Shown here: positions 1 through 64,000 of the stretch, piece by piece
How the letters are laid out: each line of letters opens with the position of its first letter
How positions within the stretch are numbered: the first letter of the stretch is position 1
NCBI GenBank assembly: GCA_964612105.1
Contig: CAZTEU010000003.1
Span: forward strand, 67,050 to 131,049
Direction of reading: 5' to 3'
Source of the DNA: an uncultured Gammaproteobacteria bacterium
GTDB lineage: Bacteria > Patescibacteriota > Patescibacteriia > Magasanikbacterales > UBA922
DNA: 64,000 nt
Translations under genes and position numbers: made by a program
Notes under the pieces: generated by a model
Seen by the model: only the letters and a program-made list of their open reading frames with translations
Database searches by the model: none
Told to the model about the DNA's origin: nothing

Positions 1-1008
1 GAAAAATGGTGCTGAGAAAGGAAATAATGCCTCAGGCTCGCTATGTAAAGCAAAATATATATATTCATCTTTTTCGCTGACCTTATTGTATAGATCTTTA
101 TACCCTCGTATGATTCTTCCTTTTCTAACAACCTTGTCCCATAACTCTACCCAAGGCTTTATTGTGGAATAATCATCCCTATCTTTATTTACGTTTCTAA
201 TGTAATCAATGTGTGACTTAAAGAACCAATATATAGATTTCCCTATTTTATCTACACGCAAGAAGCTAAAATGATGTTTTACAGAGCTAGAATCAGCAGT
301 AAACTTGTCAATTGCTTCCGAATCTTTTAGATAATAAAAAGGTTTAGTTTGGAAAGAGTGTAAGAAGTCCTCTGCTTTCTTATAATATTCTATATTTACA
401 GAATTATTTTTGTTGTTTTTCATTTCCTCAATTGTATCTTTTAAGTAGGTGTGCACTTTATATCTTTGACTTATTGTCTGCACATTCCCAACACGTGGCT
501 CAAATAGTAGAAGAGTTTTTATTCCTTTTTTCTTAGCTATCTCGTACAGTAAGTAACTACCCAAATTACCAACTATTGAAAATAATATAAAATCTGGTTT
601 TTCTTTTTCTATAAATTTAAGCACAGCCTTTGCTGTCACCTGAAATATTTTTATTAGGTCCTCATGGGAATACTCGGAAGTGTTGGAAGGGTATGCCCTA
701 CGTAGTAAATTAAATCTCAAAATGCGATCCAATAGTACATATGGCCAAAGATTAGGTAAACCATACTCTTTTTTAAAGTCCTTCAAAAACTGCAAATCAA
801 TTTCTTCATTCTTATATTTATTATAAACATCTTCCTCAAGTAAAAGATTTGTATATTCTATTTCTTTTTGCTTTGTTAGAAAATTATAACTCGACCGTGT
901 CGTAACATACGCACAGAACTCATCTACTCCATACTGTTCCTTTAAGAGTTTGACCATCTCATGGCCCAGGAACGCGAAGCGTCTTTGAAGAAGAAAACAT
1001 GCTTTCAT
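1..1008 (-). CDS. Hypothetical polysaccharide-biosynthesis-associated protein. It is partial: the start codon is in the window and the 3' end runs off the window edge.
   Basis: The ATG is at 1006-1008 on the minus strand and the reading frame stays open to position 1 (MKACFLLQRRFAFLGHEMVKLLKEQYGVDEF...). It is missing from the ORF track only because it is truncated. A weak resemblance to capsule-polysaccharide biosynthesis (KpsS/LpsZ-type) proteins is a guess. Confidence 0.45.
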   Translation of the reverse strand, partial: MKACFLLQRRFAFLGHEMVKLLKEQYGVDEFCAYVTTRSSYNFLTKQKEIEYTNLLLEEDVYNKYKNEEIDLQFLKDFKKEYGLPNLWPYVLLDRILRFNLLRRAYPSNTSEYSHEDLIKIFQVTAKAVLKFIEKEKPDFILFSIVGNLGSYLLYEIAKKKGIKTLLLFEPRVGNVQTISQRYKVHTYLKDTIEEMKNNKNNSVNIEYYKKAEDFLHSFQTKPFYYLKDSEAIDKFTADSSSVKHHFSFLRVDKIGKSIYWFFKSHIDYIRNVNKDRDDYSTIKPWVELWDKVVRKGRIIRGYKDLYNKVSEKDEYIYFALHSEPEALFPFSAPFF

Positions 1009-1014
1009 AATATC

Positions 1015-2220
1015 TTAATAGTCTTTTTTTATATCATTTAGTAGATTTTTCATTGCATTATTCCATCTACTTACTTGCCACCTGTGGTTCATTTCATCCT
1101 CAGATAATCTTTCAGAGCAACTCATAGACAGATTTCTTCTTAGTTCATCACTATCTCCCAATTTTTCTATCTTATCTGCCAAATCAATATGATTGTTATC
1201 CTCAAAATACAACGCGCTAGGACCTGCAACCCAGGACAAGCCACCGCCACCCGGCAAAATCGAAGGTAGTCCAAAAGCCAGCGCGTAGGATAGTGATACG
1301 GAAGTTAGTTCAGACCTCCACCTAGCTTGAATAAAAATGTCTGCTTTTTTGTAAAACTCAAAAACCTCTTCTTTTTTAACCCATCCTGGAAATTCAACAA
1401 ACCTATCTAGATCTAAATCTCTAACCATTCGTTCTATATTTTCCTTCTCAGGACCATCTCCTCCTAAAATTAGTCTGTACTTTTCCTTATTTTTTATCTC
1501 TGAAAACGCCTTTATTAGCAAGTCAAAACCTTTTCCAGGTGCCATTCTACTTGAGTAATAGAGAGTTATTGGTCTATTTTGCAATCCTTTCTCCAGGTAA
1601 CTGGTATCAGTTATATTATTTTCTTTCCTTATTCTCCCATAATCTATTGGATCTCCAGTGATAAGAGGTTGATTACTTTTGTTTAGCCCAAATCTTTTAT
1701 AGGCGCTTTCTAGAAACGGATTCGTATACAAAAATATATCTATACCTTTTGCAAAAGGTATCATAAGATATTTCTCAACGTACCATCTTAATTTTTCTTT
1801 TATGATAGAATAGTAGTTTTTGTTGTGAACACTAAAAAAACTGGATACATTTTTTGTCCAGCAAGACAATTCTCTGTTGAATAAAGCAGATACGGGACAC
1901 AACCCACCAGTCTTCCTATAAAAACCAGCTCCGTATAAAAATATATGACCATCTACATGGAAAAAATCTGCATCTTTTTCATATTTTTTTAGAATCTTAT
2001 AAATACCTTTTTGAATTCCTAATAAATGTGCGGAGTCTATTTGTTCCTCTATTAGTTTATAAGGTAAAGGCTCCTTTATATCATTCAAGTCTGAAAAGGT
2101 AGTAATGACTGATACTTCATTTCCTAGTTCACCAAGTGTTCTAATCATTAGATCAAATTCCTCAACTGACCCGCCCGAAGTGGAAAAATTTAACTTAGTA
2201 GTTATAAAAAATATTCTCAT
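1015..2220 (-). CDS. Glycosyltransferase family 4 (GT-B, Glycos_transf_1 C-terminal domain).
   Basis: The C-terminal region ...GGDGPEKENIERMVRDLDLDRFVEFPGWVKKEEV...SELTSVSLSYALAFGLPSI... is typical of GT4/GT1 enzymes. Confidence 0.75.
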   Translation of the reverse strand: MRIFFITTKLNFSTSGGSVEEFDLMIRTLGELGNEVSVITTFSDLNDIKEPLPYKLIEEQIDSAHLLGIQKGIYKILKKYEKDADFFHVDGHIFLYGAGFYRKTGGLCPVSALFNRELSCWTKNVSSFFSVHNKNYYSIIKEKLRWYVEKYLMIPFAKGIDIFLYTNPFLESAYKRFGLNKSNQPLITGDPIDYGRIRKENNITDTSYLEKGLQNRPITLYYSSRMAPGKGFDLLIKAFSEIKNKEKYRLILGGDGPEKENIERMVRDLDLDRFVEFPGWVKKEEVFEFYKKADIFIQARWRSELTSVSLSYALAFGLPSILPGGGGLSWVAGPSALYFEDNNHIDLADKIEKLGDSDELRRNLSMSCSERLSEDEMNHRWQVSRWNNAMKNLLNDIKKDY

Positions 2221-2232
2221 AAACTATCAAAG

Positions 2233-3252
2233 TCAAATATTTTTCATTTCAATTTGTTTGTTAATCCAGGGTATTACTTCATCTAAGATATCACTTAGTG
2301 AGGTTTCTGCAGTAAATCCAAGAAGGTTCTTTGCTTTGTCTGTTGCAGGTATCCTATTTTGCACATCATATGTGTAAGCTTTGTCGCTTACATATGAAAA
2401 ATTTTTGTGTGGAGATATCTTTTTCCAAATTAATTCTGCTAATGTAAGCACATCTGTAGACACATCTGTCGACAAATTAAAATCCTGATTTGTAGCAGCC
2501 TCTTTTTCAACACAAAGTCTTATACCCCTGGCTAGATCACCCCCATATGTATAATGTCTAATTTGATTTCCTTTGCCCAGTATATGTAAGGGATCTTGCC
2601 CTTTAAGTATTTTTTGTACCAAGTCTGGAACAACGTGACTCATCGCCAATGTTACATTACCTGATTTTATTTCTTTGTTGGAAAGCGCTCTTTTTTCTCC
2701 AACTCCAACACAATTAAATGGTCTAACAATTGTATATGGTAACCCGTATTGTTCTTGTGCACCTTTGGCAAAATACTCACAAGATAGTTTCTGAAATCCA
2801 TAGGTTGAGAGAGGAGGGGGGCATTTTAGCTGTTCCCCCTCTGGGGTTGGAAATACATCTGTACTCTCAAAGACCATAGAAGACGAGATTACATTAATCT
2901 TCTTTAATTTCTTATTTTTATACGCGTCAATAGCAACATCAAAAGTAGATGCCATTATCTTTTCATTTTCTGCCAAAAGATCATATGCAAATTCATGAAA
3001 ATAAGAAATTCCACCAATCATTGCCGCGAGTGCAATCACCTGATCACAATCTGAAATAAGGTCTGACATAAGAGCCACATCCTTAGCATCTCCAACAACT
3101 AGCTTATAGTTAGGATGAGAATCATAACTTTTTTCTACTTTACCGTATTTACTATAATTATCTATTCCAACAATCTCGTGACCATTGTCTAACAACTCTT
3201 GGACTAAATATCCAGCAATAAAACCAGCCGATCCAGTAACCAATATCTTCAT
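2233..3252 (-). CDS. NAD-dependent nucleotide-sugar epimerase/dehydratase (extended SDR).
   Basis: N-terminal Rossmann motif VTGSAGFIAGYL and a YxxxK catalytic motif (YGFQK). Confidence 0.75.
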   Translation of the reverse strand: MKILVTGSAGFIAGYLVQELLDNGHEIVGIDNYSKYGKVEKSYDSHPNYKLVVGDAKDVALMSDLISDCDQVIALAAMIGGISYFHEFAYDLLAENEKIMASTFDVAIDAYKNKKLKKINVISSSMVFESTDVFPTPEGEQLKCPPPLSTYGFQKLSCEYFAKGAQEQYGLPYTIVRPFNCVGVGEKRALSNKEIKSGNVTLAMSHVVPDLVQKILKGQDPLHILGKGNQIRHYTYGGDLARGIRLCVEKEAATNQDFNLSTDVSTDVLTLAELIWKKISPHKNFSYVSDKAYTYDVQNRIPATDKAKNLLGFTAETSLSDILDEVIPWINKQIEMKNI

Positions 3253-3260
3253 ATTGTATA

Positions 3261-4511
3261 TTATATAATTGAGTCTTCTTGTGTTTTGAAAATAAATCCT
3301 CTACCCCAATAATTCCAAACGTCTACAAATTGTTTGTTGGTATAACGGTATAGGTCTATATGTTTATACATATTGTGTGGTACACCAAGTATTATCACAT
3401 CTGAATCTCTTAATACCTGATCAAGTGAGCAAAACTCTGGACTTTCAAAAAATGGATCATGGCACAATACATTATCAGATGACATTAGAGCAACTTTTCT
3501 TAATTTGAAAGACAAACTATCCCGAATATCATCACTCTCTGCCTTAAAGGTCATTCCTAATATTCCAATGCTTTTATTCTTGATTGACCCCCCATTATTT
3601 TTCTTTATCTGTTCTATAATGAAATTTGGCAGACCTTCGTTAACAAGCATTGCGGAGTGTCCGAGCATGAAATTATTGTTGGTGAAAGCGGACAATTGCA
3701 TTGTATCTTTGAGTAAACAAGGACCAGCTGAAAATCCAGGCTTTGGAATGTTTTTTGCACGATCATAGTCTACAGTCATTATTTCATATATTTTGTGGTA
3801 ATCCAAATCATATGATGAAGCACTCATAAAGAACTGGTTTGCAACAGCAAAAGTAATATATCTCCAAGCATTACAGAATAGCTTTGATAGTTCAGCCTCC
3901 ATTGGTTTAGCATGAACTATTCTTGCATTTGTAATTCTTTTGAATAGTTTAGAAACGGTTTGAGTTGTTTGAGGATCAAATGCAGAAACAATCTGTGGAA
4001 GTTTTTTTATTTCTTCTAAAGCCTTACCTTCTACTATCCTTTCTGGACAGAATGAAACTCTTACTCTTTTTCCTTTATCATTAAAGTAACTTTGCAAACG
4101 TTCTGACGTGCCAGGATACACAGTGCTTCGTAGTATAAGTATTTGCTCATCATTAAAGTAAGGAAAATATTCATCCATTGTGCTTAATATCCCATGAAAA
4201 TTTGGATTCAAATACTCATCTATAGGAGTTCCAATTACAGTTATTATAGCATTACTCCTAGTTATTGCACTTGGATCAGTTTCACAAAATAATTTATTAT
4301 CTTCTAACACCTTATTCAAAGCATCCTCCCCACCTTCTTCCTTAAAAGGAAATACTCCAGAACTTATTTTGTCTAATACATCCTTATTTGTATCCAGTAA
4401 AACTGTCTTTACTCCAGAATTTGCAAAAGCAACCCCAAGAGGGAGTCCGATATGACCACCCCCACCTATAATACATACATCGTATTTTTCTTTTATATCA
4501 TTTTGAAACAT
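3261..4511 (-). CDS. Nucleotide-sugar dehydrogenase (UDP-glucose/UDP-ManNAc/GDP-mannose 6-dehydrogenase family).
   Basis: N-terminal IIGGGGHIGLPLG Rossmann motif, a CPERIVEGKA motif, and a catalytic Cys in GFSAGPCLLKD. Confidence 0.75.
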   Translation of the reverse strand: MFQNDIKEKYDVCIIGGGGHIGLPLGVAFANSGVKTVLLDTNKDVLDKISSGVFPFKEEGGEDALNKVLEDNKLFCETDPSAITRSNAIITVIGTPIDEYLNPNFHGILSTMDEYFPYFNDEQILILRSTVYPGTSERLQSYFNDKGKRVRVSFCPERIVEGKALEEIKKLPQIVSAFDPQTTQTVSKLFKRITNARIVHAKPMEAELSKLFCNAWRYITFAVANQFFMSASSYDLDYHKIYEIMTVDYDRAKNIPKPGFSAGPCLLKDTMQLSAFTNNNFMLGHSAMLVNEGLPNFIIEQIKKNNGGSIKNKSIGILGMTFKAESDDIRDSLSFKLRKVALMSSDNVLCHDPFFESPEFCSLDQVLRDSDVIILGVPHNMYKHIDLYRYTNKQFVDVWNYWGRGFIFKTQEDSII

Positions 4512-4520
4512 AGCTGTAAT

Positions 4521-4549
4521 ACTCTACCATAGTGATATTGACTAGTCAA
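4521..4549 (-). promoter_or_regulatory. Putative sigma70-type promoter for the dehydrogenase operon. It contains the perfect 12-bp palindrome TTGACTAGTCAA.
   Basis: On the minus strand the sequence reads TTGACT, 17 nt, TAGAGT, 9 nt, ATG. The -35 element lies inside the palindrome TTGACTAGTCAA (plus coordinates 4538-4549). Confidence 0.3.
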
Positions 4550-4634
4550 CAGACAAGCCAGCAAGGTATTATTGCTTAATTATCAGCAAAGAAATGTAAG
4601 ATTCTTGTCAACTTATTATAAAATGAGGTAATAT

Positions 4635-5741
4635 TTACGACAAGTTAGAATTAACTATACGATTTGCAATGTCTCTTGCTGCTTGCACCGATGTAACAAT
4701 TTTACCCTCAAATACAGACCAACAACCTCTTCCATGTTCGGTAATAGCGGTAACTCTTGCATCAGTCTCTTTTGATTGTTTTAATATTGGTAAAACTGCA
4801 AACATGGAGCGTATATATTTAGACTTGGCTAAAACAGGAATATAATGACTATTTGCTTCTACCATTTCTTCAAATCTAGTAGACAAGGATGCAATATATT
4901 CACTGGACCAAGGAACACCTTCTTTTGAGTATTTTGTTTCAATTATTGAGCGGGAAACATCACCTAGAGTATAAAATCCTGTGTGTCCAAATGGCACAAT
5001 TGTAACAAAGTCACCGTCCATTATAGTCACCGCTTGCTTAATATCAGTCGAGAGCTCTATTATCGGCAACTCCTTTAACCTAAACTCAAGTTCGATTGAT
5101 GGAAAACCAAGCCAGTTTTTCATTAAATTTTGATTTGCATATGTTGCGTTAACAACGTAATCAAAAACTTCCTCTCTTTTTACTCCTAAATTTGAAATGG
5201 TCAAAACTTTCTTTTCTGTTCCATCTTCAAATCTAGCATTTACAACTTTTGAAGACAGGTTTAGAGCAACAGAACTCTTGCTTCCTAACATTTCTTTTGC
5301 CATTTTTTTCAGCTTGTAAATATCGTACACCGGTTCATTTGTAAGAATACATATACCTACGGTATCTCTGTTCAACATAACATCTTTTGGGTATTCAACG
5401 TTATATTGCAAAGTCATGTCATCACAAAATTTTATAAATTCATCAGGGCTAACTTTTGATCCCTCCTTTGCAACAGCGTAATATGAAGGGATGTCTTCAA
5501 CTATTGCATCCTGCCACCGTGAACGAAAACTGTCTTGTGCATTAAGGCACTGTTTTACAGTCTCGCTACTTCTTGGATAGTGGAAACCATAATGGTGTCT
5601 ATACTGGTTAGCATAAGTACCTTTTTTCATCACATCATCTTCTTGTTCAAAAACAACAACATTAAAGTTGTTTGATAATTCAAGAGCACAGCTCACTCCA
5701 AATATACCTGCTCCAATTATTGCAACTCTGGGTTTACTCAT
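4635..5741 (-). CDS. FAD-dependent oxidoreductase (DAO-like).
   Basis: N-terminal VAIIGAGIFGVSCA dinucleotide-binding motif and a C-terminal GKIVTSVQAARDIA motif. Confidence 0.6.
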   Translation of the reverse strand: MSKPRVAIIGAGIFGVSCALELSNNFNVVVFEQEDDVMKKGTYANQYRHHYGFHYPRSSETVKQCLNAQDSFRSRWQDAIVEDIPSYYAVAKEGSKVSPDEFIKFCDDMTLQYNVEYPKDVMLNRDTVGICILTNEPVYDIYKLKKMAKEMLGSKSSVALNLSSKVVNARFEDGTEKKVLTISNLGVKREEVFDYVVNATYANQNLMKNWLGFPSIELEFRLKELPIIELSTDIKQAVTIMDGDFVTIVPFGHTGFYTLGDVSRSIIETKYSKEGVPWSSEYIASLSTRFEEMVEANSHYIPVLAKSKYIRSMFAVLPILKQSKETDARVTAITEHGRGCWSVFEGKIVTSVQAARDIANRIVNSNLS

Positions 5742-6703
5742 ATATCTTCATATTTTATTTCTATATTTTCACGCATGGACTTTTCTGCATGCGCAGCTAT
5801 GTTTACGATACGCGTACCCAATAAACCATTTGGGTATTCAGTTTTCTCGCCTTTTAATACTTTTACAAAGTAATCCAACTCAACCATAAGAGGCATTTCT
5901 TCTAATACTTTTATTTTTTCTTTAGTTTTATCTTTTTCAATTACAATTTCTTGTAATATCAAATCTACATAAATAATTTTATCTGAAAAATATACTGACA
6001 CTTTTCGTACTTTTGGTGACATATTCCAACTAAGCCTAACCCTACCTTGCAAACCTGATGGATATTCCAAAATAGTTTCTACATCATCCTCAAAATTAGA
6101 ATCTTCACGCATCTTTTCTCCTTTTGCACTAATTATATTTGGAACTTCTTCAAATAAATAATCAATTATATCAAAACCATGTAAATCAGAGTATAAAACT
6201 CCGCAATCTCTTGTAACTTTTTCTGGTGTATCGCCTAATACACACTCTACGGAATACGGTTTTGTGCTACTATTTTTTATTATTTCTTTTAATTTTATAA
6301 TTGATGGATGAAATCTATAAATATGCCCTAAAAATAAAATACGCCTTTCTTTATTGGCTATTCCGTGTAATTCCAATCCATCTTCTGTAGATAATGCAAT
6401 TGGTTTTTCCAAAAAAACATTAGTAAATTTTAAACATTTTTTTACCAAATCTTTGTGGGTAGACGGAGGTGTTACTATGTCTACCGCATCTACATGTTTC
6501 AACAAATCATCTGTTAGTGTATCAAAAAATTTTACTCCGACATCTTGCGCTTTTTTTTTACCTTTTTCGCTATGAATCACCACACCCACGAACTCTATAC
6601 CCCCCTTATTGCTAATCTCTTGTAAATCTCTAAGATGATGTGTGCCAAAATGCCCAATTCCTACAAGAAGGATGCGTGGTTTATTTATTTTTGATAACTT
6701 CAT
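5738..6703 (-). CDS. Gfo/Idh/MocA-family NAD(P)-dependent oxidoreductase (sugar dehydrogenase).
   Basis: ILLVGIGHFGTHHL Rossmann motif, an EKP motif, and a C-terminal alpha/beta domain. It overlaps the upstream gene by 4 bp. Confidence 0.65.
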   Translation of the reverse strand: MKLSKINKPRILLVGIGHFGTHHLRDLQEISNKGGIEFVGVVIHSEKGKKKAQDVGVKFFDTLTDDLLKHVDAVDIVTPPSTHKDLVKKCLKFTNVFLEKPIALSTEDGLELHGIANKERRILFLGHIYRFHPSIIKLKEIIKNSSTKPYSVECVLGDTPEKVTRDCGVLYSDLHGFDIIDYLFEEVPNIISAKGEKMREDSNFEDDVETILEYPSGLQGRVRLSWNMSPKVRKVSVYFSDKIIYVDLILQEIVIEKDKTKEKIKVLEEMPLMVELDYFVKVLKGEKTEYPNGLLGTRIVNIAAHAEKSMRENIEIKYEDI

Positions 6704-7643
6704 AAATCATGTATTGGCTACGATCTTGCTGTCCATAATAAATACGAAGTAAAATTTCTGCCACAAATCCAATCATAAACAATAATACAGTTAGTATTAT
6801 TAACATTGTTCCTATAAGAGGCAAAGGGGTGTCACTAAAATTTCTTATATGCACAAACTTTAAAACTATAGCACTTACAAAAGAAGCTGTTCCCAAAAAA
6901 AGCGATACAATAGACAGCGTACCAAAAAACCTAAGCGGTTTTGCAAAATAATTCAATAAAAATTTAATACTTATTAAATCAAAAAATACAAAAATCATTT
7001 CACCTATAGAATGCTTTGATTTTCCATGTTTGCGCTCACTATGTAACACAGGAACTTCCGCAATACGAGCTCCCCTATCGTGCGCAAATACTGGCATAAA
7101 AATAAACGTTTCACCAAGAAGTTGTATACCTTCCACAAACTCTCTCCTATATCCTTTTAGGGAACAGCTAAAATCATGCAAATTCACTCCAGTAATACGC
7201 GCAACAAGCCAGTTGGAAATCCTAGAAAAAATCCTACGACTAATCGAGTCGTGCCTATCTTTTCTCCAACCCACCACTGTCCCATAACCTTCTTTTAGTT
7301 TTTCAAAAATCTTGGTTATATCCTCTGGAGACATTTGCAAATCACTGTCAATTGTTATAATAAAATCACCATTGGCAATTTGAAAACCAGCATCAACTGC
7401 TGCGTTTTGCCCAAAATTTCTTGAAAACAAGACTGCTTTTATTGGTCTTAATTCTGACAAAATTTTACGAGATCCATCTTTTGAGCCGTCATCAACTGCT
7501 ATAATTTCATAAGGCTCTCCTATACTATCCAAAACACGCACCAATCGACTGTGCAATTCTCGTAAATTGCCCTCTTCATTGTAAACTGGAAAAATTACAG
7601 AAATCATATATTCAAGAAATAAGTGTAAGATTAATCGGGTCAA
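6681..7643 (-). CDS. GT2 polyprenyl-phosphate sugar transferase (DPM-synthase/ArnC/GtrB-like) with C-terminal TM helices.
   Basis: VIFPVYNEEGNL...IIAVDDGSKDGS and an IDSDLQ motif, followed by two C-terminal hydrophobic helices. The true start is probably the internal Met at ~7607 (MISVIFPVYNEE). Confidence 0.75.
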   Translation of the reverse strand: MTRLILHLFLEYMISVIFPVYNEEGNLRELHSRLVRVLDSIGEPYEIIAVDDGSKDGSRKILSELRPIKAVLFSRNFGQNAAVDAGFQIANGDFIITIDSDLQMSPEDITKIFEKLKEGYGTVVGWRKDRHDSISRRIFSRISNWLVARITGVNLHDFSCSLKGYRREFVEGIQLLGETFIFMPVFAHDRGARIAEVPVLHSERKHGKSKHSIGEMIFVFFDLISIKFLLNYFAKPLRFFGTLSIVSLFLGTASFVSAIVLKFVHIRNFSDTPLPLIGTMLIILTVLLFMIGFVAEILLRIYYGQQDRSQYMIYEVIKNK

Positions 7644-8301
7644 TTTTGTCTATCTCATCTGGAGATAAAAATGGAGGTCTTTGTCTACCGTAAACAGCGT
7701 ATACATCGTGATCTTTAACAAATCCATTCATTAAGTCAGTTAGATAGTACTCCCCGTTTTTGTGCTTGACCATAGGATACTTAAAAATATCACTGCTAAC
7801 CACCATTATGCCTGCTGCACATATATCAGATGTTGGGTTTTCTGGTTTCTCAATTACTTCTGTTATTCTTCCTTCCATGTCAATTTCTGCTATACCTGAC
7901 TGTTTGGGGTCTGGGGATCTGCTACACAACCAGCTATATTCTTTGTTTATACACTCATCAATTTCTCCCTTGCTTGGTAGTTCATCTCCATATATGATTA
8001 TAAACCTTTCGCCTTCCTGAAATAAGTCTTTTGCTAGCATAAGTGCAGTAGCAGTGCCTGTAAGATTTTCTTGCCTAACATATCTTATTTTTTTACCCTG
8101 ATAGCAACCCCCAAGATGCGTTCTCATTTTGTCTTCCATATAGCCCACCACCATTATAACTGTGTCTACCTCGTTCGGAAGTGCATCAAAGATGTAATCA
8201 ATTATCGGTTGATTCCCTATTCTTAGTAATGATTTTGGTACGTTTTGTGTTAGTGGTAGCATTCTTTTTCCTATGCCTGCTGCTAAAATGATCGCTCTCA
8301 T
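7612..8301 (-). CDS. Sugar-1-phosphate nucleotidyltransferase (NTP_transferase, short form).
   Basis: MRAIILAAGIGKRMLPLTQNVPKSLL is the canonical G-x-G-x-R nucleotidyltransferase motif. Confidence 0.75.
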   Translation of the reverse strand: MRAIILAAGIGKRMLPLTQNVPKSLLRIGNQPIIDYIFDALPNEVDTVIMVVGYMEDKMRTHLGGCYQGKKIRYVRQENLTGTATALMLAKDLFQEGERFIIIYGDELPSKGEIDECINKEYSWLCSRSPDPKQSGIAEIDMEGRITEVIEKPENPTSDICAAGIMVVSSDIFKYPMVKHKNGEYYLTDLMNGFVKDHDVYAVYGRQRPPFLSPDEIDKIDPINLTLIS

Positions 8302-8379
8302 ACTAATAAGAATTCATAAAATATATGAACATATCCTACCACCAACATACTATTATGTCAATGTATTATTGGTGTTTGT

Positions 8380-10143
8380 TTAGGGAAGAAATTGATAAAT
8401 AAATATACCATTATTACTATAAACCTCACTCAAATTAGGTAAATCATTTAAAATATCTTCTTTTAATCTTCCTTCCGACAAAACATAGTCTATCTTAAAT
8501 ACTGATAATTCTGTGTAGAAATCTTGTTTTAGAAATTCTACATATTGTCCTGGCAACTCAGACAAACGCTTGTCTAGTTTGAGATCTGGGAAGCCTAAGG
8601 TTCTCTGCAACTGATATTGAAGAGAGCTAGATGCCTCATCCCTATTTTCTTCTATATATCTATTAATATCGGCCCCATCAACACCACGAATGCGGAGTAG
8701 TGACAAGTATCTGTGATAGAAATCATCAGGATTAGTTAATACTGATTGATTCTCAGTAGAATAATAAGAATTACAATGAGTAAATGCGGGTATTAAGTTG
8801 CTCCACCTATCCCCGCCCAAATCAGTGGAGAGTACTGCGCACTCTTTTTCAACACTGTTAAAGAAACTAAAGATCTCTGTGTGTGATTGCAATCTAGAAA
8901 ATTCGGAATATCTATTACTGTATGCACTCATTTGCTGATAAACAGCAAGAAAAGAGGAAGTGGCTAATACCAAGAGAACTATGGTTAGTGTTATTTTCTT
9001 AAACTTTTCATAATATATGTTACGCATTATTAGCATTATTGAAATATAAGAAAAAGGAATAGTATAGAACACATAGTGATAGTACCAAACCTCCACACCT
9101 GTAATTATCTGCTGATTATAAACAATAATACTACTTAACAACAACACTAATGAAACCCACCACCAGTATGGAAATGGTTTTTTTATTATTTTTGCATAAT
9201 ATCCATATATTGAGGAAAGCGTGAAAAACAACAACGAAGCGACAACAAATTTATTTATATGAGGGGTACGCGTAAAAAACATACCTATTCTCGCGGCTGC
9301 TTCAGGGTACCATTCTATTTTAGACGCTTGAATATTATTAATCCAATATCCTAATGAAAACATTATTCCCAAAAATAGGATCAATAGATAATTCAAAATT
9401 AGATTCCAATCTTTATTTAATAAAGCTCTTAAACTAAACAATCCCAAAACAACAAAAGCTAGTGTCCAACTAAAGACATAGCTTGCCATCATTATTGCAA
9501 GTGAAGCTCCAGATAGTAACACCCACCTCTTTTTCTTATTATGTAGGTTAATTCTATTTAAGCAATATAAAAAGAAAAAAAGTAAAATAGCTCCAGAGAC
9601 AGGATTTACTGGTCGTGTCCAAATTAAAAAACCTTGTGGAGACGAAACCCCCTTAATATATGAAATGATTGAACCGTAATCAACCAAATCAAAACCAAAA
9701 ACAATCAGTATTCCTGATGTCACTGCGAATATAACATTAAGAGCTCCTTCTCTTTTATTTTTTACTTTTACCAAATCATAAAAAAAGATATAAATAGCAA
9801 AAAAAAGCAATAGAGGGAAAATAAATTTACCTATTAAAATTGAGGTAACCAGTGATATACCAAAAAAAACCGGTATTGTGTACATCTTAAACAAAGTAGA
9901 AGGTAGTAGAGGAATTTTATCCTTATACTCAAAAAAAGGCATTGAAGCTACTTTTGTATGACCATCTAAAACTTCTTGCATAATAGCGATATACGCATCC
10001 TCGTTTGGTGTAGCAAGCATGTGAATCCCTCTATAATTATCACCAAGACTATATATGAAGAAAAATTGAGGAAGTATACAAACAAGACCAACAAAAAAAG
10101 ATGTAATTATCCCAACCTTATGCTTTTTTATATAACTACTCAT
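8380..10143 (-). CDS. Polytopic membrane protein, GT-C-like glycosyltransferase (GT39/PMT/ArnT-related) with a C-terminal soluble domain.
   Basis: About 11 predicted TM helices plus a roughly 180-aa hydrophilic C-terminus. The first loop carries an acidic E-D-A-Y motif (PNEDAYIAIMQE) that resembles the ArnT/PMT DE-x-x-Y motif. Confidence 0.45.
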   Translation of the reverse strand: MSSYIKKHKVGIITSFFVGLVCILPQFFFIYSLGDNYRGIHMLATPNEDAYIAIMQEVLDGHTKVASMPFFEYKDKIPLLPSTLFKMYTIPVFFGISLVTSILIGKFIFPLLLFFAIYIFFYDLVKVKNKREGALNVIFAVTSGILIVFGFDLVDYGSIISYIKGVSSPQGFLIWTRPVNPVSGAILLFFFLYCLNRINLHNKKKRWVLLSGASLAIMMASYVFSWTLAFVVLGLFSLRALLNKDWNLILNYLLILFLGIMFSLGYWINNIQASKIEWYPEAAARIGMFFTRTPHINKFVVASLLFFTLSSIYGYYAKIIKKPFPYWWWVSLVLLLSSIIVYNQQIITGVEVWYYHYVFYTIPFSYISIMLIMRNIYYEKFKKITLTIVLLVLATSSFLAVYQQMSAYSNRYSEFSRLQSHTEIFSFFNSVEKECAVLSTDLGGDRWSNLIPAFTHCNSYYSTENQSVLTNPDDFYHRYLSLLRIRGVDGADINRYIEENRDEASSSLQYQLQRTLGFPDLKLDKRLSELPGQYVEFLKQDFYTELSVFKIDYVLSEGRLKEDILNDLPNLSEVYSNNGIFIYQFLP

Positions 10144-10855
10144 TTACCTGTGTTTTAGTAACCAAAACGTGAAAACTATTAAAATATAGAGGTCTTAATA
10201 TAATATAATAAATGGGTAGTAGTATTTTTGAAAATAATTTATATTTTTTTGATATTTTATCAGCCCTAATATCTATCAGATTAAAACCACAACTTTTAAG
10301 AAGCTGCTTCACTTCTTTATATGTGTAGTAGTGCATTGTTAACAATTTCTGACGACCTGCTTCACCATCATCCTTTTGTTTTCCAAGCAATTTTAACACT
10401 CTCTCAGACCATGTTCGTGGCATCCAATTTATAAAATATGTGTGATAGTGATAATCATATACACCAAATCTATTATGAAAGCTTATGTATGCTTTTGCAT
10501 TTGGCATTAATACACGATAGATTTCTCTGCATACCATTTCTGGATTCTCCACATGTTCAGTAATTTCAGAAGCATTCGCAAAAGAAAATATATTATTTTC
10601 ATAAGGCAATTCTTCTGCTCTTCCCTCAACAACTGACACTTTTAGGTCTTCCTCAACTATGCGTTCGTTTATTTTTTCAATATAACTAGGATTTATTTCA
10701 ACTCCAAAAACCTCAAATCCCTTTTTGCTCATTTCACACAAAAAAACACCTTTTCCAGCCCCCACATCAAGTATTCTGTCTCCTGGAACAATAAATCCTG
10801 AACAATATTCGTAATGATTCATAAAAAAACTATGAAAGCCATTCTTTGAAATCAC
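10136..10855 (-). CDS. Class I SAM-dependent methyltransferase.
   Basis: Motif I ILDVGAGKGVF followed by an acidic residue at the end of strand 2. Confidence 0.65.
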   Translation of the reverse strand: MISKNGFHSFFMNHYEYCSGFIVPGDRILDVGAGKGVFLCEMSKKGFEVFGVEINPSYIEKINERIVEEDLKVSVVEGRAEELPYENNIFSFANASEITEHVENPEMVCREIYRVLMPNAKAYISFHNRFGVYDYHYHTYFINWMPRTWSERVLKLLGKQKDDGEAGRQKLLTMHYYTYKEVKQLLKSCGFNLIDIRADKISKKYKLFSKILLPIYYIILRPLYFNSFHVLVTKTQVNE

Positions 10856-11564
10856 CCAAGAATTGTTCTACGACTTGATCAGTTTTATAATGTTTCATCA
10901 TTTCTGGGAAAAACTTTGGAGGGACTGTAACTATATGAGCCCCAGCAACACCAGCATCACGAATATCAATTACACCTCTTATGCTACCTACAATTATCTC
11001 GCAATCTAATCCAGCATCGTCTATAGCCTTCCTTACTGTTTTAGTAACCTCAAAAGGATCGAAGTCACTCTTATCTACAACTCTATTTTCAAGCATCGCC
11101 TCTCTTTGGTCTTTCATTGTTTCTTGTATGCCCCCATCACTTATTCTCCCCCAAAATATGCTGACGTACTTTGCCCCAGCATGTGCAGCCATAATTGCCT
11201 GCATTGGTGTCATGCACGCTGTGCAATTTACAGATATACCCATTTCTTTAAGTCTTGCGATAGTTTCTAGCTCAGCCCACCCTACTTGAATCTTAATGCT
11301 TATTTGTGGATAATTAAATAACTTTACAAACTCTTGCGCCTGTCTCAATATTTCATCTTTATCAGTTGAAAATACTTCAACACTAAGATGGGCACCGGGT
11401 TTGTGCTGATTGATAAGTGCTATTATTTTTTTAATGTGTTCTTCAAAAGAGGATTTTGGCTCTTTTGAAAGCAAAGATGGATTAGTTGTAACACCGCTAG
11501 CAAAACCTTTTTTAAGACCAGGTTCAATATCAGACAGACTTGCAGAATCAATAAATATTTTCAT
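10830..11564 (-). CDS. tal: Transaldolase / fructose-6-phosphate aldolase family (type 3B).
   Basis: MKIFIDSA...GVTTNPSLL... plus the SIKIQV Schiff-base lysine region. Collinear with E. coli Fsa/TalC. Confidence 0.75.
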   Translation of the reverse strand: MKIFIDSASLSDIEPGLKKGFASGVTTNPSLLSKEPKSSFEEHIKKIIALINQHKPGAHLSVEVFSTDKDEILRQAQEFVKLFNYPQISIKIQVGWAELETIARLKEMGISVNCTACMTPMQAIMAAHAGAKYVSIFWGRISDGGIQETMKDQREAMLENRVVDKSDFDPFEVTKTVRKAIDDAGLDCEIIVGSIRGVIDIRDAGVAGAHIVTVPPKFFPEMMKHYKTDQVVEQFLGDFKEWLS

Positions 11565-11588
11565 ACACTTTTTAAAAAATATATGTTC

Positions 11589-11618
11589 ATAATATCAAAA
11601 TAAATGAGGTCTTGTCAA
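11589..11618 (-). promoter_or_regulatory. Internal sigma70-type promoter upstream of tal.
   Basis: Minus strand reads TTGACA, 18 nt, TATTAT, 24 nt, ATG. The -10 context TATTATGAAC recurs at 46205-46215. Confidence 0.45.
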
Positions 11619-11623
11619 AGACA

Positions 11624-12196
11624 CTAACCAATAATTCCAAATACCTCAAATAATGAGTAGACCCTATAATCACTATCTACTTGTTGATTATATTCAGTAT
11701 TTATTATAATTGATTTGCATCCAACAGCTTTTGCAGCACCTACATCTGATATTGTATCACCTAAAAAAAATGAAGATTTTATATCTATGTCCCACTTATC
11801 CATAGCTTCTTCAAGCATGCCTGGTTTTGGTTTTTTACAATTACACATGTCCTTTCTGCCATGAGGGCAGACAAATATATCATCGAATGGAATTTTTCTA
11901 ACCTCTGACATTATGAGTTCATGATCCTCTTTTGAAAGAAGGCCGTATGAAATGTCTGGTTGATTTGTAACTAATATACATAGAAACCCCCTTTTTTTTA
12001 AATCTTTTACAAAGTCTAACACACCTTCTTTGGGTTTAAACTCCGTGTAAGAATATGGGGCAGTGTAGCGAACCTTTTTTTTAAGCACAAAAAAATCGTC
12101 TCCACGATCTATTACGTCATTTACTATACCATCTCTATCAAGAAATATGGCTGGTTTTTTTATACTCATGTATTCTTTCTTTAAGTCCAAATACAA
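11624..12196 (-). CDS. gmhB: D-glycero-D-manno-heptose 1,7-bisphosphate phosphatase (HAD-IIIA).
   Basis: FLDRDGIVN HAD motif I and a C-x-H...C-x-C-(K)KP-x-PGM zinc/substrate loop (CPHGRKDMCNCKKPKPGM). The likely start is the internal Met MSIKKPAIFLDRDG. Confidence 0.75.
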   Translation of the reverse strand: MYLDLKKEYMSIKKPAIFLDRDGIVNDVIDRGDDFFVLKKKVRYTAPYSYTEFKPKEGVLDFVKDLKKRGFLCILVTNQPDISYGLLSKEDHELIMSEVRKIPFDDIFVCPHGRKDMCNCKKPKPGMLEEAMDKWDIDIKSSFFLGDTISDVGAAKAVGCKSIIINTEYNQQVDSDYRVYSLFEVFGIIG

Positions 12197-12779
12197 CTAA
12201 GTGATTTAGCACAACATGCATACCCTCTACTAGTGGAGTTGAGTTAGCAGGAACAACCACACCCACATCAACCATATTCTTCATTGGACCCCCATCAAAA
12301 CCAGAGAACCCTATTGTCTTTCCTCCACGATCCTTTATATATTGAAGCCCTTTAAGCAAGTTTTGTGACCACTGACCAGCAACATCATTTCCACTTCCTC
12401 CATGAACACTGAAAGCAATTCCCACACTCCCTTTTTCGTAATATGTAGCTAGTTGGTTTGTATAAATATTTTCCCAACCCCAATCATTAACCAAAGCGCT
12501 TACAAGTGGTATATTATCAACAAGAGCAATGGCTTTTATTCCGCGATCTTCTGGTTTTTCACAGATTGTTTTTGCTAAATCAGCAGCTAGGTGAGTTGCG
12601 GTCGATGCTGACCCCCCATTTCCCATTATAAATACGTAATTGTTGTTTTTCCATGCTTCAAATAAAACATCTACAGCTTCATCTAATTGTCTACAATAAT
12701 CCGCTGCTATCATGGATGTAACCCCTGAAACCTTCATTAAAAATGAGTTTGCAAATGATTCATTTTGTGATTGAAACAT
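12138..12779 (-). CDS. gmhA: Phosphoheptose (sedoheptulose-7-phosphate) isomerase, SIS domain.
   Basis: IMGNGGSASTATHLAADL is the GmhA-type SIS motif. Adjacent to gmhB. Confidence 0.75.
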   Translation of the reverse strand: MFQSQNESFANSFLMKVSGVTSMIAADYCRQLDEAVDVLFEAWKNNNYVFIMGNGGSASTATHLAADLAKTICEKPEDRGIKAIALVDNIPLVSALVNDWGWENIYTNQLATYYEKGSVGIAFSVHGGSGNDVAGQWSQNLLKGLQYIKDRGGKTIGFSGFDGGPMKNMVDVGVVVPANSTPLVEGMHVVLNHLVVFGLKERIHEYKKTSHIS

Positions 12780-12780
12780 A

Positions 12781-13350
12781 CTAATTATATTTTACTAAAG
12801 ATTGTATATTATCATGTCTTAACCTATCTCTCCCAGACATTAATTCCATTTCCACAACGAAAGAAATACCTAGAATATCAATTCCATTCCTTTTTATCAA
12901 TTTTTCAACAGCAGACATTGTTCCGCCGGTTGCGAGAATATCATCTACTATAACAACTTTTTTATCTTCATATAAATAGTCGGTACCTATCTCAATTACA
13001 TTGGAAGCGTACTCATAACTATACTCTTCTTTATCTGTAGGAGGTGGTAGCTTTCCTTTCTTCCTAACCATTGCAACACCCGCACCAAGCTCGTATGCTA
13101 AAGCTGATGCAATAACAAAACCTCTCGCCTCAACACCAACAATTATATCAATTGGCTGTCCACGATAAGGCTCAGCCATTTTCTTTATCATCTCAGAAAA
13201 AGCAACTGAATCAGCCAATAAGGGTGATATATCATAACAGTCTATACCAGGTCTGGGCCAATCCTCTATTATTTTAATTTTTGACTTTAAATCACTTACC
13301 ATAATATATATAGGTAGAAACACTCTAGCAAAATATCTATCTAGTGTCAA
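12781..13350 (-). CDS. apt: Adenine phosphoribosyltransferase.
   Basis: PRPP-binding motif VVIVDDILATGGT and the IKIIEDWPRPGI N-terminus. The likely start is the internal Met near 13303. Confidence 0.8.
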   Translation of the reverse strand: MTLDRYFARVFLPIYIMVSDLKSKIKIIEDWPRPGIDCYDISPLLADSVAFSEMIKKMAEPYRGQPIDIIVGVEARGFVIASALAYELGAGVAMVRKKGKLPPPTDKEEYSYEYASNVIEIGTDYLYEDKKVVIVDDILATGGTMSAVEKLIKRNGIDILGISFVVEMELMSGRDRLRHDNIQSLVKYN

Positions 13351-13377
13351 ACCTCAATTACATGTATTTTTTACCTA

Positions 13378-14679
13378 TCATTTCCTTCCTGTACCAAAGT
13401 ACTTTAAACCAGCCTCTTTTATTATTAATTCTTTACTTTTAAGAAAATTCCTAGTATCAAAAAAAACAAACGGCTCATGCATCACACTTTTGAGAGTAGA
13501 AAAATCTATTGACTCAAATTCAGGCCATGCTGTCACTAACATTAGTGCATCACAATCTTTAGCCATCTCAATAGCACTCGTAGATAAATCTTGTCCCGTC
13601 TCCTCATGAAAAACTTTTCTGTCTGCCATCGGATCAAAAGCAGAAATACTAGCACCCAAACTGATTAGTTCAGTAATAATTTCCATAGATAGTGAGCGAC
13701 GGAGTGTTGAAGTTCCAGGTTTGTAAGTAATTCCAAGCACTCCTATTTTAGAGTTATTTATTGGCTTCTGAATCATTTTTTCTATTTTTTTTATTACATC
13801 CTTCCTTCTACCTTCATTAGTAGCTAGCACACCGTTTACAACTTTAATTTCAATTTCATTTTCATTTGCCATATTAGACAAGGTTTTCAAGTCCCTCATA
13901 AGTGTTCCTCCTGAGAAACCCAAACTAGAATCAAGATAGGCCTCTCTTCCTATTCTTGCATCACTTCTTAGAGCTTCTGCAACCTCAGTGACATCTGCTC
14001 CAACTTTTTCACACACGTCAGATATGTTATATATGAATGACAAAGAAGTGGCTAGAAATGCGTTTAGTGCATGCTTTATCATTTCAGCAGAAGCTATTTT
14101 TACAATATGACGCGCACCTCCTATACCATCAAACAATTCAGTCATCTTTTCTTCAGCTCTTTTAGAGTTAACACCAAACACAACTCGTTCTGGATTGGAG
14201 AAACACTCCATAGCATTTCCAAGACGAAGATTTTCTGGAGTGTATGCAGGTTCACATAGACTATCTGGATTGCTCTTTTTTATTTCATGAAATAGTTTTT
14301 CAGTTGTACCTACAGGCACCTGACTTGTGACAACAAACAGTGCATCTCTTTTAATATAAGTTGAAATTTCTTTTGTTATCTCAAACAATACCGAAACATC
14401 GGGTTCGTCGTTCTCATCTACAGGTGTATCAACAGCAAGAACAACAACATCACTCCCCTCTAAATCTTTGTATTGTGTGGACCACCTTAACAAACCATTT
14501 TCTGTTTGCTCTCTTATAATCTCCTCAAGACCCGGCTCTTTTAGTGGAGGTATTCCTTTTTTCAAATTGTTTATCGTATCTACGTTTGTGTCTATACCTA
14601 TAACTTCATGGCCCAGGTTAGCCAATCCAGCAGACACGACTTCACCCAAGTGCCACAATCCAACAACAGAAACACGCAT
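13378..14679 (-). CDS. Nucleotide-sugar dehydrogenase (UDP-glucose 6-dehydrogenase family); second copy.
   Basis: MRVSVVGLWHLGEVVSAGLANLGHEV N-terminus and a three-domain architecture. Paralogous to the gene at 3261-4511. Confidence 0.7.
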   Translation of the reverse strand: MRVSVVGLWHLGEVVSAGLANLGHEVIGIDTNVDTINNLKKGIPPLKEPGLEEIIREQTENGLLRWSTQYKDLEGSDVVVLAVDTPVDENDEPDVSVLFEITKEISTYIKRDALFVVTSQVPVGTTEKLFHEIKKSNPDSLCEPAYTPENLRLGNAMECFSNPERVVFGVNSKRAEEKMTELFDGIGGARHIVKIASAEMIKHALNAFLATSLSFIYNISDVCEKVGADVTEVAEALRSDARIGREAYLDSSLGFSGGTLMRDLKTLSNMANENEIEIKVVNGVLATNEGRRKDVIKKIEKMIQKPINNSKIGVLGITYKPGTSTLRRSLSMEIITELISLGASISAFDPMADRKVFHEETGQDLSTSAIEMAKDCDALMLVTAWPEFESIDFSTLKSVMHEPFVFFDTRNFLKSKELIIKEAGLKYFGTGRK

Positions 14680-14706
14680 ATATTTTATTTAATTATTTCT
14701 AGTGTG

Positions 14707-15888
14707 TTATTTCTTTTGCAAAATATGTTGCTTGCGTAGACTATCATAAGTTGCATGTAAGTATTTTTTTACATCTTCAAACTGTTTTATCCAATCTATA
14801 TAATATTTAACTGATCCACGCAATGCCACTTTCGGAGACCATCCAATACTTTTTATCTTATCAATATTCATTATTGAATGCCTGCAATCCCCTACCCTAT
14901 ATCTGTTTTCCAAAGATGGGTTAAATTCTATCCCTATATTCATGGCAACTTCTTTGGCCAAATCAATCACTTTTGTACCTTTTCCACTACCTATATTGAA
15001 TACTTCGAAATTTATTAAATCCTCCTCTAAAATCTTTAAATGAGCTTCTGCAACATCTCTTACATCAACGAAATCACGAAGTTGTTGTGCATCTTCATTC
15101 ATTTCAATAGCTTCACCATTCAATGCAAATACTGAGAAGGCTCTTAGTGCACCTGAGTAAAAATGTCTGAATGATTGCCTAGCCCCAAGAACGATACTAT
15201 ATCTTAAAACAACACTGGGTATCCCGTAACGCTTTCCTAAATTTAGAATCAGGTTTTCACTTGCAAGTTTTGATATTCCATATGGAGTTTGTGGATTTAA
15301 AAGATCATCCTCTTTTTCTTCCACTGGCTCCATTATACTGTGACACTTATTACATTTATGCTCCCAAAAATGATTAGACAAATCCTCTTCTAATCTAAAG
15401 TCAGGATAAATTATTCCATGTGTTCTGCACTTGTACTTTCCTACACCATACACTGATTGTGAGGATGCGGTAATTATTTTTTTAATATTTATATTATCCT
15501 CTACTATTAATTCAAACAATAATCCAATACTTTCTACATTGGTTCTTATATACTTAGCAAAATCTAAATGATAATCCATATAAGAAGCAAGGTGTATCAC
15601 AGCATCCACACCCTCAAGCGCTTTTTTCCAGTCACTCTTCTTTGATACATCACCACGAACAAATTCGGCACGACTATTAACCCATGCTGGGGTTTCCCCA
15701 TTGTGGGTTGGGGGCTCTAGTGAGTCTAAAATTCTTACATCATAGCCTGCATTTATCATTACATCAACAACGTGAGAGCCAATAAAACCCGCACCTCCTG
15801 TAACAAGTATTTTTTTAAATTTGTGATTCATCTGTTTTTTTATATGCGCTCTCAACAATGTTGAGTACAGCCAATCCATCCTTTCCAC
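14707..15888 (-). CDS. NAD-dependent epimerase/dehydratase family protein with a Cys/His-containing insertion.
   Basis: ILVTGGAGFIGSHVVD Rossmann motif and a YGISK catalytic motif. An unusual insert HFWEHKCNKCHS sits between them. The likely start is MNHKFKKILVTGG near 15828. Confidence 0.65.
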   Translation of the reverse strand: MERMDWLYSTLLRAHIKKQMNHKFKKILVTGGAGFIGSHVVDVMINAGYDVRILDSLEPPTHNGETPAWVNSRAEFVRGDVSKKSDWKKALEGVDAVIHLASYMDYHLDFAKYIRTNVESIGLLFELIVEDNINIKKIITASSQSVYGVGKYKCRTHGIIYPDFRLEEDLSNHFWEHKCNKCHSIMEPVEEKEDDLLNPQTPYGISKLASENLILNLGKRYGIPSVVLRYSIVLGARQSFRHFYSGALRAFSVFALNGEAIEMNEDAQQLRDFVDVRDVAEAHLKILEEDLINFEVFNIGSGKGTKVIDLAKEVAMNIGIEFNPSLENRYRVGDCRHSIMNIDKIKSIGWSPKVALRGSVKYYIDWIKQFEDVKKYLHATYDSLRKQHILQKK

Positions 15889-16840
15889 AGGGTGAAGGAT
15901 CTCTTTCTTTTTCTATAGAAGTAACAAACTCATCAAGCTCTCTTAGTAGAGAATTATCGGCATTTGAATCACACTCTATAGTTTCTTCACTTACCTCTCC
16001 ACTTTCTCCTCTTAACCCGACGGTAAGCAACTCTTTTCCACCATATTTTCTTCCAGCCCCATTCACAATACAATACCCTTTAGTTCCATATATTTCCAAA
16101 AAGAATATTGGCTTCCATTGAATAATACTAACATTTAATGAGGCTATCTGTTGATTGTTGTTCTTTAGAAGCAAAAAGGCGCTTTCTTCCACTTCCGTAT
16201 TCCAATATATAGAGTTCATAGAACTACTAACACCATACAAATCTGAGTTATCAAGAAACCAGTTTGCTAAATCAATTACATGAACACCTTGATCCATCAG
16301 CGCTCCCCCTCCCGATATCTCCTTATTCATTCGCCACTCCTTATCATAGTTTGATCTTCCTGCATGACCGTGACGTATTCTCATAAAACACAGCTTTCCT
16401 ATGTCCTGACTATCTAGAACTTTTTTTGCACGGGATATTGCATCAAAAAATCTATAGTTATACCCAATCATGAAGCGTAGATTTTTTTCATTTGCAATAT
16501 GCACAAGTTCCTTCATCTGAGCAGAATTACATGATCCAGGTTTTTCTGTTAATACGTGCTTGTTTGAAAGAAGAGCCTTTTTTGTGTAGTCAAATAAATA
16601 CGAGTGTGGAGTAACAATAACAACTCCATCAATATCACAAGCTCCAAAAATGTTATCACTCTGGGAGCTTACAAATTTAGCATTATACTTGTTGGCAAGA
16701 TCTTCTCCAGAATTTTTGTCTATATCAACAACACAAACTAATTCTGTATTACTATTTTCACTAATTATTTTGGCCCAGCGCGTACCCATTCTTCCTGCAC
16801 CCACTAAACAGATTTTTGTTGGGTTTGGTTTACCACTCAT
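15815..16840 (-). CDS. Gfo/Idh/MocA-family oxidoreductase.
   Basis: ICLVGAGRMGTRWAKII Rossmann motif, an EKP motif, and a C-terminal domain. Confidence 0.7.
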   Translation of the reverse strand: MSGKPNPTKICLVGAGRMGTRWAKIISENSNTELVCVVDIDKNSGEDLANKYNAKFVSSQSDNIFGACDIDGVVIVTPHSYLFDYTKKALLSNKHVLTEKPGSCNSAQMKELVHIANEKNLRFMIGYNYRFFDAISRAKKVLDSQDIGKLCFMRIRHGHAGRSNYDKEWRMNKEISGGGALMDQGVHVIDLANWFLDNSDLYGVSSSMNSIYWNTEVEESAFLLLKNNNQQIASLNVSIIQWKPIFFLEIYGTKGYCIVNGAGRKYGGKELLTVGLRGESGEVSEETIECDSNADNSLLRELDEFVTSIEKERDPSPCGKDGLAVLNIVESAYKKTDESQI

Positions 16841-17681
16841 ATCCTCTGTCGTTTGGTTTTATTCTTCTGGGTGTATAAATATCCTTAGACTCCATAATTT
16901 CACTCTTGTGTCTTTCTATTATTTCCTCACTATCCCATCTTGCAGCAAATAACTTACCTGTTATACCGTCTGACTCATTTGAACAAAGAAACATAACAAA
17001 TTCTGATGCTCTTTCTGGCCCAAAAGTCTCTGATACCCCAGCTATCTGATCCATTGCTTGTCTATATTTCTCTTTCCCAACCCTATCTTCTCCTGCTTTT
17101 ATTAAGTCTCTTACAAAACCTGAGTTTACTAGTCCTGGATATATTGCATTCACCATAATGTTGTCATCAGACAACTCTTCAGAAAGAGACTCATTTAATC
17201 TTAAGACAGCTCCTTTTGAGCAGACATACGATGTAAATCCAGACATTGGACCTTCTCCCCCACCCGCAAAAAGAATAATTCTTGGGCTTTCCGATTTTCT
17301 CAATAAATTAATAGCATATTTCACAGAAATAACAGTCCCAAACAAATTAACCTCGATTGCCTTCATCCAATTTTCAGGATCTATTTGCTCTACTAATCCT
17401 ATTTCTCCATATATCCCAGCTGCCGTAACTAATATATCAAGTTTTCCAAAATTGTCTTGCACATAATTAAATAAACCTTGCATCTGTTCTGGGATCGCTA
17501 CGTCAGCCTTATATGTTGTAACACTTCCTTCTGGATATTTTTTTTTAATTTCTTCTAGTTTATCCTCAGACCTACCACAAGCAATAACCTTACACCCTTC
17601 AGAAATAAAAGACTCCGCAATTTTACCACCAATAACGCCGGTCGCTCCCGTAATAACAGCTATTTTATTATTTAGCTTCAT
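16830..17681 (-). CDS. Short-chain dehydrogenase/reductase (classical SDR).
   Basis: IAVITGATGVIGGKIA (TGxxxGxG) and a YxxxK motif (YVCSK). Confidence 0.7.
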   Translation of the reverse strand: MKLNNKIAVITGATGVIGGKIAESFISEGCKVIACGRSEDKLEEIKKKYPEGSVTTYKADVAIPEQMQGLFNYVQDNFGKLDILVTAAGIYGEIGLVEQIDPENWMKAIEVNLFGTVISVKYAINLLRKSESPRIILFAGGGEGPMSGFTSYVCSKGAVLRLNESLSEELSDDNIMVNAIYPGLVNSGFVRDLIKAGEDRVGKEKYRQAMDQIAGVSETFGPERASEFVMFLCSNESDGITGKLFAARWDSEEIIERHKSEIMESKDIYTPRRIKPNDRGYEW

Positions 17682-18688
17682 ATTGTATTAAAACCTCTGG
17701 GTCTATGTAGTAGTACCTGAGTACCACCAGCATCAACCCTATACTTCATTTCTCTACAGCCATAATTACTAAAAATTTTCCTTACAGCGGTTTGTGACCC
17801 ATCTCTGCAATATACTAAGAAGAACCCTCCACCACCCGCTCCAACAATTTTTCCACCAATAGCACCGGCGAGCCGAATCTTTGAGTAAATATCATCGAAT
17901 AGTGGATTGCTCATTTTATCAGACATCTTTTTCTTTAATACCCAATGCTCATGTAACAAATCTCCAAACGAATCTAGCTCATTACTTTCAAAAGCATTCA
18001 GTATGTTTCTGCCAATTTTCTTTGTCTGATGTTTCAAGTCTATTGAAACCTCATTATTAGATTTTAAATCCTGCTGTTGTTCTGCAAGAACAGACACACT
18101 AGATCTCTGAACACCAGTGTAAAAAAGTAGTGTATTCCTTTCAAACTCCTCTTGTGATGAACGCGAAACTCTTGCAGGGCTAACTTTTACAAATCCATTT
18201 TTATCAATATCCAGGATACAGAAATTACCAAAAGCTGCCAAGTAAAAATCTTGTTTTCCATCTGGTAATCCCAAATCTTCTGTAGCAATTGAAAAAGCTT
18301 CTTCGGCTATCTGTTGCCTTGATACATTTTCACCTTTAATTGTATGAAGTCCATTTAGTAACCCAACAAGATAACTAGCAGAACTACCAAGTCCAGTTCC
18401 TTGGGATATATCTGCCATAGAAGAAATCTCTATCATCTTCACTAAACCAGTCCTTTGAAGCGCAGCGCGTGCGATTTTGTGTTTTAGGTCTGAAATTCTA
18501 CCCACCTCTTCGCTTTCGCTATATTTAAGACGAATTTTGTCATCCCCGGGAGGTCTATTTATCCCTACATACATGTATAGATTTACTGTTACTGAAAAAA
18601 TAAAACCACCATGTTGCTCATAATACGCTGGCAAGTCTGTAGATCCACCACCAAGTGGAATTCTAAACGGTGTCCTTGTTAGTATCAT
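17678..18688 (-). CDS. hddA: GHMP-family sugar kinase, D-glycero-D-manno-heptose-7-phosphate kinase-like (COG2605).
   Basis: N-terminal RTPFRIPLGGGSTD motif and a GHMP ATP-binding loop GTGLGSSASYLVGLL. Its context is gmhA/gmhB and a nucleotidyltransferase. Confidence 0.6.
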   Translation of the reverse strand: MILTRTPFRIPLGGGSTDLPAYYEQHGGFIFSVTVNLYMYVGINRPPGDDKIRLKYSESEEVGRISDLKHKIARAALQRTGLVKMIEISSMADISQGTGLGSSASYLVGLLNGLHTIKGENVSRQQIAEEAFSIATEDLGLPDGKQDFYLAAFGNFCILDIDKNGFVKVSPARVSRSSQEEFERNTLLFYTGVQRSSVSVLAEQQQDLKSNNEVSIDLKHQTKKIGRNILNAFESNELDSFGDLLHEHWVLKKKMSDKMSNPLFDDIYSKIRLAGAIGGKIVGAGGGGFFLVYCRDGSQTAVRKIFSNYGCREMKYRVDAGGTQVLLHRPRGFNTI

Positions 18689-19371
18689 ATTTGTTTTTTA
18701 GAGAGAATTTGCTCTATCCTACTTACATCTTCTGGAGTTGTAAAGCTCCCAACCTTATTATCTGTTATTACAGAAAAAACAACATTATCTTGCACATAGG
18801 AATCAAGCATATCAGTAAGATGATATTCATCATTCACACCCTTATCTGCAATATACTCAAATATATTATCTTTCAAAACCATAACTCCATCTGATATTAA
18901 AGTTTTTCCACTTATTTTAGGTTTTTCGAATATTTTCTTTATCCTTAAATCTTTATCCAAAGAAACAACTCCATGCTTCCAAGGGTCACTCACCTCCCAG
19001 CAAAGTATACTAGATTCGTGCTCTAAGCATGCGCGTATGTCTTCTTTGTCTACAATTTCGTCTCCATAGATAAACAAAAATCTTTTGTTTTTTATATGTT
19101 TACTAGCAGAAAGAAAACTGTGGGCAGTTCCTTTTTCTGAGCCCTGCGCGTATATTATTTTTTTTCCGAAAAAAGAGTCTCCGCAATGATTCTTAATAAC
19201 ATCAGCAAGATAATCTACTACAAGAATTACTTCGTCTACACTCTCTGGTAAAGCCTGAAAGGTGTGGTCTAAAACTGATTTTCCTAAAATTTTAATAAGT
19301 GGTTTTGGTGTCGTTTTAGTAAGTGGGAGCATCCTTACTCCCCGACCTGCCGCCAAGATTACAGCCTGCAT
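18685..19371 (-). CDS. hddC: Sugar-1-phosphate nucleotidyltransferase (candidate heptose-1-phosphate guanylyltransferase).
   Basis: MQAVILAAGRGVRMLPLTKTTPKPL. It is a paralogue of 7612-8301 and overlaps the kinase gene by 4 bp. Confidence 0.55.
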   Translation of the reverse strand: MQAVILAAGRGVRMLPLTKTTPKPLIKILGKSVLDHTFQALPESVDEVILVVDYLADVIKNHCGDSFFGKKIIYAQGSEKGTAHSFLSASKHIKNKRFLFIYGDEIVDKEDIRACLEHESSILCWEVSDPWKHGVVSLDKDLRIKKIFEKPKISGKTLISDGVMVLKDNIFEYIADKGVNDEYHLTDMLDSYVQDNVVFSVITDNKVGSFTTPEDVSRIEQILSKKQI

Positions 19372-19376
19372 ATATA

Positions 19377-20312
19377 TTAGTATCCTCTATCTGTATTAAT
19401 TACTTTTTTGATTACGTATGGTCTTTTATTTCCACCCTCAAAATACACTCTGAGAATCAGTTCTGCTAAAAATCCTAGCATGAAGAAAATCATTCCAGCA
19501 AGCACAAAAAATACAGCTAATATTGGAAGTGGAGTTTGTCCTAGATTCCTTAGAGATACAACCTTAAGATAAATTGAAACTATCCCTGCTATACTTCCAA
19601 GGAAAATTGAGAAAACACCTACACCACCAAAAAAAACAAGCGGGCGACCTGTCATATTAACTATAAATTTTATTGTTAACAAATCAAAAATGTCCTTCAC
19701 AGCTTTCATAAAATAGTGTTTTGAAACACCAAACTGTCTTGCGTGGTGCTTTACGGGTATTTCTGCAACTCTTGCACCTCGTCCATATAAATATGCTGGA
19801 AGGAATACATGCATTTCACCGTACAGATGGACCTGCTGTATTATATCTCTTCTATAAGCCTTCAGAGCACAGGCAGAGTCATTTAAATACAGACCACTTA
19901 CCTTTCCAGTTAGCCAATTTGCTAGTTTAGATAGAATTCTACGCCCAAAAGAGTCTTTCCTGCTTTTTCTCCACCCAGAAACCACATCAAATCCCTCGTC
20001 TATTTTCTTTATGAGTTCTGGAATATCTTCTGGATCGTTCTGTAAATCTCCATCCATAGTTATTATTATATCGCCTTGAGCATGATGTATTCCAGCATCT
20101 AGAGCTGAAGTTTGACCAAAATCCATTGATAACATAATTATGGTTATGTTTTTTAAGGATTCAAGTTTTTTTACAGTATTATCCGTAGACCCATCATCAA
20201 CAAAAATTACCTCATAAGACTGGTGTAAATTATGCATGACTGAGGTAATTTTCCCATGAAGAATCTGCACATTTTCCTCCTCATTGTATACTGGAATAAC
20301 TATAGAAATCAT
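19377..20312 (-). CDS. GT2 polyprenyl-phosphate sugar transferase with C-terminal TM helices (paralogue of 6681-7643).
   Basis: ISIVIPVYNEEENV...VIFVDDGSTDNT and a MDGDLQ motif, followed by two C-terminal TM helices. Confidence 0.75.
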   Translation of the reverse strand: MISIVIPVYNEEENVQILHGKITSVMHNLHQSYEVIFVDDGSTDNTVKKLESLKNITIIMLSMDFGQTSALDAGIHHAQGDIIITMDGDLQNDPEDIPELIKKIDEGFDVVSGWRKSRKDSFGRRILSKLANWLTGKVSGLYLNDSACALKAYRRDIIQQVHLYGEMHVFLPAYLYGRGARVAEIPVKHHARQFGVSKHYFMKAVKDIFDLLTIKFIVNMTGRPLVFFGGVGVFSIFLGSIAGIVSIYLKVVSLRNLGQTPLPILAVFFVLAGMIFFMLGFLAELILRVYFEGGNKRPYVIKKVINTDRGY

Positions 20313-20414
20313 AATATATCTATCATTTCAGCTTATTTTCGTGTAAAATAAGCAATTTCTTAACATTCGACACAGCAATTATAACAATAAGACACGATAT
20401 GTCAACACTGTCGA

Positions 20415-21149
20415 CTAACTGTTAATTTGTCCTTTTTTCACTCCAAAGCATATGAGACTTATGCCCAATGGAGTATATATACGCTTTTCTACCCTTAATA
20501 TAACTTTTAGCAAACTACTTACCAGACCAGAAGAGCCATCTCCTATTGGATACGATTTGCGCAAGAATTTGCTGTATAACCAGCATACTGGAATTAGTGA
20601 AAAGGCAAAATATCTAATTTTTTTAATTTCAATATTACCTGAGCACTCAGCTAATTCTGCAAGAGACCTCCTTGAGTATCTCCTAAAATGCCCTAGCGAC
20701 TCATCGTGCATACCAAACAACGAAGGCATTGCGGGGACAGCGGTAATTATTATTCCTCCAGGTCTAACAAGTGAGGAAAGTTTGGACATTGCATTCTTAT
20801 CATCTTCTATATGCTCTAACACATCTGTAGTTATTACACAGTCAAATTTTTGATTAGGACTATAAGACTCTATTGAGTCTACAAAAAAGACATTATTTTC
20901 TTTATCATTCATTTTTTTTGCCTTCTCCTTCGCAAGACATATATATTCTTCAGACGGGTCTATTCCTGTTACGGTGTGCCCAAATTTTGACAAAAGAAAT
21001 GATAAATCACCTGCCCCGCACCCAGCATTTAATATACTCATTCTCCTGTCCCTTAATAAGTCTAATATTAGGTCATATTTTATCTGCGCATAAAAATCAT
21101 TGTCTCGACTCTTTAGATCATCGTACTGATATTGATTGAAGTAACTCAT
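20415..21149 (-). CDS. Class I SAM-dependent methyltransferase.
   Basis: ILNAGCGAGDLSFLL motif I and a DCVITTDVLEHI motif. Confidence 0.65.
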   Translation of the reverse strand: MSYFNQYQYDDLKSRDNDFYAQIKYDLILDLLRDRRMSILNAGCGAGDLSFLLSKFGHTVTGIDPSEEYICLAKEKAKKMNDKENNVFFVDSIESYSPNQKFDCVITTDVLEHIEDDKNAMSKLSSLVRPGGIIITAVPAMPSLFGMHDESLGHFRRYSRRSLAELAECSGNIEIKKIRYFAFSLIPVCWLYSKFLRKSYPIGDGSSGLVSSLLKVILRVEKRIYTPLGISLICFGVKKGQINS

Positions 21150-21160
21150 ATTCTATTAAT

Positions 21161-22648
21161 TTACCAGTATGTATAAAACAATATTTGTAACACAACAGAC
21201 TGAAACCAAAGCAATGACAAGAATAAGCCTAACTGCCTACTAGATAAGCTTTTAACCATTCTTGCAATTGGGAATAAGAAAAATGGAATAACGAACATCC
21301 ACAATCTCATTAATTCACCTTGAAAAACACCTATTAACAAAAGAAATAACAAGAATACGAAACCAGTGTTTATTATACTTCCTCTGTCAGAATAAAATAG
21401 TTTTAACTTACTAAAAAATAGTACTGTTGTTGCAATACCTATTGATACAAAAAAATCAACAATATTTATTGAAAAATAAGTAAAATATATTTTTAGAGAT
21501 TCAAAATTGCTTTGTACTGCCCCTTGGTTACCGGCTAGAGAAGACTGAAAATTCTCTATTATTGAAAATCCAGACCACAGATATAGAAAAACATAAAATA
21601 ATATAAAAACAGCCACAGTTGTGAAAACTCTTTTAATGAGCTCTTCCTTTTTAACATCTTTATTTTGGTAATACAAATAAATAAAATACAAAAATACGGG
21701 CGCAAGTAGTAGGAATAAGAAATTTGAGAATAGAGATAGTGCTGCAGATAATCCAGCCAGACCAGAGAGTACGGTAGACTTATTCCACCCAGCAGTAGCC
21801 AGATAAATAGTCACCCAAACCAATAGCATAAATACAGGCTCCATTGATGTGGCGCTCATTAAGACCATACTCGGAATGAAAATAAAAACCTGCAATGTCC
21901 GCCTTACGGTTTCTTCGCTAAAGTATTCTTTTAACAAAAAATACAATGGCCATATTGTTAGACCCCCCAGTATTATTACAAATATGGACATACTAAGATA
22001 GTTGTAACCAAATATTTTATATGGTAAATACAGAAAAAGAGTATATCCTGGAGGATGTGTTATTGTGTGTTCTGCCAATTCAGGAAGTAAATCTATGTAA
22101 CTCCCTAAGAAACCTTTAGTTGATTCTATTTGTAACACGTTACCACTGTACTCCCAATGAGTCCTAGTAAATGGATCGATCAGGCTGTCCACTCCCGAGC
22201 GGATACTAGCAACCCCAATTGATGAAAGAGTAAAAAAAGTGAACAACACAAGAAGAAAGTGTTGCCTCCTAAGTTTTTCAACTTTATCTCTATATTTTAA
22301 GAAAAGGAAGAATAGTGTACAAGTAGCAATAAAACAAATTATATTATTTGCTTTTGGAGACGCTAACGCATAAAAAATAACCCTATCTGCAATATATCCT
22401 GTGTATTTAAGTGATATAAACACTTTCACAGCTATAACAACTGCAATAGAAAGCATAGCTACAATACCCATTCTTCTAAAGAATATTTCTTTTTTAGAAA
22501 ATAAATAATAAAAAAGAAGAAATACCAAAAAAAATACAAATGCTACTGTTGTACCTTGTGCGAAAGTGTCTGCTTTTAGAATAATCGCATCCAAAGTATT
22601 TTGTTCAAAATACTTAGAGAGATTTTCCATGATGTAACTGTACAACAT
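21161..22648 (-). CDS. Polytopic membrane protein, probable GT-C-like glycosyltransferase.
   Basis: At least 11 hydrophobic helices. The loop motif HTITHPPGY resembles the HPPL motif of GT39-type enzymes. Confidence 0.35.
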   Translation of the reverse strand: MLYSYIMENLSKYFEQNTLDAIILKADTFAQGTTVAFVFFLVFLLFYYLFSKKEIFFRRMGIVAMLSIAVVIAVKVFISLKYTGYIADRVIFYALASPKANNIICFIATCTLFFLFLKYRDKVEKLRRQHFLLVLFTFFTLSSIGVASIRSGVDSLIDPFTRTHWEYSGNVLQIESTKGFLGSYIDLLPELAEHTITHPPGYTLFLYLPYKIFGYNYLSMSIFVIILGGLTIWPLYFLLKEYFSEETVRRTLQVFIFIPSMVLMSATSMEPVFMLLVWVTIYLATAGWNKSTVLSGLAGLSAALSLFSNFLFLLLAPVFLYFIYLYYQNKDVKKEELIKRVFTTVAVFILFYVFLYLWSGFSIIENFQSSLAGNQGAVQSNFESLKIYFTYFSINIVDFFVSIGIATTVLFFSKLKLFYSDRGSIINTGFVFLLFLLLIGVFQGELMRLWMFVIPFFLFPIARMVKSLSSRQLGLFLSLLWFQSVVLQILFYTYW

Positions 22649-22652
22649 ATAT

Positions 22653-23789
22653 TTAGACTATTGCTACTAGTATGAGCTTAGCCCTTTCATTCCAAGAATA
22701 CTTTTTAACTTCTCGTTTTGCTGTTTCACCAATATTTTTTCTATGCTCAGGTGAAAGTGATAATGCCTTATCAATAACACTTGCAAGATCTTTATAATCG
22801 TCTGGCTTGCAGAACAAAGCTGTTTCTTCATTAAGAACTTCTTTTAGTGCAGGAACATCTGTAGATATAATTAATGTTCCAGACGCCATGTATTCAAATA
22901 ATTTTAATGGAGATGTATAGCGTGAACCTATTTTTGTTTTTGCACTGTTTGGCAACACAAGAAAATCTGAACTAACCAGCCAATGAGGTATTTCGCTATA
23001 AGGTCTGCGTCCAACAATATGAATATTTTCTTGTGAAAATTCCTTTCTATACTTCTTAACATCTTCGTCTGTTCCTCCGACAAAATATGCATGAATATCA
23101 GATGGAAGAGACTGTACGGCTTTTGCAAAGTCTCTTGCACCTTTCCAACCATAAAGGTGGCCACTGTATAAAACTATTTTTTGATCCTTTGGTAGATTTA
23201 GCACCTCTCTAGATTCATTTTGAGATAACTTCTCATTAAATAGCTCCATGTTAACCCCATCACGAGCTACACTTATTTTTTTATCTTCAATTCCAAGTTT
23301 TATTATGTCTTCTCTTATAGCATCACTTATTGTAATGAGTTTTTTACTTCTCTTCCAAGCATACTTATGCATCCACAACCCACTTTCTGGAATTGTATGC
23401 ACCTCATACTGAACATTTTTTCTTATAAACGACACTAGTATGGCTATTAATGCATCACGAGTGTAATAGAAAGTTGCCTTTTTAATTACTACATAGAACA
23501 GTATGTGTAAAGCAAAACTTATTCTCTGTAGCCAGAACGACATTGCTTTACCAATAGGAAGAAATAATAAATCTATACAAATCTTTCTCTTTATTGAAAA
23601 AGATTTTTCCTTTATTCCATAAAACTGGAAAGGTTCTTTTTTTATTGGGTTCACCCTTCGTGGAATAACCAGAGAGACACTAACACCCTGTTTTGCAAAA
23701 GCATCACACATATTCATTATCTGAATACCATGTGCTTTTTCTGTAGGTATTCGCGCATTTGCTATGTACATCAGAGTCTTTCTCTCCAT
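22653..23789 (-). CDS. Glycosyltransferase family 4.
   Basis: C-terminal EYMASGTLIISTDVPALKEVL Glycos_transf_1 motif. Confidence 0.7.
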   Translation of the reverse strand: MERKTLMYIANARIPTEKAHGIQIMNMCDAFAKQGVSVSLVIPRRVNPIKKEPFQFYGIKEKSFSIKRKICIDLLFLPIGKAMSFWLQRISFALHILFYVVIKKATFYYTRDALIAILVSFIRKNVQYEVHTIPESGLWMHKYAWKRSKKLITISDAIREDIIKLGIEDKKISVARDGVNMELFNEKLSQNESREVLNLPKDQKIVLYSGHLYGWKGARDFAKAVQSLPSDIHAYFVGGTDEDVKKYRKEFSQENIHIVGRRPYSEIPHWLVSSDFLVLPNSAKTKIGSRYTSPLKLFEYMASGTLIISTDVPALKEVLNEETALFCKPDDYKDLASVIDKALSLSPEHRKNIGETAKREVKKYSWNERAKLILVAIV

Positions 23790-23790
23790 A

Positions 23791-24483
23791 TTATTTCTTT
23801 AGTATGAAAAATAATCCTAATGCAAATCTGTCCTTTTCTATTCCTGGTTTAATCTTGTAAATAATCCAATCAAGTGCTCTTACAACAGGTAGTTTTAGGA
23901 TAATAATTACACGAGGTAATATTGGCTCTAAACGAAAAAGTGCAGCTGAGAAAGGACCTTTTCCAATTGTTATTATTTTAGCTGAACTAAAATCAGCCTC
24001 TTTGGAAATTCTTTCTAATGATTCTTTAGTGAATCTCCAATAGTCATGTGGATCCGGATGATACCCCACAAGAAAAGGCACAGAACCAATAACCTCTCCC
24101 CCAGGTTTCAACACACGCTTTGTCTCTTTTAGGACATGTCTAAAATCATAAATATGTTCTAGTACATTAAACAGAAGAACAGTATCTAATGAATTGTTTT
24201 GTACAGGCAATTGGTCATTTTCTAGATCGATATTTGTACCCTCTTCTGATTTATCAAAACCAAGATCTAGTGCTTTTATTTTTACACCTTCTTTTTTCTT
24301 AAAAAAACGATGGTAGCTTGCTAAGTTTACTCCACTCCCAACATCAAAAACCTCTCCTTTGAGGGAGTAATTTGAACAAACCTTGTTCATCAGTATTCTA
24401 TAACTGTCTTTTCCTCGTAAAATCTCTTTTAGTGTAACCCACATATTATTAAGAAATATCAAAAGAATTATACCATAATACAA
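23791..24483 (-). CDS. SAM-dependent methyltransferase (Methyltransf_11-like).
   Basis: VFDVGSGVN motif I and LKPGGEVIGSVPF. The likely start is an internal Met. Confidence 0.55.
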   Translation of the reverse strand: MYYGIILLIFLNNMWVTLKEILRGKDSYRILMNKVCSNYSLKGEVFDVGSGVNLASYHRFFKKKEGVKIKALDLGFDKSEEGTNIDLENDQLPVQNNSLDTVLLFNVLEHIYDFRHVLKETKRVLKPGGEVIGSVPFLVGYHPDPHDYWRFTKESLERISKEADFSSAKIITIGKGPFSAALFRLEPILPRVIIILKLPVVRALDWIIYKIKPGIEKDRFALGLFFILKK

Positions 24484-26323
24484 AAGTAACTACCGCCCAA
24501 ACTGTATTTAAATGATAACCTTTTCCAGATTTATGCTCCTCCCACAATTTTATTATATTTTCCTGATCTAAATATTTCATTGCTGGACTGTCTGACAATA
24601 ATATTTCTTCTACAGGTTGTTTAAAATCATCTCTCATCCATTTTGCCATTGGACTAAACCAGCCACGCTTTGGTTGATATCTCATGTGTTTAGGTAAATA
24701 GTCTTTTATTGCATTACCCCATATATCTTTTCCTTGAAATGAACTTGGTTTATTAAATGAAAGATGCATCATCCACTTTGTTGGAATTTGAGCAGAAAAA
24801 TTTACCAGATCCTCATCCAAAATTGGCACCCTTTGCTCCAAACCGAATGACATGGTCATTGCGTCTGTACGAAATAGTGATTCATCAATCAACCAGCTTT
24901 GCCTATCCACCTGCATAAATTTTTTTACAAAGTCGTCGTCCTGAGTACTTTTTACATTTGCAAAATATTCTTCCTTGAAATGACCTCTCAGTAAACCTTT
25001 TTTAACAATGTCTTTATTCAACAATGCAGAAACCTTTTCCTGAGACTGAGATAATAAAGCTAGAACTCTATCTAAATCATTATCAATACTTATTTTATTA
25101 ACTAGTTGCTCATTCCCAGTTTTATTTAAAGCATATTCAAAGGTTTTTCTTATCAGACCTGGAATTTTCTTATATTTACTAAGAAGAAAGCTGTAATAAT
25201 ACCTAGGATACCCACCAAACAGCTCATCTCCTCCATCTCCCCCTAAAACCACCGCAACAGACCTTTTTGCCTCCTTGGAGAGTAAATGCTGTGCAATCGC
25301 TGTAGGGTTGAAATTTGGCTCTCCTAGGTGCCTAATTACACTAGGTAGAGCCTCTAATGCTGATTCTGGGCTCATTGTAACCTCATTATGCTCCGTACCA
25401 TAATATTCCGCTGTTTTTTTGGCTAGAACAGCATCTGTATTGAACTTCTCATTATGCTCTTTGTTTACATCAAATTTAATGGAATATGTCTTTGAGGGCT
25501 TATTGTGAAGCTTGGATGTGGCCCCAAGTACTGCTGTAGAGTCCATACCTCCACTTAGAAACACTCCAACAGGTCTATCTGATACTAGTTGCCTACTAAC
25601 TGACTTATCGAATATATTCCTTAATTTCTCTTTTGTGTCATTATATGAAAGTTTAGTGTCAATCAGAGATGGCTCTTTCCAGTATTTTTTAATTTCAGTA
25701 TCTCCATTTTTCCCCACCCTCATTAGGTGGCCGGCTGGAAGTTTCTTTATATCCTCAAACATCGTTAGTGGAGAAGGAATATAATAAAGAGATAGGTACA
25801 TATTCAGCGCATCTGTATCAACAGAACGCTTAATAGGGTGTTCTAAGATTCCTTTTATTTCTGAGGAGAATATAGTTTTTTCACCATCATTAAAATAGTA
25901 AAGAGGTTTTATTCCCATTGGATCTCGGACTAACCACAGATCTTGTGAGCGAGTATCAAAAATGGCAAACGCAAACATTCCTTTTAGATAATTAACACAT
26001 TCTATCCCCCACTTTTTATAAGCAGCTAGTATTACTTCTGTATCACTTTTTGTAGAAAAAGAATATTCCAAAGACAGCTGTTCTCTTAATTCTGGAAAGT
26101 TATATATCTCTCCATTATATGTTATTACAATCTTTTTTTCGTTGTCCCACATTGGCTGATTAGCCTCTTCTGATAAATCAATTATTGATAAACGATTATG
26201 TCCCAAACTTACCCCATGTCCACACCAAAAAGAAGAAGCATCGGGTCCACGATGTTTTGTAGTGAGATTCATTTTCTGTATAATCTCAGAGTTTTCAAAT
26301 GTAAATCCGTTTATTGCACACAT
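24449..26323 (-). CDS. asnB: Asparagine synthase (glutamine-hydrolysing)-type amidotransferase, AsnB/WbpS-like.
   Basis: N-terminal MCAINGF with the nucleophile Cys2, a class-II GATase domain, and a synthetase domain carrying the PP-loop SGGMDS. Confidence 0.75.
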   Translation of the reverse strand: MCAINGFTFENSEIIQKMNLTTKHRGPDASSFWCGHGVSLGHNRLSIIDLSEEANQPMWDNEKKIVITYNGEIYNFPELREQLSLEYSFSTKSDTEVILAAYKKWGIECVNYLKGMFAFAIFDTRSQDLWLVRDPMGIKPLYYFNDGEKTIFSSEIKGILEHPIKRSVDTDALNMYLSLYYIPSPLTMFEDIKKLPAGHLMRVGKNGDTEIKKYWKEPSLIDTKLSYNDTKEKLRNIFDKSVSRQLVSDRPVGVFLSGGMDSTAVLGATSKLHNKPSKTYSIKFDVNKEHNEKFNTDAVLAKKTAEYYGTEHNEVTMSPESALEALPSVIRHLGEPNFNPTAIAQHLLSKEAKRSVAVVLGGDGGDELFGGYPRYYYSFLLSKYKKIPGLIRKTFEYALNKTGNEQLVNKISIDNDLDRVLALLSQSQEKVSALLNKDIVKKGLLRGHFKEEYFANVKSTQDDDFVKKFMQVDRQSWLIDESLFRTDAMTMSFGLEQRVPILDEDLVNFSAQIPTKWMMHLSFNKPSSFQGKDIWGNAIKDYLPKHMRYQPKRGWFSPMAKWMRDDFKQPVEEILLSDSPAMKYLDQENIIKLWEEHKSGKGYHLNTVWAVVTFVLWYNSFDIS

Positions 26324-26324
26324 A

Positions 26325-27059
26325 TTAATAGTGCTTAGTGTGATATGCGTATCTAATACGAATAATGTCGTATATCATTCTGATTGTGTCCACTACTATT
26401 CTGACACTACTTTCTTTTGTGTGATTAAGAGAAACAGAGACAGGTGATATTTTTTTATTGTTTGCATGAGCAACCATAAATAATTCTATATCGAACGCAA
26501 AACGATTAACAATAGATGACTCTACTACCTTCTGTGCAAAACCCTCCTTCATCATCTTAAAACCACATTGAGTATCTTTAACATCTGTCGGGGTAATTGC
26601 ACGAACAATGTTTGAAAAAAACTTCCTTCCAATTTTTCTTACTATCCCATAATCCTGTTCTGGTTCTGAATCAGCATGATGCCTTGATCCGTAGACCATA
26701 GACAGATCTGCATTATCATTTAATTTATTATATGTAGAATTAAATATTCCCATACCGTAAGGAAGATCTATATCTGTAAAACCAACGTATTTTGCATTTG
26801 CAAAACTTATTCCTTTTTTGAGAGCAAAACCCTTACCTTTGTTTGATTCCAGATTAATTACGCTTATAAAAGAAAGATTAGATGTTAAGTTGACCAGTTT
26901 AGAATAAGAATCATCAGTACTTCCATCATTTACAAAAATTATTTGCAAATTACCAACAAAATTACCCCTAAACTGGATTAGAGACTGTACAGATTCCCCT
27001 AAGGAGTCCTCAGCATTATATACTGGAACTATTATAGCTAGTTCGTATTTACCTTCCAT
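26325..27059 (-). CDS. Glycosyltransferase family 2 (soluble).
   Basis: LAIIVPVYNAEDSL...IFVNDGSTDDS and a DIDL motif. Confidence 0.7.
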   Translation of the reverse strand: MEGKYELAIIVPVYNAEDSLGESVQSLIQFRGNFVGNLQIIFVNDGSTDDSYSKLVNLTSNLSFISVINLESNKGKGFALKKGISFANAKYVGFTDIDLPYGMGIFNSTYNKLNDNADLSMVYGSRHHADSEPEQDYGIVRKIGRKFFSNIVRAITPTDVKDTQCGFKMMKEGFAQKVVESSIVNRFAFDIELFMVAHANNKKISPVSVSLNHTKESSVRIVVDTIRMIYDIIRIRYAYHTKHY

Positions 27060-28473
27060 ATTTATTTGCCTTATATATTCTGTACTTTCCTATATTCTTT
27101 TCGTAGTTGTAATTAAGATCAAGTGTGCTGAATAGTCCATCAATTTTTACATTTCCCAAACCTGAACCAACTATAAGATATGCGAATGATCTTGAAGTGT
27201 GTTCCTTTACAATATTATTCACACCAAAATGTAGTTCTTTATTTATTTGTAAGTACTGATAAGTATTGAAGTCTGACAGCACAAAATTCGCAGAAGGTGA
27301 GTTAATTAACAAAATGTCGTGGTGCTTAGGCACATTATTCTCTACATATTGCAGTAGGTTTTCTGTATCAAAGGAGAGATAGATAGATGAATTAGATTGC
27401 TTAATAAGTAATATTGATTGTGAAATTAGCAAAAGTATAAAAATTACAGTCGCAAACTTTTTACTTATTACCTTGTACAGCCCCCATGGAAATATAATAA
27501 ATAGTAGTAGGTGTGACGGGAAGAAATATCTATACCATCCTGGGGTTTTTATGTACCACAAAATGTTAAATACAATAAAGGAAACAATAGCAACGTGAGA
27601 AAATTTTAATTTTTTTTCATCTTTCCATACTTTAGCTAATGCCCAAAAAATTATTAAAAATAGAAACATGAAATGAATCGGAGTAGATTCAGAAATAAAT
27701 CTATATATGTTGGATAGCACTAGCGGAAGGAAAGATGATTCAGCATATGAATTTGCATAATATCCTATCGTAGTTTTAATACCACCTATTGACCACTCCG
27801 GTAATACAGAGAGTCCCCAAAACAGCATTGGTAAAAACAAGCCTACACAAATGTGCCATATTCTCTTTATGAACTTTACATCTGTCTTATCACTAATTAA
27901 TAGTGCTATTAATAATGCTGGAAGTACCAAAACAAAGAACGGCTTAGTAGCAATACTTAGCCCAAACAATAATCCGGCTATAATGTATTTATATTTTGTT
28001 CTAAAAAACTCAACAATGTATAAACCAGAGATAAAAAATAGTAGACCAGGAACTTCTCCCAGAACCGCTTTTCCATTGCCATACAGCGGAAGAAAAGTAA
28101 TGGTTAATAGAACACTATATATTGCGCACTTCTTTCCATGAAGTTTTTTTGACAGAATATAAACCATCAAAACAAACATCCACAAAAACAAAATCATTGG
28201 AGCTCGTGCAGCCATAAAATTATTTCCAAATAGTTTTATAGAAAGTGCAACTGGTAAAAGTACAGGGTAATTGGTAGTTATTAGGAATGACCTCTCCTCA
28301 ACAAATTCCCCTGGCTCTACAGACAAAGAGTAAACTCCTGATTCTACTAAACCTTGTGCAATTCCAATGTTTAATCCCTCATCAAACCAAGTGGCTGGCC
28401 TAATCCAAAACTGCCAAAGTGATACAACAGCAAACAATATGGCAACAATGAGTATAGCTTTATTGTTCTTCAT
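27049..28473 (-). CDS. GT-C-like polytopic membrane glycosyltransferase (GT39/ArnT-related).
   Basis: Roughly 12 TM helices. The first loop carries FDEGLNIGIAQ (DE motif) directly after TM1. Confidence 0.5.
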   Translation of the reverse strand: MKNNKAILIVAILFAVVSLWQFWIRPATWFDEGLNIGIAQGLVESGVYSLSVEPGEFVEERSFLITTNYPVLLPVALSIKLFGNNFMAARAPMILFLWMFVLMVYILSKKLHGKKCAIYSVLLTITFLPLYGNGKAVLGEVPGLLFFISGLYIVEFFRTKYKYIIAGLLFGLSIATKPFFVLVLPALLIALLISDKTDVKFIKRIWHICVGLFLPMLFWGLSVLPEWSIGGIKTTIGYYANSYAESSFLPLVLSNIYRFISESTPIHFMFLFLIIFWALAKVWKDEKKLKFSHVAIVSFIVFNILWYIKTPGWYRYFFPSHLLLFIIFPWGLYKVISKKFATVIFILLLISQSILLIKQSNSSIYLSFDTENLLQYVENNVPKHHDILLINSPSANFVLSDFNTYQYLQINKELHFGVNNIVKEHTSRSFAYLIVGSGLGNVKIDGLFSTLDLNYNYEKNIGKYRIYKANKYGR

Positions 28474-28476
28474 AGT

Positions 28477-29811
28477 TTATAAAAAAATAGAAATGTGACT
28501 TTGTATAACAGGCCAGAAAAGAATTACATCTAATAAACATATTATGAAAAAGAAGCCAAGTACATATAGTTGCACTCTTTTTTCTTCCTTACTAAGGCCA
28601 TGTATAAGTCTTGTTATACAATACGCACCAAACAAGGCTAGGAACGGATATATCTGAAACCTATACCGTGAAGCTACTACTGTAGGGATAAGAGGAATTG
28701 GAGCAGTAATTGCAAGTGCCAATAGATAATATATTAAACTTTCTTTTCTTCTAAAAAGTAACACTGCACCACATGCTCCAGATACAAATAGCACAACTAT
28801 TGATACTAATGAGCTTGCAACAAATATTAATTGCTGTAGTCCTGTTTGGTAGAACCAAAAACCCATTGGTCTAATTAAACTAGTATATCTCACGACCCTT
28901 ATTAAAGATAATTTTATAAAGCGAACAGGTTGTGTGGTTATGATATTAAAAAATTCAGCTCTAGACCTTTCCTTTAGTTGTAAAAAGCCTTCCTTTTCTG
29001 TGTAGGTAGTTAGAGGATTAAAGCCTCCAGAAATCTGACCGCCATCCGCAGTAGAGATATTACCAACCCATAAATTATATTCCCCTATTAATGTTGTCGG
29101 AATGAATTGGTGATAAACTGAGTAATTCCTAATAATCCATGGTGAAAGAACTAGTGTGCATGCGAAAATAAACAAAATGGCACGATTCATTTGTCTCTTA
29201 GTAATCCACATGAACAGGAATATTGGAGCAAAGAGTAACAAGGGAGGTCGTGTGAGAATTCCTATACCAGTAAGTACACCGAGAAGCAGTGCGTAATATA
29301 GAGACCTGTTCTTGTTGTAACTTAATACAAATACATACATTATTAGTATAGTAAAAAACAAGTATAGGGTCTCTGTCATTATCATTGCAGAAATTTCTAT
29401 AAGATCAGGATGCAGCCCAAACAGAGCTGTTGCCAATAGTGCTATCGTGTCTCGCCCACGATATCCACGGAACACAATTCTTGCAGTTAAGAAAAGTAAC
29501 AAAGCAGATAGCCCATGAAGTATAGCTTGAATAATCCACACAGCCTCATATGAGTGACCAAAAACAGCATATATTCCGGCAAGAAAGAATTCATAACCGG
29601 GACCAGCTCTAACTATTGAGGTATCAAATAACAAAGGAACATTAAGATTTTCACGAAAACCAGAGCCATTTAGTATATTCATTGCTATATTATCGTACGC
29701 CTGTGCATCAACCACAGGAGCAATTTGATGTACGAAAGAATACACTAATGGAATAAGTGTAGATAGTAATAAAATTGCTACTAAAAATACTTTTACTCTT
29801 TTATTCATCAC
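28477..29811 (-). CDS. GT-C-like polytopic membrane glycosyltransferase.
   Basis: Multi-TM topology. The first loop carries VDAQAYDNIA (D-x-x-x-Y-D). Sits next to a GT2 gene. Confidence 0.45.
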   Translation of the reverse strand: MMNKRVKVFLVAILLLSTLIPLVYSFVHQIAPVVDAQAYDNIAMNILNGSGFRENLNVPLLFDTSIVRAGPGYEFFLAGIYAVFGHSYEAVWIIQAILHGLSALLLFLTARIVFRGYRGRDTIALLATALFGLHPDLIEISAMIMTETLYLFFTILIMYVFVLSYNKNRSLYYALLLGVLTGIGILTRPPLLLFAPIFLFMWITKRQMNRAILFIFACTLVLSPWIIRNYSVYHQFIPTTLIGEYNLWVGNISTADGGQISGGFNPLTTYTEKEGFLQLKERSRAEFFNIITTQPVRFIKLSLIRVVRYTSLIRPMGFWFYQTGLQQLIFVASSLVSIVVLFVSGACGAVLLFRRKESLIYYLLALAITAPIPLIPTVVASRYRFQIYPFLALFGAYCITRLIHGLSKEEKRVQLYVLGFFFIICLLDVILFWPVIQSHISIFL

Positions 29812-29814
29812 TAT

Positions 29815-30513
29815 TTATTTGAACACATTAAATTTAAAAATTGCCCAGATAGCACTAAAGCCGTCCTTCCATCCAATCTTCTTTCCTTCAGCGTATGTGC
29901 GTCCATGGTAAGAAATACCCACTTCGTAAACTCTAAGTTTCTTTTTCGCAACTCTTGCAGTAATTTCTGGTTCAATAGTAAACCTGTTTGATTTTAATTC
30001 TGGAAGAATTGCATCCATAGCCTTGCGAGAAAACATTTTATAACAAGTTTCCATGTCAGTAAGATTCAAATCAGTCATCATGTTTGAATACACTGTAAGC
30101 AACTTGTTTCCAACATAGTGCCAAAAAAATAGCACTCTATGAGGACGATTGCCGACAAAACGAGAACCATACACAACATCTGCGTTACCTGCTAAGAGTG
30201 GTTCAAGTAATACTGAAAAATCCTCTGGATTATATTCTAAATCTGCATCTTGTATTACAATGTAATCTCCAGTAGCACTTGCAAACCCTGTACGCAGAGC
30301 TGCACCCTTTCCTCTGTTCTCTGAATGATATAGTACCTTATACTGCTGAGGAAGCTCTCTTAGTATTTCTCTTGTGCCATCCGTTGAATAATCATCTACA
30401 ATTATAATCTCTTTCCTAAAATCAGGAATGTGAACAGACTCAACAGACTGTATAACTTTTTTAATTGTCTTGCATTCGTTATATGCAGGGATAATTACTG
30501 AAAGTGTTTTCAT
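29815..30513 (-). CDS. Glycosyltransferase family 2 (DPG-synthase-like, soluble).
   Basis: LSVIIPAYNECKTI...IIVDDYSTDGT and a QDADLEY motif. Confidence 0.7.
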   Translation of the reverse strand: MKTLSVIIPAYNECKTIKKVIQSVESVHIPDFRKEIIIVDDYSTDGTREILRELPQQYKVLYHSENRGKGAALRTGFASATGDYIVIQDADLEYNPEDFSVLLEPLLAGNADVVYGSRFVGNRPHRVLFFWHYVGNKLLTVYSNMMTDLNLTDMETCYKMFSRKAMDAILPELKSNRFTIEPEITARVAKKKLRVYEVGISYHGRTYAEGKKIGWKDGFSAIWAIFKFNVFK

Positions 30514-30520
30514 ATGCTTT

Positions 30521-31558
30521 CTATCTAAAATACGAAATAATCTTGTTAATTAGTACAGGTAGGGAATGTCTTTCAATGACAGCTTTTCTACCTTCTTTAT
30601 TCCGCGGGATTATACCACGAGAGTGTATTTTTTCAATACCTGCAGATAATTCACTAATTTTTCCTTCTATGGCTAAAATGCCAGGATATTTATCATCATA
30701 TGCTTTACTGGTGGTAACTACATACATTCCACCCAACAATGCTTCTAAAACAACCTTGTCTACACTCCCTGTTTCACTGGTATGTAGTAGAATATCGTGC
30801 TTAGCGTAGACTTCTGGAATAGCTCTGTATGGTAAACCTCCCAAAAAAGACACCTTGTCATTGATATTTAATTCTTCTGATAATTTCTTTAAAATCTGAA
30901 GATATTCCTCACCATCATCTGTAATTGGATCTCCTACCACAGACAAATGAATATCTACCTCAGGATTTCTTAATACATATTCCGATATTGCCTTTAGAAT
31001 CAAATCTAACCTCTTTGTTGGTTCTATTCTACCAATACTTAATAGTCGCAATCCGCTTTCACCTTCATTGTGCTGACTAAACAACTCTGGAAACGACTCT
31101 GTATCAATTCCATGCCCAACAATAATACTTTTCTCTGTTTTTAGTCTAAAACTTTCTTTTGAAGCACTAAATACATTCGTAGCGAAGAAAGTGGCTACAC
31201 GAAGCCTCAATGTTACAGACTTATGTGTATACCAAAGTAAAACTTTTTTCCTTTGTAGTCTCCAGAGCCAACCCGCAAGCATTAGATACTCTACGTTCAT
31301 GTGTACTAAAACACTGTCATAAGATTTTGTACTAAAAACATATTTATAAAAGCGCCATAAATAAACAAGTCTACCTTTACCATCCTCTTTTCCAAGAGAT
31401 AGTACAGTTACATTGTCTGGTAAATCGTAATTTCCTTTTTTAAGACAAATCAGAGTAAGTTTGTCTACCCGTTTTGCAATCTCTTCTATCCATGTATGAA
31501 AAAATCCTAGATTAGAATCATCTTTATCAACTATTTGTGTTACTAAAAGTAAGTGCAT
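30521..31558 (-). CDS. Glycosyltransferase family 4.
   Basis: Glycos_transf_1-type C-terminus (HTSETGSVDKVVLEALLGGMYVVTT). Confidence 0.65.
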   Translation of the reverse strand: MHLLLVTQIVDKDDSNLGFFHTWIEEIAKRVDKLTLICLKKGNYDLPDNVTVLSLGKEDGKGRLVYLWRFYKYVFSTKSYDSVLVHMNVEYLMLAGWLWRLQRKKVLLWYTHKSVTLRLRVATFFATNVFSASKESFRLKTEKSIIVGHGIDTESFPELFSQHNEGESGLRLLSIGRIEPTKRLDLILKAISEYVLRNPEVDIHLSVVGDPITDDGEEYLQILKKLSEELNINDKVSFLGGLPYRAIPEVYAKHDILLHTSETGSVDKVVLEALLGGMYVVTTSKAYDDKYPGILAIEGKISELSAGIEKIHSRGIIPRNKEGRKAVIERHSLPVLINKIISYFR

Positions 31559-31559
31559 A

Positions 31560-32777
31560 CTACTTCATTATTCTATTTAGTCCTAGTAATACAATATCAT
31601 CAATTTCCTTTCTGGAAAACATTTTATGCGAAAGATCTTTTGCATTTTTTGCTAGTTTTTCTCTTAGTGAGAAATTTTGCATAGATATTAGTGCTTTTAC
31701 AAAATCATTTACAGTTGTGGCGGTTAATAGATGTACATTATTTTCAAAAGGATAGTCTGCAATACCTCTAGGTGATGCGATTGTAGGCAAACCTCGCGCT
31801 AATGATTCAAATATCTTTTGTTGCATACCTGCACCATACAGAGAGGGTACAATTGCAATATCTATTTTATTGAGTTCCAAAAGAAAGTCATCAACATACC
31901 CTCTAAAAACTATATTTTCTGATTCATATTTAACTAGCTCCTCTGGAACCTTTCCTCCAAAAATATTGAACACATATTTTTTGTCTGTTACCTCTTTAAC
32001 TCTTGGCGCTATTTCCTTAAGAATAAACTCTAGAGCTTTTCTATTATGGGATACATTATAAGTTGATCCCATAAATAATACTTGTAAAACATTTGAATCT
32101 TTCAACTCTACTGATTCATCATTTAAGATTTTTGGCATGCTTCGGAGAGGAAGATTAATTATACCTTTTTTTCTACAAACTTTTTTATATAATTTTTTTT
32201 CTTTTGGTGTAATGGAAAAATAAGTGTCTGATTTCTTACACGTAATGTACTCTGTTATAAATTTAGGTATAAATTTTAAATAGTTAATAATATTTCTCCC
32301 ATCCTCTTCTAAAAAATGAACAGCTTCAAAGTTAATTGATCTGGTAATCACAGGTATATTTTTTTTTCGTGCAATATTATACAAAGGCCAAAGGTAAGTG
32401 TAGTCAAACCACACTGCGTCTGGTTTCCAATTTTCTATTTGTTCTCTAAAAGAGGATTGAATAGCAGGGTCTGTATATTCAAACGAGGAACCATCCCAGT
32501 ATGGTGGCCAAAAAATTCTTTTAACTAACCTGATTATCTTTTTAAGCCCTTTGGTATTTCTCAAATATCTATAAGGTACAAGGTGTATTGGTATATCGAA
32601 TTTTTCAGAAAAGGAATTAATTTTTTCTCTATCCTGAAAATCAAAAACCTTAGAGATAACATGTACTTCATATCCGAGTCTTTTAAGCTGTTTAATTCCT
32701 TCAAGCCTATCTTGCTCACAAGCACCAGCGCTTGGTATAGGAAATCTTGGGGTTACAAGAAGTACCTTTTTCGACAT
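31560..32777 (-). CDS. Glycosyltransferase family 4.
   Basis: GT-B fold. The C-terminus reads VPSLYGAGMQQKIFESLARGLPTIAS. Confidence 0.65.
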   Translation of the reverse strand: MSKKVLLVTPRFPIPSAGACEQDRLEGIKQLKRLGYEVHVISKVFDFQDREKINSFSEKFDIPIHLVPYRYLRNTKGLKKIIRLVKRIFWPPYWDGSSFEYTDPAIQSSFREQIENWKPDAVWFDYTYLWPLYNIARKKNIPVITRSINFEAVHFLEEDGRNIINYLKFIPKFITEYITCKKSDTYFSITPKEKKLYKKVCRKKGIINLPLRSMPKILNDESVELKDSNVLQVLFMGSTYNVSHNRKALEFILKEIAPRVKEVTDKKYVFNIFGGKVPEELVKYESENIVFRGYVDDFLLELNKIDIAIVPSLYGAGMQQKIFESLARGLPTIASPRGIADYPFENNVHLLTATTVNDFVKALISMQNFSLREKLAKNAKDLSHKMFSRKEIDDIVLLGLNRIMK

Positions 32778-32782
32778 ATGAG

Positions 32783-33754
32783 TTAACTTATTGACTCAAG
32801 ATCAGCATCTACCATGATGTGAACTAGTTCTTTAAATGATACTTTTGGCTCCCACCCAAGTTTTTCTTTTGCCTTACTATAGTCTCCTAACAATAGGTCT
32901 ACTTCTGCTGGGCGCAAAAATCTTTTATCAAAACCTACATGATTCTGCCAATTAAGATTTACATAAGAGAATGCTTCTTCCAAAAATTCCCTAACTGAAT
33001 GAAGTTCTCCTGTAGCAATTACATAATCATCTGGCTTATCTTGTTGTAACATTAACCACATTGCTTCTACAAAATCTTTTGCATATCCCCAGTCACGCTG
33101 AGCGTCCAAGTTCCCAAGTACAATCTTATCCCTCTTTCCCTTGACTATTTCAGCAACACCTTTTGTAATTTTTTTTGTTACAAAATTTTCTCCACGCCTT
33201 GGTGATTCATGATTGAATAGTATTCCAGAACAGGCAAAAATTCCGTAACTCTCTCTGTAGTTTATTGTTTGGTGATGGGCAAACACCTTTGAGCAGGCGT
33301 ACGGACTGCGGGGATACAAGTGAGTGTTCTCATTCTGTGGTTTTTCTTTGACTTTTCCAAACATTTCACTACTTGATGCTTGATAAAATTTTGTATTACA
33401 CCCAATATCTCTTATAACTTCCAAGATTCTTAAAGCTCCAACAGCTGTAATATCTGTTGTATATAATGGTAAATCAAAACTAATCCTAACGTGCGACTGC
33501 GCAGCTAGATTATAAACCTCATCTGGCTTAATCTTATAAATCAATCTATAAATACTACTGAAGTCAGCAAGGTCTCCGTAGTGCAGAAATAATTGTTTAT
33601 TTAGATATTTATCATACATGTGCTCTAATCGACCCCTTTTCATTGTGCTAGATCGTCTCACAATCCCATGTACCTCATACCCCTTCTCCAATAAAAATTC
33701 TGATAGGTAAGAACCATCCTGCCCTGTTATTCCAGTGATTATTGCTTTCTTCAT
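32783..33754 (-). CDS. gmd: GDP-mannose 4,6-dehydratase.
   Basis: [26 protein letters not shown] is the hallmark GMD N-terminus. Also YACSK and a HESPRRG motif. Confidence 0.85.
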
Positions 33755-34668
33755 AAATATAATTCTTTAAAATACACGAACATATCATTTAACATTTGCT
33801 TGTACTCTATTGTTATTTCCCAACCAGTATATTTTTTCAGAAGTTCTGCAGTTCCGTAAGTATCCAAAATATCATCTTTATTTATATAGTTCTCATTTAG
33901 AACAATCTCCAAATCTTCTAATTGAGCATGAACCTTAGCATACTTTATAACGTCTTTCAAGGATATGGATTCTCCTCTACACACGTTGCAAAAAATACCA
34001 AACTCCTCCTGTTCAATTAGCATTCTATACGCACATACTACATCTCTTACATCTGTTATATCCCTACTAATGTCCACATTACCTATTTCCAAAAAATCTC
34101 TCTTACCAAGCTTGATTTCTATAATATGTTTTATTATTTTAGGAATAACATATATATCCGACTGCCCTGACCCTGTATGGTTGAAACTCCTAGCTGTGTT
34201 AATACTTAATATTTTAGAGTACCCTTTTATTACCTCCTCTTGTTTTATACGAGACTTTGCATAAACACCCGTACCATTTAAAGGATGGTTTTCATCAATA
34301 GGTAAATATTTGGGAGTGCCATACACATAAGAAGATCCAGCTACTATAATTTTAGGCTTGTTCTTTAATCTTAGCGCAGCTTCAAACAGGTTCTTTGTGC
34401 CATTTACATTTACATTCTCTGTTAGTTCTGGGTTTTTAGATGCTAACCGTGGTGAGCTAACTCCTGCTAAGTGAAAAATGTGTGTTGGATTACAGTCTAA
34501 TAGCACCTTACTTAAGGTTGAAAAATTTGTAATATCTGCACAATAGTATCCTACCTTTTTGATCTCACTCTTATCAACACCAAACACAATATATCCATTT
34601 CTTTCAAGTTCTGCTCTTAAATATGGACCAACAAAGCCCGATATACCTGTTATTAAAGCTCTTTTCAT
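33751..34668 (-). CDS. rmd: GDP-4-keto-6-deoxy-D-mannose reductase-like NAD(P)-dependent reductase/epimerase.
   Basis: [12 protein letters not shown] Rossmann motif and YAKSR. It overlaps gmd by 4 bp. Confidence 0.55.
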
Positions 34669-35660
34669 ATACCAAACAGAATATTTTTTATTTCCTTCAT
34701 GAATCCACCGTATAGATCAGAGGATACAATTTTTACAATATTACTTTTTTTCAGTTCGTGGTTAGCAATTCCCACATCACTCATAATAACAGCAGTACCA
34801 GCGACACTCGCCTCCATTGCAGTTAGACCATAACCCTCACTCAAACTTGGTATTAGCAAGCAGTCTGAAGTTTTTATGTAACTTATTGGGTCATTTGTCC
34901 ACCCTTCAAATTTAATATTATCCTCCAAACCAAGTCTACGCACCTTTTCCTTAATCTTTTTCTTTTCAGATCCATCCCCTACCACTAAAAGTAGGATTTT
35001 GTTATTTTTTTCAACAATTGTCCCAAATAAATCGATCAATAAATTAATGTTTTTTATTTTCTCAACTCTTCCAAGCGCTAGGAATATTTTACTGTATCCA
35101 ACATATTTTTTTCGAAGATTAATTCCTACTTTATGATTTCTTATTTTGTCGACATCAACATGTATTGGTTTGAGATTAATTTTCTTATCTTCTGTACCCA
35201 TTTCTACAAGACTCTTCTTTATCCTTTGACTAACAACACGTAGCTTATCAGCCCTTCTTACTATGCTTTTTCCTATTCTGTATCTTACTGGGTACTTATT
35301 TTTATAATAACTAGAATCAAAGAAATCACCGTGTAGTTGCACCTCTAAATGTCTTTTCGTAAGTTTTTTAATAATATACCCAGCAAGTCCAGTAAAAAAT
35401 GGATCCTGTGTTGTAATATTATCTATATTATTGCATTTTATAATACTATTTCCATATCTTAAAAGAGAGAAAAATTGCAAGACTTTAATTCCTCCAGTTG
35501 ATTGCACATGAACAGTACTGCTTAGATCAACTTGAGTTTTTTTTCTGTTGGGTATCAGAATATATAGTTCATCAGTTTTTCCGTACTCAACCATCCGCTT
35601 AGCAACACCAGAGTCCTTATCTAATATCTTATTGTCCAAGCTAATCATTAGAATTTTCAT
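34665..35660 (-). CDS. Glycosyltransferase family 4.
   Basis: PSLSEGYGLTAMEASVAGTAVIMSDVG. 4-bp overlaps on both sides. Confidence 0.65.
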   Translation of the reverse strand: MKILMISLDNKILDKDSGVAKRMVEYGKTDELYILIPNRKKTQVDLSSTVHVQSTGGIKVLQFFSLLRYGNSIIKCNNIDNITTQDPFFTGLAGYIIKKLTKRHLEVQLHGDFFDSSYYKNKYPVRYRIGKSIVRRADKLRVVSQRIKKSLVEMGTEDKKINLKPIHVDVDKIRNHKVGINLRKKYVGYSKIFLALGRVEKIKNINLLIDLFGTIVEKNNKILLLVVGDGSEKKKIKEKVRRLGLEDNIKFEGWTNDPISYIKTSDCLLIPSLSEGYGLTAMEASVAGTAVIMSDVGIANHELKKSNIVKIVSSDLYGGFMKEIKNILFGI

Positions 35661-36772
35661 ATTCCAGAAATTATTCTAAGTGTATCTTTATAAGCGTCTC
35701 TAAATGAGTAATTGTAGTTTACTTTATTTAGATTCATTTTTATTTTTTCATACTCCTCAGAGTCAAATATTGAGTTAATTGCTTGTGTCATATCGGTACC
35801 ATCATGAGGATTGAAAGTAATTATTTTATCCTTTATCCAGTCATAACCAATTTCTTCTGAAGAAACAAATGGGGTGCCAATTGAAATACAGTCCAACATT
35901 GTGTTTGGGCTTATATCTGTCAAGCTTGGAAAGATCGCTCCGTGACACGTAGAAAAGATGTTCCACAGCTCACTTCTTGAAACTTTGTCCTTAAAAACAA
36001 TGTTACCAATATTTTTAGACTTTACTATTTCCTCTGCTTTACTTCTTACATCTCCATTTCCAATTACCACAAGTCTAAATCCTTCGCTATTCGAATTAAT
36101 AAAGGATTCTATAAGTCGTAATACATTGTTTTTTTCTATTGCCCGCCCCGCAAAGATTAGGTCATTATTTCTTTTACCGTACTTTACGTCACTTGGAACA
36201 TCTGGAGTTGGGTTTTGTACATATGACACTTTTTCTGTTGAGAATTTATAGTACTCAGCAAATATTTCACTTTGAAATTTTGTTGTAAAAATCAAACCTG
36301 TTGCTCTAGAAAAAACAAAACGTATAATGTTGAAACGTATCTTGTCTTTTTTATGTATGCCTTTTTTGTAATAGTCACGAAGTGATACAGCTTCTCCAGT
36401 TATACTTAAATATCTTTCCCATATAAAATCTCCACCAATTCTTATAAAGAATTTTTTTCTTCTTATAAGATTTACAACTGTAGATGGAATCCCAGCACTC
36501 ATATGATCAAAAGAATATATAACATCAGCATCTTTTGTCATTGTGAATAGAGCTTTAAAATACCTAAAATAATTACTTATTGTATTAGTGCGTTTTATTC
36601 TCTTAATTGGGAAATTGAAGTTTTCATCTCCGTTGTAAGTGGTAACATCTGAATAAGTAATAACTGAAACAGAGTGACCTTCGTTTAAAAACTCTTTTGC
36701 TATGTTTGGAACATAAGTTGCAGGACCTCCAATTTCCGGTGCAAAAATTCCAGTTGCGATTACAATTTTCAT
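35657..36772 (-). CDS. Glycosyltransferase family 4.
   Basis: N-terminal IATGIFAPEIGGPATY and a GT-B fold. Confidence 0.65.
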   Translation of the reverse strand: MKIVIATGIFAPEIGGPATYVPNIAKEFLNEGHSVSVITYSDVTTYNGDENFNFPIKRIKRTNTISNYFRYFKALFTMTKDADVIYSFDHMSAGIPSTVVNLIRRKKFFIRIGGDFIWERYLSITGEAVSLRDYYKKGIHKKDKIRFNIIRFVFSRATGLIFTTKFQSEIFAEYYKFSTEKVSYVQNPTPDVPSDVKYGKRNNDLIFAGRAIEKNNVLRLIESFINSNSEGFRLVVIGNGDVRSKAEEIVKSKNIGNIVFKDKVSRSELWNIFSTCHGAIFPSLTDISPNTMLDCISIGTPFVSSEEIGYDWIKDKIITFNPHDGTDMTQAINSIFDSEEYEKIKMNLNKVNYNYSFRDAYKDTLRIISGI

Positions 36773-37890
36773 AGTTCATTAAATATTTTATTCATTTGTG
36801 TTGCCACACCACCCCAAGAATATTTGTCTTCTATAACTTGTTTTCCTTTTTTAATTATTTTATCTCTTATATCCCCATTCTCCAGCAGAACTCCAATCTT
36901 TTCTGCAATATCTTTAGGATTCTCAATCTCACAAAATAATCCAGTCTCATTATCTTCTAGAAAATCTGGAATTCCACCAACCTTTGTTGCAACAACAGGA
37001 ACACCTGAGGCCATAGATTCTAAAAACGCACTGCCTAGACCTTCTGAAAGACTGGGACGACAGAAGGCTCCTGCAAGTGATAAATATTTTGGTACATCTT
37101 CGTATGCAATTGATCCTAAAAAATGAACTCTGTTATTAATTCCTAGATTACTACTCACTTTTATTAATTCATTTTTTAACTGACCATCTCCAATAATAAC
37201 TAAATGCACGTCTTTTGGTAAGAATTGCATTGACTCAACCAAACTTCTTACTCCATTCTTTTTTACAAGTCTGGAAACTGTTATTATTAATTTATTTTTA
37301 TCTGGTAAATTTAATTTTCCTCTTAATTGTTCAGTCTCTTCAGAACTAATATTAAAATCATCCAAGACTACTCCGTTCGGTACAATTCTTATTTCGGATT
37401 GTGCACCCATTTTTTTTGCCCAATTTCCAAGATGATTACTTATTGCTTGCACCTTATCAGCTTTGCTAAATATTTGTTTAAACCATGGCCAAATAAACAA
37501 TGCGCGCAGATAAATGTGACCTAGACTGTCCCCTTCTTGAATTGTTAATAAGAATTTGGTTTTAGGATATTTCTTCTTGAAACGCAATCCTGCAAGCCCT
37601 CCATGACTGGCCATTACAGACCAGACTATTTTTGCATCTGGCGCTATCTTCTTTGCCTGCTTATATCCAGAAAAGATTAGCTTAAATTTGTCTAAGAATG
37701 AGCCGTTTCCCACTCTATAGATATGAATATTATCATGTTTTTCATATGCAGGCAATTTAGAATCTAGACGTGCTGTAAACACAAAAAAATCATACTGTGG
37801 AAGTCGTGTCATAACTTGTTCCGCTGCAATTTCTGCACCTCCTATAAAAGGAGAGAATGCTGTCGTAAATACAATTATTTTCTGTTTCAT
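36769..37890 (-). CDS. Glycosyltransferase family 4.
   Basis: GGAEIAAEQ N-terminus and PSLSEGLGSAFLESMASGVPVVATKVGGIPD. Confidence 0.7.
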   Translation of the reverse strand: MKQKIIVFTTAFSPFIGGAEIAAEQVMTRLPQYDFFVFTARLDSKLPAYEKHDNIHIYRVGNGSFLDKFKLIFSGYKQAKKIAPDAKIVWSVMASHGGLAGLRFKKKYPKTKFLLTIQEGDSLGHIYLRALFIWPWFKQIFSKADKVQAISNHLGNWAKKMGAQSEIRIVPNGVVLDDFNISSEETEQLRGKLNLPDKNKLIITVSRLVKKNGVRSLVESMQFLPKDVHLVIIGDGQLKNELIKVSSNLGINNRVHFLGSIAYEDVPKYLSLAGAFCRPSLSEGLGSAFLESMASGVPVVATKVGGIPDFLEDNETGLFCEIENPKDIAEKIGVLLENGDIRDKIIKKGKQVIEDKYSWGGVATQMNKIFNEL

Positions 37891-39548
37891 AGTAAATCGA
37901 TTGTATATATTAGAAATGTTGTATTTCCTTCTAAATCTTTTACAGCTTCTGGTGTAATCTCTTCACTAAGCAATGATTCTTCAATATATTTACCCACCTC
38001 TGTAGTAATGCTGTTTCCTTCGCGGGGTGCGTACTCTGTTGCTTTTATGAAATATACACGTTCAAATACTAGATCATTTATAATCTTAACAAACTCTGTA
38101 GTAGATATAACAGGAATATTGTGGTAAAACCTGCGACGTTTAAAAGGCCATAGTTCAGCAAACCAGTCTATATCATCATCATAAATAATCATGTGTTTAA
38201 AAACCTTTTCATTTTCCTGATCGATTTCTTCTGGAACATACTTGCTTAATCTATCGCTTTTCTCTTTTATTACAGTGTATGCATCTATAACAGGAAGAAC
38301 TGAATTCTCTTTGATGATTTCGTCTAGTTTTGTATCGAGTTGGTGCACTCCCTTGTTCTCACTTCTAGCATCAGATATTGTCCAACCAGCATATCCTCCA
38401 CTACCAACTACCACATGGCTCTGGACTAATGAAAAGAGTAAATAAACTACAAATAGTAGTACTACTGGGTACTTATATATATTTAGAATTTTTTTGTTTT
38501 TTAATAACGATGCTATCAAAACACCGACTGGAATAGCTAGAAATGGTGTATAAAGATCTAGATGATATGTCCCAGCACCAGTAAGAGAGAAAAGTATAGT
38601 AAGATACACCAGACCAAATAAAATCATCCGGGACACATTTTTCCTCTGCTTAAAAAGATAAGCAATCCCAAGGAATGATACAATTAAATAAGGATAAAGC
38701 GTTGTCTTACCTAAACCAACTATTATTGATACTATGCTTGAAAGAGAAAAACTGGCTCCGCTTGATTGCCACGGAGAATCTAGCCCAAATAAACGAGAAA
38801 ACTGATAGTCAAAATGTCCTGTTGTTTTATACATTAATATGTTGTAGACAATTACTGGTGAAAGAACCAATAGAGTAACTATTGCGGAATAATATAATTT
38901 CTTGTTTTTAAAAATACTTCTCTTTACTATTGCAAAACATGTAATATAAGTTGGAATAAGGAACATTGAGTTGTATTTCGCCAAAAGCGCAAGACCTAGA
39001 AATAGTCCAAACTTCCACCAATACTTTTCCTCTTTAAGAAATCTTAGAAAGTACAAAATACTCAACGAAATAAATAGTACAACGATAGATTCCATATATG
39101 CTGTTCTACCTGTCCATATAAATAAACTATTGAGCCCTAAAAACATTGAGCTTAGTAATGCAGCTTTTTTGTTATAATTTTCCTCAACAATTTTATAAAC
39201 AACAATAATAGTAAGTAGAGAAGCAATAATATACGGTAGTTTTGCAAAAAATATGCTTTCGTGTAATGAAAGAAATACGTGTTGAATAAAGAAAACAAGT
39301 GGTGGGTGGTCATGAAATGATAAATTTGACCACCATGGATAATTATCAAGCCAATTTAATGGTGTGGTCTGCTTCGTAGAAAACATGAAGTCTATATATC
39401 CAATTCCTCTTATTGTGTAATGCGAATCATCCCCAAGTAGGTCCACATAAGATACTTTATACAACAAGAAAAATGCGCTGATAAGTAATATAGCTACTAG
39501 GAATTTTTGTGACTTAACAAACGCTGTAAGACGTTTTGCGAAATGCAT
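37887..39548 (-). CDS. GT-C polytopic membrane glycosyltransferase, GT39/PMT/ArnT-like.
   Basis: Multi-TM N-terminal region plus a soluble C-terminal domain. The first loop carries GDDSHYTIRGIG, followed by HDHPPL. This is a PMT-type DE...HPPL signature. Confidence 0.55.
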   Translation of the reverse strand: MHFAKRLTAFVKSQKFLVAILLISAFFLLYKVSYVDLLGDDSHYTIRGIGYIDFMFSTKQTTPLNWLDNYPWWSNLSFHDHPPLVFFIQHVFLSLHESIFFAKLPYIIASLLTIIVVYKIVEENYNKKAALLSSMFLGLNSLFIWTGRTAYMESIVVLFISLSILYFLRFLKEEKYWWKFGLFLGLALLAKYNSMFLIPTYITCFAIVKRSIFKNKKLYYSAIVTLLVLSPVIVYNILMYKTTGHFDYQFSRLFGLDSPWQSSGASFSLSSIVSIIVGLGKTTLYPYLIVSFLGIAYLFKQRKNVSRMILFGLVYLTILFSLTGAGTYHLDLYTPFLAIPVGVLIASLLKNKKILNIYKYPVVLLFVVYLLFSLVQSHVVVGSGGYAGWTISDARSENKGVHQLDTKLDEIIKENSVLPVIDAYTVIKEKSDRLSKYVPEEIDQENEKVFKHMIIYDDDIDWFAELWPFKRRRFYHNIPVISTTEFVKIINDLVFERVYFIKATEYAPREGNSITTEVGKYIEESLLSEEITPEAVKDLEGNTTFLIYTIDLL

Positions 39549-39550
39549 AC

Positions 39551-40495
39551 CTATAGACGGGTTCTAAAGTTTTCAACTGTTTTTTCTAATCCTGTTTGTA
39601 ATTTGGTTGTAGGTTGCCAATTCAATATTTTTTTTGCAAGTGATATGTCTGGACGCCGTCTTTTTGGATCATCTTCCGGAAGCTCCTTATGTGTAAGCTT
39701 ACTTTTTGACTTTGTAATCCTGATAATTTCTTCAGCTAGTTGCTTTATTGTATATTCTTCAGGATTTCCAAGATTAACTGGTCCTTGGACTTCAGCAGAA
39801 GTGTTCATCATTTTAATTATTGCGTCTACTAAATCATCTACAAAACAAAAGCTACGAGTTTGAGAACCGTCTCCATAAATTGTAATATCCTCATTATTTA
39901 AAGCCTGTACTATAAAATTTGAAACAACACGTCCGTCATGAAAAGCCATTCTGGGTCCGTATGTATTGAAAATACGTATAACCTTAATCTCCATCCCATG
40001 CATCCTATAATAATCAAAACATAAGGTTTCTGAACAGCGCTTCCCCTCATCATAACATGCGCGCGGTCCTGTTGTACTCACACTTCCTCGATAATCTTCT
40101 GTTTGCGGATGCACTTCCGGGTCTCCATACACTTCAGAAGTTGATGCTTGTAATATTCTTGCATTATGCTTATGAGCCAAACCAAGCATATTTATCATAC
40201 CTATAGTATTTGCTTTAATTGTACGCACTGGATTCATCTGATAATGAACAGGACTTGCAGGACAAGCTAAATTATATATCTGGTCGATTTTCTCTTCAAT
40301 AAAAAGAGGGTCAATAATATCATGGTCAAGAAGTACAAAATTTTCATTATCCAAAAGATGAGCTATATTTTCCTTCAAACCTGTAAAAAAATTATCTACA
40401 CAAATAACACGATTTCCCTCTTCTAGAAGACGCTCAGAAAGGTGTGAGCCTATAAAGCCTGACCCACCAGTAATTACTATTGTTTTCATACTCAA
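39551..40495 (-). CDS. uxs: UDP-glucuronate decarboxylase (UDP-xylose synthase).
   Basis: [38 protein letters not shown] and YDEGKR. Near-collinear with UXS/ArnA-decarboxylase-domain proteins. Confidence 0.8.
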
Positions 40496-40540
40496 TTTTT
40501 AACTAAAATATCAATAATTTACCCAATTATTGTCATAAAT

Positions 40541-40569
40541 ATAATACAGAAAAATGACCACTTTGTCAA
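40541..40569 (-). promoter_or_regulatory. Sigma70-type promoter upstream of uxs.
   Basis: Minus strand reads TTGACA, 17 nt, TATTAT, about 50-nt leader, ATG. Near-consensus hexamers. Confidence 0.5.
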
Positions 40570-40577
40570 TGAAGTAA

Positions 40578-42293
40578 CTAGAAGAGATATATATTGAAAG
40601 CGTCTTTCCCTGTAGAGTCTTTTATTATCTCAATGTTGTGAGAAATCGACTCTATTCTCTCCTTAATTTTATTATGCGTATCATCTGATGAGTACTTGTA
40701 TTGGAAATCAAACTGTTCAATCTCCACTTTATTATTTTCATAATTCTCTGGACGTACAGCTGAGATGTAAATGAATGATTCAACGCCCTGATTTCTAAAG
40801 TATTCATCTAGCTTATTTCCAGTTATATTATAAAATTTTCTGTCTGTCATAATAGGCCACCCATCATAAATACTGTGCCTGTCTAACCCCCAAAGTCTAG
40901 CTAGTGTATTAATACGGTGATCGTATATAATCATCAGGTTTTTTGGTGTATATCCTGTATCCTTCTTGCTTTCAACTCGTTCTTTTTGTAATTTTGTCAA
41001 AAACTCATAGTTTGGTTGCCCAAAGAATGCTGGAACACTTTCCTTAAGGGTATCACCTATATAATTATTGAGCTGATTAAATCCATAATTTTGTGTTTCT
41101 ACTACTGTTCCAGCATAGGCTACATACTTACTTCCATATCTTTGTGTTAAGTGAAAACTATTAATAGAGAAAAGTAGTTCAACAAATATAAATAAAAATA
41201 GAAGAAATATACCAAGCTTTTTTTTCTTAGATACTATATATTCAAAAAACAGAGCAACTATAAATACTAACCAAGGAAGTGCAACGGTAACGAACCTATA
41301 TGTTGATCCTATTGGCAGAATAAATATATAAGTAGCTAAGAGTGATGAAAGAAGAAATATTGCAAACTTATTATTATTTTTTATTGAAAAGTAGCCCAGC
41401 AGTGAAGCAGAGACTACGGAAAGGAAGTTAAAAATCTGGCTGTTTGCATAATATAATACTGTAAAAAATCTTTTCGCTCGATCCATTACTGAGCCTACAT
41501 TATCTCTACCCAACCTAACTTTCCAGTTTGGAGTTTCTTGGTTTAATAATGCAGAAAATTGGAAGTCAAAATGTCCTATTAATTTGTATAATTGAATATT
41601 ATAAATCAATATTGGAAGAGTTATTGCAAAACTAATAAGAGAGCCTTTCCAGAACCATTTAATATTGTGGAATTTCTTTTTATAGACAAATGAGTATAGT
41701 AGCAATACAGGCACAATTATTCCTACCGTGTACTTAGTTAGTATCCCCAAACCAAGACTGGTCCCCCACCCAAACCAATACCATTTGTTTTTATTATCTA
41801 GTGCCTGTATCCAAAACCAAAGTATTAACAAAATAAAGAACAGTGCTGTACCATCTTGTATTCCCACTCTAGATACCCACACATGATACGACTGGATTGC
41901 TATAATAGACCCTGCAATTAGACCAAACCTGCTAGAGTGTAGTTTCTTACCTATTGCATAAACAAGATAGACAGATGCTATACCAGTGAGTACAGCTGGT
42001 AATCTAACTGCAAAAATAGTCTCACCAATTGCCTTTATACTGACATGTTCTATAAGAAAGAAAAGAATTGGATGATCATGATATGAGAGTCTCCCCCACC
42101 AAGGCACTGTTGACAACCACTCCCAAGGTGTGGTTTGATGAGTAGCCGCAACATAATCCATTAGTTCGACAGATCTTATTGCATATAGCACTTCGTCTGT
42201 ATAGCTATCATGAAAAGTTATATTAGCAAAGCGCAATATAGATGCGATAATCAATATTGAAAATAATATATATAGCGTGGTTCTTTTTCTCAT
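40578..42293 (-). CDS. GT-C polytopic membrane glycosyltransferase, ArnT/PMT-like.
   Basis: The first loop carries TDEVLYAIRSVELMD (compare ArnT DEARYAEISREM), then HDHPIL. About 13 TM helices plus a roughly 200-aa C-terminal domain. Confidence 0.6.
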   Translation of the reverse strand: MRKRTTLYILFSILIIASILRFANITFHDSYTDEVLYAIRSVELMDYVAATHQTTPWEWLSTVPWWGRLSYHDHPILFFLIEHVSIKAIGETIFAVRLPAVLTGIASVYLVYAIGKKLHSSRFGLIAGSIIAIQSYHVWVSRVGIQDGTALFFILLILWFWIQALDNKNKWYWFGWGTSLGLGILTKYTVGIIVPVLLLYSFVYKKKFHNIKWFWKGSLISFAITLPILIYNIQLYKLIGHFDFQFSALLNQETPNWKVRLGRDNVGSVMDRAKRFFTVLYYANSQIFNFLSVVSASLLGYFSIKNNNKFAIFLLSSLLATYIFILPIGSTYRFVTVALPWLVFIVALFFEYIVSKKKKLGIFLLFLFIFVELLFSINSFHLTQRYGSKYVAYAGTVVETQNYGFNQLNNYIGDTLKESVPAFFGQPNYEFLTKLQKERVESKKDTGYTPKNLMIIYDHRINTLARLWGLDRHSIYDGWPIMTDRKFYNITGNKLDEYFRNQGVESFIYISAVRPENYENNKVEIEQFDFQYKYSSDDTHNKIKERIESISHNIEIIKDSTGKDAFNIYLF

Positions 42294-42317
42294 ATTTAAA
42301 TAATTATATCATAATCA

Positions 42318-42346
42318 TTGAATAGCGGATAAAAAGCTCGTATACT
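42318..42346 (+). promoter_or_regulatory. Promoter for the plus-strand GT4 gene (divergent region).
   Basis: TTGAAT, 17 nt, TATACT. The hexamer ends 6 nt before the ATG at 42353, so the mRNA is probably leaderless. Confidence 0.4.
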
Positions 42347-42352
42347 AGTAAT

Positions 42353-43504
42353 ATGATAAAGACAAATAACAAAATATTATACGTAATTACACAAGGTGGT
42401 CCTTGGGGTGGTGCACAGAAATACGTATATACATTATCTAAAAACATACCCAATGGCATGGATGCTATTGTTGCTGTTGGAGAAAGCAACAGAAATCAAG
42501 ATCTACAAAAAAAATTAGTATCAAATAACATTGAGGTAATTAATCTTAAAAACCTGGAAAGAAATATTTCGATTGTTAAAGACTGGAAAACAATAGTGGA
42601 GCTTAGGAAATTATATAAAACTATAAAACCACACATTGTTCATCTTAACAGCTCTAAGGCTGGGGTTTTAGGAAGTGTTGCATCAATAGGACTTAAGGAT
42701 AAACCAAAAATTGTATATACAGTTCATGGGTGGGTTTTTAATGAACCAATGGGAAGTATTAGACAGATAATATATAAATTTGCAGAAAAAATTAGTGCTA
42801 CACTAAAGGACTCTATAATTACTTTGTCAGAATATGAAAAAAAGCAGGCTATTACTAAGTTGGGTATTAGTATAGAAAAAATACATAAAATACCAATCGG
42901 TGTTGCAAAACAAGACTATTTACCCAAAGATGAAGCTCGTTCAAAAATTATAAATACAGACTATAATCAGGATGAGGTTTTGATTGTTTCAATTGCAAAC
43001 GCTTTTAAGACAAAAGGATTAGACACTCTTATAAAGGCTACAGAAAAACTATTAACCAATAACATAAAAATCAGAGTGTTCATTATTGGTGATGGTCCTG
43101 AGCTTGCAAACCTTAAAAAATTATCTGCATCATTAGGTGTTAATAATTCAGTACACTTCTTAGGCTTTATAGAAAATGCATCAAACTTACTGATGGCTTT
43201 TGACCTGTTTGTTCTTCCATCAAAAAAAGAAGGGCTACCGTACGTAGCACTAGAAGCCAAGCAGGCGGGTGTGCCTATAATTACAACTGCAGTTGGTGGT
43301 TTACCAACTATTATAGAAAATAAAAAAAATGGCTTGTTAATTAAGCCAGGAAGCTCAGAGAATCTCGCAAATGCAATAAAATATGCATGCTCACATATGA
43401 ACGAAATGAAGAGTATGTCATCTACAGCAAAAGACGAATCTGAAAGTTATTCAGAACAAGATATGATTAGAAAAACTTATAATTTATACAATAAGCACCT
43501 CTAG
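42353..43504 (+). CDS. Glycosyltransferase family 4 (plus strand).
   Basis: N-terminal GGPWGGAQKYV and a C-terminal EGLPYVALEAKQAGVPIITTAVGGLP motif. Confidence 0.7.
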   Translation: MIKTNNKILYVITQGGPWGGAQKYVYTLSKNIPNGMDAIVAVGESNRNQDLQKKLVSNNIEVINLKNLERNISIVKDWKTIVELRKLYKTIKPHIVHLNSSKAGVLGSVASIGLKDKPKIVYTVHGWVFNEPMGSIRQIIYKFAEKISATLKDSIITLSEYEKKQAITKLGISIEKIHKIPIGVAKQDYLPKDEARSKIINTDYNQDEVLIVSIANAFKTKGLDTLIKATEKLLTNNIKIRVFIIGDGPELANLKKLSASLGVNNSVHFLGFIENASNLLMAFDLFVLPSKKEGLPYVALEAKQAGVPIITTAVGGLPTIIENKKNGLLIKPGSSENLANAIKYACSHMNEMKSMSSTAKDESESYSEQDMIRKTYNLYNKHL

Positions 43505-45516
43505 TTCTCAGTTGGTAGATATTCACCAACTATCTTTTTTCCTTCTTCATTAAACTTTACACCTTCATCCACAGCCCTCATTGTGGCTTCTTTAGCCAAG
43601 CCTGTCTGCCCCATCGTTTTATAGATTAATACGAGTCTCCACCAGCTCTCACTTATTTTTGGATTTAACTCTGTTGATTTTTCTATGGTGTTAATTGCCT
43701 CTTCTGCATTGTTTAACTGCATTTCAACACCAGCAAGAGTGTAGTAAAGCTGTTGTCTTTTTGGAGAATACTCTATTGCCTCCTCCATGGTTTTCTTTGC
43801 TTCTAGTAACATAGAAGGTTCTCTTGTAACACCAGTTATCATTTGTGAAAGTTGAGTCTGTTGTAAATGAATCCTAATATCACCGGGATGTAATCTTCTA
43901 TTATTATTCAATTCAGAATGAGCCAATCTAGCTAGTTTCACAGCTTTTTCACCATGACCATGAGTTACGTAATTTTTAAAGGTATTATTCATAGATCTTC
44001 CAAAGTCTATTCTCATGTCATCAATATGTGGAGTGTATATGCCTGTGGCATGTTCATATGCACTAACAACATCTTTGTTGTTGTATATTGACCTTATAAG
44101 ATCTAGAGTAGCCATATTAGCCCTAGCAGGGTACACATTTGTTATTAAGATAATACACCCGACACAAACCACAACCAATACTTGTACAAGTGAATCAGCA
44201 TGGAAACGAGTGTTTTCTGTTTCTTCTTTTTTGTTTATTAATGAGTTTATTAGTGCTAGAAAAAAGAAAAAGTAAATATATGATGTTGGATTTTCAAATA
44301 CAAACAATTGTTGAGTATAATGAAACACAAAATACCCTACAGCAGCTGCAAAAATATGTACATCTATTTTTTTTCTTACAAATGCACGCCATGCAAATAA
44401 AATTGGCACTACAAATAGTGCTAGATAAGCAAATAACCCTACTGTGCCTTGCACAGCGATTGCATTGATTGTTGCACTATGCGCATTGTCAAACCAAGTT
44501 TCAGTATAGCCAAATTTTAGCAGTTGGGGATTGTAATATTTATTAAAGGCATAATAGTAATTATTTGGACCCCATCCAAATACCGGACGCTCTTTCCAGG
44601 CATCCATTGCGATTGACCAAGCCATCAGACGTGGGTTGCTATTTTTATCAAGCTTAATATTTACAAGTCTGCCTACAGTTGGGATTTTTTGTACAAAACT
44701 GGAGCCTCTAAAGTAAAAAGAAGTTCCAAGCCCAAGAATTCCAACAATTAGTCCCGCAATAAAAATAGAACGTATAATACTATTTTTGTTAATGTTTTTA
44801 ACATATACCCAACCCATAGCTACCACCCCCAAGACAAATCCTATTAGTACCCCCCTGGTTCCACTTATTAAAAGACCAATAATTCCAATCAGGCCGCAGA
44901 TAATCGAATAATATTTCCAATTATTATTTTTCTCTTTTGCATATAGTAACCAACCAACCAGAGACAGAAATGCACCATATGCACCATAGTATATTGCATT
45001 TCCCAATGTAGCAGACACACGGTCAGAGCCTCTGTTGAGTAAGAACTCAGGACTAACTTTCTGTATCATTCCAATAATCATAACCATAGAACCAGCACCA
45101 AGAAATATCCTAAGTAAATATCTCCAGTCAGACCATTTCGTAAAAATAGAAGTCGCTACAAAGTAGTAGATCGCATAGTGACATATTGTAAAAAAACCTA
45201 ACATTCTCTCGTGATTGTCCCACAGGCTTTTGTAACTGTCTACACCAACTATAGTAGAGATCAAGAAACTTAGAAGATAAAAAATTACAGCAAGTGTAAT
45301 TGGTGTCTTCTTAATTGAGTATCTTTTTACGTCTCCCAAAAGTAGAAGAATATATACTCCAAGCATTATTAATACAACACTACGGAATATTAGTATCTTT
45401 GGAACTATGAAAGGGAAAATGAATTTGTCAGGAAGAATAATAAGAGGAATAAAGAAACTTAAAGCAATAGACCATTTTATTACTTGTTCTAATATTTTTC
45501 TCATAATTTTATTCAA
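43501..45516 (-). CDS. O-antigen ligase/polymerase-domain (Wzy_C) membrane protein fused to a C-terminal TPR domain.
   Basis: About 10 TM helices. GTRGVLIGFVLG and a FDNAHSATINAI loop are PF04932-like. The C-terminal roughly 200 aa are TPR-like repeats. Its stop overlaps the GT4 stop convergently by 4 bp. Confidence 0.5.
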   Translation of the reverse strand: MNKIMRKILEQVIKWSIALSFFIPLIILPDKFIFPFIVPKILIFRSVVLIMLGVYILLLLGDVKRYSIKKTPITLAVIFYLLSFLISTIVGVDSYKSLWDNHERMLGFFTICHYAIYYFVATSIFTKWSDWRYLLRIFLGAGSMVMIIGMIQKVSPEFLLNRGSDRVSATLGNAIYYGAYGAFLSLVGWLLYAKEKNNNWKYYSIICGLIGIIGLLISGTRGVLIGFVLGVVAMGWVYVKNINKNSIIRSIFIAGLIVGILGLGTSFYFRGSSFVQKIPTVGRLVNIKLDKNSNPRLMAWSIAMDAWKERPVFGWGPNNYYYAFNKYYNPQLLKFGYTETWFDNAHSATINAIAVQGTVGLFAYLALFVVPILFAWRAFVRKKIDVHIFAAAVGYFVFHYTQQLFVFENPTSYIYFFFFLALINSLINKKEETENTRFHADSLVQVLVVVCVGCIILITNVYPARANMATLDLIRSIYNNKDVVSAYEHATGIYTPHIDDMRIDFGRSMNNTFKNYVTHGHGEKAVKLARLAHSELNNNRRLHPGDIRIHLQQTQLSQMITGVTREPSMLLEAKKTMEEAIEYSPKRQQLYYTLAGVEMQLNNAEEAINTIEKSTELNPKISESWWRLVLIYKTMGQTGLAKEATMRAVDEGVKFNEEGKKIVGEYLPTEN

Positions 45517-46186
45517 TTATACTTCCCCACCTTTCTTGAAAAGCTTTGTTTTCTGGATATCTTTGTAGAAGTTCGCCTACAAATTCTTTGGTTTTTTCTA
45601 TTTGGTTTGTGTCTTCGTAATAACCTATAGCAGCCAATAATACATCTACATCTCTTTCTGTATTTTCTAGACCTTCAAGAAGCGTTTTTTCTGCGGAAAT
45701 ATTATTATCTAAATTATTTTTTTGTAATTTAGATAAGGTTATGTATAAGCTAGGATTAACAAGATTATTTTCAATGGCAAGATTGTAAAATTCTTCAGCT
45801 TTTACATAATTCTTTAGATTAACCCTGTATGTTTCAGCAATGTTTGTATAACCTAAAATATTTTGTGGATTAAGCACAATAGACTGCCTGTAAGCTAGTA
45901 TTGAATTGTCAAAATCACCAATCATGCTGTAAACATTTCCAACAGCAATCCATGATGTCCAGCTATCTGGAGTTTTTTCATATTTTTGCTTCGTGAGTTC
46001 TATATCATTCTCCATTCTTAGTACTATATCCTTGTCTATATCTTGAGGTATTTGTACATTATAGAACGGGTCATTAATTAACCTACTCATCTCATCAGAA
46101 TTCTTTTCCTTCAATAGATAAAATGCTGAGACTACAATCACTAGTAGAATAAGGATTATGGTTTTATTTCTTGTCTTTGGTTTCAT
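45509..46186 (-). CDS. TPR-repeat protein with an N-terminal membrane anchor.
   Basis: N-terminal hydrophobic helix, then TPR-like repeats (...AYRQSIVLNPQNILGY...). Confidence 0.6.
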   Translation of the reverse strand: MKPKTRNKTIILILLVIVVSAFYLLKEKNSDEMSRLINDPFYNVQIPQDIDKDIVLRMENDIELTKQKYEKTPDSWTSWIAVGNVYSMIGDFDNSILAYRQSIVLNPQNILGYTNIAETYRVNLKNYVKAEEFYNLAIENNLVNPSLYITLSKLQKNNLDNNISAEKTLLEGLENTERDVDVLLAAIGYYEDTNQIEKTKEFVGELLQRYPENKAFQERWGSIIE

Positions 46187-46238
46187 ATATATTATTAAAA
46201 CTACTCGTTCATAATAGCAAAAAAATCATTACAACACA

Positions 46239-46272
46239 AACCCCCCTCTGGGCATACGCCTAAAGGGGGGTT
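46239..46272 (-). terminator. GC-rich hairpin terminator downstream of the giant surface-protein gene.
   Basis: 9-bp stem AACCCCCCT/AGGGGGGTT with a 16-nt loop. On the minus strand it is followed by a U-rich stretch (UGUGUUGUAAUGAUUUUUUU). The stem's GC content is in sharp contrast to the AT-rich genome. Confidence 0.45.
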
Positions 46273-46329
46273 GTTCATTTCTGTTCTAACTACCAACTCA
46301 ATACAGAAGCTGAACCTTATGTCTAAAGA

Positions 46330-49300
46330 CTAAAGGCTAACTACGCTTGCTGTAGATGAGGTTGAGTTAAGACCTGATACTAGATAACCATTTACCCAGT
46401 CTTCTGTTGTGGTAGCGTGTCCGCCAGCACTACGATCTGACCAAATAAAGTCATCATTCGCATCTGCGTCTACTACGGTGGTAGTATCCATTAGAGAGTC
46501 TGCTTCTATGTGTGCGGCAGCATCACCAGCCATAACTGTTGAGATTGAGTCTCCAGATGAGGCTCCGCTCACAACACCACGAAGTATGTATGTCTTTGTA
46601 GCTCCGTCAGCTACTGTTCTTTCCTTAATGGTACCATTTCCAACTTCTCCAGTTGTTTCGTTAATTGTAGCCTGAAGGTATGAGAAGTTTTGACCTTGCG
46701 CTAGGGTTTCAGTAAACAACTGTACCTCGTTGTTTGAATCAGTAACATCATATAGATCTACTGAAGCAACGGTTACACTTGTTGTTGTAATACCGAATAC
46801 AAACTTAGCCAAGCCGATGTCACCATCAGATGCAGTAACTTTGAACTTGTACAAGTCAACTGTACCATTTGACAATGTGCTTCCAACTGAAAGTTTTGTA
46901 ACTGTTGGAAGTGCTTGATACATGTAGTGAGTTAGTCCTGTAGGAGCACTTGCACCTATGACCTCAGTTGTTCCAGAACCTGATTGGGCACCTTTAGCTG
47001 TAATGTCGCCAGCATTGTTGATCTTAAGACCAAGTCTGTGACCACCAACTGTTACGGCCTGTTGTGTACCAATACTGGACAAGTCTGCCTTCAAGTGAAG
47101 TTTGTGACCAGATGTATTGTCAATATCAACAATAAATGCTCCATCATCAAATTCAATTAATGGCTTTGTACTTGTAGGCACTGTTGATCCAACAATTACA
47201 CCTGCATCATCCTCGAAGTATAGTCTTGTATAGTCTGAGAATGAAGAACTGCTTGTGTCTGTTACGTTCATTGTTAGATAGATCTTATCAAGCTCTACAT
47301 CTTCTGTTGAAGTTGCATAGAAGTTGAATGTTGCTAGCTCAACACCTTTAGTTCCAGCTGCGAACAATCTTGCAGATGGGTTTGAGGCATCAAGACCAAC
47401 TTCAACTGTACCACCAGCAGAACCAATTGTAAGTGTTTGTCCAGCTGCAGTATCTATAACTTCAGTAACTGTATCACCAGTTGTAACACCACTAGCTGTA
47501 ACCCAGTTAGTAGTTGATACAGCAAATGTGTGGTTTGAGTTAACTCCTGTTACAGCACCACCAGCAACATCTGCTCTAAATACAGCTTTTACTTTCTTAC
47601 CAGCTTTAATAGTAAACTGATCAGATCCACTTAGGTTGTAAGTGAATGTTTCTTCGCCGTTTGCAGTTGCGTTGGATCCACTGTTTGTTTCTCCAAGAGC
47701 TTCTAGTGTTCCTGAACTGTCAAAACTATCTCCATCTTTGTCAACAAAGATTCGGATGTTTTGCATGTCGATTGTCTTAGCTGTTGAACCTGTACTGTCA
47801 GTAACTTTCACCTGAGTAACTTTAATATCCTCTGATGAACCTGAAGCATCGAATAGTACGTGAGCCACATCAACATCGTTGGTGCCGGCTGCAAGTGTTC
47901 TTGCTGCAGGAGTTGTTAGTGTTGTAATACGCAATGCACCGGATTTAACGGTCAATGTATTAGCACTAATAACAGCTTGTGGTAGGGCGTAAGTTCCTAA
48001 AGTAATTGTTTCGCTACTGCTTGAACCTTCAGCATCAAAGTTTGATGTGTTAGCCATGTCAATAGCAAGTGTTACTTGATCATCAGCAGATGCATCACTA
48101 CTTATATTACCTTTAGCAATAACAACTGTATCACCAACTGGTAATGTGAATGAATCTGTAGATGTAGCATAACCAACTAATCCACCACTTGTAACCTCAG
48201 TCAAGTCTACACCACTTGTAAGTGCTTTTCCATCTTTGGTGTACAAGACAATATTATCATACTCATCTGGGTCACCTGTAACAGTTGTACCTTTAACAAC
48301 AATGGTGTTAACAGTAACAGGCTCTCCTTGAACTTTAAAGTTCCAAGAGCCAAGTTCTACACCAGATGCGTTGTCAGGAACATTTCCTGCTTGTACATCA
48401 TTTGTCTTAGACACTGTTATTTTTCCTTGTGAAACAGTAACTGTGTTAGTTAATTCGTCAGCACTGTTTGTTGGGGTTGCGTAGTATCCATACTTAAGAT
48501 CTTTTACAAGAAGATCTGTTGTACGACGTAGATCAAGATCTATTGTTCTTGTAGATCCATCCACGATGTCACCGTAAACTGAGAAGCTCTTTGTAGCTCC
48601 TTTTTTAATCATACAACTGTCACCACAACCTGATAGGTCGAAGGTTACATATTTGTCTTTCATCATACCTGTTGCAACTGTGTTGCTCTGGTATGTAAGT
48701 TTCCAGTTTTGTACGTCATCGTTGTCAGCTGATCCACCGTTGTACAATCTTAGTTGTTCTACTTGGAAGTCATTTGTTGCAACCTGCAAATCAAGATTTG
48801 CAAAGTTTACTCCAGTATCACCAATTTGCTCGGTTACTGTACCAACTTGTGCACCTTCACTCAATGTGGCTGTTCCTAGTACAACACTTGCATTTGTCTG
48901 AACTGCATTTCCAACTAGTGGAAGAGTTCCAACAACAGTTGAATCTGTTGTAACTGACTGAAGTGCCAACTTTGGATAGTTACCTCCTGCTAGACCAGAA
49001 GCCATATCAGCAACAAGTGTGTATGACTTTGTTGTTCCTGCAGGAATGACAATATCTTGACCGAAGTTTACAATACTGTCAGAGTTTAGAGTCTTTCCAA
49101 GTGTATCAACAAGAAGACCTTCATTATCTACCATGTTAATTTTACTGAAATCTCCGTCAATTGATGGAGATCCGTTGCGTTTTACTTGCAAAGAATCAAT
49201 TGTAACATCACCACCTGTAGCAGTGAAGTTAACCTTTGTGAATGCAACTCGTGCTGCATTCTTCACAGCAAAAGTTCCTGCTGGAGTGTCAGATGCAAGA

Positions 49301-50079
49301 GCAACTGTCAAAGTTCCTGTTGAACCTGAGCTTGGGCTACTTGATCCTGAACTTGCTCCACCAGCCATTTGTGATGGGTTGTTTGCAACACTAGCTGATG
49401 TGACTGTTTCGCTTGCCATTGAAACACTAGCGAATACGCCTGCAGAAACTTCGCGGACGTCACCACTTGCAACACTTGAAAGTGTTCCGTCAACTTCTTT
49501 AAGTTCCCCGTCTACAACTTCGTAGACTTTAGCGTCACCAGCTTTTGTAACAAGCATTCCGTTGTGAGGTTTTGACTCAGAAACTTCTGAACCAACTGAG
49601 TAGTTAGCATCAAACACATCTGGAAGGTCGCGGACAAGTTTTGCCCAACCGCTTCCGTAAAGTGCTGCTGCAACTGCCTCACTAGCAATCTTGTGTTTCA
49701 TGTTGTTAGGTCCAACTGCATACACGTTTGGTGAAATTACAGTTTTAACTAAACGAGATCCTGGACGGTAGTTTACACCACCACCACTTGGATAGTTATC
49801 AACACAAGTGTTATCAATTACTTGTACTCCAGAATAGTCTGTGTACCAAGTTTTGTATACCTCCGCATTTGGGAAGTACATACGTTTCATATCTGGGTTA
49901 ACCAGATACACTGCTGAATTGTTAGCAACTTTGAACAAGTCACCTGAATTCAGTGTTGGACAAGTAGCGGCATTTGCTACCAATGGAACTAGAGCTGCTA
50001 CACCCATGCTCCACATAATGGTAAGAACCACTACTGACCACGTAAACGCATCCTTTGAGATTCGTAATACGTTGCTCAT
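46330..50079 (-). CDS. Giant secreted/cell-surface protein of 1249 aa, Thr/Ser/Gly/Val-rich with tandem beta-rich modules. Candidate S-layer or adhesin glycoprotein.
   Basis: N-terminal signal/anchor (WSVVVLTIMWSMGVAALVPLVANAA), a roughly 200-aa N-terminal domain with 3 Cys, then over 1000 aa with no Cys, about 30% Ser+Thr and many N-x-S/T sites. It has its own promoter and terminator. Confidence 0.6.
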   Translation of the reverse strand: MSNVLRISKDAFTWSVVVLTIMWSMGVAALVPLVANAATCPTLNSGDLFKVANNSAVYLVNPDMKRMYFPNAEVYKTWYTDYSGVQVIDNTCVDNYPSGGGVNYRPGSRLVKTVISPNVYAVGPNNMKHKIASEAVAAALYGSGWAKLVRDLPDVFDANYSVGSEVSESKPHNGMLVTKAGDAKVYEVVDGELKEVDGTLSSVASGDVREVSAGVFASVSMASETVTSASVANNPSQMAGGASSGSSSPSSGSTGTLTVALASDTPAGTFAVKNAARVAFTKVNFTATGGDVTIDSLQVKRNGSPSIDGDFSKINMVDNEGLLVDTLGKTLNSDSIVNFGQDIVIPAGTTKSYTLVADMASGLAGGNYPKLALQSVTTDSTVVGTLPLVGNAVQTNASVVLGTATLSEGAQVGTVTEQIGDTGVNFANLDLQVATNDFQVEQLRLYNGGSADNDDVQNWKLTYQSNTVATGMMKDKYVTFDLSGCGDSCMIKKGATKSFSVYGDIVDGSTRTIDLDLRRTTDLLVKDLKYGYYATPTNSADELTNTVTVSQGKITVSKTNDVQAGNVPDNASGVELGSWNFKVQGEPVTVNTIVVKGTTVTGDPDEYDNIVLYTKDGKALTSGVDLTEVTSGGLVGYATSTDSFTLPVGDTVVIAKGNISSDASADDQVTLAIDMANTSNFDAEGSSSSETITLGTYALPQAVISANTLTVKSGALRITTLTTPAARTLAAGTNDVDVAHVLFDASGSSEDIKVTQVKVTDSTGSTAKTIDMQNIRIFVDKDGDSFDSSGTLEALGETNSGSNATANGEETFTYNLSGSDQFTIKAGKKVKAVFRADVAGGAVTGVNSNHTFAVSTTNWVTASGVTTGDTVTEVIDTAAGQTLTIGSAGGTVEVGLDASNPSARLFAAGTKGVELATFNFYATSTEDVELDKIYLTMNVTDTSSSSFSDYTRLYFEDDAGVIVGSTVPTSTKPLIEFDDGAFIVDIDNTSGHKLHLKADLSSIGTQQAVTVGGHRLGLKINNAGDITAKGAQSGSGTTEVIGASAPTGLTHYMYQALPTVTKLSVGSTLSNGTVDLYKFKVTASDGDIGLAKFVFGITTTSVTVASVDLYDVTDSNNEVQLFTETLAQGQNFSYLQATINETTGEVGNGTIKERTVADGATKTYILRGVVSGASSGDSISTVMAGDAAAHIEADSLMDTTTVVDADANDDFIWSDRSAGGHATTTEDWVNGYLVSGLNSTSSTASVVSL

Positions 50080-50114
50080 AATTTATATCTTTGTCATTTA
50101 CCTAGCGCGCGTAC

Positions 50115-50143
50115 TTTATAAAGATGAGTACGGTCTATGTAAA
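50115..50143 (-). promoter_or_regulatory. Sigma70-type promoter of the giant surface-protein gene.
   Basis: Minus strand reads TTTACA, 17 nt, TATAAA, about 30-nt leader, ATG at 50079. Confidence 0.4.
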
Positions 50144-50160
50144 TAACTATTATCTACAGA

Positions 50161-50310
50161 CATGTAACGACTCGTATCGAGCCTCGACCTTGGGCTACAT
50201 GGTTGCCTCGACACACGAGGCCTGCTCCCATGTACTGTATGGCATTCTACCCTGAACCACTCTCGACCTCTACTACCAGAGGTTCAGGGCATTAGCCATA
50301 CAATATCCTG
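50161..50310. other. GC-enriched, highly structured intergenic element; candidate structured ncRNA. Its identity is unresolved.
   Basis: Local GC is about 50% against the roughly 33% background. A nested long hairpin spans 50236-50302, built from a perfect 9-bp stem CCCTGAACC/GGTTCAGGG inside an 8-bp stem TGTATGGC/GCCATACA. A second hairpin GCCTCG-ACACA-CGAGGC lies at 50205-50221. It lies upstream of the giant-gene promoter and outside any ORF. Confidence 0.2.
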
Positions 50311-50390
50311 GGAATGAATATTGTTGTGCTCTCCTTTATTGACAAGCACAGTTCTATCCCGACAAGTCGAGAAAGGGCTGTGTTTACCAA

Positions 50391-51692
50391 CTATTCTATG
50401 TCACTTTCATTATTTTCGCTCTCTACTGGAGCTTGTACAGGGTCTACCACTTCTTCCAATTCATTATTTATTTCTTTGGTCTTCTTAATAGCATCCTTTA
50501 CCTCAACAACAGCCTGAGCTGTCTCAGTATTAACCTCTTGAGCTTCTTGTGCTTTATGAATAGCATCAAGAAGATTGTTGTTCTCAACCAGCTCTTGAGC
50601 CTGCTGTATAATCTCCCCCGCTCTCTCTACTGTTTCATCGACCTTATCTACAACCTCCACTATCTTATCTTTTATATCTTCGAGATTCTCAGCTTCTTTG
50701 ACTTGATCTTTTTCTGAGTCAGTTGCCATTGTTGATGATGCCAAAAGAGTCTCTTTTAAATCCTCTAATACTTCTTCATTTATTTCACTTTCACTTGTAG
50801 TTTTCTCCACAGCCTCAGCGTCTGGCTTTATTTCATCTTTAATAGTGTCCTTTACTTCCTGTACTGATACAGACAATTCTGCAATTGTTTCAGCAACAAG
50901 CTCTGCAACATCCTCATTGGATGACTCACTGTCTTCTTTTTCCACATCCTCATCTAATTGTTTAACAACTTTTTCTATAACATCAAGCTCCGCAGCCTTC
51001 ACCAGTGATGTTGCCTCAGCAACTTCTTTCACCAAAGAACCTGTATCTGTCTCGTCATTACCCCCTTCTATTTCTTTAGTAACCTCAATTAATTCTTTTT
51101 TAATTTCCTGAGTAGCTTTTGTAAGATCTTTAGCTACGCTGACAGCTTCAGAGAGGCTGGTATTATTTACTTCTTTCGCGCTTTCCTTCGCAGACTCTAT
51201 AGATTTTTTGAGCTTTACTACAGTCTTCTGTGCTCGCTCTGCCTTGTCTTCGCCCTCGTTATTTTCAACTATTTTTTTTGTCTCTTCAGATCTACGTGAT
51301 GCAAATTCAAGATGAAGCTTAGTTTCTACAACCTTATCTCGTGAAACTGTAGCAAGTGCAACTTGAGTTTTTTCTGTAGCAATCTTTACTCCGTACAAAA
51401 CCTCGCCTGGTAAACTATCATATGAAGCATTTACCCCAACAATCCAACCACCAACCGTCATAATACTAATCATGATCATTGCCATAGCCGGACGAGCAGC
51501 ATGTGCAATAGATTCAGGAATAAACCAAGATACTAATTCTTTTGCTGGAACAGACCTCTTGGACTCAGTTACATTATTAGTTATTTGTCTCAAAAGACGG
51601 TTACGAGTGTTATCAACCCAAACATGGTCGGGTTTTAACCGGCCATTATAATCTTTCAAAGATTTAAGTTGTTCTATGAGTTGTTTACTCAT
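50391..51692 (-). CDS. Membrane-anchored acidic coiled-coil protein; putative anti-sigma factor partner (DUF5667-like architecture).
   Basis: About 65-aa cytoplasmic N-terminus, a single TM helix (AMAMIMISIMTVGGWIVGV), then about 340 aa of extremely E/K/D-rich helical sequence. It overlaps the sigma-factor gene by 8 bp. Confidence 0.45.
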   Translation of the reverse strand: MSKQLIEQLKSLKDYNGRLKPDHVWVDNTRNRLLRQITNNVTESKRSVPAKELVSWFIPESIAHAARPAMAMIMISIMTVGGWIVGVNASYDSLPGEVLYGVKIATEKTQVALATVSRDKVVETKLHLEFASRRSEETKKIVENNEGEDKAERAQKTVVKLKKSIESAKESAKEVNNTSLSEAVSVAKDLTKATQEIKKELIEVTKEIEGGNDETDTGSLVKEVAEATSLVKAAELDVIEKVVKQLDEDVEKEDSESSNEDVAELVAETIAELSVSVQEVKDTIKDEIKPDAEAVEKTTSESEINEEVLEDLKETLLASSTMATDSEKDQVKEAENLEDIKDKIVEVVDKVDETVERAGEIIQQAQELVENNNLLDAIHKAQEAQEVNTETAQAVVEVKDAIKKTKEINNELEEVVDPVQAPVESENNESDIE

Positions 51693-52266
51693 GTGAGTCT
51701 TGTGTGATTCTTTTTAATACTTTTAGTGCTCTGTGTAATGTAACTCGCACATTTGAACCAGACTTTTCAGTTATGTGAGCAATCTCAGATATAGACAAGT
51801 CATCCACATACCTGAGCACAATTACCTCTTGGTACTCATTTTTTAGCTTCTTAATCTGCTGAAGTAGAGCTTGTGTATTTTGATGTAGCTCTATCTCATT
51901 TATTAGAGTATTTTCACGAGCGTACTCTTTTACTTGATCCAGACTACACTCTTTGGTCTTGGCACGTTTTCTATAAACATCCACAACAGCATTACGCGCA
52001 ATTCGGTAGACTAAGCCACTAAAGCTTCTTGTTCTTTTGTTTGAATGATCTATTAAATAGTTCCACGTTTTGAGGAAGACTTCGCTTGTAATATCTTCAG
52101 CCTCTTCTCTATTTGATAGCTTCAGATAAACAAACCTATAAATTTTATCAACATACTTATCGTACAGCTCTGCGAAGGCATCCGGATCTCTCTTAGCTTG
52201 AGCACGATATATAAGTATTTGTTCACTAATATTTTTCCTCATAATAGAAGACGCAGAAGTTACCAA
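51685..52266 (-). CDS. RNA polymerase sigma-70-family (ECF-type) sigma factor.
   Basis: Region 2 (FAELYDKYVDKIYRFVYLKLSNREEAEDITSEVFLKTWNY) and a region-4 HTH (LSISEIAHITEKSGSNVRVTLHRALKVLK). The true start is probably the ATG at 52242 (MRKNISEQ); the track start is a TTG. Confidence 0.75.
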   Translation of the reverse strand: MVTSASSIMRKNISEQILIYRAQAKRDPDAFAELYDKYVDKIYRFVYLKLSNREEAEDITSEVFLKTWNYLIDHSNKRTRSFSGLVYRIARNAVVDVYRKRAKTKECSLDQVKEYARENTLINEIELHQNTQALLQQIKKLKNEYQEVIVLRYVDDLSISEIAHITEKSGSNVRVTLHRALKVLKRITQDSHE

Positions 52267-52275
52267 AATGTTACA
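52250..52275 (-). promoter_or_regulatory. ECF-type promoter (GTAAC-N16-CGTC) directly upstream of the sigma-factor gene; probably autoregulated and leaderless.
   Basis: Minus strand reads TGTAAC, 16 nt, CGTC, 7 nt, ATG. This spacing and the AAC...CGT core match ECF sigma promoters. Confidence 0.35.
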
Positions 52276-52514
52276 CTTTTAATAAACTACCAATCACAAT
52301 TACTTGAACACAAAACAAAGCTTTCAAAAAAACGTCCATATTATCCTTTATTATAGCAAAATTTCAGCATAAGTACAGTAGACCACGAATATCTAATCGG
52401 CGACTATTATAGTGAAATAATGCATGAAAGTCAAGTGTAGAAGTACACAAAAAAATATTGGTAATTTACTAAAGGGCAAAAAAGCACATATGCTTAATAA
52501 GAATTACTATTCTA

Positions 52515-52535
52515 TTTGTATAGACTATTGTATAC
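52515..52535. promoter_or_regulatory. Palindromic operator copy A (degenerate).
   Basis: TTTGTATAGACTATTGTATAC is an imperfect version of the 24-bp palindrome repeated at 52583 and 52671. Confidence 0.35.
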
Positions 52536-52582
52536 TTTCTTTACGTTTATTAGGTTATTTTAGCCAATTTACTATACGGGTG

Positions 52583-52606
52583 TTTGTATAGAGTAGTGTA
52601 TACAAA
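52583..52606. promoter_or_regulatory. Palindromic operator copy B.
   Basis: TTTGTATAGAGTAGTGTATACAAA. The half-sites TTTGTATA/TATACAAA are perfect reverse complements. Confidence 0.45.
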
Positions 52607-52642
52607 CTAACACAATAGAGACACAGTATTATTGTGTATTTA

Positions 52643-52671
52643 TTGACAAGTTTAGCCAAAAATGATACTGT
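52643..52671 (+). promoter_or_regulatory. Promoter of the HTH regulator gene, bracketed by operator copies B and C.
   Basis: TTGACA at 52643-52648, 15-17 nt spacer, then GATACT/TACTGT. Operator C starts right after the -10 element. Confidence 0.35.
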
Positions 52672-52694
52672 TTGTATAGATTAGTGTATACAAA
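52671..52694. promoter_or_regulatory. Palindromic operator copy C, abutting the HTH gene start codon.
   Basis: TTTGTATAGATTAGTGTATACAAA ends 2 nt before the ATG at 52697. It differs from copy B at 2 of 24 positions. Confidence 0.45.
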
Positions 52695-52696
52695 TT

Positions 52697-53014
52697 ATGA
52701 ATATAGAGGAAAAGGAAATTGTTAGATTATCTGTCTCAGAGGCAGCAAGATTGTTTGGAGTGAACGCTCAGACAATAAGACGTGCAATAAAAGACCAGGA
52801 AATTACCTACATTGTTGTGGGTGGAAGATATAAGATTAATTTTGAAAGTCTTGTGCGTTGGTCACAAAGAAAGACTACGGTGCAGAATAAAATGAATACT
52901 CGAGGAATTGGACAATATGTTGGAAAATGGAGAATTAAGAACACTCTTTATTCCCCAAGTAAAAAATCTGTTCCGAAAAAACCTGAGGATGATAATTCCT
53001 CAGAACAGAAATAA
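52697..53014 (+). CDS. Excisionase/MerR-superfamily HTH DNA-binding protein (HTH_17-like), 105 aa.
   Basis: LSVSEAARLFGVNAQTIRRAIKDQEITYIVVGGRYKI is the canonical excisionase-family HTH. The basic C-terminal tail is atypical. Confidence 0.6.
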   Translation: MNIEEKEIVRLSVSEAARLFGVNAQTIRRAIKDQEITYIVVGGRYKINFESLVRWSQRKTTVQNKMNTRGIGQYVGKWRIKNTLYSPSKKSVPKKPEDDNSSEQK

Positions 53015-53015
53015 T

Positions 53016-53037
53016 CCGCCTTCTGGCGGTTTTTTTT
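53016..53037 (+). terminator. Rho-independent terminator.
   Basis: CCGCC-TTCT-GGCGG hairpin followed by T8, 2 nt after the stop codon. Confidence 0.65.
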
Positions 53038-53049
53038 ATCACACTATCG

Positions 53050-53058
53050 TGGTATTAT
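53050..53058 (+). promoter_or_regulatory. Extended -10 promoter (TGgTATTAT) for the downstream membrane protein; leaderless.
   Basis: TGGTATTAT ends 6 nt before the ATG at 53065. No clear -35 element. Confidence 0.3.
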
Positions 53059-53064
53059 AGTGTT

Positions 53065-54918
53065 ATGAAATTCGTAGAAAAGTATCTCAATAGGCACCAT
53101 TTTTTTAATAGTCCACATAAATGGTTTTTTTCTTTTCTATCTTCTCCTATTCACTTTGCAGAACTGCACTACAAGAAAAAATATCATCTAAGCTTTGTTC
53201 ACGCAAAGAAATTGTTCTTCTTTGACATGGTTCTTTTATGTACTGTACTCGTCCTATCCTCACTTACTATATTTTGGTTTTCTTATGATCCTACTGTACT
53301 TGGTGATATTGGTTTGAACATATCATCTCCTCAATCTCGCATTGCGTCAGGTGAACATGTGGATTTTGCAATCAATTTTGAAAATACCAGTGGCTCATTG
53401 TTAGTTGATTCGTCAATTGCACTGCTACTCCCAGAAAGCTTTATCCTTGATATATCAAGTCTCTCAAAAAACTATCCTTTTTCTAATACTTCTAAATCTT
53501 TCAGCGTTGGAGATCTACATCCAGGCGCAAACGGAAAGATTACTCTGTCTGGATGGTTTTATGGTGAGCCGGAAATACAGGAACGAATTACCGCAAGACT
53601 TTCTTATTTACAAGAAAAGCGTGATGTAAGAGAATTTAAAGATGCTACAATATTGCAAACACCTAGAGGTTCGCTGATTAAGGCATCTATAAATATGCCT
53701 GACTCAATACTATCGTCAGGAGAAATTGATTTTAATATTAATCTATCAGGAGAAATTACAGATCAGATTGACTCTATATCACTTAATATATCAAATTCAA
53801 ACTTTAAACTGTCTTCACATTCAAAACCCTCGCAAGGATTAGTGGAAAAAGGGGTGTGGATAATTCCTATAGATGAAGGACAAACGAGTATAAATGCAAA
53901 AATGTCTGGAAAATTATCATATAGTGTAGTAAATAATCAACAAACTAGCACATACACAGTTACCCCAAAAATAGTTCTTCAAAATAAGCCTTTTCTACAA
54001 GTTCCAGTAACGAAGAGTCTTGGTGTAGTAAATCCAAAAATGTCTCTTTCTGGATTGTGGATAAGCGGACAAACTGCACATCCAGGTGATATAACTAAAT
54101 TAAAAATAAAGGTACAAAACACTGGACACATAAAGCTAGTGGATGGATCTATATCTTTTGATGTGCCAGATCAAGTAGATGTTGTGAAACTTATTGATAA
54201 TAATGTTGGCCTGTATAGCAACCAAACATATACTGTAACTGCAGGACACAACGCTGGACTCAAATCAATTGGTCCAGGAGAAATAAAAGAGGTCATTTTA
54301 GAGATACCTATTAAAAATAATATTTTAGAGGGAGAGAACATAGAAATAAAAATAGACCCTAAATTAGAGGCGCAAATTCCATCAATGTCTGGAACTAAGT
54401 ACAACACTCAGTCCAGCATTCCAGAAGTTAGAGTGTCTACAGATTTGGCACTTGGTGGCTCGCTTATGTACTACACGGGTGATGGAGAGCAAATAGGTAG
54501 AGGTCCGTTACCTCCACAAGTTGGAAAACAAACAACATACTGGGCAACAATCTCAGTTAAAAATACCACAAACAAACTAGAATATCTTCAATTTATAGCA
54601 GAATTATCAGATAGGGCAATCTGGCTAGACAAATCAAGTGTAAGTCATGGAAAAACGCTTCATTATGACAGTAAAACCCATTCTGTAACCTGGTCTCTTC
54701 CGGAGATGAGCACCCACGACATTGCTGGGATATATATGGGTATAGGCTATATCCCAACTCCTGAAGATATTGGAAATACACCTGTATTAATAAAACATAT
54801 TGCTACCCGAGGTGTTGATACTTTTGTAGATGAAAACATCAAAAAGACCTTATCATCAATAGACATATCACTAAAAGGTGACCAAAAAGCACAGAAAAGA
54901 GGGGTTGCTGTACAATAG
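53065..54918 (+). CDS. Hypothetical membrane-anchored extracellular protein with beta-rich repeats.
   Basis: Cytoplasmic N-terminus, one TM helix (MVLLCTVLVLSSLTIFWF), then about 540 aa hydrophilic and rich in S/T/N/G/I. No recognizable catalytic motif. Confidence 0.5.
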   Translation: MKFVEKYLNRHHFFNSPHKWFFSFLSSPIHFAELHYKKKYHLSFVHAKKLFFFDMVLLCTVLVLSSLTIFWFSYDPTVLGDIGLNISSPQSRIASGEHVDFAINFENTSGSLLVDSSIALLLPESFILDISSLSKNYPFSNTSKSFSVGDLHPGANGKITLSGWFYGEPEIQERITARLSYLQEKRDVREFKDATILQTPRGSLIKASINMPDSILSSGEIDFNINLSGEITDQIDSISLNISNSNFKLSSHSKPSQGLVEKGVWIIPIDEGQTSINAKMSGKLSYSVVNNQQTSTYTVTPKIVLQNKPFLQVPVTKSLGVVNPKMSLSGLWISGQTAHPGDITKLKIKVQNTGHIKLVDGSISFDVPDQVDVVKLIDNNVGLYSNQTYTVTAGHNAGLKSIGPGEIKEVILEIPIKNNILEGENIEIKIDPKLEAQIPSMSGTKYNTQSSIPEVRVSTDLALGGSLMYYTGDGEQIGRGPLPPQVGKQTTYWATISVKNTTNKLEYLQFIAELSDRAIWLDKSSVSHGKTLHYDSKTHSVTWSLPEMSTHDIAGIYMGIGYIPTPEDIGNTPVLIKHIATRGVDTFVDENIKKTLSSIDISLKGDQKAQKRGVAVQ

Positions 54919-54942
54919 AGATCACTTTAGAGAGTCTAAAAA

Positions 54943-54965
54943 AGCCCATAAAATGGGCTTTTTTA
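54943..54965 (+). terminator. Rho-independent terminator.
   Basis: AGCCCAT-AAA-ATGGGCT hairpin followed by T6. Confidence 0.65.
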
Positions 54966-54979
54966 GGTACTTCATTGGC

Positions 54980-55008
54980 TTGACAAAAGGTCTATTTTAT
55001 GGTACAAT
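54980..55008 (+). promoter_or_regulatory. Sigma70-type promoter.
   Basis: TTGACA, 17 nt, TACAAT. Near-consensus. Confidence 0.55.
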
Positions 55009-55011
55009 TAT

Positions 55012-56196
55012 GTGTCAATATATATACCAAATATGCGTATAGCAATGATAGGTCAAAAAGGAATGCCAGCTAGATTTGGGGGTGTCGAAAGACATGTCCA
55101 TGAGTTGTCTGTGCGATTAAATAAAGCCGGACATGAGGTTACTGTATATGGAAGAGCTTGGTACACTGATACACACAACAAGCTTGTTGAAGGTGTTTAT
55201 TCTAAAATATTACCAACAATTCATACAAAACACCTAGATGCCATTTCTAACTCCTTCTTTTCTACAATTGATGCGGTTATAAATCGCTATGATGTAATAC
55301 ACTACCACGGAGTTGGTCCATCTTTGCTTTCATGGATTCCAAGACTATTCGCACCGGAAATTAAAGTTGTAACAACCTTCCACACAATTGATAGGAAATT
55401 AAAGAAGTGGGGACCAATAGCTAGACTTTTCTTGTGGATAGGAGAGTACACTGCTTGTAGGTTTGCTCACAATACTATTACTGTTTCAGAAACACTTACT
55501 CAGTATGCTAGAGACGTATATAATCGTGATACTAACTATATACCAAACGGAGTTCCTCAATATTCTAAAGCTAAAAAGACAGGCAGTCTGAAAGAATGGA
55601 ACCTAGATTCTGGAGAGTACTTCCTAATGGTCGCACGTCTAATACCAGATAAGGGTGTCCATTACCTTATTAGAGCCTTTTGCCAGCTCCAAGATAAATA
55701 CCCTAAGAAACTTGGAAAAAAGAAGTTGGTTATTGTTGGAGATGGGCATTATACCGATAAATATGTGAATGCAATAAAGGATATGGCTGAGGAGAACCAA
55801 AGAATCGTATTTACTGGATTTCAGACAGGGGATGCACTGGCAGAGCTATACAGCCATGCAATGGTGGTAATTAACCCATCAGACCAGGAAGGAATGCCCT
55901 TGTCTGTATTAGAAGCAATGGCATATGGAGTTCCTGTAATATTGTCAGATATTGCAGAGCACAAAGAATTTGCCCTAGAACCTGAGCTGTTATTCCGAAG
56001 AGGAAAACCACAATCATTAGTAAAAAGTCTCTTATATATTCTAGAAGCAAAGAAGTCTGCACTACAAAAACTGTCTAAGAGATCAAGCGAAAGAATGAGA
56101 GATGGACATGACTGGGATAAGATTGCAAAGCAAACAATAGCTGTATATCAAGACCCAATAATACACGTCCACGAAACACCAATACTACCTGTATAA
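55012..56196 (+). CDS. Glycosyltransferase family 4.
   Basis: RIAMIGQKGMPARFGGVERHV N-terminus and SDQEGMPLSVLEAMAYGVPVILSDI. The likely true start is the ATG at 55033 (MRIAMIG). Confidence 0.7.
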   Translation: MSIYIPNMRIAMIGQKGMPARFGGVERHVHELSVRLNKAGHEVTVYGRAWYTDTHNKLVEGVYSKILPTIHTKHLDAISNSFFSTIDAVINRYDVIHYHGVGPSLLSWIPRLFAPEIKVVTTFHTIDRKLKKWGPIARLFLWIGEYTACRFAHNTITVSETLTQYARDVYNRDTNYIPNGVPQYSKAKKTGSLKEWNLDSGEYFLMVARLIPDKGVHYLIRAFCQLQDKYPKKLGKKKLVIVGDGHYTDKYVNAIKDMAEENQRIVFTGFQTGDALAELYSHAMVVINPSDQEGMPLSVLEAMAYGVPVILSDIAEHKEFALEPELLFRRGKPQSLVKSLLYILEAKKSALQKLSKRSSERMRDGHDWDKIAKQTIAVYQDPIIHVHETPILPV

Positions 56197-56198
56197 TA

Positions 56199-56225
56199 AA
56201 AACCCGGTTTACACCAGGTTTTTTA
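56199..56225. terminator. Putative bidirectional terminator between convergent genes.
   Basis: A-tract, imperfect hairpin (AAACC...GGTTT), T-tract. Symmetric, so usable on both strands. Confidence 0.3.
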
Positions 56226-56253
56226 GTAAATAAATTCCAATTATTAGCATCTG

Positions 56254-58230
56254 TTATATTCCACTAGAAAATACAATTATATCCTCAACACCATCAAAAT
56301 CAACATCAGCTGTGTCTAAACTCACACCCCCATAAATCAAGGAAGTGTATGCTGTGAACTTATTTAAAAGCTTACCAAGATTATTAAAAATTTTGATGAT
56401 AGGGGACTTACCATAGCCAGGACCTGTAATTATTTCATTAATTCCATCACCATTCACGTCTCCCGTTGCTATATTAACGCCACTTCTATATGAATAATCA
56501 TAAGCAAACCAAGAACGCACTTTAGATAGATCCTTGGTATATGTTATCACTTCCGCTCTCCTCCCCTTACCTACCCCAACAAGAATCTGAGAGTTTTGAT
56601 CATTTACAGCTACAGAATAACCCCCACTATATCTTCTACCGACTGGATACCAGTTATCTGTCAATAAGACCCCATCATAGCTATATATTTTAATAGGCAA
56701 AGTATAACCTTCATTTGGGGCTACAATAATTTCCTTTTTTCCATCCTCATTTATATCAGCTACAGTAATTTGTAGCTGTCCTGAAAATCTAACTGAGTAT
56801 GGGTAGAAACGTGCATATGGCTGATTATCATGACGCCACACAAATAATTGATTGTTTGTTGCTACAACTAGATCTTTTCTCCCATTTCCATTAATATCTG
56901 TACGAACTATTGTATCTGAACCATCATATGTGCTATCTGAGAGAAAGAGTCCATTTCTAACACGAGAACCATCAAATCTACGGAAGCGAGAAAAGTCACC
57001 ATTTATTACGCGCACATCCTCTAGTTTTTCAACTGGTTTAAGTAGTATTATTCCGTCCTCAGGACTAAGTGTAATTTCTGATGTAATTGAACCGTCATTA
57101 ACAACTGAATCTTGGCTTCCATGTACCTTTTCCATGTCTACTCCAAGCTCAATTTTTTCCTCTTTTTCGGAACTATTTACGACAACGATTCCATTGTCAA
57201 AATCTCTTTTCCAAAGTCCGGTATCAAAATTTGGACTATTCCAATATTCTCTTGTTGCATCCCCTCTTGCAATTCCAAGATCTACATTGTACTCATCATA
57301 CCACCATATTTGTCCATGACTCTTATCTCCAAAATCATATGAGTAAAAACCATCAGAAAGCAAGGCACTTGTAAGGCCATACCTCATTCTCTTATAATTC
57401 TCACTATCACCTGTATTGTTTGTGTTTGCATTTATAATACTCCAAGGTCCATTTCCACTATATCTTTGCATTGCATAGTCCCATGAAAAATTGTTGAAGT
57501 TCTCAAACAACTGTCCGTCTAACTCTTTCTTATATTCTAGGGTCGTACCATTTCCAACAATAATGATATCCCCCGCTCTTTTGCGTGTCTCGTTATAGAT
57601 ATAACGCATACCACCCCGCCACCTTTCGTCTGGCCTGCTATCTTTAAAACCATTACCATTAAAATCAATCCGATTTGTATTTGCAAAATATGTAATATTA
57701 TCCCAAGCATTGTCATAAAAAACACCATCCCACAGTCCAGTACTAAGTAAATCGTTTACAACAAAATCTACTAGGTAATTATTCCATCTTTTTCCATTTC
57801 TTATTGGGGAGTCATTTGTAACATTTAACAGGTCTGTTTCTGGCCACCAACTTAGTTTATTCCCAGAAGTTCCGCGCAAATACCAATCATTATCAATACC
57901 ACTTACTAGTTTTCTTCTCATCATACTATATGAAACATGTGCATCCTGACGAATTTCCTGGGGGGTGATATATACTAATATTACGATGTCCGGATTCCAC
58001 TGCCTCATTTTTTTAATGAGTTCTGGACGACGCTCCTGAATCTCCATATCCAGTATAACTAAATCCCATGCTGAGAGAGACTTTGCTCGCTTTTCATCTA
58101 AATCCCAAGAAAGGTACACATTTGCCCTCCTTGGAAAATTCTGATGTGGTTCATTAACTGCTATGGCATTTTCTGGTATTAAAAAAACAAGCAGAAAAGC
58201 AACACAGATTATAAACCTATTTGATATCAT
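56254..58230 (-). CDS. Secreted protein: N-terminal putative glycoside-hydrolase-like (GHL, TIM-barrel) domain plus C-terminal FG-GAP/VCBS beta-propeller repeats.
   Basis: Signal peptide (FIICVAFLLVFLIPENAIA). The N-terminal region is rich in conserved W/D/N. The C-terminus has at least 4 repeats of D-x-N/D-G-D/N-G-x-x-E/D-I/L-I/V (DINGNGRKDLVV, ADINEDGKKEIIV, GDVNGDGINEIIT, ADVDFDGVEDIIV). Confidence 0.45.
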   Translation of the reverse strand: MISNRFIICVAFLLVFLIPENAIAVNEPHQNFPRRANVYLSWDLDEKRAKSLSAWDLVILDMEIQERRPELIKKMRQWNPDIVILVYITPQEIRQDAHVSYSMMRRKLVSGIDNDWYLRGTSGNKLSWWPETDLLNVTNDSPIRNGKRWNNYLVDFVVNDLLSTGLWDGVFYDNAWDNITYFANTNRIDFNGNGFKDSRPDERWRGGMRYIYNETRKRAGDIIIVGNGTTLEYKKELDGQLFENFNNFSWDYAMQRYSGNGPWSIINANTNNTGDSENYKRMRYGLTSALLSDGFYSYDFGDKSHGQIWWYDEYNVDLGIARGDATREYWNSPNFDTGLWKRDFDNGIVVVNSSEKEEKIELGVDMEKVHGSQDSVVNDGSITSEITLSPEDGIILLKPVEKLEDVRVINGDFSRFRRFDGSRVRNGLFLSDSTYDGSDTIVRTDINGNGRKDLVVATNNQLFVWRHDNQPYARFYPYSVRFSGQLQITVADINEDGKKEIIVAPNEGYTLPIKIYSYDGVLLTDNWYPVGRRYSGGYSVAVNDQNSQILVGVGKGRRAEVITYTKDLSKVRSWFAYDYSYRSGVNIATGDVNGDGINEIITGPGYGKSPIIKIFNNLGKLLNKFTAYTSLIYGGVSLDTADVDFDGVEDIIVFSSGI

Positions 58231-59444
58231 AATTTCTTATACAGTGCTTCAATTGCACTCACATGATCTTCTGAATTATTCTTTCGTACAACTTCCTTAC
58301 TCAGCTTTAAGCCTCGTATCCTCCTTTTTTCTGACCCAGAAATGTACCATAATTTTATTTTTTTTGCAAGATCCGCAGGGTCATTTGGACTAACGAGCAT
58401 GTCTTTTGGAAGAAGCTCTGGTATGCCCCCTATCTTACTGGCCACAACTATTTTACCCATAGATTTTGCCTCTAGGATACTAAGAGGTGCGTTCTCATAC
58501 CATATTGACGGAGCCACCATAATACGTGCACTTTTCAAATAATTCACCAATTTATTTCCAGTCTGGAAACCAACCATCTTAACATTTGTAATTTTATCTT
58601 TTTTTATCTTATTTTTTAGTTCACTTTCTAGTGGACCAGTTCCAACTATTGTATGAGGAATGTCTGAGTTTAATTTTGCAGATTCTAATAGCACATCTAG
58701 ACCCTTCTCTTCCGAAAGCCTCCCAACAAACAACACCCTGTCCCCTTCCTTGTTTGAATATTTAAATCTGTCTGTATTAACAGGGTTTGTAATATGTACA
58801 AATTTCTTTCTATCCCATCCATGTTTAACACATAGATTAAGCATAAATTCACTTGGTGCAATAAATTTATCTATATACTTTTCATAGTACTTCATTATCT
58901 TATGATTCCAAATCATGGAAGCAACACTGACTGCACTTTGTACTCTACTATCTTTTACACACTTATTCCCTATACAAGACAAGTATAGCCCTTTAGCATC
59001 TTCCTCATGTACCTCTCCATGATGGAATAAACTGTAATTTGGGCATATTAACTTGTAGTCATGTAGGGTCATCACCACCTTAAGACCATATTTTTTCGCT
59101 ATTGGCAAAATAGATGGAGAAATATGATGATATATGTTATGAATATGCAAAACATTCGGTTTATACTCCCTAACTAAACGTTCGAATTGCTTTCTTGCTT
59201 GATTAGAATAAAAAAAATGAGTTAGCGCTATGGCTTTTTCTTTATATCCCAACTTACTTGGGTCTGAAAGATTAAAATAATCTACAAAATATTTTTTTTG
59301 AGGAGAGCTAAGAGATTCCTTTTGCTTGCATGAGAATGGAAATACCTCATGATTACGTTCTTTGAGCAAATCAGAAAGCTCCAACATATAGTTGGATGCC
59401 CCATCTCTCTTCCAGAAGTATTTGTGTGCTTGGACAATCTTCAT
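58227..59444 (-). CDS. Glycosyltransferase family 4.
   Basis: GT-B fold with a C-terminal APSIWYENAPLSILEAKSMGKIVVASKIGGIPE motif. Confidence 0.65.
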   Translation of the reverse strand: MKIVQAHKYFWKRDGASNYMLELSDLLKERNHEVFPFSCKQKESLSSPQKKYFVDYFNLSDPSKLGYKEKAIALTHFFYSNQARKQFERLVREYKPNVLHIHNIYHHISPSILPIAKKYGLKVVMTLHDYKLICPNYSLFHHGEVHEEDAKGLYLSCIGNKCVKDSRVQSAVSVASMIWNHKIMKYYEKYIDKFIAPSEFMLNLCVKHGWDRKKFVHITNPVNTDRFKYSNKEGDRVLFVGRLSEEKGLDVLLESAKLNSDIPHTIVGTGPLESELKNKIKKDKITNVKMVGFQTGNKLVNYLKSARIMVAPSIWYENAPLSILEAKSMGKIVVASKIGGIPELLPKDMLVSPNDPADLAKKIKLWYISGSEKRRIRGLKLSKEVVRKNNSEDHVSAIEALYKKL

Positions 59445-60559
59445 CTACTTTTAATTATCTTGTTATAGATATTCTCATAACTCTCAACCATTTTATCCAT
59501 TCCAAACTCCTTCCCAGCTTTCACACGTGCTCTATTTGCAATGCCTTTTCCAATTTCTGGATGTTCAAAAATATTTTTTAGAGCACTCTTTATTTCCTTT
59601 ACACTTCTAGCCTTAACAAGAAATCCATTTTTTTCATTATCTACCATCTCAGGAATACCTCCTGTTCTTGAGGCTATAATCAAACGCTCAGAAGCCATAC
59701 CTTCCATCACAACCCTACCTAGTCCTTCCCAGTGAGAAGGCACAAGTAGAACATCTGTTTTGCTGTATACGTCTTGTACATTTTTTGTACTCTTATGAAT
59801 ATTTACTCTTCCAGACAATCCGAAAGATAAAATTTTCTTTTCTATCTTTTTTTTGTCCTCTCCATCCCCCACTATATCTAATTTCCATGGATAATCTTTA
59901 AGTTGTTTCAATGCTTTTAGGGCTGTTATGTGGCCTTTTTGAGAACTCAATCTACCTACAATTAATAACCTCAAGTCTTTCTCAAAGTTTGGGATACTTT
60001 TTATAGATAAAAACTTTGATAAATCAATTCCATACCTAATCACGTCTATATTCTTACTAATTCCATATGATTTCTTCATGAAAGATTGTATAGCCTTCGA
60101 TGGGCAAGAATATGCTTTACTGTAATTCTTTATATGTCGTTTTATTATTTTTTTTATAAACCCCTCACCAACATTTATATTATGCTCTGTAGTAACAACA
60201 GGTATTCCGACTTTGTAAGCAGAAACTCTTGCCCAAAAATCCCCACCAAATAAGTTTGTATGGACTATGTCTGGTTTTATTCTCTTAAATACCCTTTCTA
60301 AGTCATTAAACAGGTGTAAACTCACCTTGCCTTTTTTTGGGACAACAACAATATCTGCATTTTTAACTTCTGACCCAAGTGGATTATTGTTAGACAAGGT
60401 AATAATTGTAGAACAAAATTTCTTCCTGTCCAGATTATTAACCAAATCAACAACAAAACGCTCTGCACCTCCAAAACTAAGTGTTGGTATTACGTGTACA
60501 ATATGTATTTTTTTATTCATATATTTTTCTGGCTTGCAGAACAGAAGCAGACGCAACAC
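59441..60559 (-). CDS. Glycosyltransferase family 4.
   Basis: IVHVIPTLSFGGAERFV N-terminus and PSHWEGLGRVVMEGMASERLIIASRTGGIPE. The likely start is MNKKIHIV near 60520. Confidence 0.7.
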   Translation of the reverse strand: MLRLLLFCKPEKYMNKKIHIVHVIPTLSFGGAERFVVDLVNNLDRKKFCSTIITLSNNNPLGSEVKNADIVVVPKKGKVSLHLFNDLERVFKRIKPDIVHTNLFGGDFWARVSAYKVGIPVVTTEHNINVGEGFIKKIIKRHIKNYSKAYSCPSKAIQSFMKKSYGISKNIDVIRYGIDLSKFLSIKSIPNFEKDLRLLIVGRLSSQKGHITALKALKQLKDYPWKLDIVGDGEDKKKIEKKILSFGLSGRVNIHKSTKNVQDVYSKTDVLLVPSHWEGLGRVVMEGMASERLIIASRTGGIPEMVDNEKNGFLVKARSVKEIKSALKNIFEHPEIGKGIANRARVKAGKEFGMDKMVESYENIYNKIIKSR

Positions 60560-61988
60560 CCAAAGGTAACCACATCACACTGTTAAAATATGAAGTGTTA
60601 AATAGTTGGAAAACCACAGCTCCCACAACAGTTAGGAGCATTATTGAGACATACCTATCTCTCCTATATTTATATAGAAGTAAAATATTCCAAATTAGGA
60701 AACTAACAAAAAGTATTAAACCAACATAGCCCTCTTCTAAAATTATTTTTTGTATAAAACCATGGCCGTCTAATGGGTCACCGTAATCCAAACGATATAT
60801 ATAGCTGTCACCAAGCACTGTTAGAAAAGTACCTGGACCAAAACCTTCTACTGGCCTAAGTGTTGAATAAAAAAATGCTGCTTTTGTTGCCCCAACTCTT
60901 GCAGATGTAGAACTTTTAACAATACTTGTTGAGAAAAATATGAATAATAATAGAGCTAGAGGTATAACAAACAGACCAATTGAAAGAACCATTCTAGGAA
61001 GTTGGCCAATTAGTTTCTTTGCGTGTGACCTATAAATAAGAATAAATAATATTGTTTGTATTACTAATGCAATCCACGCTGCTCTGGAGAAAGTAAGCAG
61101 AGTAGATATAATCATAAGAACAGAACCATAAGCAAATATCTGTTTGTGTAGCTTTGTGTGAGACCTAAGTGCTAGCATTACACCAATTGGAATTATTGCA
61201 ACCAAAACTTCCGCTATTTGATTATGATTATATCCAAGTGGAGAAAACCCCTTAATCCCAAAAGGTACTACACGCATCCACCCAATATGATCCACAAGTA
61301 TTAGTGATAGTAGTCCAAAAATTGCTATTGCCACACCTGTAAAAAACCAGATGTACAAGGTTCTGCGAAGTATTTTGCGTGTCCTAACAATGAGAATTGG
61401 AGCAATCCAATATGCCAAGAAAACAAACAAAATCGGACGTAGCAAGTACTTCATACTAGCGAAAGTAAGACCTTCGTATGCACCTAGTGAAGAGTACATC
61501 CCAAAACAAAGAAAAAGTACGTATATAGCTAGACCAATAAATATTTTTGGAAGAATTTTTCTTATCTGCTTATTGTAAGCACCAAAAATAGTGCTTAATG
61601 TTATACTGACTAACAACAGAATAGATATAAAGTCCACAAGTGGAGCGTTAATACTTCCAAGTATCCAAACGTCTTTTAGCTGTTCATATCTAGAGAAATC
61701 AACTAGCCAACCATGAAATAGTCCCGAAAATGCAACTGCATAGAAGCACCAATCCTGATGCAAAATACATATAGTTAAAACACCAAGAAGCACAGGCACA
61801 ATTACTGCTAATGGATATATATGCCATAAAGCTATTGTTACAAATACTAACAAAAGACTTGTTAGTAGTGTTATACGAAAAGAATATCCAGTTGAGTTGG
61901 TAGGTTTAAGAAAATTGGTTTTTTTCATATCAGTTTCGATGTGAGTATAGCTTAATTTCAGTGTTTTTTCAAATAAAAAAACTGCCAT
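60513..61988 (-). CDS. O-antigen ligase/polymerase-like (Wzy_C) polytopic membrane protein.
   Basis: At least 10 TM helices and an FSRAAWIALVIQ motif typical of the Wzy_C loop. Confidence 0.4.
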   Translation of the reverse strand: MAVFLFEKTLKLSYTHIETDMKKTNFLKPTNSTGYSFRITLLTSLLLVFVTIALWHIYPLAVIVPVLLGVLTICILHQDWCFYAVAFSGLFHGWLVDFSRYEQLKDVWILGSINAPLVDFISILLLVSITLSTIFGAYNKQIRKILPKIFIGLAIYVLFLCFGMYSSLGAYEGLTFASMKYLLRPILFVFLAYWIAPILIVRTRKILRRTLYIWFFTGVAIAIFGLLSLILVDHIGWMRVVPFGIKGFSPLGYNHNQIAEVLVAIIPIGVMLALRSHTKLHKQIFAYGSVLMIISTLLTFSRAAWIALVIQTILFILIYRSHAKKLIGQLPRMVLSIGLFVIPLALLLFIFFSTSIVKSSTSARVGATKAAFFYSTLRPVEGFGPGTFLTVLGDSYIYRLDYGDPLDGHGFIQKIILEEGYVGLILFVSFLIWNILLLYKYRRDRYVSIMLLTVVGAVVFQLFNTSYFNSVMWLPLGVASASVLQARKIYE

Positions 61989-62193
61989 ATTTGGCGGTTT
62001 TTTATTTAGGTTTTACCCCGTGTCACTGATCACTTTTTGTAAAATGGTCAATGTTCGGGGCCCGGTCGCATGGATTGCATGCGACCGGGCGGAAACTAGA
62101 GCACTATCGTCCCGAAGGACATTAGATTTCATAGTACCCCCTCTGCGTATTCATTCGCGGAGTGGAGGGGGATTTTCCCGAGAGAAAACAAAG

Positions 62194-64000
62194 CTACTTG
62201 GCGGCCGGAGGTTCGAACGCCTTGAAGGTGATGTCAAGCCCGTTCGCACCGTTGGACTTGTACGAATCACCCATGTTGAAGGACTGGGTAAGCCCCTCGA
62301 GGCTTGCGGAGATCGACGTGCCGTGGCTGACTTGGCCATGAACTGCGTCTTTTCCAATACCCCAGCCGATAGCTTGCGCGTAGAAGTCCGTTGGGTCATC
62401 CTCCATGGGATAGAGGAACAGCTGGAGCTTGTCACAGACCAGCGTGTGAGAACCCTTGGGAATCATCATTTCCAGTGTCACAGTAGGTGATGTCTGATTG
62501 CTGCACACCAAATTGCTGTTGCAACGCTTCGGCGCAAGCGCTTTGGTATAGATGGGAGCTTCCACCCCATCAACCGAGTGCTTCTTGCTCATGTTCCAGA
62601 GAGGGAGGTTCTCCCCGCTTGGACCGGTGATCGAGCACGTACCTGAGATGACGACGCTTTTCGCCAACTTGTGCTGGTTGTACTCCCAGAGTGCGTTGGT
62701 GGTTTTCCATGCCACCGACACCTTCACCTTTTCAGTGCAGTTGGGCTTCGCATCGTGGATGCATTTGCCCGACTTGCAGGTGTCAGTGGTGCACTCCTTC
62801 CCGTCAGTGCAGGTCAGAGAGTCATCCGACACATTCGTGCATTTGGCCTTGGTCTTGTCAGCCGGGTCAGGGCCACAGGAGTCCTTGGTGCAGGAATTGT
62901 TGTCGTCGCAGGTCAGCGTCGGATTCTTCGACGGGCAGTTGCCAGTCTCAAGAATGCAGACGTTGTCCAACGTGCAGGGGTCGTTGTCGTCGCAGGTCTT
63001 GGTGTTCTTCGCCTGGTCGCACTTCCCCGACTTGCAGTTGTCCCCGCTGGTGCAGAGATCCCCGTCATCGCACTTGGAGCCATCCTGGACGGCCTTGTTG
63101 ACGCACTTGCCAGTCTTGGAGTCACAGGAATCGGTGGTGCAGACATTGCTGTCGTCGCAAGACGCCAGCTTGGTCACGCATTTCCCGTCCTTGCAAACAT
63201 CCTCGACCGTGCACAGGTTGTCATCCGAGCACGCAGCGGAGTTGTTGGCATTGACACACCCCTTGACCTTGTCACAGGTGTCGGTGGTGCAATCGTTACC
63301 ATCCGAGCACGCAGCCGGCGAACCGGCCTTGCACTCACCCGCCTTGCAGGAGTCTTTGACCGTGCAGGCATCGCCATCGGAACAGGCGTTGGCATCGTTG
63401 TTGGTGAACTTGCAACCCGTCTTGGAATTGCAGGAGTCATCGGTGCAGGGGTTGTTGTCGTTGCAAACGACCTTCTCCCCCGACCCGCATTTGGCCTGCT
63501 TGTCGCATTTCTCGTTCACCGTGCAGGCGTCGGCATCGTCGCACTGGGCGACATCAGCCTCAACCTTCACAACGTAGACGCATTTGCCGTCCTTGGCGTT
63601 GCAGGAGTCCTTGGTGCACTGGTTGTCATCGTTGCAATTCTTGCCAGAGCTTTCGCACTGACCAGCCTTGCAAACATCGACAGTGCAGGCATCGCCATCC
63701 GTGCAGCTGTTCTTGTCGTTGACCTTGTACTGGCAGGTGCCAGTCTTCGGGTCGCAGCTGTCATCGGTGCAGGACTTGCTGTCGTCGCAAGTGGCCTTGG
63801 CGCCGGGGGCGCACTTACCATCCTTGCAAACATCAGCCTGCGTGCACTTGTCACCATCATCGCAGGCGACCGTGTTGGCCGTCCACACGCAACCTTTCTT
63901 GGGGTCACAGGTGTCATTGGTGCAGGGGTTCTTGTCGTCGCACTTGGACGTGTCGATGACGTGGGTGCAACCGGTCTTGGGATCGCAGTTGTCGGTGGTG
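62194..64000 (-). CDS. Cys-rich tandem-repeat protein (CxDxxxCTxDxCxxGxC-type, myxo_disulf_rpt/DUF4215-like) with a C-terminal non-repeat domain of about 200 aa. It is partial: the N-terminus lies beyond the window.
   Basis: More than 20 repeats such as CTDDSCDPKTGTC / CSDGDACTVKDSCKAGEC. The frame stays open through 64000 (...TTDNCDPKTGCTHVIDTSKCDDKNPCTNDTCDPKKGC...). GC is about 60% with GC3-biased codons (TGC, GAC, AAG, ACC), unlike the rest of the window. Confidence 0.7.
   Translation of the reverse strand, partial: TTDNCDPKTGCTHVIDTSKCDDKNPCTNDTCDPKKGCVWTANTVACDDGDKCTQADVCKDGKCAPGAKATCDDSKSCTDDSCDPKTGTCQYKVNDKNSCTDGDACTVDVCKAGQCESSGKNCNDDNQCTKDSCNAKDGKCVYVVKVEADVAQCDDADACTVNEKCDKQAKCGSGEKVVCNDNNPCTDDSCNSKTGCKFTNNDANACSDGDACTVKDSCKAGECKAGSPAACSDGNDCTTDTCDKVKGCVNANNSAACSDDNLCTVEDVCKDGKCVTKLASCDDSNVCTTDSCDSKTGKCVNKAVQDGSKCDDGDLCTSGDNCKSGKCDQAKNTKTCDDNDPCTLDNVCILETGNCPSKNPTLTCDDNNSCTKDSCGPDPADKTKAKCTNVSDDSLTCTDGKECTTDTCKSGKCIHDAKPNCTEKVKVSVAWKTTNALWEYNQHKLAKSVVISGTCSITGPSGENLPLWNMSKKHSVDGVEAPIYTKALAPKRCNSNLVCSNQTSPTVTLEMMIPKGSHTLVCDKLQLFLYPMEDDPTDFYAQAIGWGIGKDAVHGQVSHGTSISASLEGLTQSFNMGDSYKSNGANGLDITFKAFEPPAAK

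Follow-up and report, generated by a model that had tools for sequence, protein, structure and literature searches.

The window analysed here, a stretch of 64,000 nucleotides, covers most of a gene island for surface glycans, exceeding 70 kb, in a Patescibacteria (CPR) genome, and with six membrane glycosyltransferases encoded there this ultra-small, uncultured bacterium most likely adds lipid-carried sugars outside the cell. The nearest named relatives of the genome are MAGs of Candidatus Magasanikbacteria and Peregrinibacteria, and the island contains heptose-type, GDP-6-deoxyhexose and UDP-uronate pathways together with 11 GT4 enzymes and two Wzy_C proteins. All six GT-C genes and four GT2 genes lie inside a co-directional run of 39 ORFs (1015-42293, minus strand) with 17 overlaps and a widest gap of 123 bp, in line with the operon-like array of the original prediction, whose coordinates for these ten genes were exact. 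Some longest-ORF starts are probably too long, since a public contig annotates 6681-7643 with 308 aa (320 aa as longest ORF; the true start is probably 12 codons further downstream), and 21161-22648 is called as 489 aa instead of 495 aa. The GT-C proteins, here called A to F, are as follows.

8380..10143, minus strand: GT-C A, 587 aa, of a Patescibacteria GT-C family outside Pfam and NCBIfam
21161..22648, minus strand: GT-C B, 495 aa, four extra N-terminal TM helices ahead of the GT-C core; PMT_2 E 1.2e-7
27049..28473, minus strand: GT-C C, 474 aa, its gene overlapping that of GT2 g3 at the end of the latter; PMT_2 E 1.1e-13
28477..29811, minus strand: GT-C D, 444 aa, the next gene after GT2 g4 in the direction of transcription; PMT_2 E 2e-12, PMT E 2.6e-6
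37887..39548, minus strand: GT-C E, GT39-like, 553 aa; PMT_2 E 1.7e-27, PMT E 1.9e-10
40578..42293, minus strand: GT-C F, GT39-like, 571 aa, soluble C-terminal domain of about 190 aa; PMT_2 E 3.1e-22

Each of the six proteins has a significant GT-C match, which comes from an HMM for five of them and from the fold for A. The PMT_2 (PF13231; PMT is PF02366) matches of B to F exceed the Pfam gathering score. The description as PMT/ArnT-like was rejected for A by sequence, since this protein forms a separate family without a model. None of the six qualifies as an ArnT orthologue (21-31 bits versus a cut-off of 567). The profile of E matches both Pmt and ArnT structures; its homologues carry the NCBI name 'glycosyltransferase family 39 protein'. 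The term paralogous is too strong for the set: only E and F are clearly related (26% identity over the full length, BLASTP E 6e-58). Similarity between the remaining pairs goes no further than the PMT_2 core (E 1e-4 to 1e-6), and A has no BLASTP match to the other five.

The acidic and HPPL-like motifs that had been quoted (WFDEG, LGDDSHY, YTDEVLY, NEDAY, FHDHPPL, YHDHPIL and THPPGY) are present in the sequences. F carries a DE motif in its first loop followed by HDHPIL, and is predicted to have its N-terminus inside and this loop outside; the first loop of C also carries a DE motif. The family alignment of E has invariant A3, D40, R47, D53, H79-D80 and K191, with D40 aligning to the 'FDE' motif of Pmt within a weak stretch of the alignment. 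The putative outward loop has conserved acidic residues: D40 (E/F family) and E166 (B family) do not vary, and E48 (family A) reaches at least 90% conservation. To the extent that sequence can show it, the acidic loops would lie on the outer face as first proposed, the crude topology estimate being ambiguous for C and D. Because all six proteins have GT-C matches and their acidic loops are predicted to face outward rather than into the cytoplasm, the original reading of the locus as lipid-linked, extracytoplasmic glycosylation is supported.

Every structural relative of these proteins is an outward-acting GT-C, and the top structural matches of A and B include AftA, AftB and AftD. These matches are what one would expect if some or all of the GT-Cs built a glycan backbone extracellularly from lipid-phosphate sugars, like the mycobacterial Emb/Aft arabinosyltransferases, instead of decorating side chains. 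The mycobacterial arabinogalactan region encodes several GT-C arabinosyltransferases together, and the window likewise groups six GT-Cs with donor-synthesis genes. However, the window ORFs that were scanned include neither a UbiA-type phosphoribosyltransferase nor DprE-like genes, and the GT4-rich layout with Wzy_C is typical of cytoplasmic repeat-unit assembly; we regard backbone building as very unlikely.

The four GT2 enzymes, all of which match PF00535 (E 5e-20 to 5e-40), are:

6681..7643, minus strand: g1, ArnC/GtrB-type polyprenyl-phosphate sugar synthase with C-terminal TM hairpin; PF00535 E 1e-31
19377..20312, minus strand: g2, ArnC/GtrB-type polyprenyl-phosphate sugar synthase with C-terminal TM hairpin; PF00535 E 3e-33
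26325..27059, minus strand: g3, short catalytic-domain GT2 without TM helices, candidate lipid-phosphate sugar synthase; PF00535 E 5e-20
29815..30513, minus strand: g4, short DPM1/AglJ/PpgS-like GT2 without TM helices; PF00535 E 5e-40

Their best solved relatives are polyprenyl- or dolichyl-phosphate sugar synthases (ArnC, GtrB, DPMS), which agrees with their earlier assignment to the DPM-synthase/ArnC type, as does the prediction of two to three C-terminal TM helices in g1 and g2. These two are 43% identical to each other and match the ArnC model at E 1e-58 (g1, positions 8-314 of 316, 199 bits versus a cut-off of 529) and E 1e-62 (g2, end to end); g2 also matches the structures of ArnC (9hwj, E 5.7e-56 over the full length), GtrB (2.6e-30) and DPMS (2.8e-23). 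For g4 the closest families are AglJ (E 2e-37) and PpgS (E 3e-20) in NCBIfam, and DPMS 5mlz (E 1.2e-17) and ArnC (E 2.5e-11) among structures. The weakest assignment of the four is g3, which is nearest to GtrB 5ekp (5e-12) and DPMS (1e-6) and has generic NCBIfam matches only; since neither g3 nor g4 has TM helices, and given the generic matches of g3, both may be ordinary Leloir enzymes. The pairing of GT2s with GT-Cs is literal for g3 with C and g4 with D, the only direct neighbours, but not for g1 and g2, each of which adjoins a nucleotidyltransferase gene and stands one gene away from a GT-C.

The genes around these enzymes would supply and assemble the sugars:

1015..8301, minus strand: second donor cassette and array end, with nucleotidyltransferase (7612-8301), g1, GFO/IDH/MocA, FAD oxidoreductase, UDP-Glc/GDP-Man dehydrogenase, epimerase and GT4 (Pfam)
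10830..19371, minus strand: NDP-heptose-type sugar cassette, with FSA/transaldolase, GmhB-like HAD, GmhA-like SIS, PRTase, UDP-Glc dehydrogenase, epimerase, GFO/IDH/MocA, SDR, HddA-like GHMP kinase and nucleotidyltransferase (Pfam, NCBIfam)
20415..26323, minus strand: genes for modifications, set between the GT-C modules, with two methyltransferases, a single GT4 and an AsnB-type amidotransferase (Pfam)
30521..37890, minus strand: cytoplasmic glycan assembly, five GT4 (Pfam E 1e-11 to 3e-43), GDP-mannose 4,6-dehydratase (32783-33754, GDP_Man_Dehyd E 1.8e-140) and GDP-sugar reductase-like SDR (33751-34668)
39551..40495, minus strand: UDP-glucuronate decarboxylase/UDP-xylose synthase-like SDR between E and F (Pfam)

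The sugar-pathway matches to NCBIfam all fall under the equivalog cut-offs, both for the heptose-type cassette (HddA 4e-40, a best hit, FSA 2e-39, GmhB 1e-31, GmhA 6e-27) and for the SDR at 39551..40495 (UDP-xylose synthase 1.4e-32, ArnA C-terminal domain 2e-34).

Related genomes conserve parts of this arrangement. Of 78 Patescibacteria loci with a family-A gene, 61 also have a GT2 of these types no more than 10 kb away from it, whereas the two are rarely immediate neighbours (5 of 78). The heptose-type cassette keeps its order beside family A in loci L002-L004; in Magasanikbacteria, Peregrinibacteria and a JGI contig the kept order is heptose-type cassette, family A, nucleotidyltransferase and ArnC-like GT2. 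The gene order of the second donor cassette recurs in L002, L003 and L086, and an arrangement of GT2, AsnB, (methyltransferase) and family A, in this order, is seen in several of the 40 related loci listed. In L085 the genes for g4 and D also stand side by side (65% and 47% identity), and the SDR stands beside GT-C E in L084 and L085 (56-67% identity).

L084 and L085 retain only parts of the island, and L087 keeps the surface-protein block; the island is modular, not fixed, and the six GT-Cs therefore need not serve one product. Taken further, the array might be a patchwork of independent, often exchanged modules whose products have nothing to do with one another (wall polymer, lipid-anchored glycan, glycoprotein). 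In that case the presence of six GT-Cs would be a result of accretion and not a sign of a single elaborate pathway. Module subsets and orders do differ among related genomes, most related 20-kb loci have one or two detectable GT-Cs, the six are highly divergent from one another, and the gap before 39551-40495 holds a promoter-like site (11 of 12 matches, weak evidence). The tight co-directional packing, with overlap after overlap across 41 kb, and a backbone of about 15 genes whose order is conserved in L085 argue against such a patchwork, which we regard as unlikely.

Beyond the array lies a block with a large surface protein and, further on, a second Wzy_C-like gene:

43501-45516, minus strand: Wzy_C (O-antigen ligase/polymerase family) membrane protein fused to TPR repeats; Wzy_C E 9e-20
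45509-46186, minus strand: separate TPR protein beside it
46330..50079, minus strand: large secreted or anchored surface protein, 1249 aa, Ser/Thr-enriched, candidate acceptor
50391-51692, minus strand: DUF5667 membrane protein, head of the block (Pfam)
51685-52266, minus strand: ECF sigma factor, head of the block (Pfam)
60513..61988, minus strand: second Wzy_C-like polytopic membrane protein, 491 aa, about 10-12 predicted TM helices; Wzy_C E 3.4e-7 (30.6 bits, slightly below the gathering score of 31.7)

The surface protein has a Ser+Thr content of 22%, versus 12% in other proteins, a Ser-rich linker at about residues 236-256, a hydrophobic N-terminal segment and no Pfam match. It is Ser/Thr-rich as predicted, but large rather than giant, and by direction of transcription its gene is upstream, not downstream, of the array. 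Homologues with 26-27% identity occupy the equivalent position in L085 and L087, and in all three genomes the gene adjoins that for the Wzy_C-TPR protein (matching the WaaL-type structure 7tpg_B at E 7e-7, residues 33-378). The ECF sigma/DUF5667 pair is also kept in L087 (50% and 39% identity).

It is conceivable, if doubtful, that the GT-Cs are direct protein O-glycosyltransferases of the Pmt or PgfM/PgtC style, which would transfer single sugars from polyprenyl-phosphate donors to Ser/Thr of this and other secreted proteins and not to a glycan. E and F are GT39-like and match Pmt structures, the Ser+Thr content and linker of the surface protein would suit such a substrate, and the Pgf cluster of S. 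mutans also encodes GT-A and GT-C enzymes together with adhesin substrates (PMC12041528), much as the window has its GT2/GT-C array near a Ser/Thr-rich protein. Surface-protein and GT-C genes occur together in the window and L085, but in L087, which has the block, no GT-C was detectable over the next 10 kb downstream; what stays beside the surface protein most consistently is the Wzy_C-TPR protein rather than a GT-C, and the link between surface protein and GT-Cs is real but indirect. In addition, the many GT4 and the Wzy_C proteins suggest an oligo- or polysaccharide acceptor, and PMT_2 GT-Cs of Firmicutes mostly decorate polymers (PMC8035078).

We consider it probable that the six GT-Cs and four GT2s form several 'multi-component transmembrane glycosylation' modules that decorate an exported glycan. 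NDP-sugars would be made by the array pathways: a heptose-type route via FSA/transaldolase, GmhA-, HddA- and GmhB-like enzymes and a nucleotidyltransferase, a GDP-6-deoxyhexose via Gmd and reductase, and UDP-uronate/UDP-pentose via dehydrogenases and the UXS-like enzyme, with modifications from the methyltransferases and AsnB-type amidotransferase. On the cytoplasmic side of the membrane each GT2 would load polyprenyl phosphate with one sugar, a flippase presumably encoded outside the window would flip the lipid-linked monosaccharide, and a GT-C would move the sugar to an outer-face acceptor using the conserved acidic residue of its outward loop. The acceptor is most likely a glycan chain built by GT4 enzymes and polymerised or ligated by the Wzy_C proteins, possibly carried on the adjacent surface protein, in which case the GT-Cs would add side-chain decorations after export.

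Known systems of GT-A, flippase and GT-C, the last often PMT_2 or Pfam-less, add decorations to teichoic acids, to polysaccharides of the wall and to proteins rich in Ser/Thr (PMC8035078, PMC12041528, PMC11127046). In the window neither a flippase (GtrA, Wzx or MATE) nor a priming phosphoglycosyltransferase was found among the ORFs of at least 150 aa, and the packed array leaves no space for a GtrA-sized gene; a GtrA gene is found in the homologous locus L004, and two family-A members carry a fused GtrA domain. As a mechanism this belongs to a known type, but one of the six GT-Cs belongs to a large enzyme family without a Pfam or NCBIfam model.

The ten genes on which the original prediction was built are all present as open reading frames (ORFs) at exactly the predicted coordinates. 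They encode six polytopic GT-C glycosyltransferases (A to F) and four GT2 enzymes (g1 to g4), listed here with their matches to the Pfam models PMT_2 and PF02366 PMT, the latter searched at E <= 0.01:

A, 8380-10143, minus strand: GT-C recognised by its fold; no PF02366 PMT match
B, 21161-22648, minus strand: GT-C; PMT_2 (E 1.2e-7), no PF02366 PMT match
C, 27049-28473, minus strand: GT-C; PMT_2 (E 1.1e-13), no PF02366 PMT match
D, 28477-29811, minus strand: GT-C; PMT_2 (E 2e-12), PF02366 PMT (E 2.6e-6, 27.6 bits against 22.7)
E, 37887-39548, minus strand: GT-C; PMT_2 (E 1.7e-27), PF02366 PMT (E 1.9e-10)
F, 40578-42293, minus strand: GT-C; PMT_2 (E 3.1e-22), no PF02366 PMT match
g1, 6681-7643, minus strand: GT2 enzyme
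g2, 19377-20312, minus strand: GT2 enzyme
g3, 26325-27059, minus strand: GT2 enzyme
g4, 29815-30513, minus strand: GT2 enzyme

Since PMT_2 scored above its Pfam gathering score in B to F, and A matched by fold, the predicted GT-C identity was borne out for all six membrane proteins. A crude hydropathy scan predicted between 7 and 14 transmembrane (TM) helices across the six, and homologues of E carry the NCBI name 'glycosyltransferase family 39 protein'. With regard to the predicted paralogy, BLASTP supported this for E and F only (26% identity over the full length, E 6e-58). The rest are not close paralogues: B and D, C and F, and D and F have the PMT_2 core alone in common (E 3e-6 to 2.5e-4), and A matched none of the other five. 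Nor is there an ArnT orthologue among them: the NCBIfam equivalog cut-off is 567 bits, and the highest scores were 31.0 for F and 21.7 for D.

The predicted motifs are found in the sequences, and conservation backs them in three cases (E/F, A and B). In the E/F family D40 of the first loop is invariant among 41 sequences, as are R47, D53, H79-D80 (from HDHPPL) and K191, and D40 aligns with the 'FDE' motif of a solved Pmt, in a stretch near the N-terminus where the family profile matches weakly. The B family has invariant E166 (W-E-Y), R150 and H198-P-P-G201, the E166 loop following four extra N-terminal helices. In family A (A and its homologues), E48 is kept by at least 90% of the sequences, and Y51, K74, R177 and H356 are invariant, while the neighbouring D49 is not conserved. 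In C (DE at 31-32) and D (D35/D40) the acidic motif was seen in single sequences. As judged by crude hydropathy and a positive-inside count, A, E and F have a cytoplasmic N-terminus and an extracytoplasmic first loop, and the E166 loop of B lies on the K/R-poor side; for C and D, which have K/R-dense N-terminal tails, the count was ambiguous overall. These topologies are consistent with, though not proof of, outward-facing acidic loops.

Sequence-only searches with A drew a blank, whether against Pfam, against NCBIfam or, with a profile of the family, against the sequences in the PDB, and it was recognised only by fold comparison and profile-profile comparison. One family-A homologue gave sub-threshold matches to EpsG and Acyl_transf_3; a Wzy/EpsG-type polymerase or an acyltransferase was rejected for A, as every strong structural match was to a classical GT-C. 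Among 1.84 billion representative proteins the family comprises 2659, 1987 or 934 clusters when the E-value limit is set at 1e-3, 1e-10 or 1e-30, respectively, and nearly all members are about 560-620 aa long. Two divergent members have a GtrA/DPMS-TM domain at the N-terminus, namely P0032 (735 aa; locus L001, 306-2513; E 6e-16) and P0279 (750 aa; E 1e-18), and are thus putative fusions of a lipid-sugar flippase to a transferase. Some 2,000-2,600 clusters of 'hypothetical' proteins of about 590 aa can now be recognised as GT-Cs linked to a conserved sugar cassette, which should improve Patescibacteria genome annotation and could seed a new CAZy or Pfam family.

All four GT2 enzymes matched PF00535. 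g1 and g2 share 43% identity, have two to three predicted C-terminal TM helices and cover positions 8-314 of the 316 in the ArnC NCBIfam model (E 1e-58 and 1e-62); in the PDB, g2 matched ArnC (5.7e-56) and GtrB (2.6e-30) over its full length, and also DPMS (2.8e-23). Because their ArnC scores of 199 and 212 bits lie below the equivalog cut-off of 529, g1 and g2 are placed in the ArnC/GtrB/PgfS family and not as ArnC itself. g4 is a bare catalytic domain without TM helices, closest to AglJ (2e-37), PpgS (3e-20) and DPM synthase (1.2e-17). g3, likewise without TM helices, has GtrB as its best solved relative (5e-12) and otherwise generic NCBIfam matches, and is the least certain of the four assignments. 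Soluble synthases of the GacI type that need a membrane partner are known (PMC8035078); no such partner was identified for g3 or g4. From the ArnC/GtrB-type GT2 neighbours and the GtrA fusions we infer that the GT-Cs would use a polyprenyl-phosphate (or -diphosphate) sugar as donor.

The predicted wording 'operon-like array' is fair, because the minus-strand run from 42293 to 1015 consists of 39 co-directional ORFs with 17 overlaps and a largest gap of 123 bp. In fact, almost all of the stretch from 52266 down to 1015 is one minus-strand gene run, with a GC content of 33-37% in the array and 40-41% in the surface-protein gene. It should be underlined that some of the longest-ORF starts are probably several codons too long. 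In public annotations 6681-7643 has 308 aa and 21161-22648 has 489 aa. The overlaps of 23-74 nt at 12138-12196, 15815-15888, 6681-6703 and 7612-7643, which involve TTG/GTG starts, probably reflect over-extended start codons instead of true overlaps; for three genes the public start lies 9-12 codons further downstream. An Rfam scan of the whole window returned zero hits, and no tandem repeats were seen in the surface-protein region. When 40-53 kb was scanned for promoter and terminator consensus sequences, sites resembling promoters were not commoner than in shuffled sequence, and no convincing terminator was seen to separate the surface-protein gene from the Wzy_C block.

The array goes on past the left edge of the window on the same strand, as seen in locus L086 (11264-21206), whose first gene in this region is the partial ORF at 1-1014 of the window; the island is therefore larger than 70 kb. 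The L086 region encodes a Capsule_synth-like protein, a sulfotransferase (opposite strand), CysD/CysN-like proteins of the PAPS pathway, a HisF/HisH-like pair, NeuB, a SIS protein and an ABC exporter, the last lying past the left edge of the window. This content points tentatively to glycans that are sulfated and contain nonulosonic acids, and to a possible exporter of lipid-linked glycan.

Besides the transferases, the following enzymes are encoded in the window:

Heptose-type cassette: FSA/transaldolase, GmhA-like SIS, GmhB-like HAD, HddA-like GHMP kinase, nucleotidyltransferase, dehydrogenase, epimerase, GFO/IDH/MocA and SDR
GDP-mannose 4,6-dehydratase (E 1.8e-140) with a reductase-like SDR
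Two dehydrogenases of the UDP-glucose/GDP-mannose type, plus one UXS/ArnA-C-terminal-like enzyme
Three methyltransferases and one AsnB-type amidotransferase

All four enzyme types for GDP-D-glycero-alpha-D-manno-heptose are present and clustered, each scoring under its NCBIfam cut-off: GmhA (6e-27), GmhB (1e-31), HddA (4e-40, the best match of its protein) and HddC (9e-21, not the best match of its protein). Eleven cytoplasmic GT4 enzymes bring the glycosyltransferase-type proteins of the window to 23 (6 GT-C, 4 GT2, 11 GT4 and 2 Wzy_C). The window ORFs scanned (at least 150 aa) included no GtrA, Wzx or MATE flippase and no priming phosphoglycosyltransferase; a search for a GtrA-sized ORF in the window found none, and the array has no free space for one. 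Among relatives, GtrA is encoded by a free-standing gene in locus L004 and is fused in P0032 and P0279.

The named homologues all come from Patescibacteria MAGs, including Magasanik-, Peregrini-, Giovannoni-, Taylor-, Falkow-, Kaiser-, Uhr- and Yanofskybacteria, and the best match in species-representative genomes was just 47% identical. Gene order was kept in all three related loci compared (L002-L004), which come from a Magasanikbacteria MAG, a Peregrinibacteria MAG and a JGI contig: ArnC-like GT2, nucleotidyltransferase, GHMP kinase and the remainder of the cassette, SIS, HAD, TAL, methyltransferase, family A, nucleotidyltransferase, ArnC-like GT2, GFO and FAD oxidoreductase. In a census of 78 Patescibacteria loci holding a family-A gene, GT2 enzymes of the g1 to g4 types lay within 10 kb of family A in 61 and directly adjacent in 5, and 14 loci had at least three of the four heptose-cassette markers (SIS, HAD, GHMP kinase and TAL). 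The conserved partners of family A are an ArnC-like GT2 and an NDP-heptose-type pathway. Most of the related 20-kb loci held one or two BLAST-detectable GT-Cs.

Two genes of these relatives are absent from the window. A B12-binding radical SAM protein is encoded on the opposite strand right after the family-A gene in L003 (11787-13319) and L004 (11758-13275). A second Pfam-less protein of about 590-626 aa is encoded downstream of the FAD oxidoreductase in L002 (16852-18702, after the dehydrogenase that follows the oxidoreductase), L003 (17212-19092) and L004 (18974-20752); in L003 and locus L007 it is a BLAST-detectable paralogue of family A.

Upstream of the array in the sense of transcription lie genes for an ECF sigma factor, a DUF5667 protein, a 1249-aa surface protein (46330-50079), a TPR protein and a Wzy_C-TPR protein (43501-45516). 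The surface protein has a Ser+Thr content of 22%, against 12% elsewhere, and a Ser-rich linker. The Wzy_C-TPR protein matched PF04932 with 71.4 bits against a gathering score of 31.7 (E 9e-20) and the WaaL-type structure 7tpg_B (E 7e-7); no NCBIfam model matched it, and a metagenome scan with it gave a single locus. Locus L085, in which E is 37% identical, shows the backbone of surface protein, Wzy_C-TPR, GT4, UXS, E, four GT4, g4, D, AsnB, methyltransferase and GT4, without F, C/g3 and the Gmd module. Locus L087 keeps the ECF sigma factor, DUF5667, surface protein, Wzy_C-TPR and Gmd, with no detectable GT-C in the 10 kb downstream. The comparison of L085 and L087 therefore indicates that the window is a conserved backbone into which extra modules were inserted. 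It also qualifies the predicted link between the GT-Cs and the surface protein: as L087 shows, the GT-Cs are not constant neighbours of this protein, whose constant partner, in three genomes, is Wzy_C-TPR.

Several other genes of this part of the window were observed. A second Wzy_C-like polytopic protein (60513-61988, minus strand; 30.6 bits against a cut-off of 31.7) follows two GT4 genes and could be the polymerase counterpart of Wzy_C-TPR. Divergent from the ECF sigma operon is a gene for a DUF11 membrane-anchored protein (53065-54918, plus strand), found in the same place in L087 (26% identity), and a small HTH_17 (excisionase-like) gene (52697-53014, plus strand) lies in the 800-bp divergent intergenic region. 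Within the glycan island, a 658-aa protein (56254-58230, minus strand) has FG-GAP repeats as well as a GHL15 domain (putative glycoside hydrolase, E 6e-30) and may be an enzyme that trims or remodels glycans. At the right end, a gene running off the window (62194-64000, minus strand) encodes many Cys-rich repeats (C-x-D-x-N-x-C-T-x-D-x-C-D-x-K-T-G-x-C), which match Pfam Dicty_CTDC (E 6e-30), and after them a domain of about 190 aa at the C-terminus. Its DNA has 57% GC, against 33-36% in most of the window, which suggests foreign origin or extreme codon bias; rRNA was ruled out for this 62-64 kb block, which gave no Rfam hit and encodes the repeat protein.

The best-supported reading, built on family and fold membership, gene order and conservation of the cassette, is that of several parallel multi-component transmembrane glycosylation modules within one surface-glycan island, for which we infer donor identity, flipping, orientation and acceptor. 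Local pathways would supply NDP-sugars, from which a GT2 would load a single sugar onto polyprenyl phosphate; the lipid-linked sugar would be flipped by a flippase encoded outside the window, and a GT-C would pass it to an acceptor on the outer face. A glycan is favoured as acceptor because of the eleven GT4 enzymes, the two Wzy_C proteins and the nearby ABC exporter, and it might be attached to the surface protein by Wzy_C-TPR. A serious rival is that some of the GT-Cs O-glycosylate protein directly; a Ser/Thr-rich surface protein is encoded beside them, though not in constant association with GT-Cs across genomes. The modular mechanism is itself not new and is of a known kind. The same scheme has been described for pentofuranose side chains (PMC11127046), for streptococcal proteins rich in Ser/Thr (PMC12041528) and for the wall polymers of Gram-positive bacteria, whose GT-Cs frequently belong to PMT_2 or match no Pfam model (PMC8035078). 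Literature searches found no specific description of GT-C arrays, family A, GT39 or glycosylation loci in CPR/Patescibacteria. In practical terms, the analysis provides enzyme pairs that can be put to the test.

Patescibacteria are thought to live attached to host cells, and surface chemistry is therefore central to their biology. A whole Parcubacterium genome was reported to encode 20 glycosyltransferases, and the structure of the CPR envelope 'remains unclear' (PMC5220378). Compared with these 20, the window alone encodes 23 glycosyltransferase-type proteins, and a large share of a small genome is therefore devoted to surface glycans. A polyprenyl-phosphate heptose-type sugar is a possible donor. 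We know of no description of a lipid-linked monosaccharide donor of the heptose class, and a literature search for heptose, GT-C and undecaprenyl found nothing relevant. The full proposal, which we regard as rather unlikely, is that family A is a Patescibacteria-specific GT-C with a polyprenyl-phosphate heptose (or heptose-derived) donor and that the island builds a multiply branched, methylated, amidated and possibly sulfated glycan on an S-layer-like surface protein of an ultra-small episymbiont. If true, it would give a first concrete handle on the CPR cell envelope.

Among known systems, the Gtr-type ones (GtrA/GtrB/GtrC of Shigella and Salmonella phages, CsbB-GtcA-YfhO, Lactococcus CsdAB/CD/EF and GacI-GacK-GacL; PMC8035078) likewise combine a GT2 of the C55-P-sugar type with a polytopic GT-C, often PMT_2 or Pfam-less, that has an acidic outer-loop motif, and the genes often lie side by side in glycan loci. 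A genome may hold several such systems; B. subtilis and L. lactis, for instance, both have three pairs (PMC8035078). The window differs in having six GT-Cs and four GT2 enzymes in one 36-kb stretch, in the absence of a GtrA or Wzx gene among the ORFs scanned, in donors that appear to include unusual sugars (heptose-type and uronate-derived) and in its Patescibacteria host.

The ArnC/ArnT pathway for lipid A aminoarabinose is resembled in that g1 and g2 align with ArnC over their full length, ArnT is among the structural matches, and the window encodes a UXS/ArnA-C-terminal-like decarboxylase and UDP-glucose dehydrogenases. However, the scores are far under the equivalog cut-offs (199-212 against 529 and 21-31 against 567 bits), and ArnB aminotransferase, ArnA formyltransferase and ArnD were not found among the window ORFs scanned. 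The lipid A genes lpxC and kdsA are absent from one CPR genome checked (PMC5220378).

E and F resemble the Pmt (GT39)/Ppm1 systems in being GT39-like, with an invariant Asp that falls on the Pmt DE motif in a weakly aligned stretch, whereas the window GT-Cs lack MIR domains. As for the streptococcal PgfS/PgfM1 and GtrB/PgtC2 pairs (PMC12041528), PgfS is among the NCBIfam matches of g1 and g2, and the window shares with the Pgf cluster a gene for a Ser/Thr-rich surface protein next to those of the enzymes; in contrast, PgfM and PgtC2 are YfhO-type, the window GT-Cs are PMT_2-type or unmodelled, and their linkage to the surface protein varies across genomes. The three-component pentofuranose systems with GT136 GT-Cs (Kelly et al. 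2024, a study that also established a new GT-C family starting from a glycan locus) have the same concept, with a lipid-phosphate monosaccharide made in the cytoplasm, flipped, and added by a GT-C after polymerisation (PMC11127046). They use a polyprenyl phosphoribose synthase and a MATE flippase, whereas the window has GT2 enzymes as candidate synthases and the ORFs scanned included no MATE transporter.

The Wzy_C family includes O-antigen ligases (WaaL) and O-oligosaccharyltransferases of the PglL/PilO type. Wzy_C-TPR is like these in carrying Wzy_C, matching 7tpg_B and adjoining a candidate glycoprotein in three genomes, and unlike them in its C-terminal TPR domain. Clusters of multiple GT-Cs with donor-synthesis genes exist elsewhere, for example in the mycobacterial arabinogalactan region.

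What the first reader, a model, noticed from the sequence alone, without database searches (positions are those of the whole stretch)
43501..45516. Wzy_C (O-antigen ligase) domain fused to a TPR domain; candidate PglL-like O-oligosaccharyltransferase or glycan ligase
PglL/PilO protein O-oligosaccharyltransferases belong to the Wzy_C superfamily. Here a Wzy_C-like 10-TM core (GTRGVLIG...FDNAHSATIN) carries a roughly 200-aa C-terminal TPR array, which is a protein-recognition module. It is followed by a separate anchored TPR protein (45509-46186) and then the giant Ser/Thr-rich protein. A second Wzy_C-like protein lies at 60513-61988. This offers an en-bloc glycan transfer route alongside the stepwise PMT-like route.
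Basis: partly seen in the sequence, partly recalled or inferred. Interest (0 to 1): 0.55.

Follow-up and report, generated by a model that had tools for sequence, protein, structure and literature searches.

The report
WaaL-like glycan ligase with TPR tail
This gene from a tiny, uncultured Patescibacteria (CPR) bacterium encodes a membrane enzyme of the O-antigen-ligase type with a protein-binding TPR tail facing outward, and it usually sits next to the gene for a giant surface protein, so it most likely attaches ready-made sugar chains to that protein.

Summary
Window 43501-45516 (-) encodes a 671-aa protein; the start is more likely ATG 45504, giving 667 aa. It has a significant Wzy_C domain and a C-terminal TPR-like solenoid.

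- **Fold:** AlphaFold (pLDDT 91, pTM 0.90) gives a WaaL-like 12-TM core, a 13th TM helix and ten tail helices. WaaL (7TPG) is the only membrane-protein fold match.
- **Catalytic residues:** the family keeps the equivalents of E. coli WaaL R215/R288/H338 (here R221/R296/H346).
- **Topology:** the tail lies on the same, extracytoplasmic side as the catalytic loop.
- **Family:** 4,119 clusters at E<=1e-30, conserved in Patescibacteria, mainly Magasanikbacteria.
- **Synteny:** in 36 of 50 species genomes with enough flank, the upstream genes are ECF sigma, DUF5667 and a ~1250-aa secreted multi-Ig-like protein. The cassette recurs in three other classes. PMT_2 genes are not conserved neighbours (5 of 52).
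- **Closest known system:** the S-layer O-oligosaccharyltransferases of Gram-positive bacteria, WsfB (Wzy_C plus TPR) and WsaB with its separate TPR protein WsaA.
- **Limits:** PglL-specific Pfam models do not match. No priming transferase or flippase lies in the window. Function is inferred, not shown.

It is a new member of a known kind, of moderate interest.

The parts
43501..45516 (-). Wzy_C-TPR enzyme. It has a 12-TM WaaL-like core, a catalytic extracytoplasmic loop (residues 269-347 with R270, R296, H346), a 13th TM helix (442-478) and a TPR-like tail of ten helices (483-663). The likely true start is ATG 45504 (667 aa).
   Evidence: ORF; Pfam Wzy_C E=9e-20 and TPR_8 E=1e-10; AF2 pLDDT 91, pTM 0.90; Foldseek WaaL 7tpg_B E=1.2e-6, TM 0.64; residue map to WaaL; family alignment A1.
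45509..46186 (-). Small TPR protein (225 aa) anchored by one N-terminal TM helix, candidate adaptor or chaperone. It is analogous in position to WsaA upstream of wsaB.
   Evidence: Pfam TPR_1/TPR_8/TPR_17. The sequence has a basic N-terminus followed by a hydrophobic helix. It is not a copy of the enzyme tail. A small TPR gene is present in L004, L005, L008, L009 and L010. By tblastn it is found in 12 of the 13 loci whose giant protein is >=40% identical to the window's, and in none of the others.
46330..50079 (-). Giant secreted surface protein (1249 aa), the proposed acceptor. It has a signal peptide, an N-terminal alpha/beta module (~45-235), a disordered Ser-rich linker (240-253), then about ten all-beta Ig-like domains.
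   Evidence: No Pfam or NCBIfam family. Composition is T 12%, S 10%, only 4 Cys. Homologues of ~1250 aa occur in Magasanikbacteria, Portnoybacteria, Buchananbacteria and Komeilibacteria. AF2 pLDDT 84. Foldseek finds Ig-like strings such as PrgB, Bap, FnBPA and SdrC. The linker is conserved as a low-complexity feature.
46243..46272 (-). Terminator-like GC-rich hairpin with a U-rich tail just after the giant gene. It separates the giant gene from the TPR and ligase genes.
   Evidence: Sequence; fold -26.4 kcal/mol, z=-4.3.
50391..51692 (-). DUF5667 protein (433 aa) with one TM segment, overlapping the sigma gene. It is a candidate anti-sigma or envelope-sensor partner.
   Evidence: Pfam DUF5667 E=4e-8; sequence; conserved next to the sigma gene in 34 of 50 loci and in distant classes.
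51685..52266 (-). ECF-type sigma-70 factor at the head of the conserved cassette.
   Evidence: Pfam Sigma70_r2/r4_2/ECF. The best sigma-70-like promoter of the region lies upstream at 52434-52406. It is conserved in 33 of 50 loci.
42353..43504 (+). Convergently oriented GT4 glycosyltransferase (383 aa) directly after the enzyme gene, a frequent neighbour.
   Evidence: Pfam Glycos_transf_1/Glyco_transf_4. The same gene sits in the same position and orientation in 23 of 61 loci and in Portnoybacteria L008.
60513..61988 (-). Second, TPR-less Wzy_C-like protein (491 aa) in a separate GT4 operon. It could be a polymerase or a second ligase and is not part of the conserved cassette.
   Evidence: Pfam Wzy_C E=3.4e-7, 30.6 bits, under the 31.7 cut-off. 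NCBIfam PEP_O_lig_1 2e-8 and RfaL 1e-6, both far below their cut-offs. It keeps the R221/R296/H346 equivalents and is 17% identical to the target.

Best explanation
The gene encodes an en-bloc glycan transferase of the WaaL/O-oligosaccharyltransferase type that works on the outer face of the cytoplasmic membrane of a monoderm Patescibacteria cell.

Proposed mechanism:
1. A polyprenyl-diphosphate-linked glycan is built in the cytoplasm by the many neighbouring GT4/GT2 enzymes and sugar-nucleotide enzymes, then flipped outward.
2. It binds in the WaaL-like core, where R221, R270 and R296 hold the diphosphate and H346 acts as the base.
3. The TPR-like tail, held over the active site by a 13th TM helix, carries a ladder of invariant polar residues (H497/D500/D504, H543/D546/R548, R587/Q588, R627). 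It presents the acceptor.
4. The most likely acceptor is Ser/Thr (or Tyr) of the giant secreted multi-Ig-like surface protein encoded just upstream, possibly its disordered Ser-rich linker. The small membrane-anchored TPR protein would act as adaptor.

Shown: fold, topology logic, conserved catalytic residues, family breadth, synteny. Inferred: the lipid-linked donor, the protein acceptor, and the roles of the tail and the small TPR protein.
For: - Wzy_C domain E=9e-20. AF2 pLDDT 91 and pTM 0.90, which implies a fixed core-tail arrangement. WaaL 7TPG is the only membrane-protein fold match, prob 1.0, TM 0.64.
- Residue register to WaaL: R221=R191, R270=R242, R296=R265, H346=H313 in 7TPG, and R215/R288/H338 in E. 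coli WaaL. R221, R296 and H346 are universal across all cassette paralogues, with E/D at position 408.
- The conserved His is required in Wzy_C O-OTases and ligases (PMC9829042; PglS H324A is inactive, PMC12800693).
- Four TM helices separate the catalytic loop from the tail. K+R is 20 of 76 residues in the predicted inside loops against 7 of 49 outside.
- PglS and PglL, but not pilin-tail-specific TfpM, have a large C-terminal periplasmic domain proposed to recognise internal sequons.
- The tail's polar invariants are specific to the ~675-aa orthogroup, as expected of a specificity module.
- Synteny: a giant-protein homologue lies upstream on the same strand in 36 of 50 species loci, and 5 more loci have a different ~1000-1300-aa secreted ORF there. 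The cassette is kept in Portnoy-, Komeili- and Buchananbacteria.
- The giant protein is secreted and built of Ig-like domains, like surface adhesins.
- Precedent: WsfB (Wzy_C plus TPR) and WsaA (TPR) plus WsaB (Wzy_C) in S-layer glycosylation loci (PMC2943079).
- Relatives have a Bac_transf priming enzyme (L008), a Wzx-like flippase (L007) or Wzm/Wzt-like genes (L082) next to the enzyme.
- Patescibacteria lack LPS (own knowledge), so lipid A-core cannot be the acceptor.
Against: - There is no experimental evidence for glycosylation of the giant protein or for any activity of this family.
- PglL-specific Pfam models (PF15864, PF13425) do not match, and no curated NCBIfam model reaches its cut-off.
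- The 64-kb window has no priming phosphoglycosyltransferase, Wzx flippase or ABC exporter among ORFs of 150 aa or more.
- About 9 of 50 loci have no giant ORF upstream, so the adjacency is frequent but not obligatory. It could simply reflect co-location of envelope genes.
- Profile comparison with E. coli WaaL is not significant by score (E=0.096).
- TPR domains also scaffold polysaccharide export, so the tail could bind glycan rather than protein.
Confidence: 0.5

Rival explanations
1. It is a ligase that transfers the lipid-linked glycan to a non-protein acceptor of the monoderm envelope, such as a glycolipid anchor or peptidoglycan, making a lipoglycan or wall polysaccharide. The TPR tail would bind the glycan chain or a partner, and the giant protein would merely be encoded nearby or bind that polymer.
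For: The WaaL-like fold and catalytic residues are the same as for a lipid acceptor. Sugar-nucleotide or glycan genes lie downstream in 48 of 52 loci, whereas the giant gene is absent upstream in about 9 of 50. No LytR-CpsA-Psr ligase was seen among the window ORFs scanned. The giant protein's N-terminal alpha/beta module could be a polymer-binding anchor.
Against: WaaL itself needs no 13th TM helix or large extracytoplasmic domain. Such C-terminal domains are a feature of the protein-directed PglS and PglL. The orthogroup-specific polar ladder, and the small TPR protein that tracks the giant-protein subtype, point to a protein partner. The giant gene and the enzyme stay adjacent across four candidate classes.
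Confidence: 0.2
2. It is a Wzy-type polymerase that elongates a surface polysaccharide from lipid-linked repeat units. The TPR tail would act as a scaffold or chain-length or export module, as TPR domains do in PelB, BcsC, PgaA and AlgK systems.
For: Pfam Wzy_C covers polymerases as well as ligases. There is a weak TIGR04370 repeat-unit polymerase hit (E=8e-4, 18.5 bits against a cut-off of 40). Several genomes carry two Wzy_C genes in tandem, which could be a polymerase-ligase pair.
Against: Comparison with the two E. coli Wzy-type polymerases finds nothing (34 and 23 aligned columns), while WaaL aligns over 241 columns in catalytic register. The ligase/O-OTase histidine and arginines are invariant. 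No Wzz or Wzc co-polymerase was found in the window. Conservation of 43-51% identity across 200 or more species is unlike the usual hypervariability of Wzy (own knowledge).
Confidence: 0.15
3. It is mainly a non-catalytic membrane anchor or assembly factor. The TPR tail would tether or chaperone the giant surface protein, and the WaaL-like core would serve only as a membrane platform.
For: Tight synteny with the giant protein, and TPR domains are classical protein-protein modules.
Against: The catalytic Arg/Arg/His set and other loop residues (D343, E339, G314, G316) are invariant over a very large family, which argues for retained catalysis. Glycan-synthesis genes are the most constant neighbours.
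Confidence: 0.05

Closest known systems
WsfB (Paenibacillus alvei), and WsaB with WsaA (Geobacillus stearothermophilus): predicted S-layer protein O-oligosaccharyltransferases of Gram-positive S-layer glycosylation (slg) loci
   Same: Monoderm host. A Wzy_C membrane enzyme with a C-terminal TPR (WsfB), or with a separate small TPR protein encoded just upstream (WsaA/WsaB); both arrangements occur together here. The locus is packed with glycosyltransferases and sugar-nucleotide genes and lies beside the surface-protein gene. Even an asparagine-synthase homologue (wsfA) has a counterpart at 24449-26323 (PMC2943079).
   Different: The putative acceptor here is an uncharacterised 1249-aa multi-Ig-like protein, not a proven S-layer protein. 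The cassette is headed by an ECF sigma/DUF5667 pair. The host is a CPR bacterium.
PglL (Neisseria) and PglS (Acinetobacter): general O-linking oligosaccharyltransferases
   Same: Wzy_C domain with an essential His. About 13 TM helices plus a sizeable C-terminal periplasmic domain over the active site, proposed to recognise internal sequons. An acidic residue after the catalytic His (PglL E404, PglS E379) may correspond to the conserved E/D408 here.
   Different: PglL-specific Pfam models PF15864 and PF13425 do not match. The C-terminal domain here is a five-repeat TPR solenoid of about 200 aa. The hosts are diderm Proteobacteria with pilin or periplasmic acceptors.
WaaL O-antigen ligase (Cupriavidus metallidurans 7TPG; E. 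coli K-12 WaaL)
   Same: Best and only membrane-protein structural match. Same arrangement of nine TM helices, a large outer loop, then three TM helices. The Arg/Arg/Arg/His set aligns residue for residue.
   Different: WaaL ends after the 12-TM core seen in the 7TPG match and has no 13th TM helix or TPR domain. Its acceptor, lipid A-core, does not exist in Patescibacteria (own knowledge). Identity is about 17%.
TMTC1-4 and bacterial PMT_2-TPR fusions; OGT
   Same: A glycosyltransferase joined to a TPR array that binds the protein acceptor. The tail matches the OGT TPR in profile and fold searches. The TMTC comparison rests on own knowledge.
   Different: These have different catalytic folds (GT-C PMT type or GT-B) and transfer single sugars, not en-bloc glycans.

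Membership tests
Wzy_C superfamily (Pfam PF04932; WaaL, O-OTases, some Wzy) | Significant match to the PF04932 model above the gathering score | tested here: met
   E=9.2e-20, 71.4 bits against a cut-off of 31.7, residues 209-365.
WaaL-type ligase / O-OTase fold | 12-TM core with a large extracytoplasmic loop between TM9 and TM10, structurally similar to solved WaaL | tested here: met
   AF2 shows nine helices before and three after the 269-347 loop, plus a 13th. Foldseek top hit is 7tpg_B, E=1.2e-6, prob 1.0, TMt 0.64.
WaaL-type ligase / O-OTase fold | Conserved Arg residues and catalytic His in the outer loops (E. coli WaaL R215, R288, H338) | tested here: met
   R221, R296 and H346 align with these residues. 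They are invariant or nearly invariant in 68 family members and universal in 13 cassette paralogues. That these residues are essential is taken from the literature and own knowledge.
O-linking oligosaccharyltransferases (PglL/PglS type) | Additional TM helix and a large C-terminal domain on the periplasmic or outer side | tested here: met
   TM13 (442-478) plus the 483-663 tail. An even number of TM helices separates the tail from the catalytic loop, and the positive-inside count is 20/76 against 7/49. This is a prediction only.
PglL family sensu stricto | Match to the PglL-specific Pfam models PF15864 (PglL_A) and/or PF13425 (O-antigen_lig) | tested here: not met
   Neither appears among the hits at E<=0.1.
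O-linking oligosaccharyltransferases (any) | Demonstrated transfer of a lipid-linked glycan to Ser/Thr/Tyr of a protein | not testable with these tools
   Needs glycoproteomics or reconstitution. The only indirect support is synteny with a secreted protein.
S-layer glycosylation (slg) O-OTase system, WsfB / WsaA-WsaB type | A Wzy_C enzyme with a fused or adjacent TPR protein, in a glycan-synthesis locus next to the surface-layer protein gene, in a monoderm | tested here: met
   Architecture and neighbourhood; description of the family in PMC2943079. That the giant protein forms an S-layer is not shown.
S-layer glycosylation (slg) O-OTase system, WsfB / WsaA-WsaB type | Sequence homology to WsfB or WsaB beyond the shared Wzy_C domain | not tested
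Wzy O-antigen / repeat-unit polymerases | Similarity to characterised Wzy polymerases or curated polymerase models; presence of a co-polymerase (Wzz/Wzc) | tested here: not met
   TIGR04370 scores only 18.5 bits against a cut-off of 40. hhalign against E. coli WzyE and WbbH gives 34 and 23 trivial columns. No Wzz or Wzc was found among the scanned window ORFs. Wzy enzymes are very diverse, so this does not exclude polymerase activity.
Tetratricopeptide-repeat domain | Pfam TPR matches and a helical-hairpin solenoid fold | tested here: met
   TPR_8 41.3 bits (cut-off 25.7) and TPR_19 27.5 bits (cut-off 25). Ten helices at 483-663. Foldseek and profile hits to CTPR, OGT, MamA and PEX5 TPR domains. 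Only the last two repeats are canonical by sequence.

The most novel reading that the evidence does not exclude
The conserved cassette (ECF sigma, DUF5667, giant multi-Ig protein, anchored TPR protein, Wzy_C-TPR enzyme or enzymes) may be the core surface-coat system of a large part of the Patescibacteria. The giant protein would be the so far unidentified S-layer or coat protein seen on CPR cells. The Wzy_C-TPR enzyme would not merely decorate it but covalently join it to a lipid- or wall-linked glycan, making this a sortase- and SLH-independent anchoring mechanism. Expression would be tuned by an envelope- or host-contact-sensing sigma/anti-sigma pair and a conserved structured 5' leader.
Probability: 0.12. 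Interest if true: 0.75.

Novelty: new member of a known kind. Interest (0 to 1): 0.5.

Why it matters
The envelope of CPR/Patescibacteria is almost uncharacterised at the molecular level, yet it is the interface through which these episymbionts attach to hosts.

This analysis turns a generic 'O-antigen ligase family protein' annotation, odd in bacteria without LPS, into a specific and testable proposal. It names a dedicated en-bloc glycosylation enzyme with an outward-facing TPR acceptor module, genetically tied to one giant secreted protein and to an ECF sigma unit.

It nominates a concrete candidate for the major surface protein of Magasanikbacteria and related classes, and for its glycosylation machinery. 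It gives catalytic and acceptor-module residues to mutate.

It also extends the Gram-positive S-layer O-OTase paradigm (WsfB, WsaA/WsaB) to a deeply divergent radiation. Such enzymes are of practical interest too, as O-OTases for glycoconjugate engineering.

Tried and rejected
- The PglL-specific signatures PF15864 and PF13425 give no hit, so the 'PglL-like' family label is dropped.
- NCBIfam gives only weak TPR hits and one sub-threshold polymerase hit.
- phmmer with the TM core alone (residues 1-464) against the PDB returned nothing, probably because of bias filtering. Residues 1-560 recovered WaaL.
- The WaaL structure paper could not be read by DOI or PMC id, and a residue-number text search was useless. 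The essentiality of the WaaL residues therefore rests on secondary citations and own knowledge.
- hhalign of the family profile against single E. coli sequences gives non-significant scores for all three. Only the extent and register of the alignments are informative.
- The small TPR protein as a duplicate of the enzyme tail is rejected (E=0.9).
- The 'bicarbonate transporter (IctB)' label seen on one homologue (P0062) is rejected as superfamily annotation spill-over.
- The GC-rich window end (62-64 kb) is not rRNA. Rfam finds nothing, and it encodes a Dicty_CTDC-repeat ORF.
- Literature searches for Patescibacteria with S-layer, glycosylation or O-antigen ligase found no description of this cassette. 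The 'WsfB' search mostly returned unrelated acronyms.
- The promoter scan is at chance level, 37 found against 35 expected.
- A specific S-layer fold match for the giant protein was not found; only generic Ig-like strings matched.


Full report
**1. Observation**

Window 43501-45516 (minus strand) is an uninterrupted 671-codon ORF. Pfam gives Wzy_C (PF04932) at E=9.2e-20 over residues 209-365, and TPR_8/TPR_19 over 572-628. The homologue consensus and the identical database protein P0001 (667 aa) start at the fifth codon, so the real start is probably ATG 45504.
- a 225-aa TPR protein with one N-terminal anchor helix (45509-46186);
- a 1249-aa protein with a signal peptide and 22% Ser+Thr (46330-50079);
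- PMT_2 genes;
- a second, weaker Wzy_C-like protein at 60513-61988.

The window is about 34% GC. Its proteins match Candidatus Magasanikbacteria / Patescibacteria.

**2. Structure, catalytic residues and topology**

An AlphaFold model built on 68 family members is confident (pLDDT 91, pTM 0.90). It has:
- nine TM helices;
- a large loop (269-347) with short helices;
- three more TM helices;
- a short basic loop;
- a 37-residue 13th helix (442-478);
- ten further helices (483-663).

Foldseek against the PDB returns WaaL (7TPG) as the top hit and the only membrane-protein hit (E=1.2e-6, prob 1.0, TM 0.64 on the target). All other hits are TPR proteins, including the substrate-binding TPR of OGT (profile search).

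| Residue here | 7TPG WaaL | E. coli K-12 WaaL | Shared motif |
|---|---|---|---|
| R221 | R191 | R215 | GTRG |
| R270 | R242 | not mapped | none noted |
| R296 | R265 | R288 | RLxxW |
| H346 | H313 | H338 | AH |

The comparison with E. coli WaaL is weak by score but extends over 241 columns. The polymerases WzyE and WbbH give only 34 and 23 trivial columns.

R270, R296 and H346 are invariant, and R221 nearly so, in the 68-sequence alignment. R221, R296 and H346 are universal in 13 cassette-linked paralogues as divergent as 17-27% identity, together with an acidic residue at 408 in the TM11-TM12 outer loop. The conserved His is the residue whose mutation inactivates Wzy_C-type O-OTases.

Four TM helices lie between the catalytic loop and the tail, so the tail is on the same, outer side. 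Lys+Arg density is 20 of 76 residues in the predicted inner loops and 7 of 49 in the outer loops.

**3. The tail**

Only the last two repeats are canonical TPRs by sequence, but the fold is a five-hairpin solenoid. It carries invariant polar residues at roughly one-repeat spacing, mostly at helix starts: P496-H497-D500-D504, H543-P544-D546-R548, R587-Q588 and R627. These are invariant in the ~675-aa orthogroup but not in the longer tandem paralogues. That is the behaviour expected of an acceptor-specificity module rather than of a generic scaffold. The high pTM implies that the tail is docked on the core rather than floppy.

**4. Family and neighbourhood**

The family is very large. There are 48,515 hits at E<=1e-3 and 4,119 representative clusters at E<=1e-30, and nearly all of the 150 listed match through the tail. 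At least 205 species-representative genomes carry a close relative, and the best 80 are Magasanikbacteria or other Patescibacteria. Pairwise identity is 43-51% over the full length, which is unusually high for Wzy or WaaL-type proteins.

The key new result is synteny. In individually inspected genomes the order is ECF sigma, DUF5667 protein, giant ~1220-1280-aa protein, optional small TPR protein, one or two Wzy_C(-TPR) genes, then variable sugar genes.

| Neighbour (tblastn) | Loci with it | Loci with enough flank |
|---|---|---|
| Giant-protein homologue upstream, same strand | 36 | 50 |
| DUF5667 protein | 34 | 50 |
| ECF sigma | 33 | 50 |
| Epimerase/dehydratase downstream | 48 | 52 |
| Convergent GT4 directly downstream | 23 | 61 |
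| PMT_2 | 5 | 52 |

Of the 14 exceptions, five have a different 1000-1300-aa secreted ORF in the same place. About nine have none.

I then started from distant homologues of the giant protein (31-34% identity) in Portnoybacteria, Komeilibacteria and Buchananbacteria. The same cassette reappears, including the small TPR gene and one or two Wzy_C(-TPR) genes. In L008 a Bac_transf priming enzyme is also present.

The small TPR protein is not a copy of the tail. By tblastn it is detected in 12 of the 13 loci whose giant protein is at least 40% identical to the window's, and in none of the others.

**5. The giant protein**

It has no Pfam or NCBIfam family and only 'hypothetical' homologues. The AlphaFold model (pLDDT 84) shows:
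- a signal peptide;
- an N-terminal alpha/beta module;
- a disordered Ser-rich linker (240-253);
- about ten beta-sandwich domains.

Fold matches are generic Ig-like strings, the bacterial ones being surface adhesins (PrgB, Bap, FnBPA, SdrC). The linker is conserved as a low-complexity feature: median 24 aa, 70% S/T/G/A/P, and 33% S/T against 23% for the whole protein. Its sequence is hypervariable and a few homologues have acidic linkers.

The gene is bracketed by a strongly structured leader of about 200 nt (z=-5.3) and a terminator-like hairpin (z=-4.3), so it looks like its own transcription unit.

**6. Mechanism proposed**

A polyprenyl-diphosphate-linked glycan is made by the surrounding GT4, GT2 and sugar-nucleotide enzymes and exported. 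It is then transferred en bloc by the WaaL-like core (Arg residues on the diphosphate, His346 as base) to hydroxyl residues of the giant surface protein as it emerges. The TPR tail presents the acceptor and the small anchored TPR protein may assist.

- **Shown:** fold, conserved residues, topology logic, family size, synteny.
- **Inferred:** donor, acceptor, and the roles of the two TPR modules.

Patescibacteria have no LPS (own knowledge), so the annotated 'O-antigen ligase' function cannot be literal.

**7. Weak points**

- The window has no priming transferase, flippase or ABC exporter, although relatives have them beside the enzyme.
- The giant gene is absent upstream in roughly a fifth of loci.
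- TPRs also serve polysaccharide export.
- Nothing has been shown experimentally.

The rivals are a ligase to a lipid or wall acceptor (0.2), a Wzy-type polymerase (0.15) and a non-catalytic anchor (0.05).

**8. Comparison with known systems**

The closest described analogues are the S-layer glycosylation loci of Gram-positive bacteria. WsfB combines Wzy_C with a C-terminal TPR. WsaB lacks the TPR but follows a small TPR protein, WsaA. Both sit in glycan clusters by the S-layer gene (PMC2943079).

PglS and PglL share the extra C-terminal periplasmic domain thought to read internal sequons, but the PglL-specific Pfam models do not match here. WaaL is the structural template but lacks the 13th helix and the tail.

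I found no description of the Patescibacteria cassette in the searchable literature.

**9. Verdict**

It is wrong in family label (not PglL) and in treating the PMT route as part of the system.

It is a new member of a known kind, carrying a new and conserved genomic context in an understudied radiation. Interest is moderate (0.5).

Noticed in passing
window 50150-50345 (-), within the 50080-50390 intergenic leader of the giant gene: A GC-rich, strongly structured RNA-like leader (MFE -73.3 kcal/mol, z=-5.3) with no Rfam family. Parts of it are conserved at the nucleotide level directly upstream of the giant gene in two other genomes (L005/L034 and L025), whose proteins are only ~45% identical. 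It could be a conserved 5' UTR element that stabilises or regulates the mRNA.
   Followed up: partly
window 46243-46272 (-): A terminator-like hairpin (CCCCCCUUUAGGCGUAUGCCCAGAGGGGGG plus a U-rich tail; -26.4 kcal/mol, z=-4.3) right after the giant gene. The consensus scanner missed it because of its long loop.
   Followed up: yes
window 62194-63888 (-), and composition of 62001-64000: The last 2 kb of the window is 57% GC, against ~34% elsewhere. It encodes a 564-aa ORF with five Dicty_CTDC (Cys/Thr-rich) repeats (E=6e-30). It is not rRNA. It may be a repeat-driven composition anomaly or foreign DNA.
   Followed up: no
window 50391-52266 (-), and HTH_17/DUF11 genes at about 52.3-54.9 kb: An overlapping ECF sigma gene and DUF5667 gene (one TM segment, very acidic coiled-coil-like tail) head the cassette in most genomes. 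A small HTH_17 gene and a 617-aa DUF11/CLIPPER protein on the opposite strand also recur. DUF5667 may be an anti-sigma or envelope sensor.
   Followed up: partly
window 21161-22648, 27049-28473, 28477-29811, 37887-39548, 40578-42293 (all -): There are five PMT_2-type GT-C glycosyltransferases in one 64-kb window. A 232-aa GT2 at 29815-30513 looks like a polyprenyl-phosphate sugar synthase next to two of them. This is an unusually rich set of lipid-monosaccharide-dependent transferases, but it is not conserved with the Wzy_C-TPR gene (5 of 52 loci).
   Followed up: partly
window 24449-26323 (-): An asparagine synthase (glutamine-hydrolysing) homologue sits inside the glycan cluster. It parallels wsfA in the P. 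alvei S-layer glycosylation locus and is probably a sugar amidotransferase.
   Followed up: no
L005 5836-8004, L006 5123-7357, L008 12415-16535, L009 16634-19744, L010 11975-17349: Many relatives carry two Wzy_C(-TPR) genes in the cassette, 21-27% identical to the window's enzyme. Both copies keep the R/R/H residues but have different tail residues. This is reminiscent of Acinetobacter strains with two O-OTases (own knowledge). The window genome has only one in the cassette.
   Followed up: partly
window 8380-10143 (-): A 587-aa ORF in the middle of the sugar-nucleotide operon has no Pfam family at E<=0.01.
   Followed up: no
loci L015, L023, L024, L026, L030 and others (record titles): Many GTDB representative genomes that carry this Patescibacteria-type cassette are titled 'uncultured Gammaproteobacteria bacterium', and one is titled 'Candidatus Udaeobacter'. 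These are almost certainly mislabelled bulk-binned MAG records.
   Followed up: no

What the first reader, a model, noticed from the sequence alone, without database searches (positions are those of the whole stretch)
46330..50079. Giant Thr/Ser-rich secreted protein directly downstream of the glycosylation supercluster; candidate S-layer/adhesin glycoprotein substrate
The 1249-aa protein has an N-terminal signal/anchor, a Cys-containing roughly 200-aa head, then over 1000 residues with no Cys. This part is dominated by T/S/G/V/A/D/N, has tandem beta-strand-like modules and dozens of N-x-S/T sites. The gene has its own near-consensus promoter (50115-50143) and a GC-rich hairpin terminator (46239-46272), which suggests high, independent expression. 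Its position next to six PMT-like transferases, a Wzy_C+TPR protein and more than 11 GT4 enzymes makes it the obvious candidate target of an O-glycosylation system, or an S-layer protein.
Basis: partly seen in the sequence, partly recalled or inferred. Interest (0 to 1): 0.65.

Follow-up and report, generated by a model that had tools for sequence, protein, structure and literature searches.

The report
Candidate S-layer protein of a CPR bacterium
The 1249-residue gene most likely encodes the surface-layer (outer coat) protein of an uncultured ultra-small Magasanikbacteria-type bacterium, a protein kind already predicted for this group, and it sits in a strongly conserved gene cassette that suggests, but does not prove, that the coat protein is sugar-modified.

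Summary
The ORF is real: 46330-50079, minus strand, 1249 aa. It encodes a Sec-type signal peptide, a 200-aa head of three repeats, a short Ser/Gly linker and six beta-sandwich domains (AlphaFold pLDDT 91-93).

Residues 257-1237 align collinearly with the roughly 1150-1200-aa peptidoglycan-binding (PGBD) plus Ig-like proteins of Paceibacteria. A 2024 preprint predicted proteins of that kind to be the six-Ig-domain Patescibacterial S-layer protein, and reported homologues among the most highly expressed secreted proteins. So the S-layer reading is well supported, but it is not new.

Several details of the finding are wrong:
- Cys485 and Cys489 exist.
- There are only 18 N-x-S/T sites, which is not an enrichment.
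- The proposed promoter lies inside a conserved structured RNA leader.

The glycoprotein-substrate idea is plausible but unproven. The gene is followed by a terminator, a small TPR protein and a Wzy_C+TPR protein. This is the sgsE-wsaA-wsaB layout of Geobacillus S-layer glycosylation.

Wzy_C adjacency tracks the anchor type: 21 of 21 head-type loci have it and 0 of 18 PGBD-type loci do. That fits equally well with Wzy_C building the wall polymer that the head binds.

Two things are new here: the anchor swap and its link to the gene neighbourhood, and an RNA leader absent from Rfam.

The parts
46330..50079 (-). Gene for the 1249-aa candidate S-layer protein (the end coordinate includes the stop codon)
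   Evidence: ORF. More than 300 full-length homologues of 1170-1300 aa in CPR bacteria.
49969..50079 (-). Signal peptide, residues 1-37: basic n-region, roughly 20-aa hydrophobic core, conserved A-x-A cleavage motif
   Evidence: Hydropathy and sequence. Conserved columns T20, W23, G26, P32 and AxA. Low pLDDT. No signal-peptide predictor was available.
49375..49968 (-). Head domain, residues 38-235: three repeats of about 60 aa (three strands plus a helix each), with Cys40/Cys92. Proposed cell-wall anchoring module
   Evidence: AlphaFold secondary structure. No Pfam or NCBIfam hit. The domain alone hits 4032 representative clusters, fused to proteases, propellers, cohesin and others. It is replaced by PG_binding_1 in Paceibacteria homologues.
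49315..49374 (-). Ser/Gly-rich linker, residues 236-255 (GGASSGSSSPSSGSTG)
   Evidence: pLDDT below 50. Variable length (5-33 aa) and composition across the family, median S+T 30%.
46333..49314 (-). Six consecutive beta-sandwich (Ig-like) domains: D1 256-400, D2 401-550, D3 551-712, D4 713-887, D5 888-1055, D6 1056-1249. Conserved C-terminal motif DDFIWSD...DW.NGYLVSGL
   Evidence: AlphaFold models with pLDDT 91.0 and 93.2, pTM 0.86 for D4-D6. Foldseek gives only tandem Ig-like arrays, including the H. volcanii S-layer 7ptp_A. Collinear alignment with PGBD-type proteins.
50080..50305 (-). Conserved structured 5' leader RNA. E1 long hairpin 50233-50305, E2 motif CAAGGUCGAG plus hairpin 50169-50192, E3 13-bp helix 50093-50105 / 50135-50147 enclosing hairpin 50110-50132
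   Evidence: Alignment of 22 loci. E1 folds in about 27 of the 28 loci where its 3' arm was found, with unrelated inner-stem sequences. MFE -80.4 kcal/mol, z -5.0. E3 covariation. Covariance model R1 hits once per Magasanik-type locus, always just 5' of the ATG. No Rfam family.
50317..50345 (-). Candidate sigma-70-like promoter (TTGTCA-17-AATATT) that would start transcription at the base of E1. Weak evidence
   Evidence: Consensus scan, 9 of 12 matches, no more frequent than in shuffles. Its position relative to E1 is inferred.
46231..46272 (-). Intrinsic terminator between the S-layer gene and the TPR gene
   Evidence: -26.4 kcal/mol, z -4.3, U-rich tail. Conserved in 11 of 11 related loci.
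45509..46186 (-). Small membrane-anchored TPR protein (225 aa). It is the most widely conserved neighbour of the family
   Evidence: Pfam TPR. One N-terminal TM segment with a basic N-terminus. Present downstream in 17 of 21 head-type and 18 of 18 PGBD-type loci.
43501..45516 (-). Wzy_C (O-antigen-ligase-like) polytopic membrane protein with a C-terminal TPR domain (671 aa). Candidate O-oligosaccharyltransferase, or glycopolymer ligase/polymerase
   Evidence: Pfam Wzy_C 9e-20 plus TPR. WaaL 7tpg_B 7e-7. Within 6 kb downstream in 21 of 21 head-type loci.
42353..43504 (+). Convergent GT4 glycosyltransferase, a conserved member of the cassette
   Evidence: Pfam. Present in 18 of 21 head-type loci.
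50391..52266 (-). ECF sigma factor (51685-52266) and a single-pass DUF5667 membrane protein (50391-51692) with anti-sigma-like topology, directly upstream
   Evidence: Pfam and NCBIfam. Topology. Sigma was found upstream in every head-type locus with enough upstream flank; DUF5667 in most of them by tblastn, and in others by the precomputed Pfam annotation.
52697..54918 (+). Divergent HTH_17 (excisionase-type) regulator (52697-53014) and a 617-aa DUF11/CLIPPER membrane protein (53065-54918), conserved next to the cassette
   Evidence: Synteny.

Best explanation
The gene encodes the main surface-layer protein of a Candidatus Magasanikbacteria-type (CPR/Patescibacteria) bacterium.

Proposed mechanism:
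- The protein is exported by Sec and its signal peptide is cut after A-x-A (inferred).
- The N-terminal three-repeat head holds it on the cell wall. This is inferred from modular domain fusions and from its replacement by a peptidoglycan-binding domain in relatives.
- A flexible Ser/Gly linker connects the head to six rigid Ig-like domains. These form the lattice, by homology with proteins of the kind a preprint models as hexagonal lattices. This was not tested here.
- The mRNA is monocistronic. It starts with a long conserved structured leader of about 225 nt and ends at a conserved terminator (both shown). This fits a stable, abundant transcript (inferred).
- An ECF sigma factor and a DUF5667 membrane protein sit just upstream and may regulate the gene (inferred).
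- The small TPR protein and the Wzy_C+TPR protein just downstream most likely transfer a lipid-linked glycan, built by the surrounding glycosyltransferases, onto Ser/Thr of this protein. This is by analogy with WsaA/WsaB and WsfB.

I put the S-layer identity at about 0.75-0.8 and the glycosylation step at about 0.4-0.45. The confidence of 0.65 given for this explanation is for the whole picture.
For: Architecture: signal peptide, head, linker and six beta-sandwich domains. The mature protein is acidic (pI 4.4), has only four Cys, and has no Pfam match.

Family:
- More than 300 homologues of nearly constant length, conserved end to end.
- The body aligns collinearly with PG_binding_1-type proteins of Kaiserbacteria and Minisyncoccia (E 5e-68 and 1e-68).
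- The preprint 10.1101/2024.05.28.596244 describes a six-Ig-domain Patescibacterial S-layer protein of 1131-1274 aa. It models it as p6 pyramids and notes homologues among the five most expressed secreted proteins.
- Kuroda et al. 2024 report such PGBD and Ig-like proteins as top-expressed.
- Foldseek finds the H. volcanii S-layer protein 7ptp_A among the Ig-array hits.

Anchor: the head is fused to unrelated extracytoplasmic modules and is swapped for PG_binding_1 in relatives.

Expression signals: leader and terminator.

Glycosylation:
- Wzy_C lies within 6 kb in 21 of 21 head-type loci, including Portnoy-, Komeili- and Buchananbacteria.
- The layout equals sgsE-wsaA(TPR)-wsaB(Wzy_C) and WsfB (Wzy_C with C-terminal TPR).
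- The window holds 11 GT4, 4 GT2, 5 PMT_2 and sugar-nucleotide genes.
Against: - There are no experimental data for this organism, and no lattice prediction was run.
- Identity with the preprint's accessions could not be verified. Only a chain of homology and matching lengths and architecture link them.
- Fold matches are generic Ig arrays with TM about 0.2.
- N-x-S/T, D-S/T-[AILVMT] and S/T triplets are no more frequent than composition predicts.
- The linker is not consistently S/T-rich across the family.
- PGBD-type homologues lack adjacent Wzy_C, GT4 and PMT_2 genes, 0 of 18. Glycosylation genes are therefore not a universal partner of the family.
- The side of the membrane on which the Wzy_C TPR domain lies could not be determined.
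Confidence: 0.65

Rival explanations
1. The protein is the S-layer protein, but the adjacent Wzy_C+TPR, GT4 and related genes do not glycosylate it. Instead they build or attach a secondary cell-wall glycopolymer that is the ligand of the three-repeat head. This would parallel SLH domains binding pyruvylated wall polymer, or CWB2 binding PS-II. Relatives that anchor directly to peptidoglycan through PG_binding_1 do not need these genes next door.
For: Perfect association of anchor type with Wzy_C adjacency: head-type 21 of 21, PGBD-type 0 of 18, Fisher p 1.6e-11. This includes Portnoybacteria, a Parcubacteria-group lineage like the PGBD-type Kaiserbacteria by NCBI naming. The head is a modular domain shared by many other secreted proteins, as expected of a wall-polymer-binding module. 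There are two UDP-glucose dehydrogenase genes, suggesting an acidic polymer. No glycosylation motif is enriched in the protein. Wzy_C proteins also include polymerases and ligases, and the best solved match is WaaL.
Against: The small-TPR plus Wzy_C(+TPR) arrangement directly after an S-layer gene is the one described for S-layer O-oligosaccharyltransferases. No LCP ligase, Wzx flippase or ABC exporter was seen among the window ORFs scanned (three to four ORFs were not scanned or gave no hit). The correlation is not corrected for phylogeny. The two readings are not mutually exclusive.
Confidence: 0.3
2. The protein is a host-attachment adhesin or fibril of an episymbiotic CPR cell rather than a lattice-forming S-layer protein.
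For: Top fold matches include adhesins and pilins built of Ig-like arrays: PrgB, FnBPA, ClfB, BcpA and antigen I/II. Kuroda et al. interpreted the PGBD-type relatives as possible host-attachment proteins.
Against: Length and domain number are almost invariant, and the sequence is conserved end to end across classes. Adhesins usually vary in repeat number and evolve fast. There is no LPXTG or other C-terminal anchor in the sequence. Each locus carries one copy in a cassette conserved across CPR lineages carrying different NCBI names. Relatives are among the most abundant transcripts, and proteins of this kind are modelled as p6 lattices.
Confidence: 0.1
3. The S-layer protein is glycosylated, but by the PMT_2 (GT-C) enzymes paired with small GT2 polyprenyl-phosphate-sugar synthases. 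This would resemble actinobacterial protein O-mannosylation during Sec export. The Wzy_C protein would not be involved.
For: Five PMT_2 proteins, two of which also hit PF02366 PMT. GT2/PMT_2 gene pairs lie at 26325-28473 and 28477-30513. The target is Ser/Thr-rich and Sec-exported.
Against: PMT_2 genes are next to the S-layer gene in only some related loci, whereas Wzy_C is always there. The best NCBIfam matches are ArnT- and Agl23-like and fall far below cut-offs, so lipid or polymer acceptors are equally possible.
Confidence: 0.15

Closest known systems
Six-Ig-domain Patescibacterial S-layer protein predicted in bioRxiv 10.1101/2024.05.28.596244 (Nealson-, Doudna-, Kaiser-, Kazan-, Parcubacteria proteins of 1131-1274 aa)
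   Same: Signal peptide, six consecutive Ig-like domains and the same length class. The body is homologous to PGBD-type Kaiserbacteria and Minisyncoccia proteins. Relatives are very highly expressed.
   Different: Here the N-terminal anchor is an undescribed three-repeat head instead of PG_binding_1. The gene also sits in a sigma/DUF5667 ... TPR/Wzy_C/GT4 cassette that is absent from PGBD-type loci. Whether the preprint's Doudnabacteria and Kazan entries are head-type could not be checked.
Geobacillus stearothermophilus SgsE with WsaA/WsaB, and Paenibacillus alvei SpaA with WsfB (S-layer glycoproteins and their slg loci)
   Same: A monocistronic S-layer gene lies close to a glycosylation cluster. 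A small TPR ORF is followed by a Wzy_C membrane protein, and a TPR domain is fused to the C-terminus as in WsfB. An asparagine-synthase homologue is present, like wsfA.
   Different: There is no sequence similarity between the S-layer proteins and no SLH domain. No Wzm/Wzt exporter was seen in the window. Glycosylation is unproven here.
Bacillus anthracis Sap/EA1 and G. stearothermophilus SbsB (SLH anchor followed by about six Ig-like or beta-sandwich assembly domains; from my own knowledge)
   Same: The same overall plan: signal peptide, a three-repeat wall anchor of about 170-200 aa, then about six beta-sandwich domains.
   Different: The anchor repeats here are strand-strand-strand-helix units, not helical SLH motifs, and there is no Pfam SLH hit. 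The resemblance is analogy, not homology.
Haloferax volcanii S-layer glycoprotein csg (PDB 7ptp)
   Same: Six Ig-like domains. It is a Foldseek hit with E 4e-6 and probability 1.0. The preprint also stresses the resemblance.
   Different: TM-score is only 0.20 and sequence identity 12%. csg is an archaeal protein with a C-terminal lipid anchor and N-glycosylation (my own knowledge). Sequons are not enriched here.

Membership tests
Patescibacterial six-Ig-domain S-layer protein family (bioRxiv 2024.05.28.596244) | Secreted protein with six consecutive Ig-like assembly domains, about 1130-1275 aa | tested here: met
   Six beta-sandwich domains in AlphaFold models with pLDDT 91-93. 1249 aa with a signal peptide.
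Patescibacterial six-Ig-domain S-layer protein family (bioRxiv 2024.05.28.596244) | Sequence homology to the named members (A0A1G2EN61, A0A1F5NRV7, A0A0G1WWP5, A0A1F4NSF7, GMX59286.1) | tested here: inconclusive
   Collinear homology to PGBD-type Kaiserbacteria and Minisyncoccia proteins of the same lengths. None of the listed accessions could be retrieved or matched.
Patescibacterial six-Ig-domain S-layer protein family (bioRxiv 2024.05.28.596244) | Forms a p6 two-dimensional lattice | not testable with these tools
   No multimer prediction was available, and there is no imaging for this organism.
Patescibacterial six-Ig-domain S-layer protein family (bioRxiv 2024.05.28.596244) | Among the most abundant transcripts or proteins | not testable with these tools
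   Reported only for Paceibacteria relatives. Here there are only indirect signals: a structured leader and a strong terminator.
Gram-positive S-layer glycoprotein system (SgsE/WsaA/WsaB, SpaA/WsfB) | Wzy_C-domain membrane protein encoded with the S-layer gene or slg locus | tested here: met
   Pfam Wzy_C 9.2e-20. Adjacent in 21 of 21 head-type loci.
Gram-positive S-layer glycoprotein system (SgsE/WsaA/WsaB, SpaA/WsfB) | TPR motif fused to the transferase or in the ORF just upstream of it | tested here: met
   Both are present: a 225-aa TPR ORF, and a C-terminal TPR on the Wzy_C protein.
Gram-positive S-layer glycoprotein system (SgsE/WsaA/WsaB, SpaA/WsfB) | Glycan covalently O-linked to Ser, Thr or Tyr of the S-layer protein | not testable with these tools
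   Needs glycoproteomics. Motif counts are uninformative.
SLH-anchored S-layer proteins (Sap, EA1, SbsB) | Three SLH motifs (PF00395) at the N-terminus | tested here: not met
   No SLH or any other Pfam hit in the target or in 13 homologues. The head repeats contain beta strands.
Sortase-anchored Ig-array adhesins (MSCRAMM or pilin type) | C-terminal LPXTG sorting signal with a hydrophobic tail | tested here: not met
   The C-terminus reads ...NGYLVSGLNSTSSTASVVSL, with no LPXTG and no TM segment.
N-glycosylated archaeal-type S-layer glycoprotein (csg-like) | Enrichment and use of N-x-S/T sequons | tested here: not met
   18 observed against 15.2 +/- 3.2 expected. Actual use cannot be tested.
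Any Rfam family (for the 5' leader) | Match to a curated covariance model | tested here: not met
   No hit at gathering threshold in the window. No relevant hit at E<=10 in 50000-50450.

The most novel reading that the evidence does not exclude
The three-repeat head and the invariably adjacent small-TPR / Wzy_C+TPR / GT4 genes form a previously undescribed S-layer anchoring or glycosylation system of CPR bacteria. It would be a non-SLH counterpart of the SLH-wall-polymer pair. The head would be a new, very widespread wall-glycopolymer-binding module (about 4000 protein clusters) that targets many secreted CPR proteins to the surface. In addition, the roughly 225-nt leader would be a new cis-regulatory or stabilising RNA dedicated to the S-layer gene.
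Probability: 0.3. Interest if true: 0.7.

Novelty: new member of a known kind. Interest (0 to 1): 0.5.

Why it matters
CPR/Patescibacteria make up a large share of bacterial diversity, yet their envelope is known almost only from images. Naming the coat protein, its wall anchor and the genes that travel with it gives concrete targets for several uses:
- metaproteomics;
- cryo-ET interpretation;
- host-attachment studies;
- phage-receptor work.

The anchor swap (three-repeat head versus peptidoglycan-binding domain) co-varies with the presence of a Wzy_C cassette. This yields a directly testable question: is the cassette a protein O-glycosylation machine, or the maker of the anchor's ligand?

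The leader RNA adds an uncatalogued structured RNA tied to one abundant envelope gene.

For the protein itself the result is mostly confirmatory. This kind of S-layer protein has already been predicted for the phylum.

Tried and rejected
- Pfam, NCBIfam and PDB sequence searches of the target gave nothing.
- Self-BLASTP found no internal sequence repeats.
- Foldseek against PDB with both half-models returned only generic Ig-like arrays with TM about 0.2. No specific family emerged and nothing informative was found about the head.
- Two search for related loci attempts with diverse alignments failed for lack of a conserved peptide stretch.
- A look-up of cluster members did not recover the preprint's accessions.
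- Literature searches for DUF5667 and for O-antigen ligase in CPR returned nothing.
I found no conserved sigma-70 or ECF-type promoter upstream of E1 by eye.
- Counting N- and O-glycosylation motifs gave no enrichment.
- Crude hydropathy could not settle the topology of the Wzy_C TPR domain.
- The conserved 260-300-aa protein upstream of PGBD-type genes is not a DUF5667 homologue.
- I considered that the 56.6% GC end of the window was an assembly chimera. I think this unlikely, because a Dicty_CTDC-repeat gene lies a few kb from the cassette, on the same side, in a related genome too.

Full report
**1. The observation**

The window has about 34% GC and carries no tRNA or Rfam hit. ORF 46330..50079 on the minus strand encodes 1249 aa.

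Composition is T 12.0, V 11.0, S 10.2, G 9.7, A 9.5, D 7.8 and N 5.6%. Cys occurs at residues 40, 92, 485 and 489. N-x-S/T occurs 18 times, against 15.2 +/- 3.2 in shuffles. So the '>1000 residues without Cys' and 'dozens of sequons' statements are wrong, and the sequon count is only what the composition gives.

The N-terminus is MSNVLRISKDAFTWSVVVLTIMWSMGVAALVPLVANA|ATCP. It has a basic start, a hydrophobic core and a family-conserved A-x-A. I read it as a Sec signal peptide; no predictor was available. The mature protein has 1212 aa, a mass of 125.5 kDa and pI 4.4.

**2. Anatomy**

Two AlphaFold models built on a 109-sequence alignment are confident: residues 1-720 with pLDDT 91.0, and residues 700-1249 with pLDDT 93.2 and pTM 0.86. 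They show:
- a disordered signal peptide;
- a head (38-235) made of three units of about 60 aa, each three strands plus a helix;
- a disordered Ser/Gly linker (236-255);
- six beta-sandwich domains (D1 256-400, D2 401-550, D3 551-712, D4 713-887, D5 888-1055, D6 1056-1249).

The domains are not detectable as sequence repeats.

Foldseek against PDB returns only tandem Ig-like arrays at TM about 0.2. These include integrin legs, PrgB, FnBPA, ClfB, BcpA and antigen I/II, and at rank 12 the Haloferax volcanii S-layer protein 7ptp_A. Nothing matches in Pfam, NCBIfam or PDB sequences.

**3. Family**

The protein has more than 300 full-length homologues of almost constant length (about 1170-1300 aa), conserved end to end. 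All are annotated as hypothetical. They come from Magasanik-, Portnoy-, Komeili- and Buchananbacteria and from unnamed CPR MAGs. The closest are 55-65% identical Magasanikbacteria proteins, so the window is from that lineage.

Searching with the Portnoybacteria member reaches a much larger set of roughly 1130-1250-aa proteins of Kaiser-, Sung-, Ryan-, Pacebacteria and Minisyncoccia. These align over about 85% of their length and carry PF01471 PG_binding_1 at the N-terminus. Direct BLASTP shows that target residues 257-1237 are collinear with these proteins (E 5e-68 and 1e-68). The head has no counterpart in them. So this is one family with two alternative N-terminal modules.

**4. What is already known**

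[quoted passage not shown] It is modelled as hexagonal (p6) pyramids and has numerous homologues across Patescibacterial classes. The supplement lists proteins of 1131-1274 aa, and notes that homologues were among the five most highly expressed signal-peptide genes in two cultured-enrichment Paceibacteria.

The expression study (Kuroda et al. 2024, PMC10936435) indeed reports PGBD- and Ig-like-containing proteins of similar structure among the top-expressed genes.

I could not match accessions, and the afdb50 library was unavailable. Membership therefore rests on architecture, length and the homology chain. I consider it very likely. The S-layer assignment is thus supported, but not original.

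**5. The head**

Used alone, the head hits 4032 representative clusters, 2931 of them at E<=1e-10. It usually lies right after a signal peptide, in proteins of many sizes. Ten carriers with other architectures combine it with:
- PD40 and PQQ propellers;
- a trypsin-like protease;
- cohesin plus CarboxypepD_reg;
- fn3;
- an archaeal-type S-layer domain.

A module that is shared by unrelated secreted proteins, and that is interchangeable with a peptidoglycan-binding domain in one protein family, is best read as a cell-surface anchor. This is an inference. The ligand is unknown.

**6. Neighbourhood**

The window around the gene holds 11 GT4-like, 4 GT2 and 5 PMT_2 proteins. It also holds a Wzy_C+TPR protein, a second weak Wzy_C, two UDP-glucose dehydrogenases, GDP-mannose dehydratase and other sugar-nucleotide enzymes, methyltransferases and an asparagine-synthase homologue.

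Across 38 genome loci plus four looked-up contigs, one order recurs in essentially every locus with enough flank. This includes the distant Portnoy-, Komeili- and Buchananbacteria. The order is:
- HTH_17 (divergent);
- ECF sigma;
- DUF5667 single-pass protein;
- target;
- small TPR protein;
- one or two Wzy_C(+TPR) proteins;
- convergent GT4.

PMT_2 genes are adjacent in only some loci.

In 82 PGBD-type loci the gene is instead preceded by an unrelated 260-300-aa protein with a weak HTH. It is followed by the small TPR protein, and no Wzy_C, GT4 or PMT_2 lies within 8 kb.

Counting non-redundant loci with at least 6 kb downstream gives:
- Wzy_C within 6 kb: 21 of 21 head-type and 0 of 18 PGBD-type loci (Fisher p 1.6e-11, not phylogeny-corrected);
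- small TPR gene present: 17 of 21 and 18 of 18.

**7. Expression signals**

The GC-rich hairpin after the stop codon is real (-26.4 kcal/mol, z -4.3, U-rich tail). Related loci all have an equivalent terminator (11 of 11).

- E1 is a long hairpin. Its outer stem is AUACUGURYGGC / GCCAUACAGUAU, with G.U variation only on the 5' side. Its inner stem differs completely between loci yet always pairs.
- E2 is the CAAAGGUCGAG motif followed by a variable hairpin.
- E3 is a 13-bp helix about 25-70 nt before the ATG. Its cells are 83% paired against 60 +/- 2% in shuffles, with 0 of 500 shuffles reaching that value. Its covariation score is 0.72, against at most 0.22 in slid registers.

The whole leader folds at -80.4 kcal/mol, z -5.0.

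A covariance model of E2-E3 finds exactly one hit per Magasanik-type locus, always abutting the start codon. Eight of these hits are in loci outside the seed. There are none elsewhere in the window, and none in Portnoy-, Komeili-, Buchanan- or PGBD-type loci. Rfam has no such family.

A weak promoter candidate (50345-50317) would start transcription at the base of E1. I could not confirm it by conservation. From my own knowledge, long structured 5' UTRs are typical of S-layer mRNAs.

**8. Mechanism and its rivals**

Best reading: a Sec-exported S-layer protein, wall-anchored by the head, that forms its lattice through D1-D6 and is expressed from a stable monocistronic mRNA.

On glycosylation, the review PMC2943079 states that:
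- the S-layer O-oligosaccharyltransferases WsaB and WsfB carry Wzy_C;
- WsfB and PglL have a C-terminal TPR;
- wsaA, just upstream of wsaB, is a small TPR ORF;
- sgsE is monocistronic and close to its slg cluster;
- wsfA is an asparagine-synthase homologue.

That is the layout seen here, and it is the main argument for an O-glycosylated protein.

Against it: no motif is enriched, the PGBD-type relatives lack the cassette, and anchor type and cassette co-vary perfectly. That co-variation suggests the cassette may instead make or attach the glycopolymer that the head binds. The two readings can both be true.

An adhesin reading is unlikely, given the invariant length, the conserved cassette and the expression data for relatives.

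**9. Verdict**

The finding is real and its main interpretation (S-layer) is right, but already anticipated in the literature. The glycoprotein-substrate claim is a reasonable, untested hypothesis with a serious rival. Several descriptive details were wrong.

The new elements are the head/PGBD anchor swap and its link to the Wzy_C cassette, the wide distribution of the head domain, and the leader RNA.

Noticed in passing
window 50080-50305 (-): A conserved structured leader RNA of about 225 nt (E1 hairpin, E2 CAAAGGUCGAG motif, E3 helix) lies immediately 5' of the S-layer gene in Magasanikbacteria-type loci. It has strong covariation and is absent from Rfam. Its function is unknown; it may stabilise the mRNA or act as a cis-regulator.
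   Followed up: yes
window 49375-49968 (-) and proteins P0121-P0260: The three-repeat head domain is an uncatalogued module found in about 4000 protein clusters. It is fused to proteases, beta-propellers, cohesin, fn3 and an archaeal S-layer domain. Its fold class and ligand are unknown.
   Followed up: partly
window 62001-64000: GC jumps to 56.6%, against about 34% elsewhere. The segment encodes a Dicty_CTDC (Cys-rich) repeat protein (62194-63888, -). A related Magasanikbacteria genome also has a Dicty_CTDC gene a few kb from the cassette on the same side (L001 545-3994), so this is probably not a chimera.
   Followed up: partly
window 52697-54918 (+): An excisionase-type HTH_17 gene and a 617-aa DUF11/CLIPPER membrane protein lie divergent from the sigma gene. 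Both are conserved in most Magasanik-type loci. The DUF11 protein weakly hits an NCBIfam 'putative S-layer protein' model, so it may be a second envelope component.
   Followed up: partly
window 50391-52266 (-): The ECF sigma factor's best NCBIfam match is the BldN family, below cut-off. It is paired with a DUF5667 single-pass protein that has a long acidic coiled-coil-like ectodomain. No paper in the searched library mentions DUF5667.
   Followed up: partly
window 26325-30513 (-): Two back-to-back pairs of a small GT2 (232-244 aa) next to a PMT_2 GT-C protein. This looks like polyprenyl-phosphate-sugar synthase plus extracytoplasmic transferase modules. The acceptor is unknown.
   Followed up: no
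window 56254-61988 (-): A GHL15 glycosyl-hydrolase-like protein with FG-GAP repeats (56254-58230), two GT4 genes, and a second, weak Wzy_C-like protein (60513-61988; 30.6 bits against a cut-off of 31.7).
   Followed up: no
window 24449-26323 (-): An asparagine-synthase homologue lies inside the glycosylation cluster. The P. alvei S-layer glycosylation locus has the same oddity (wsfA).
   Followed up: no
L045-L126 (PGBD-type loci), about 600-900 nt upstream of the S-layer gene: PGBD-type S-layer genes are preceded by a conserved unknown 260-300-aa protein with a weak C-terminal DeoR-like HTH, and by a long intergenic gap. That gap may hold a different leader; covariance model R1 does not hit it.
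   Followed up: partly
L007, L008, L011, L012, L015 and other loci: Many TPA MAG records that carry this CPR cassette are titled 'uncultured Gammaproteobacteria bacterium'. This appears to be a mislabel.
   Followed up: no
window 8380-10143 (-): A 587-aa ORF inside the sugar cluster has no Pfam match at all.
   Followed up: no
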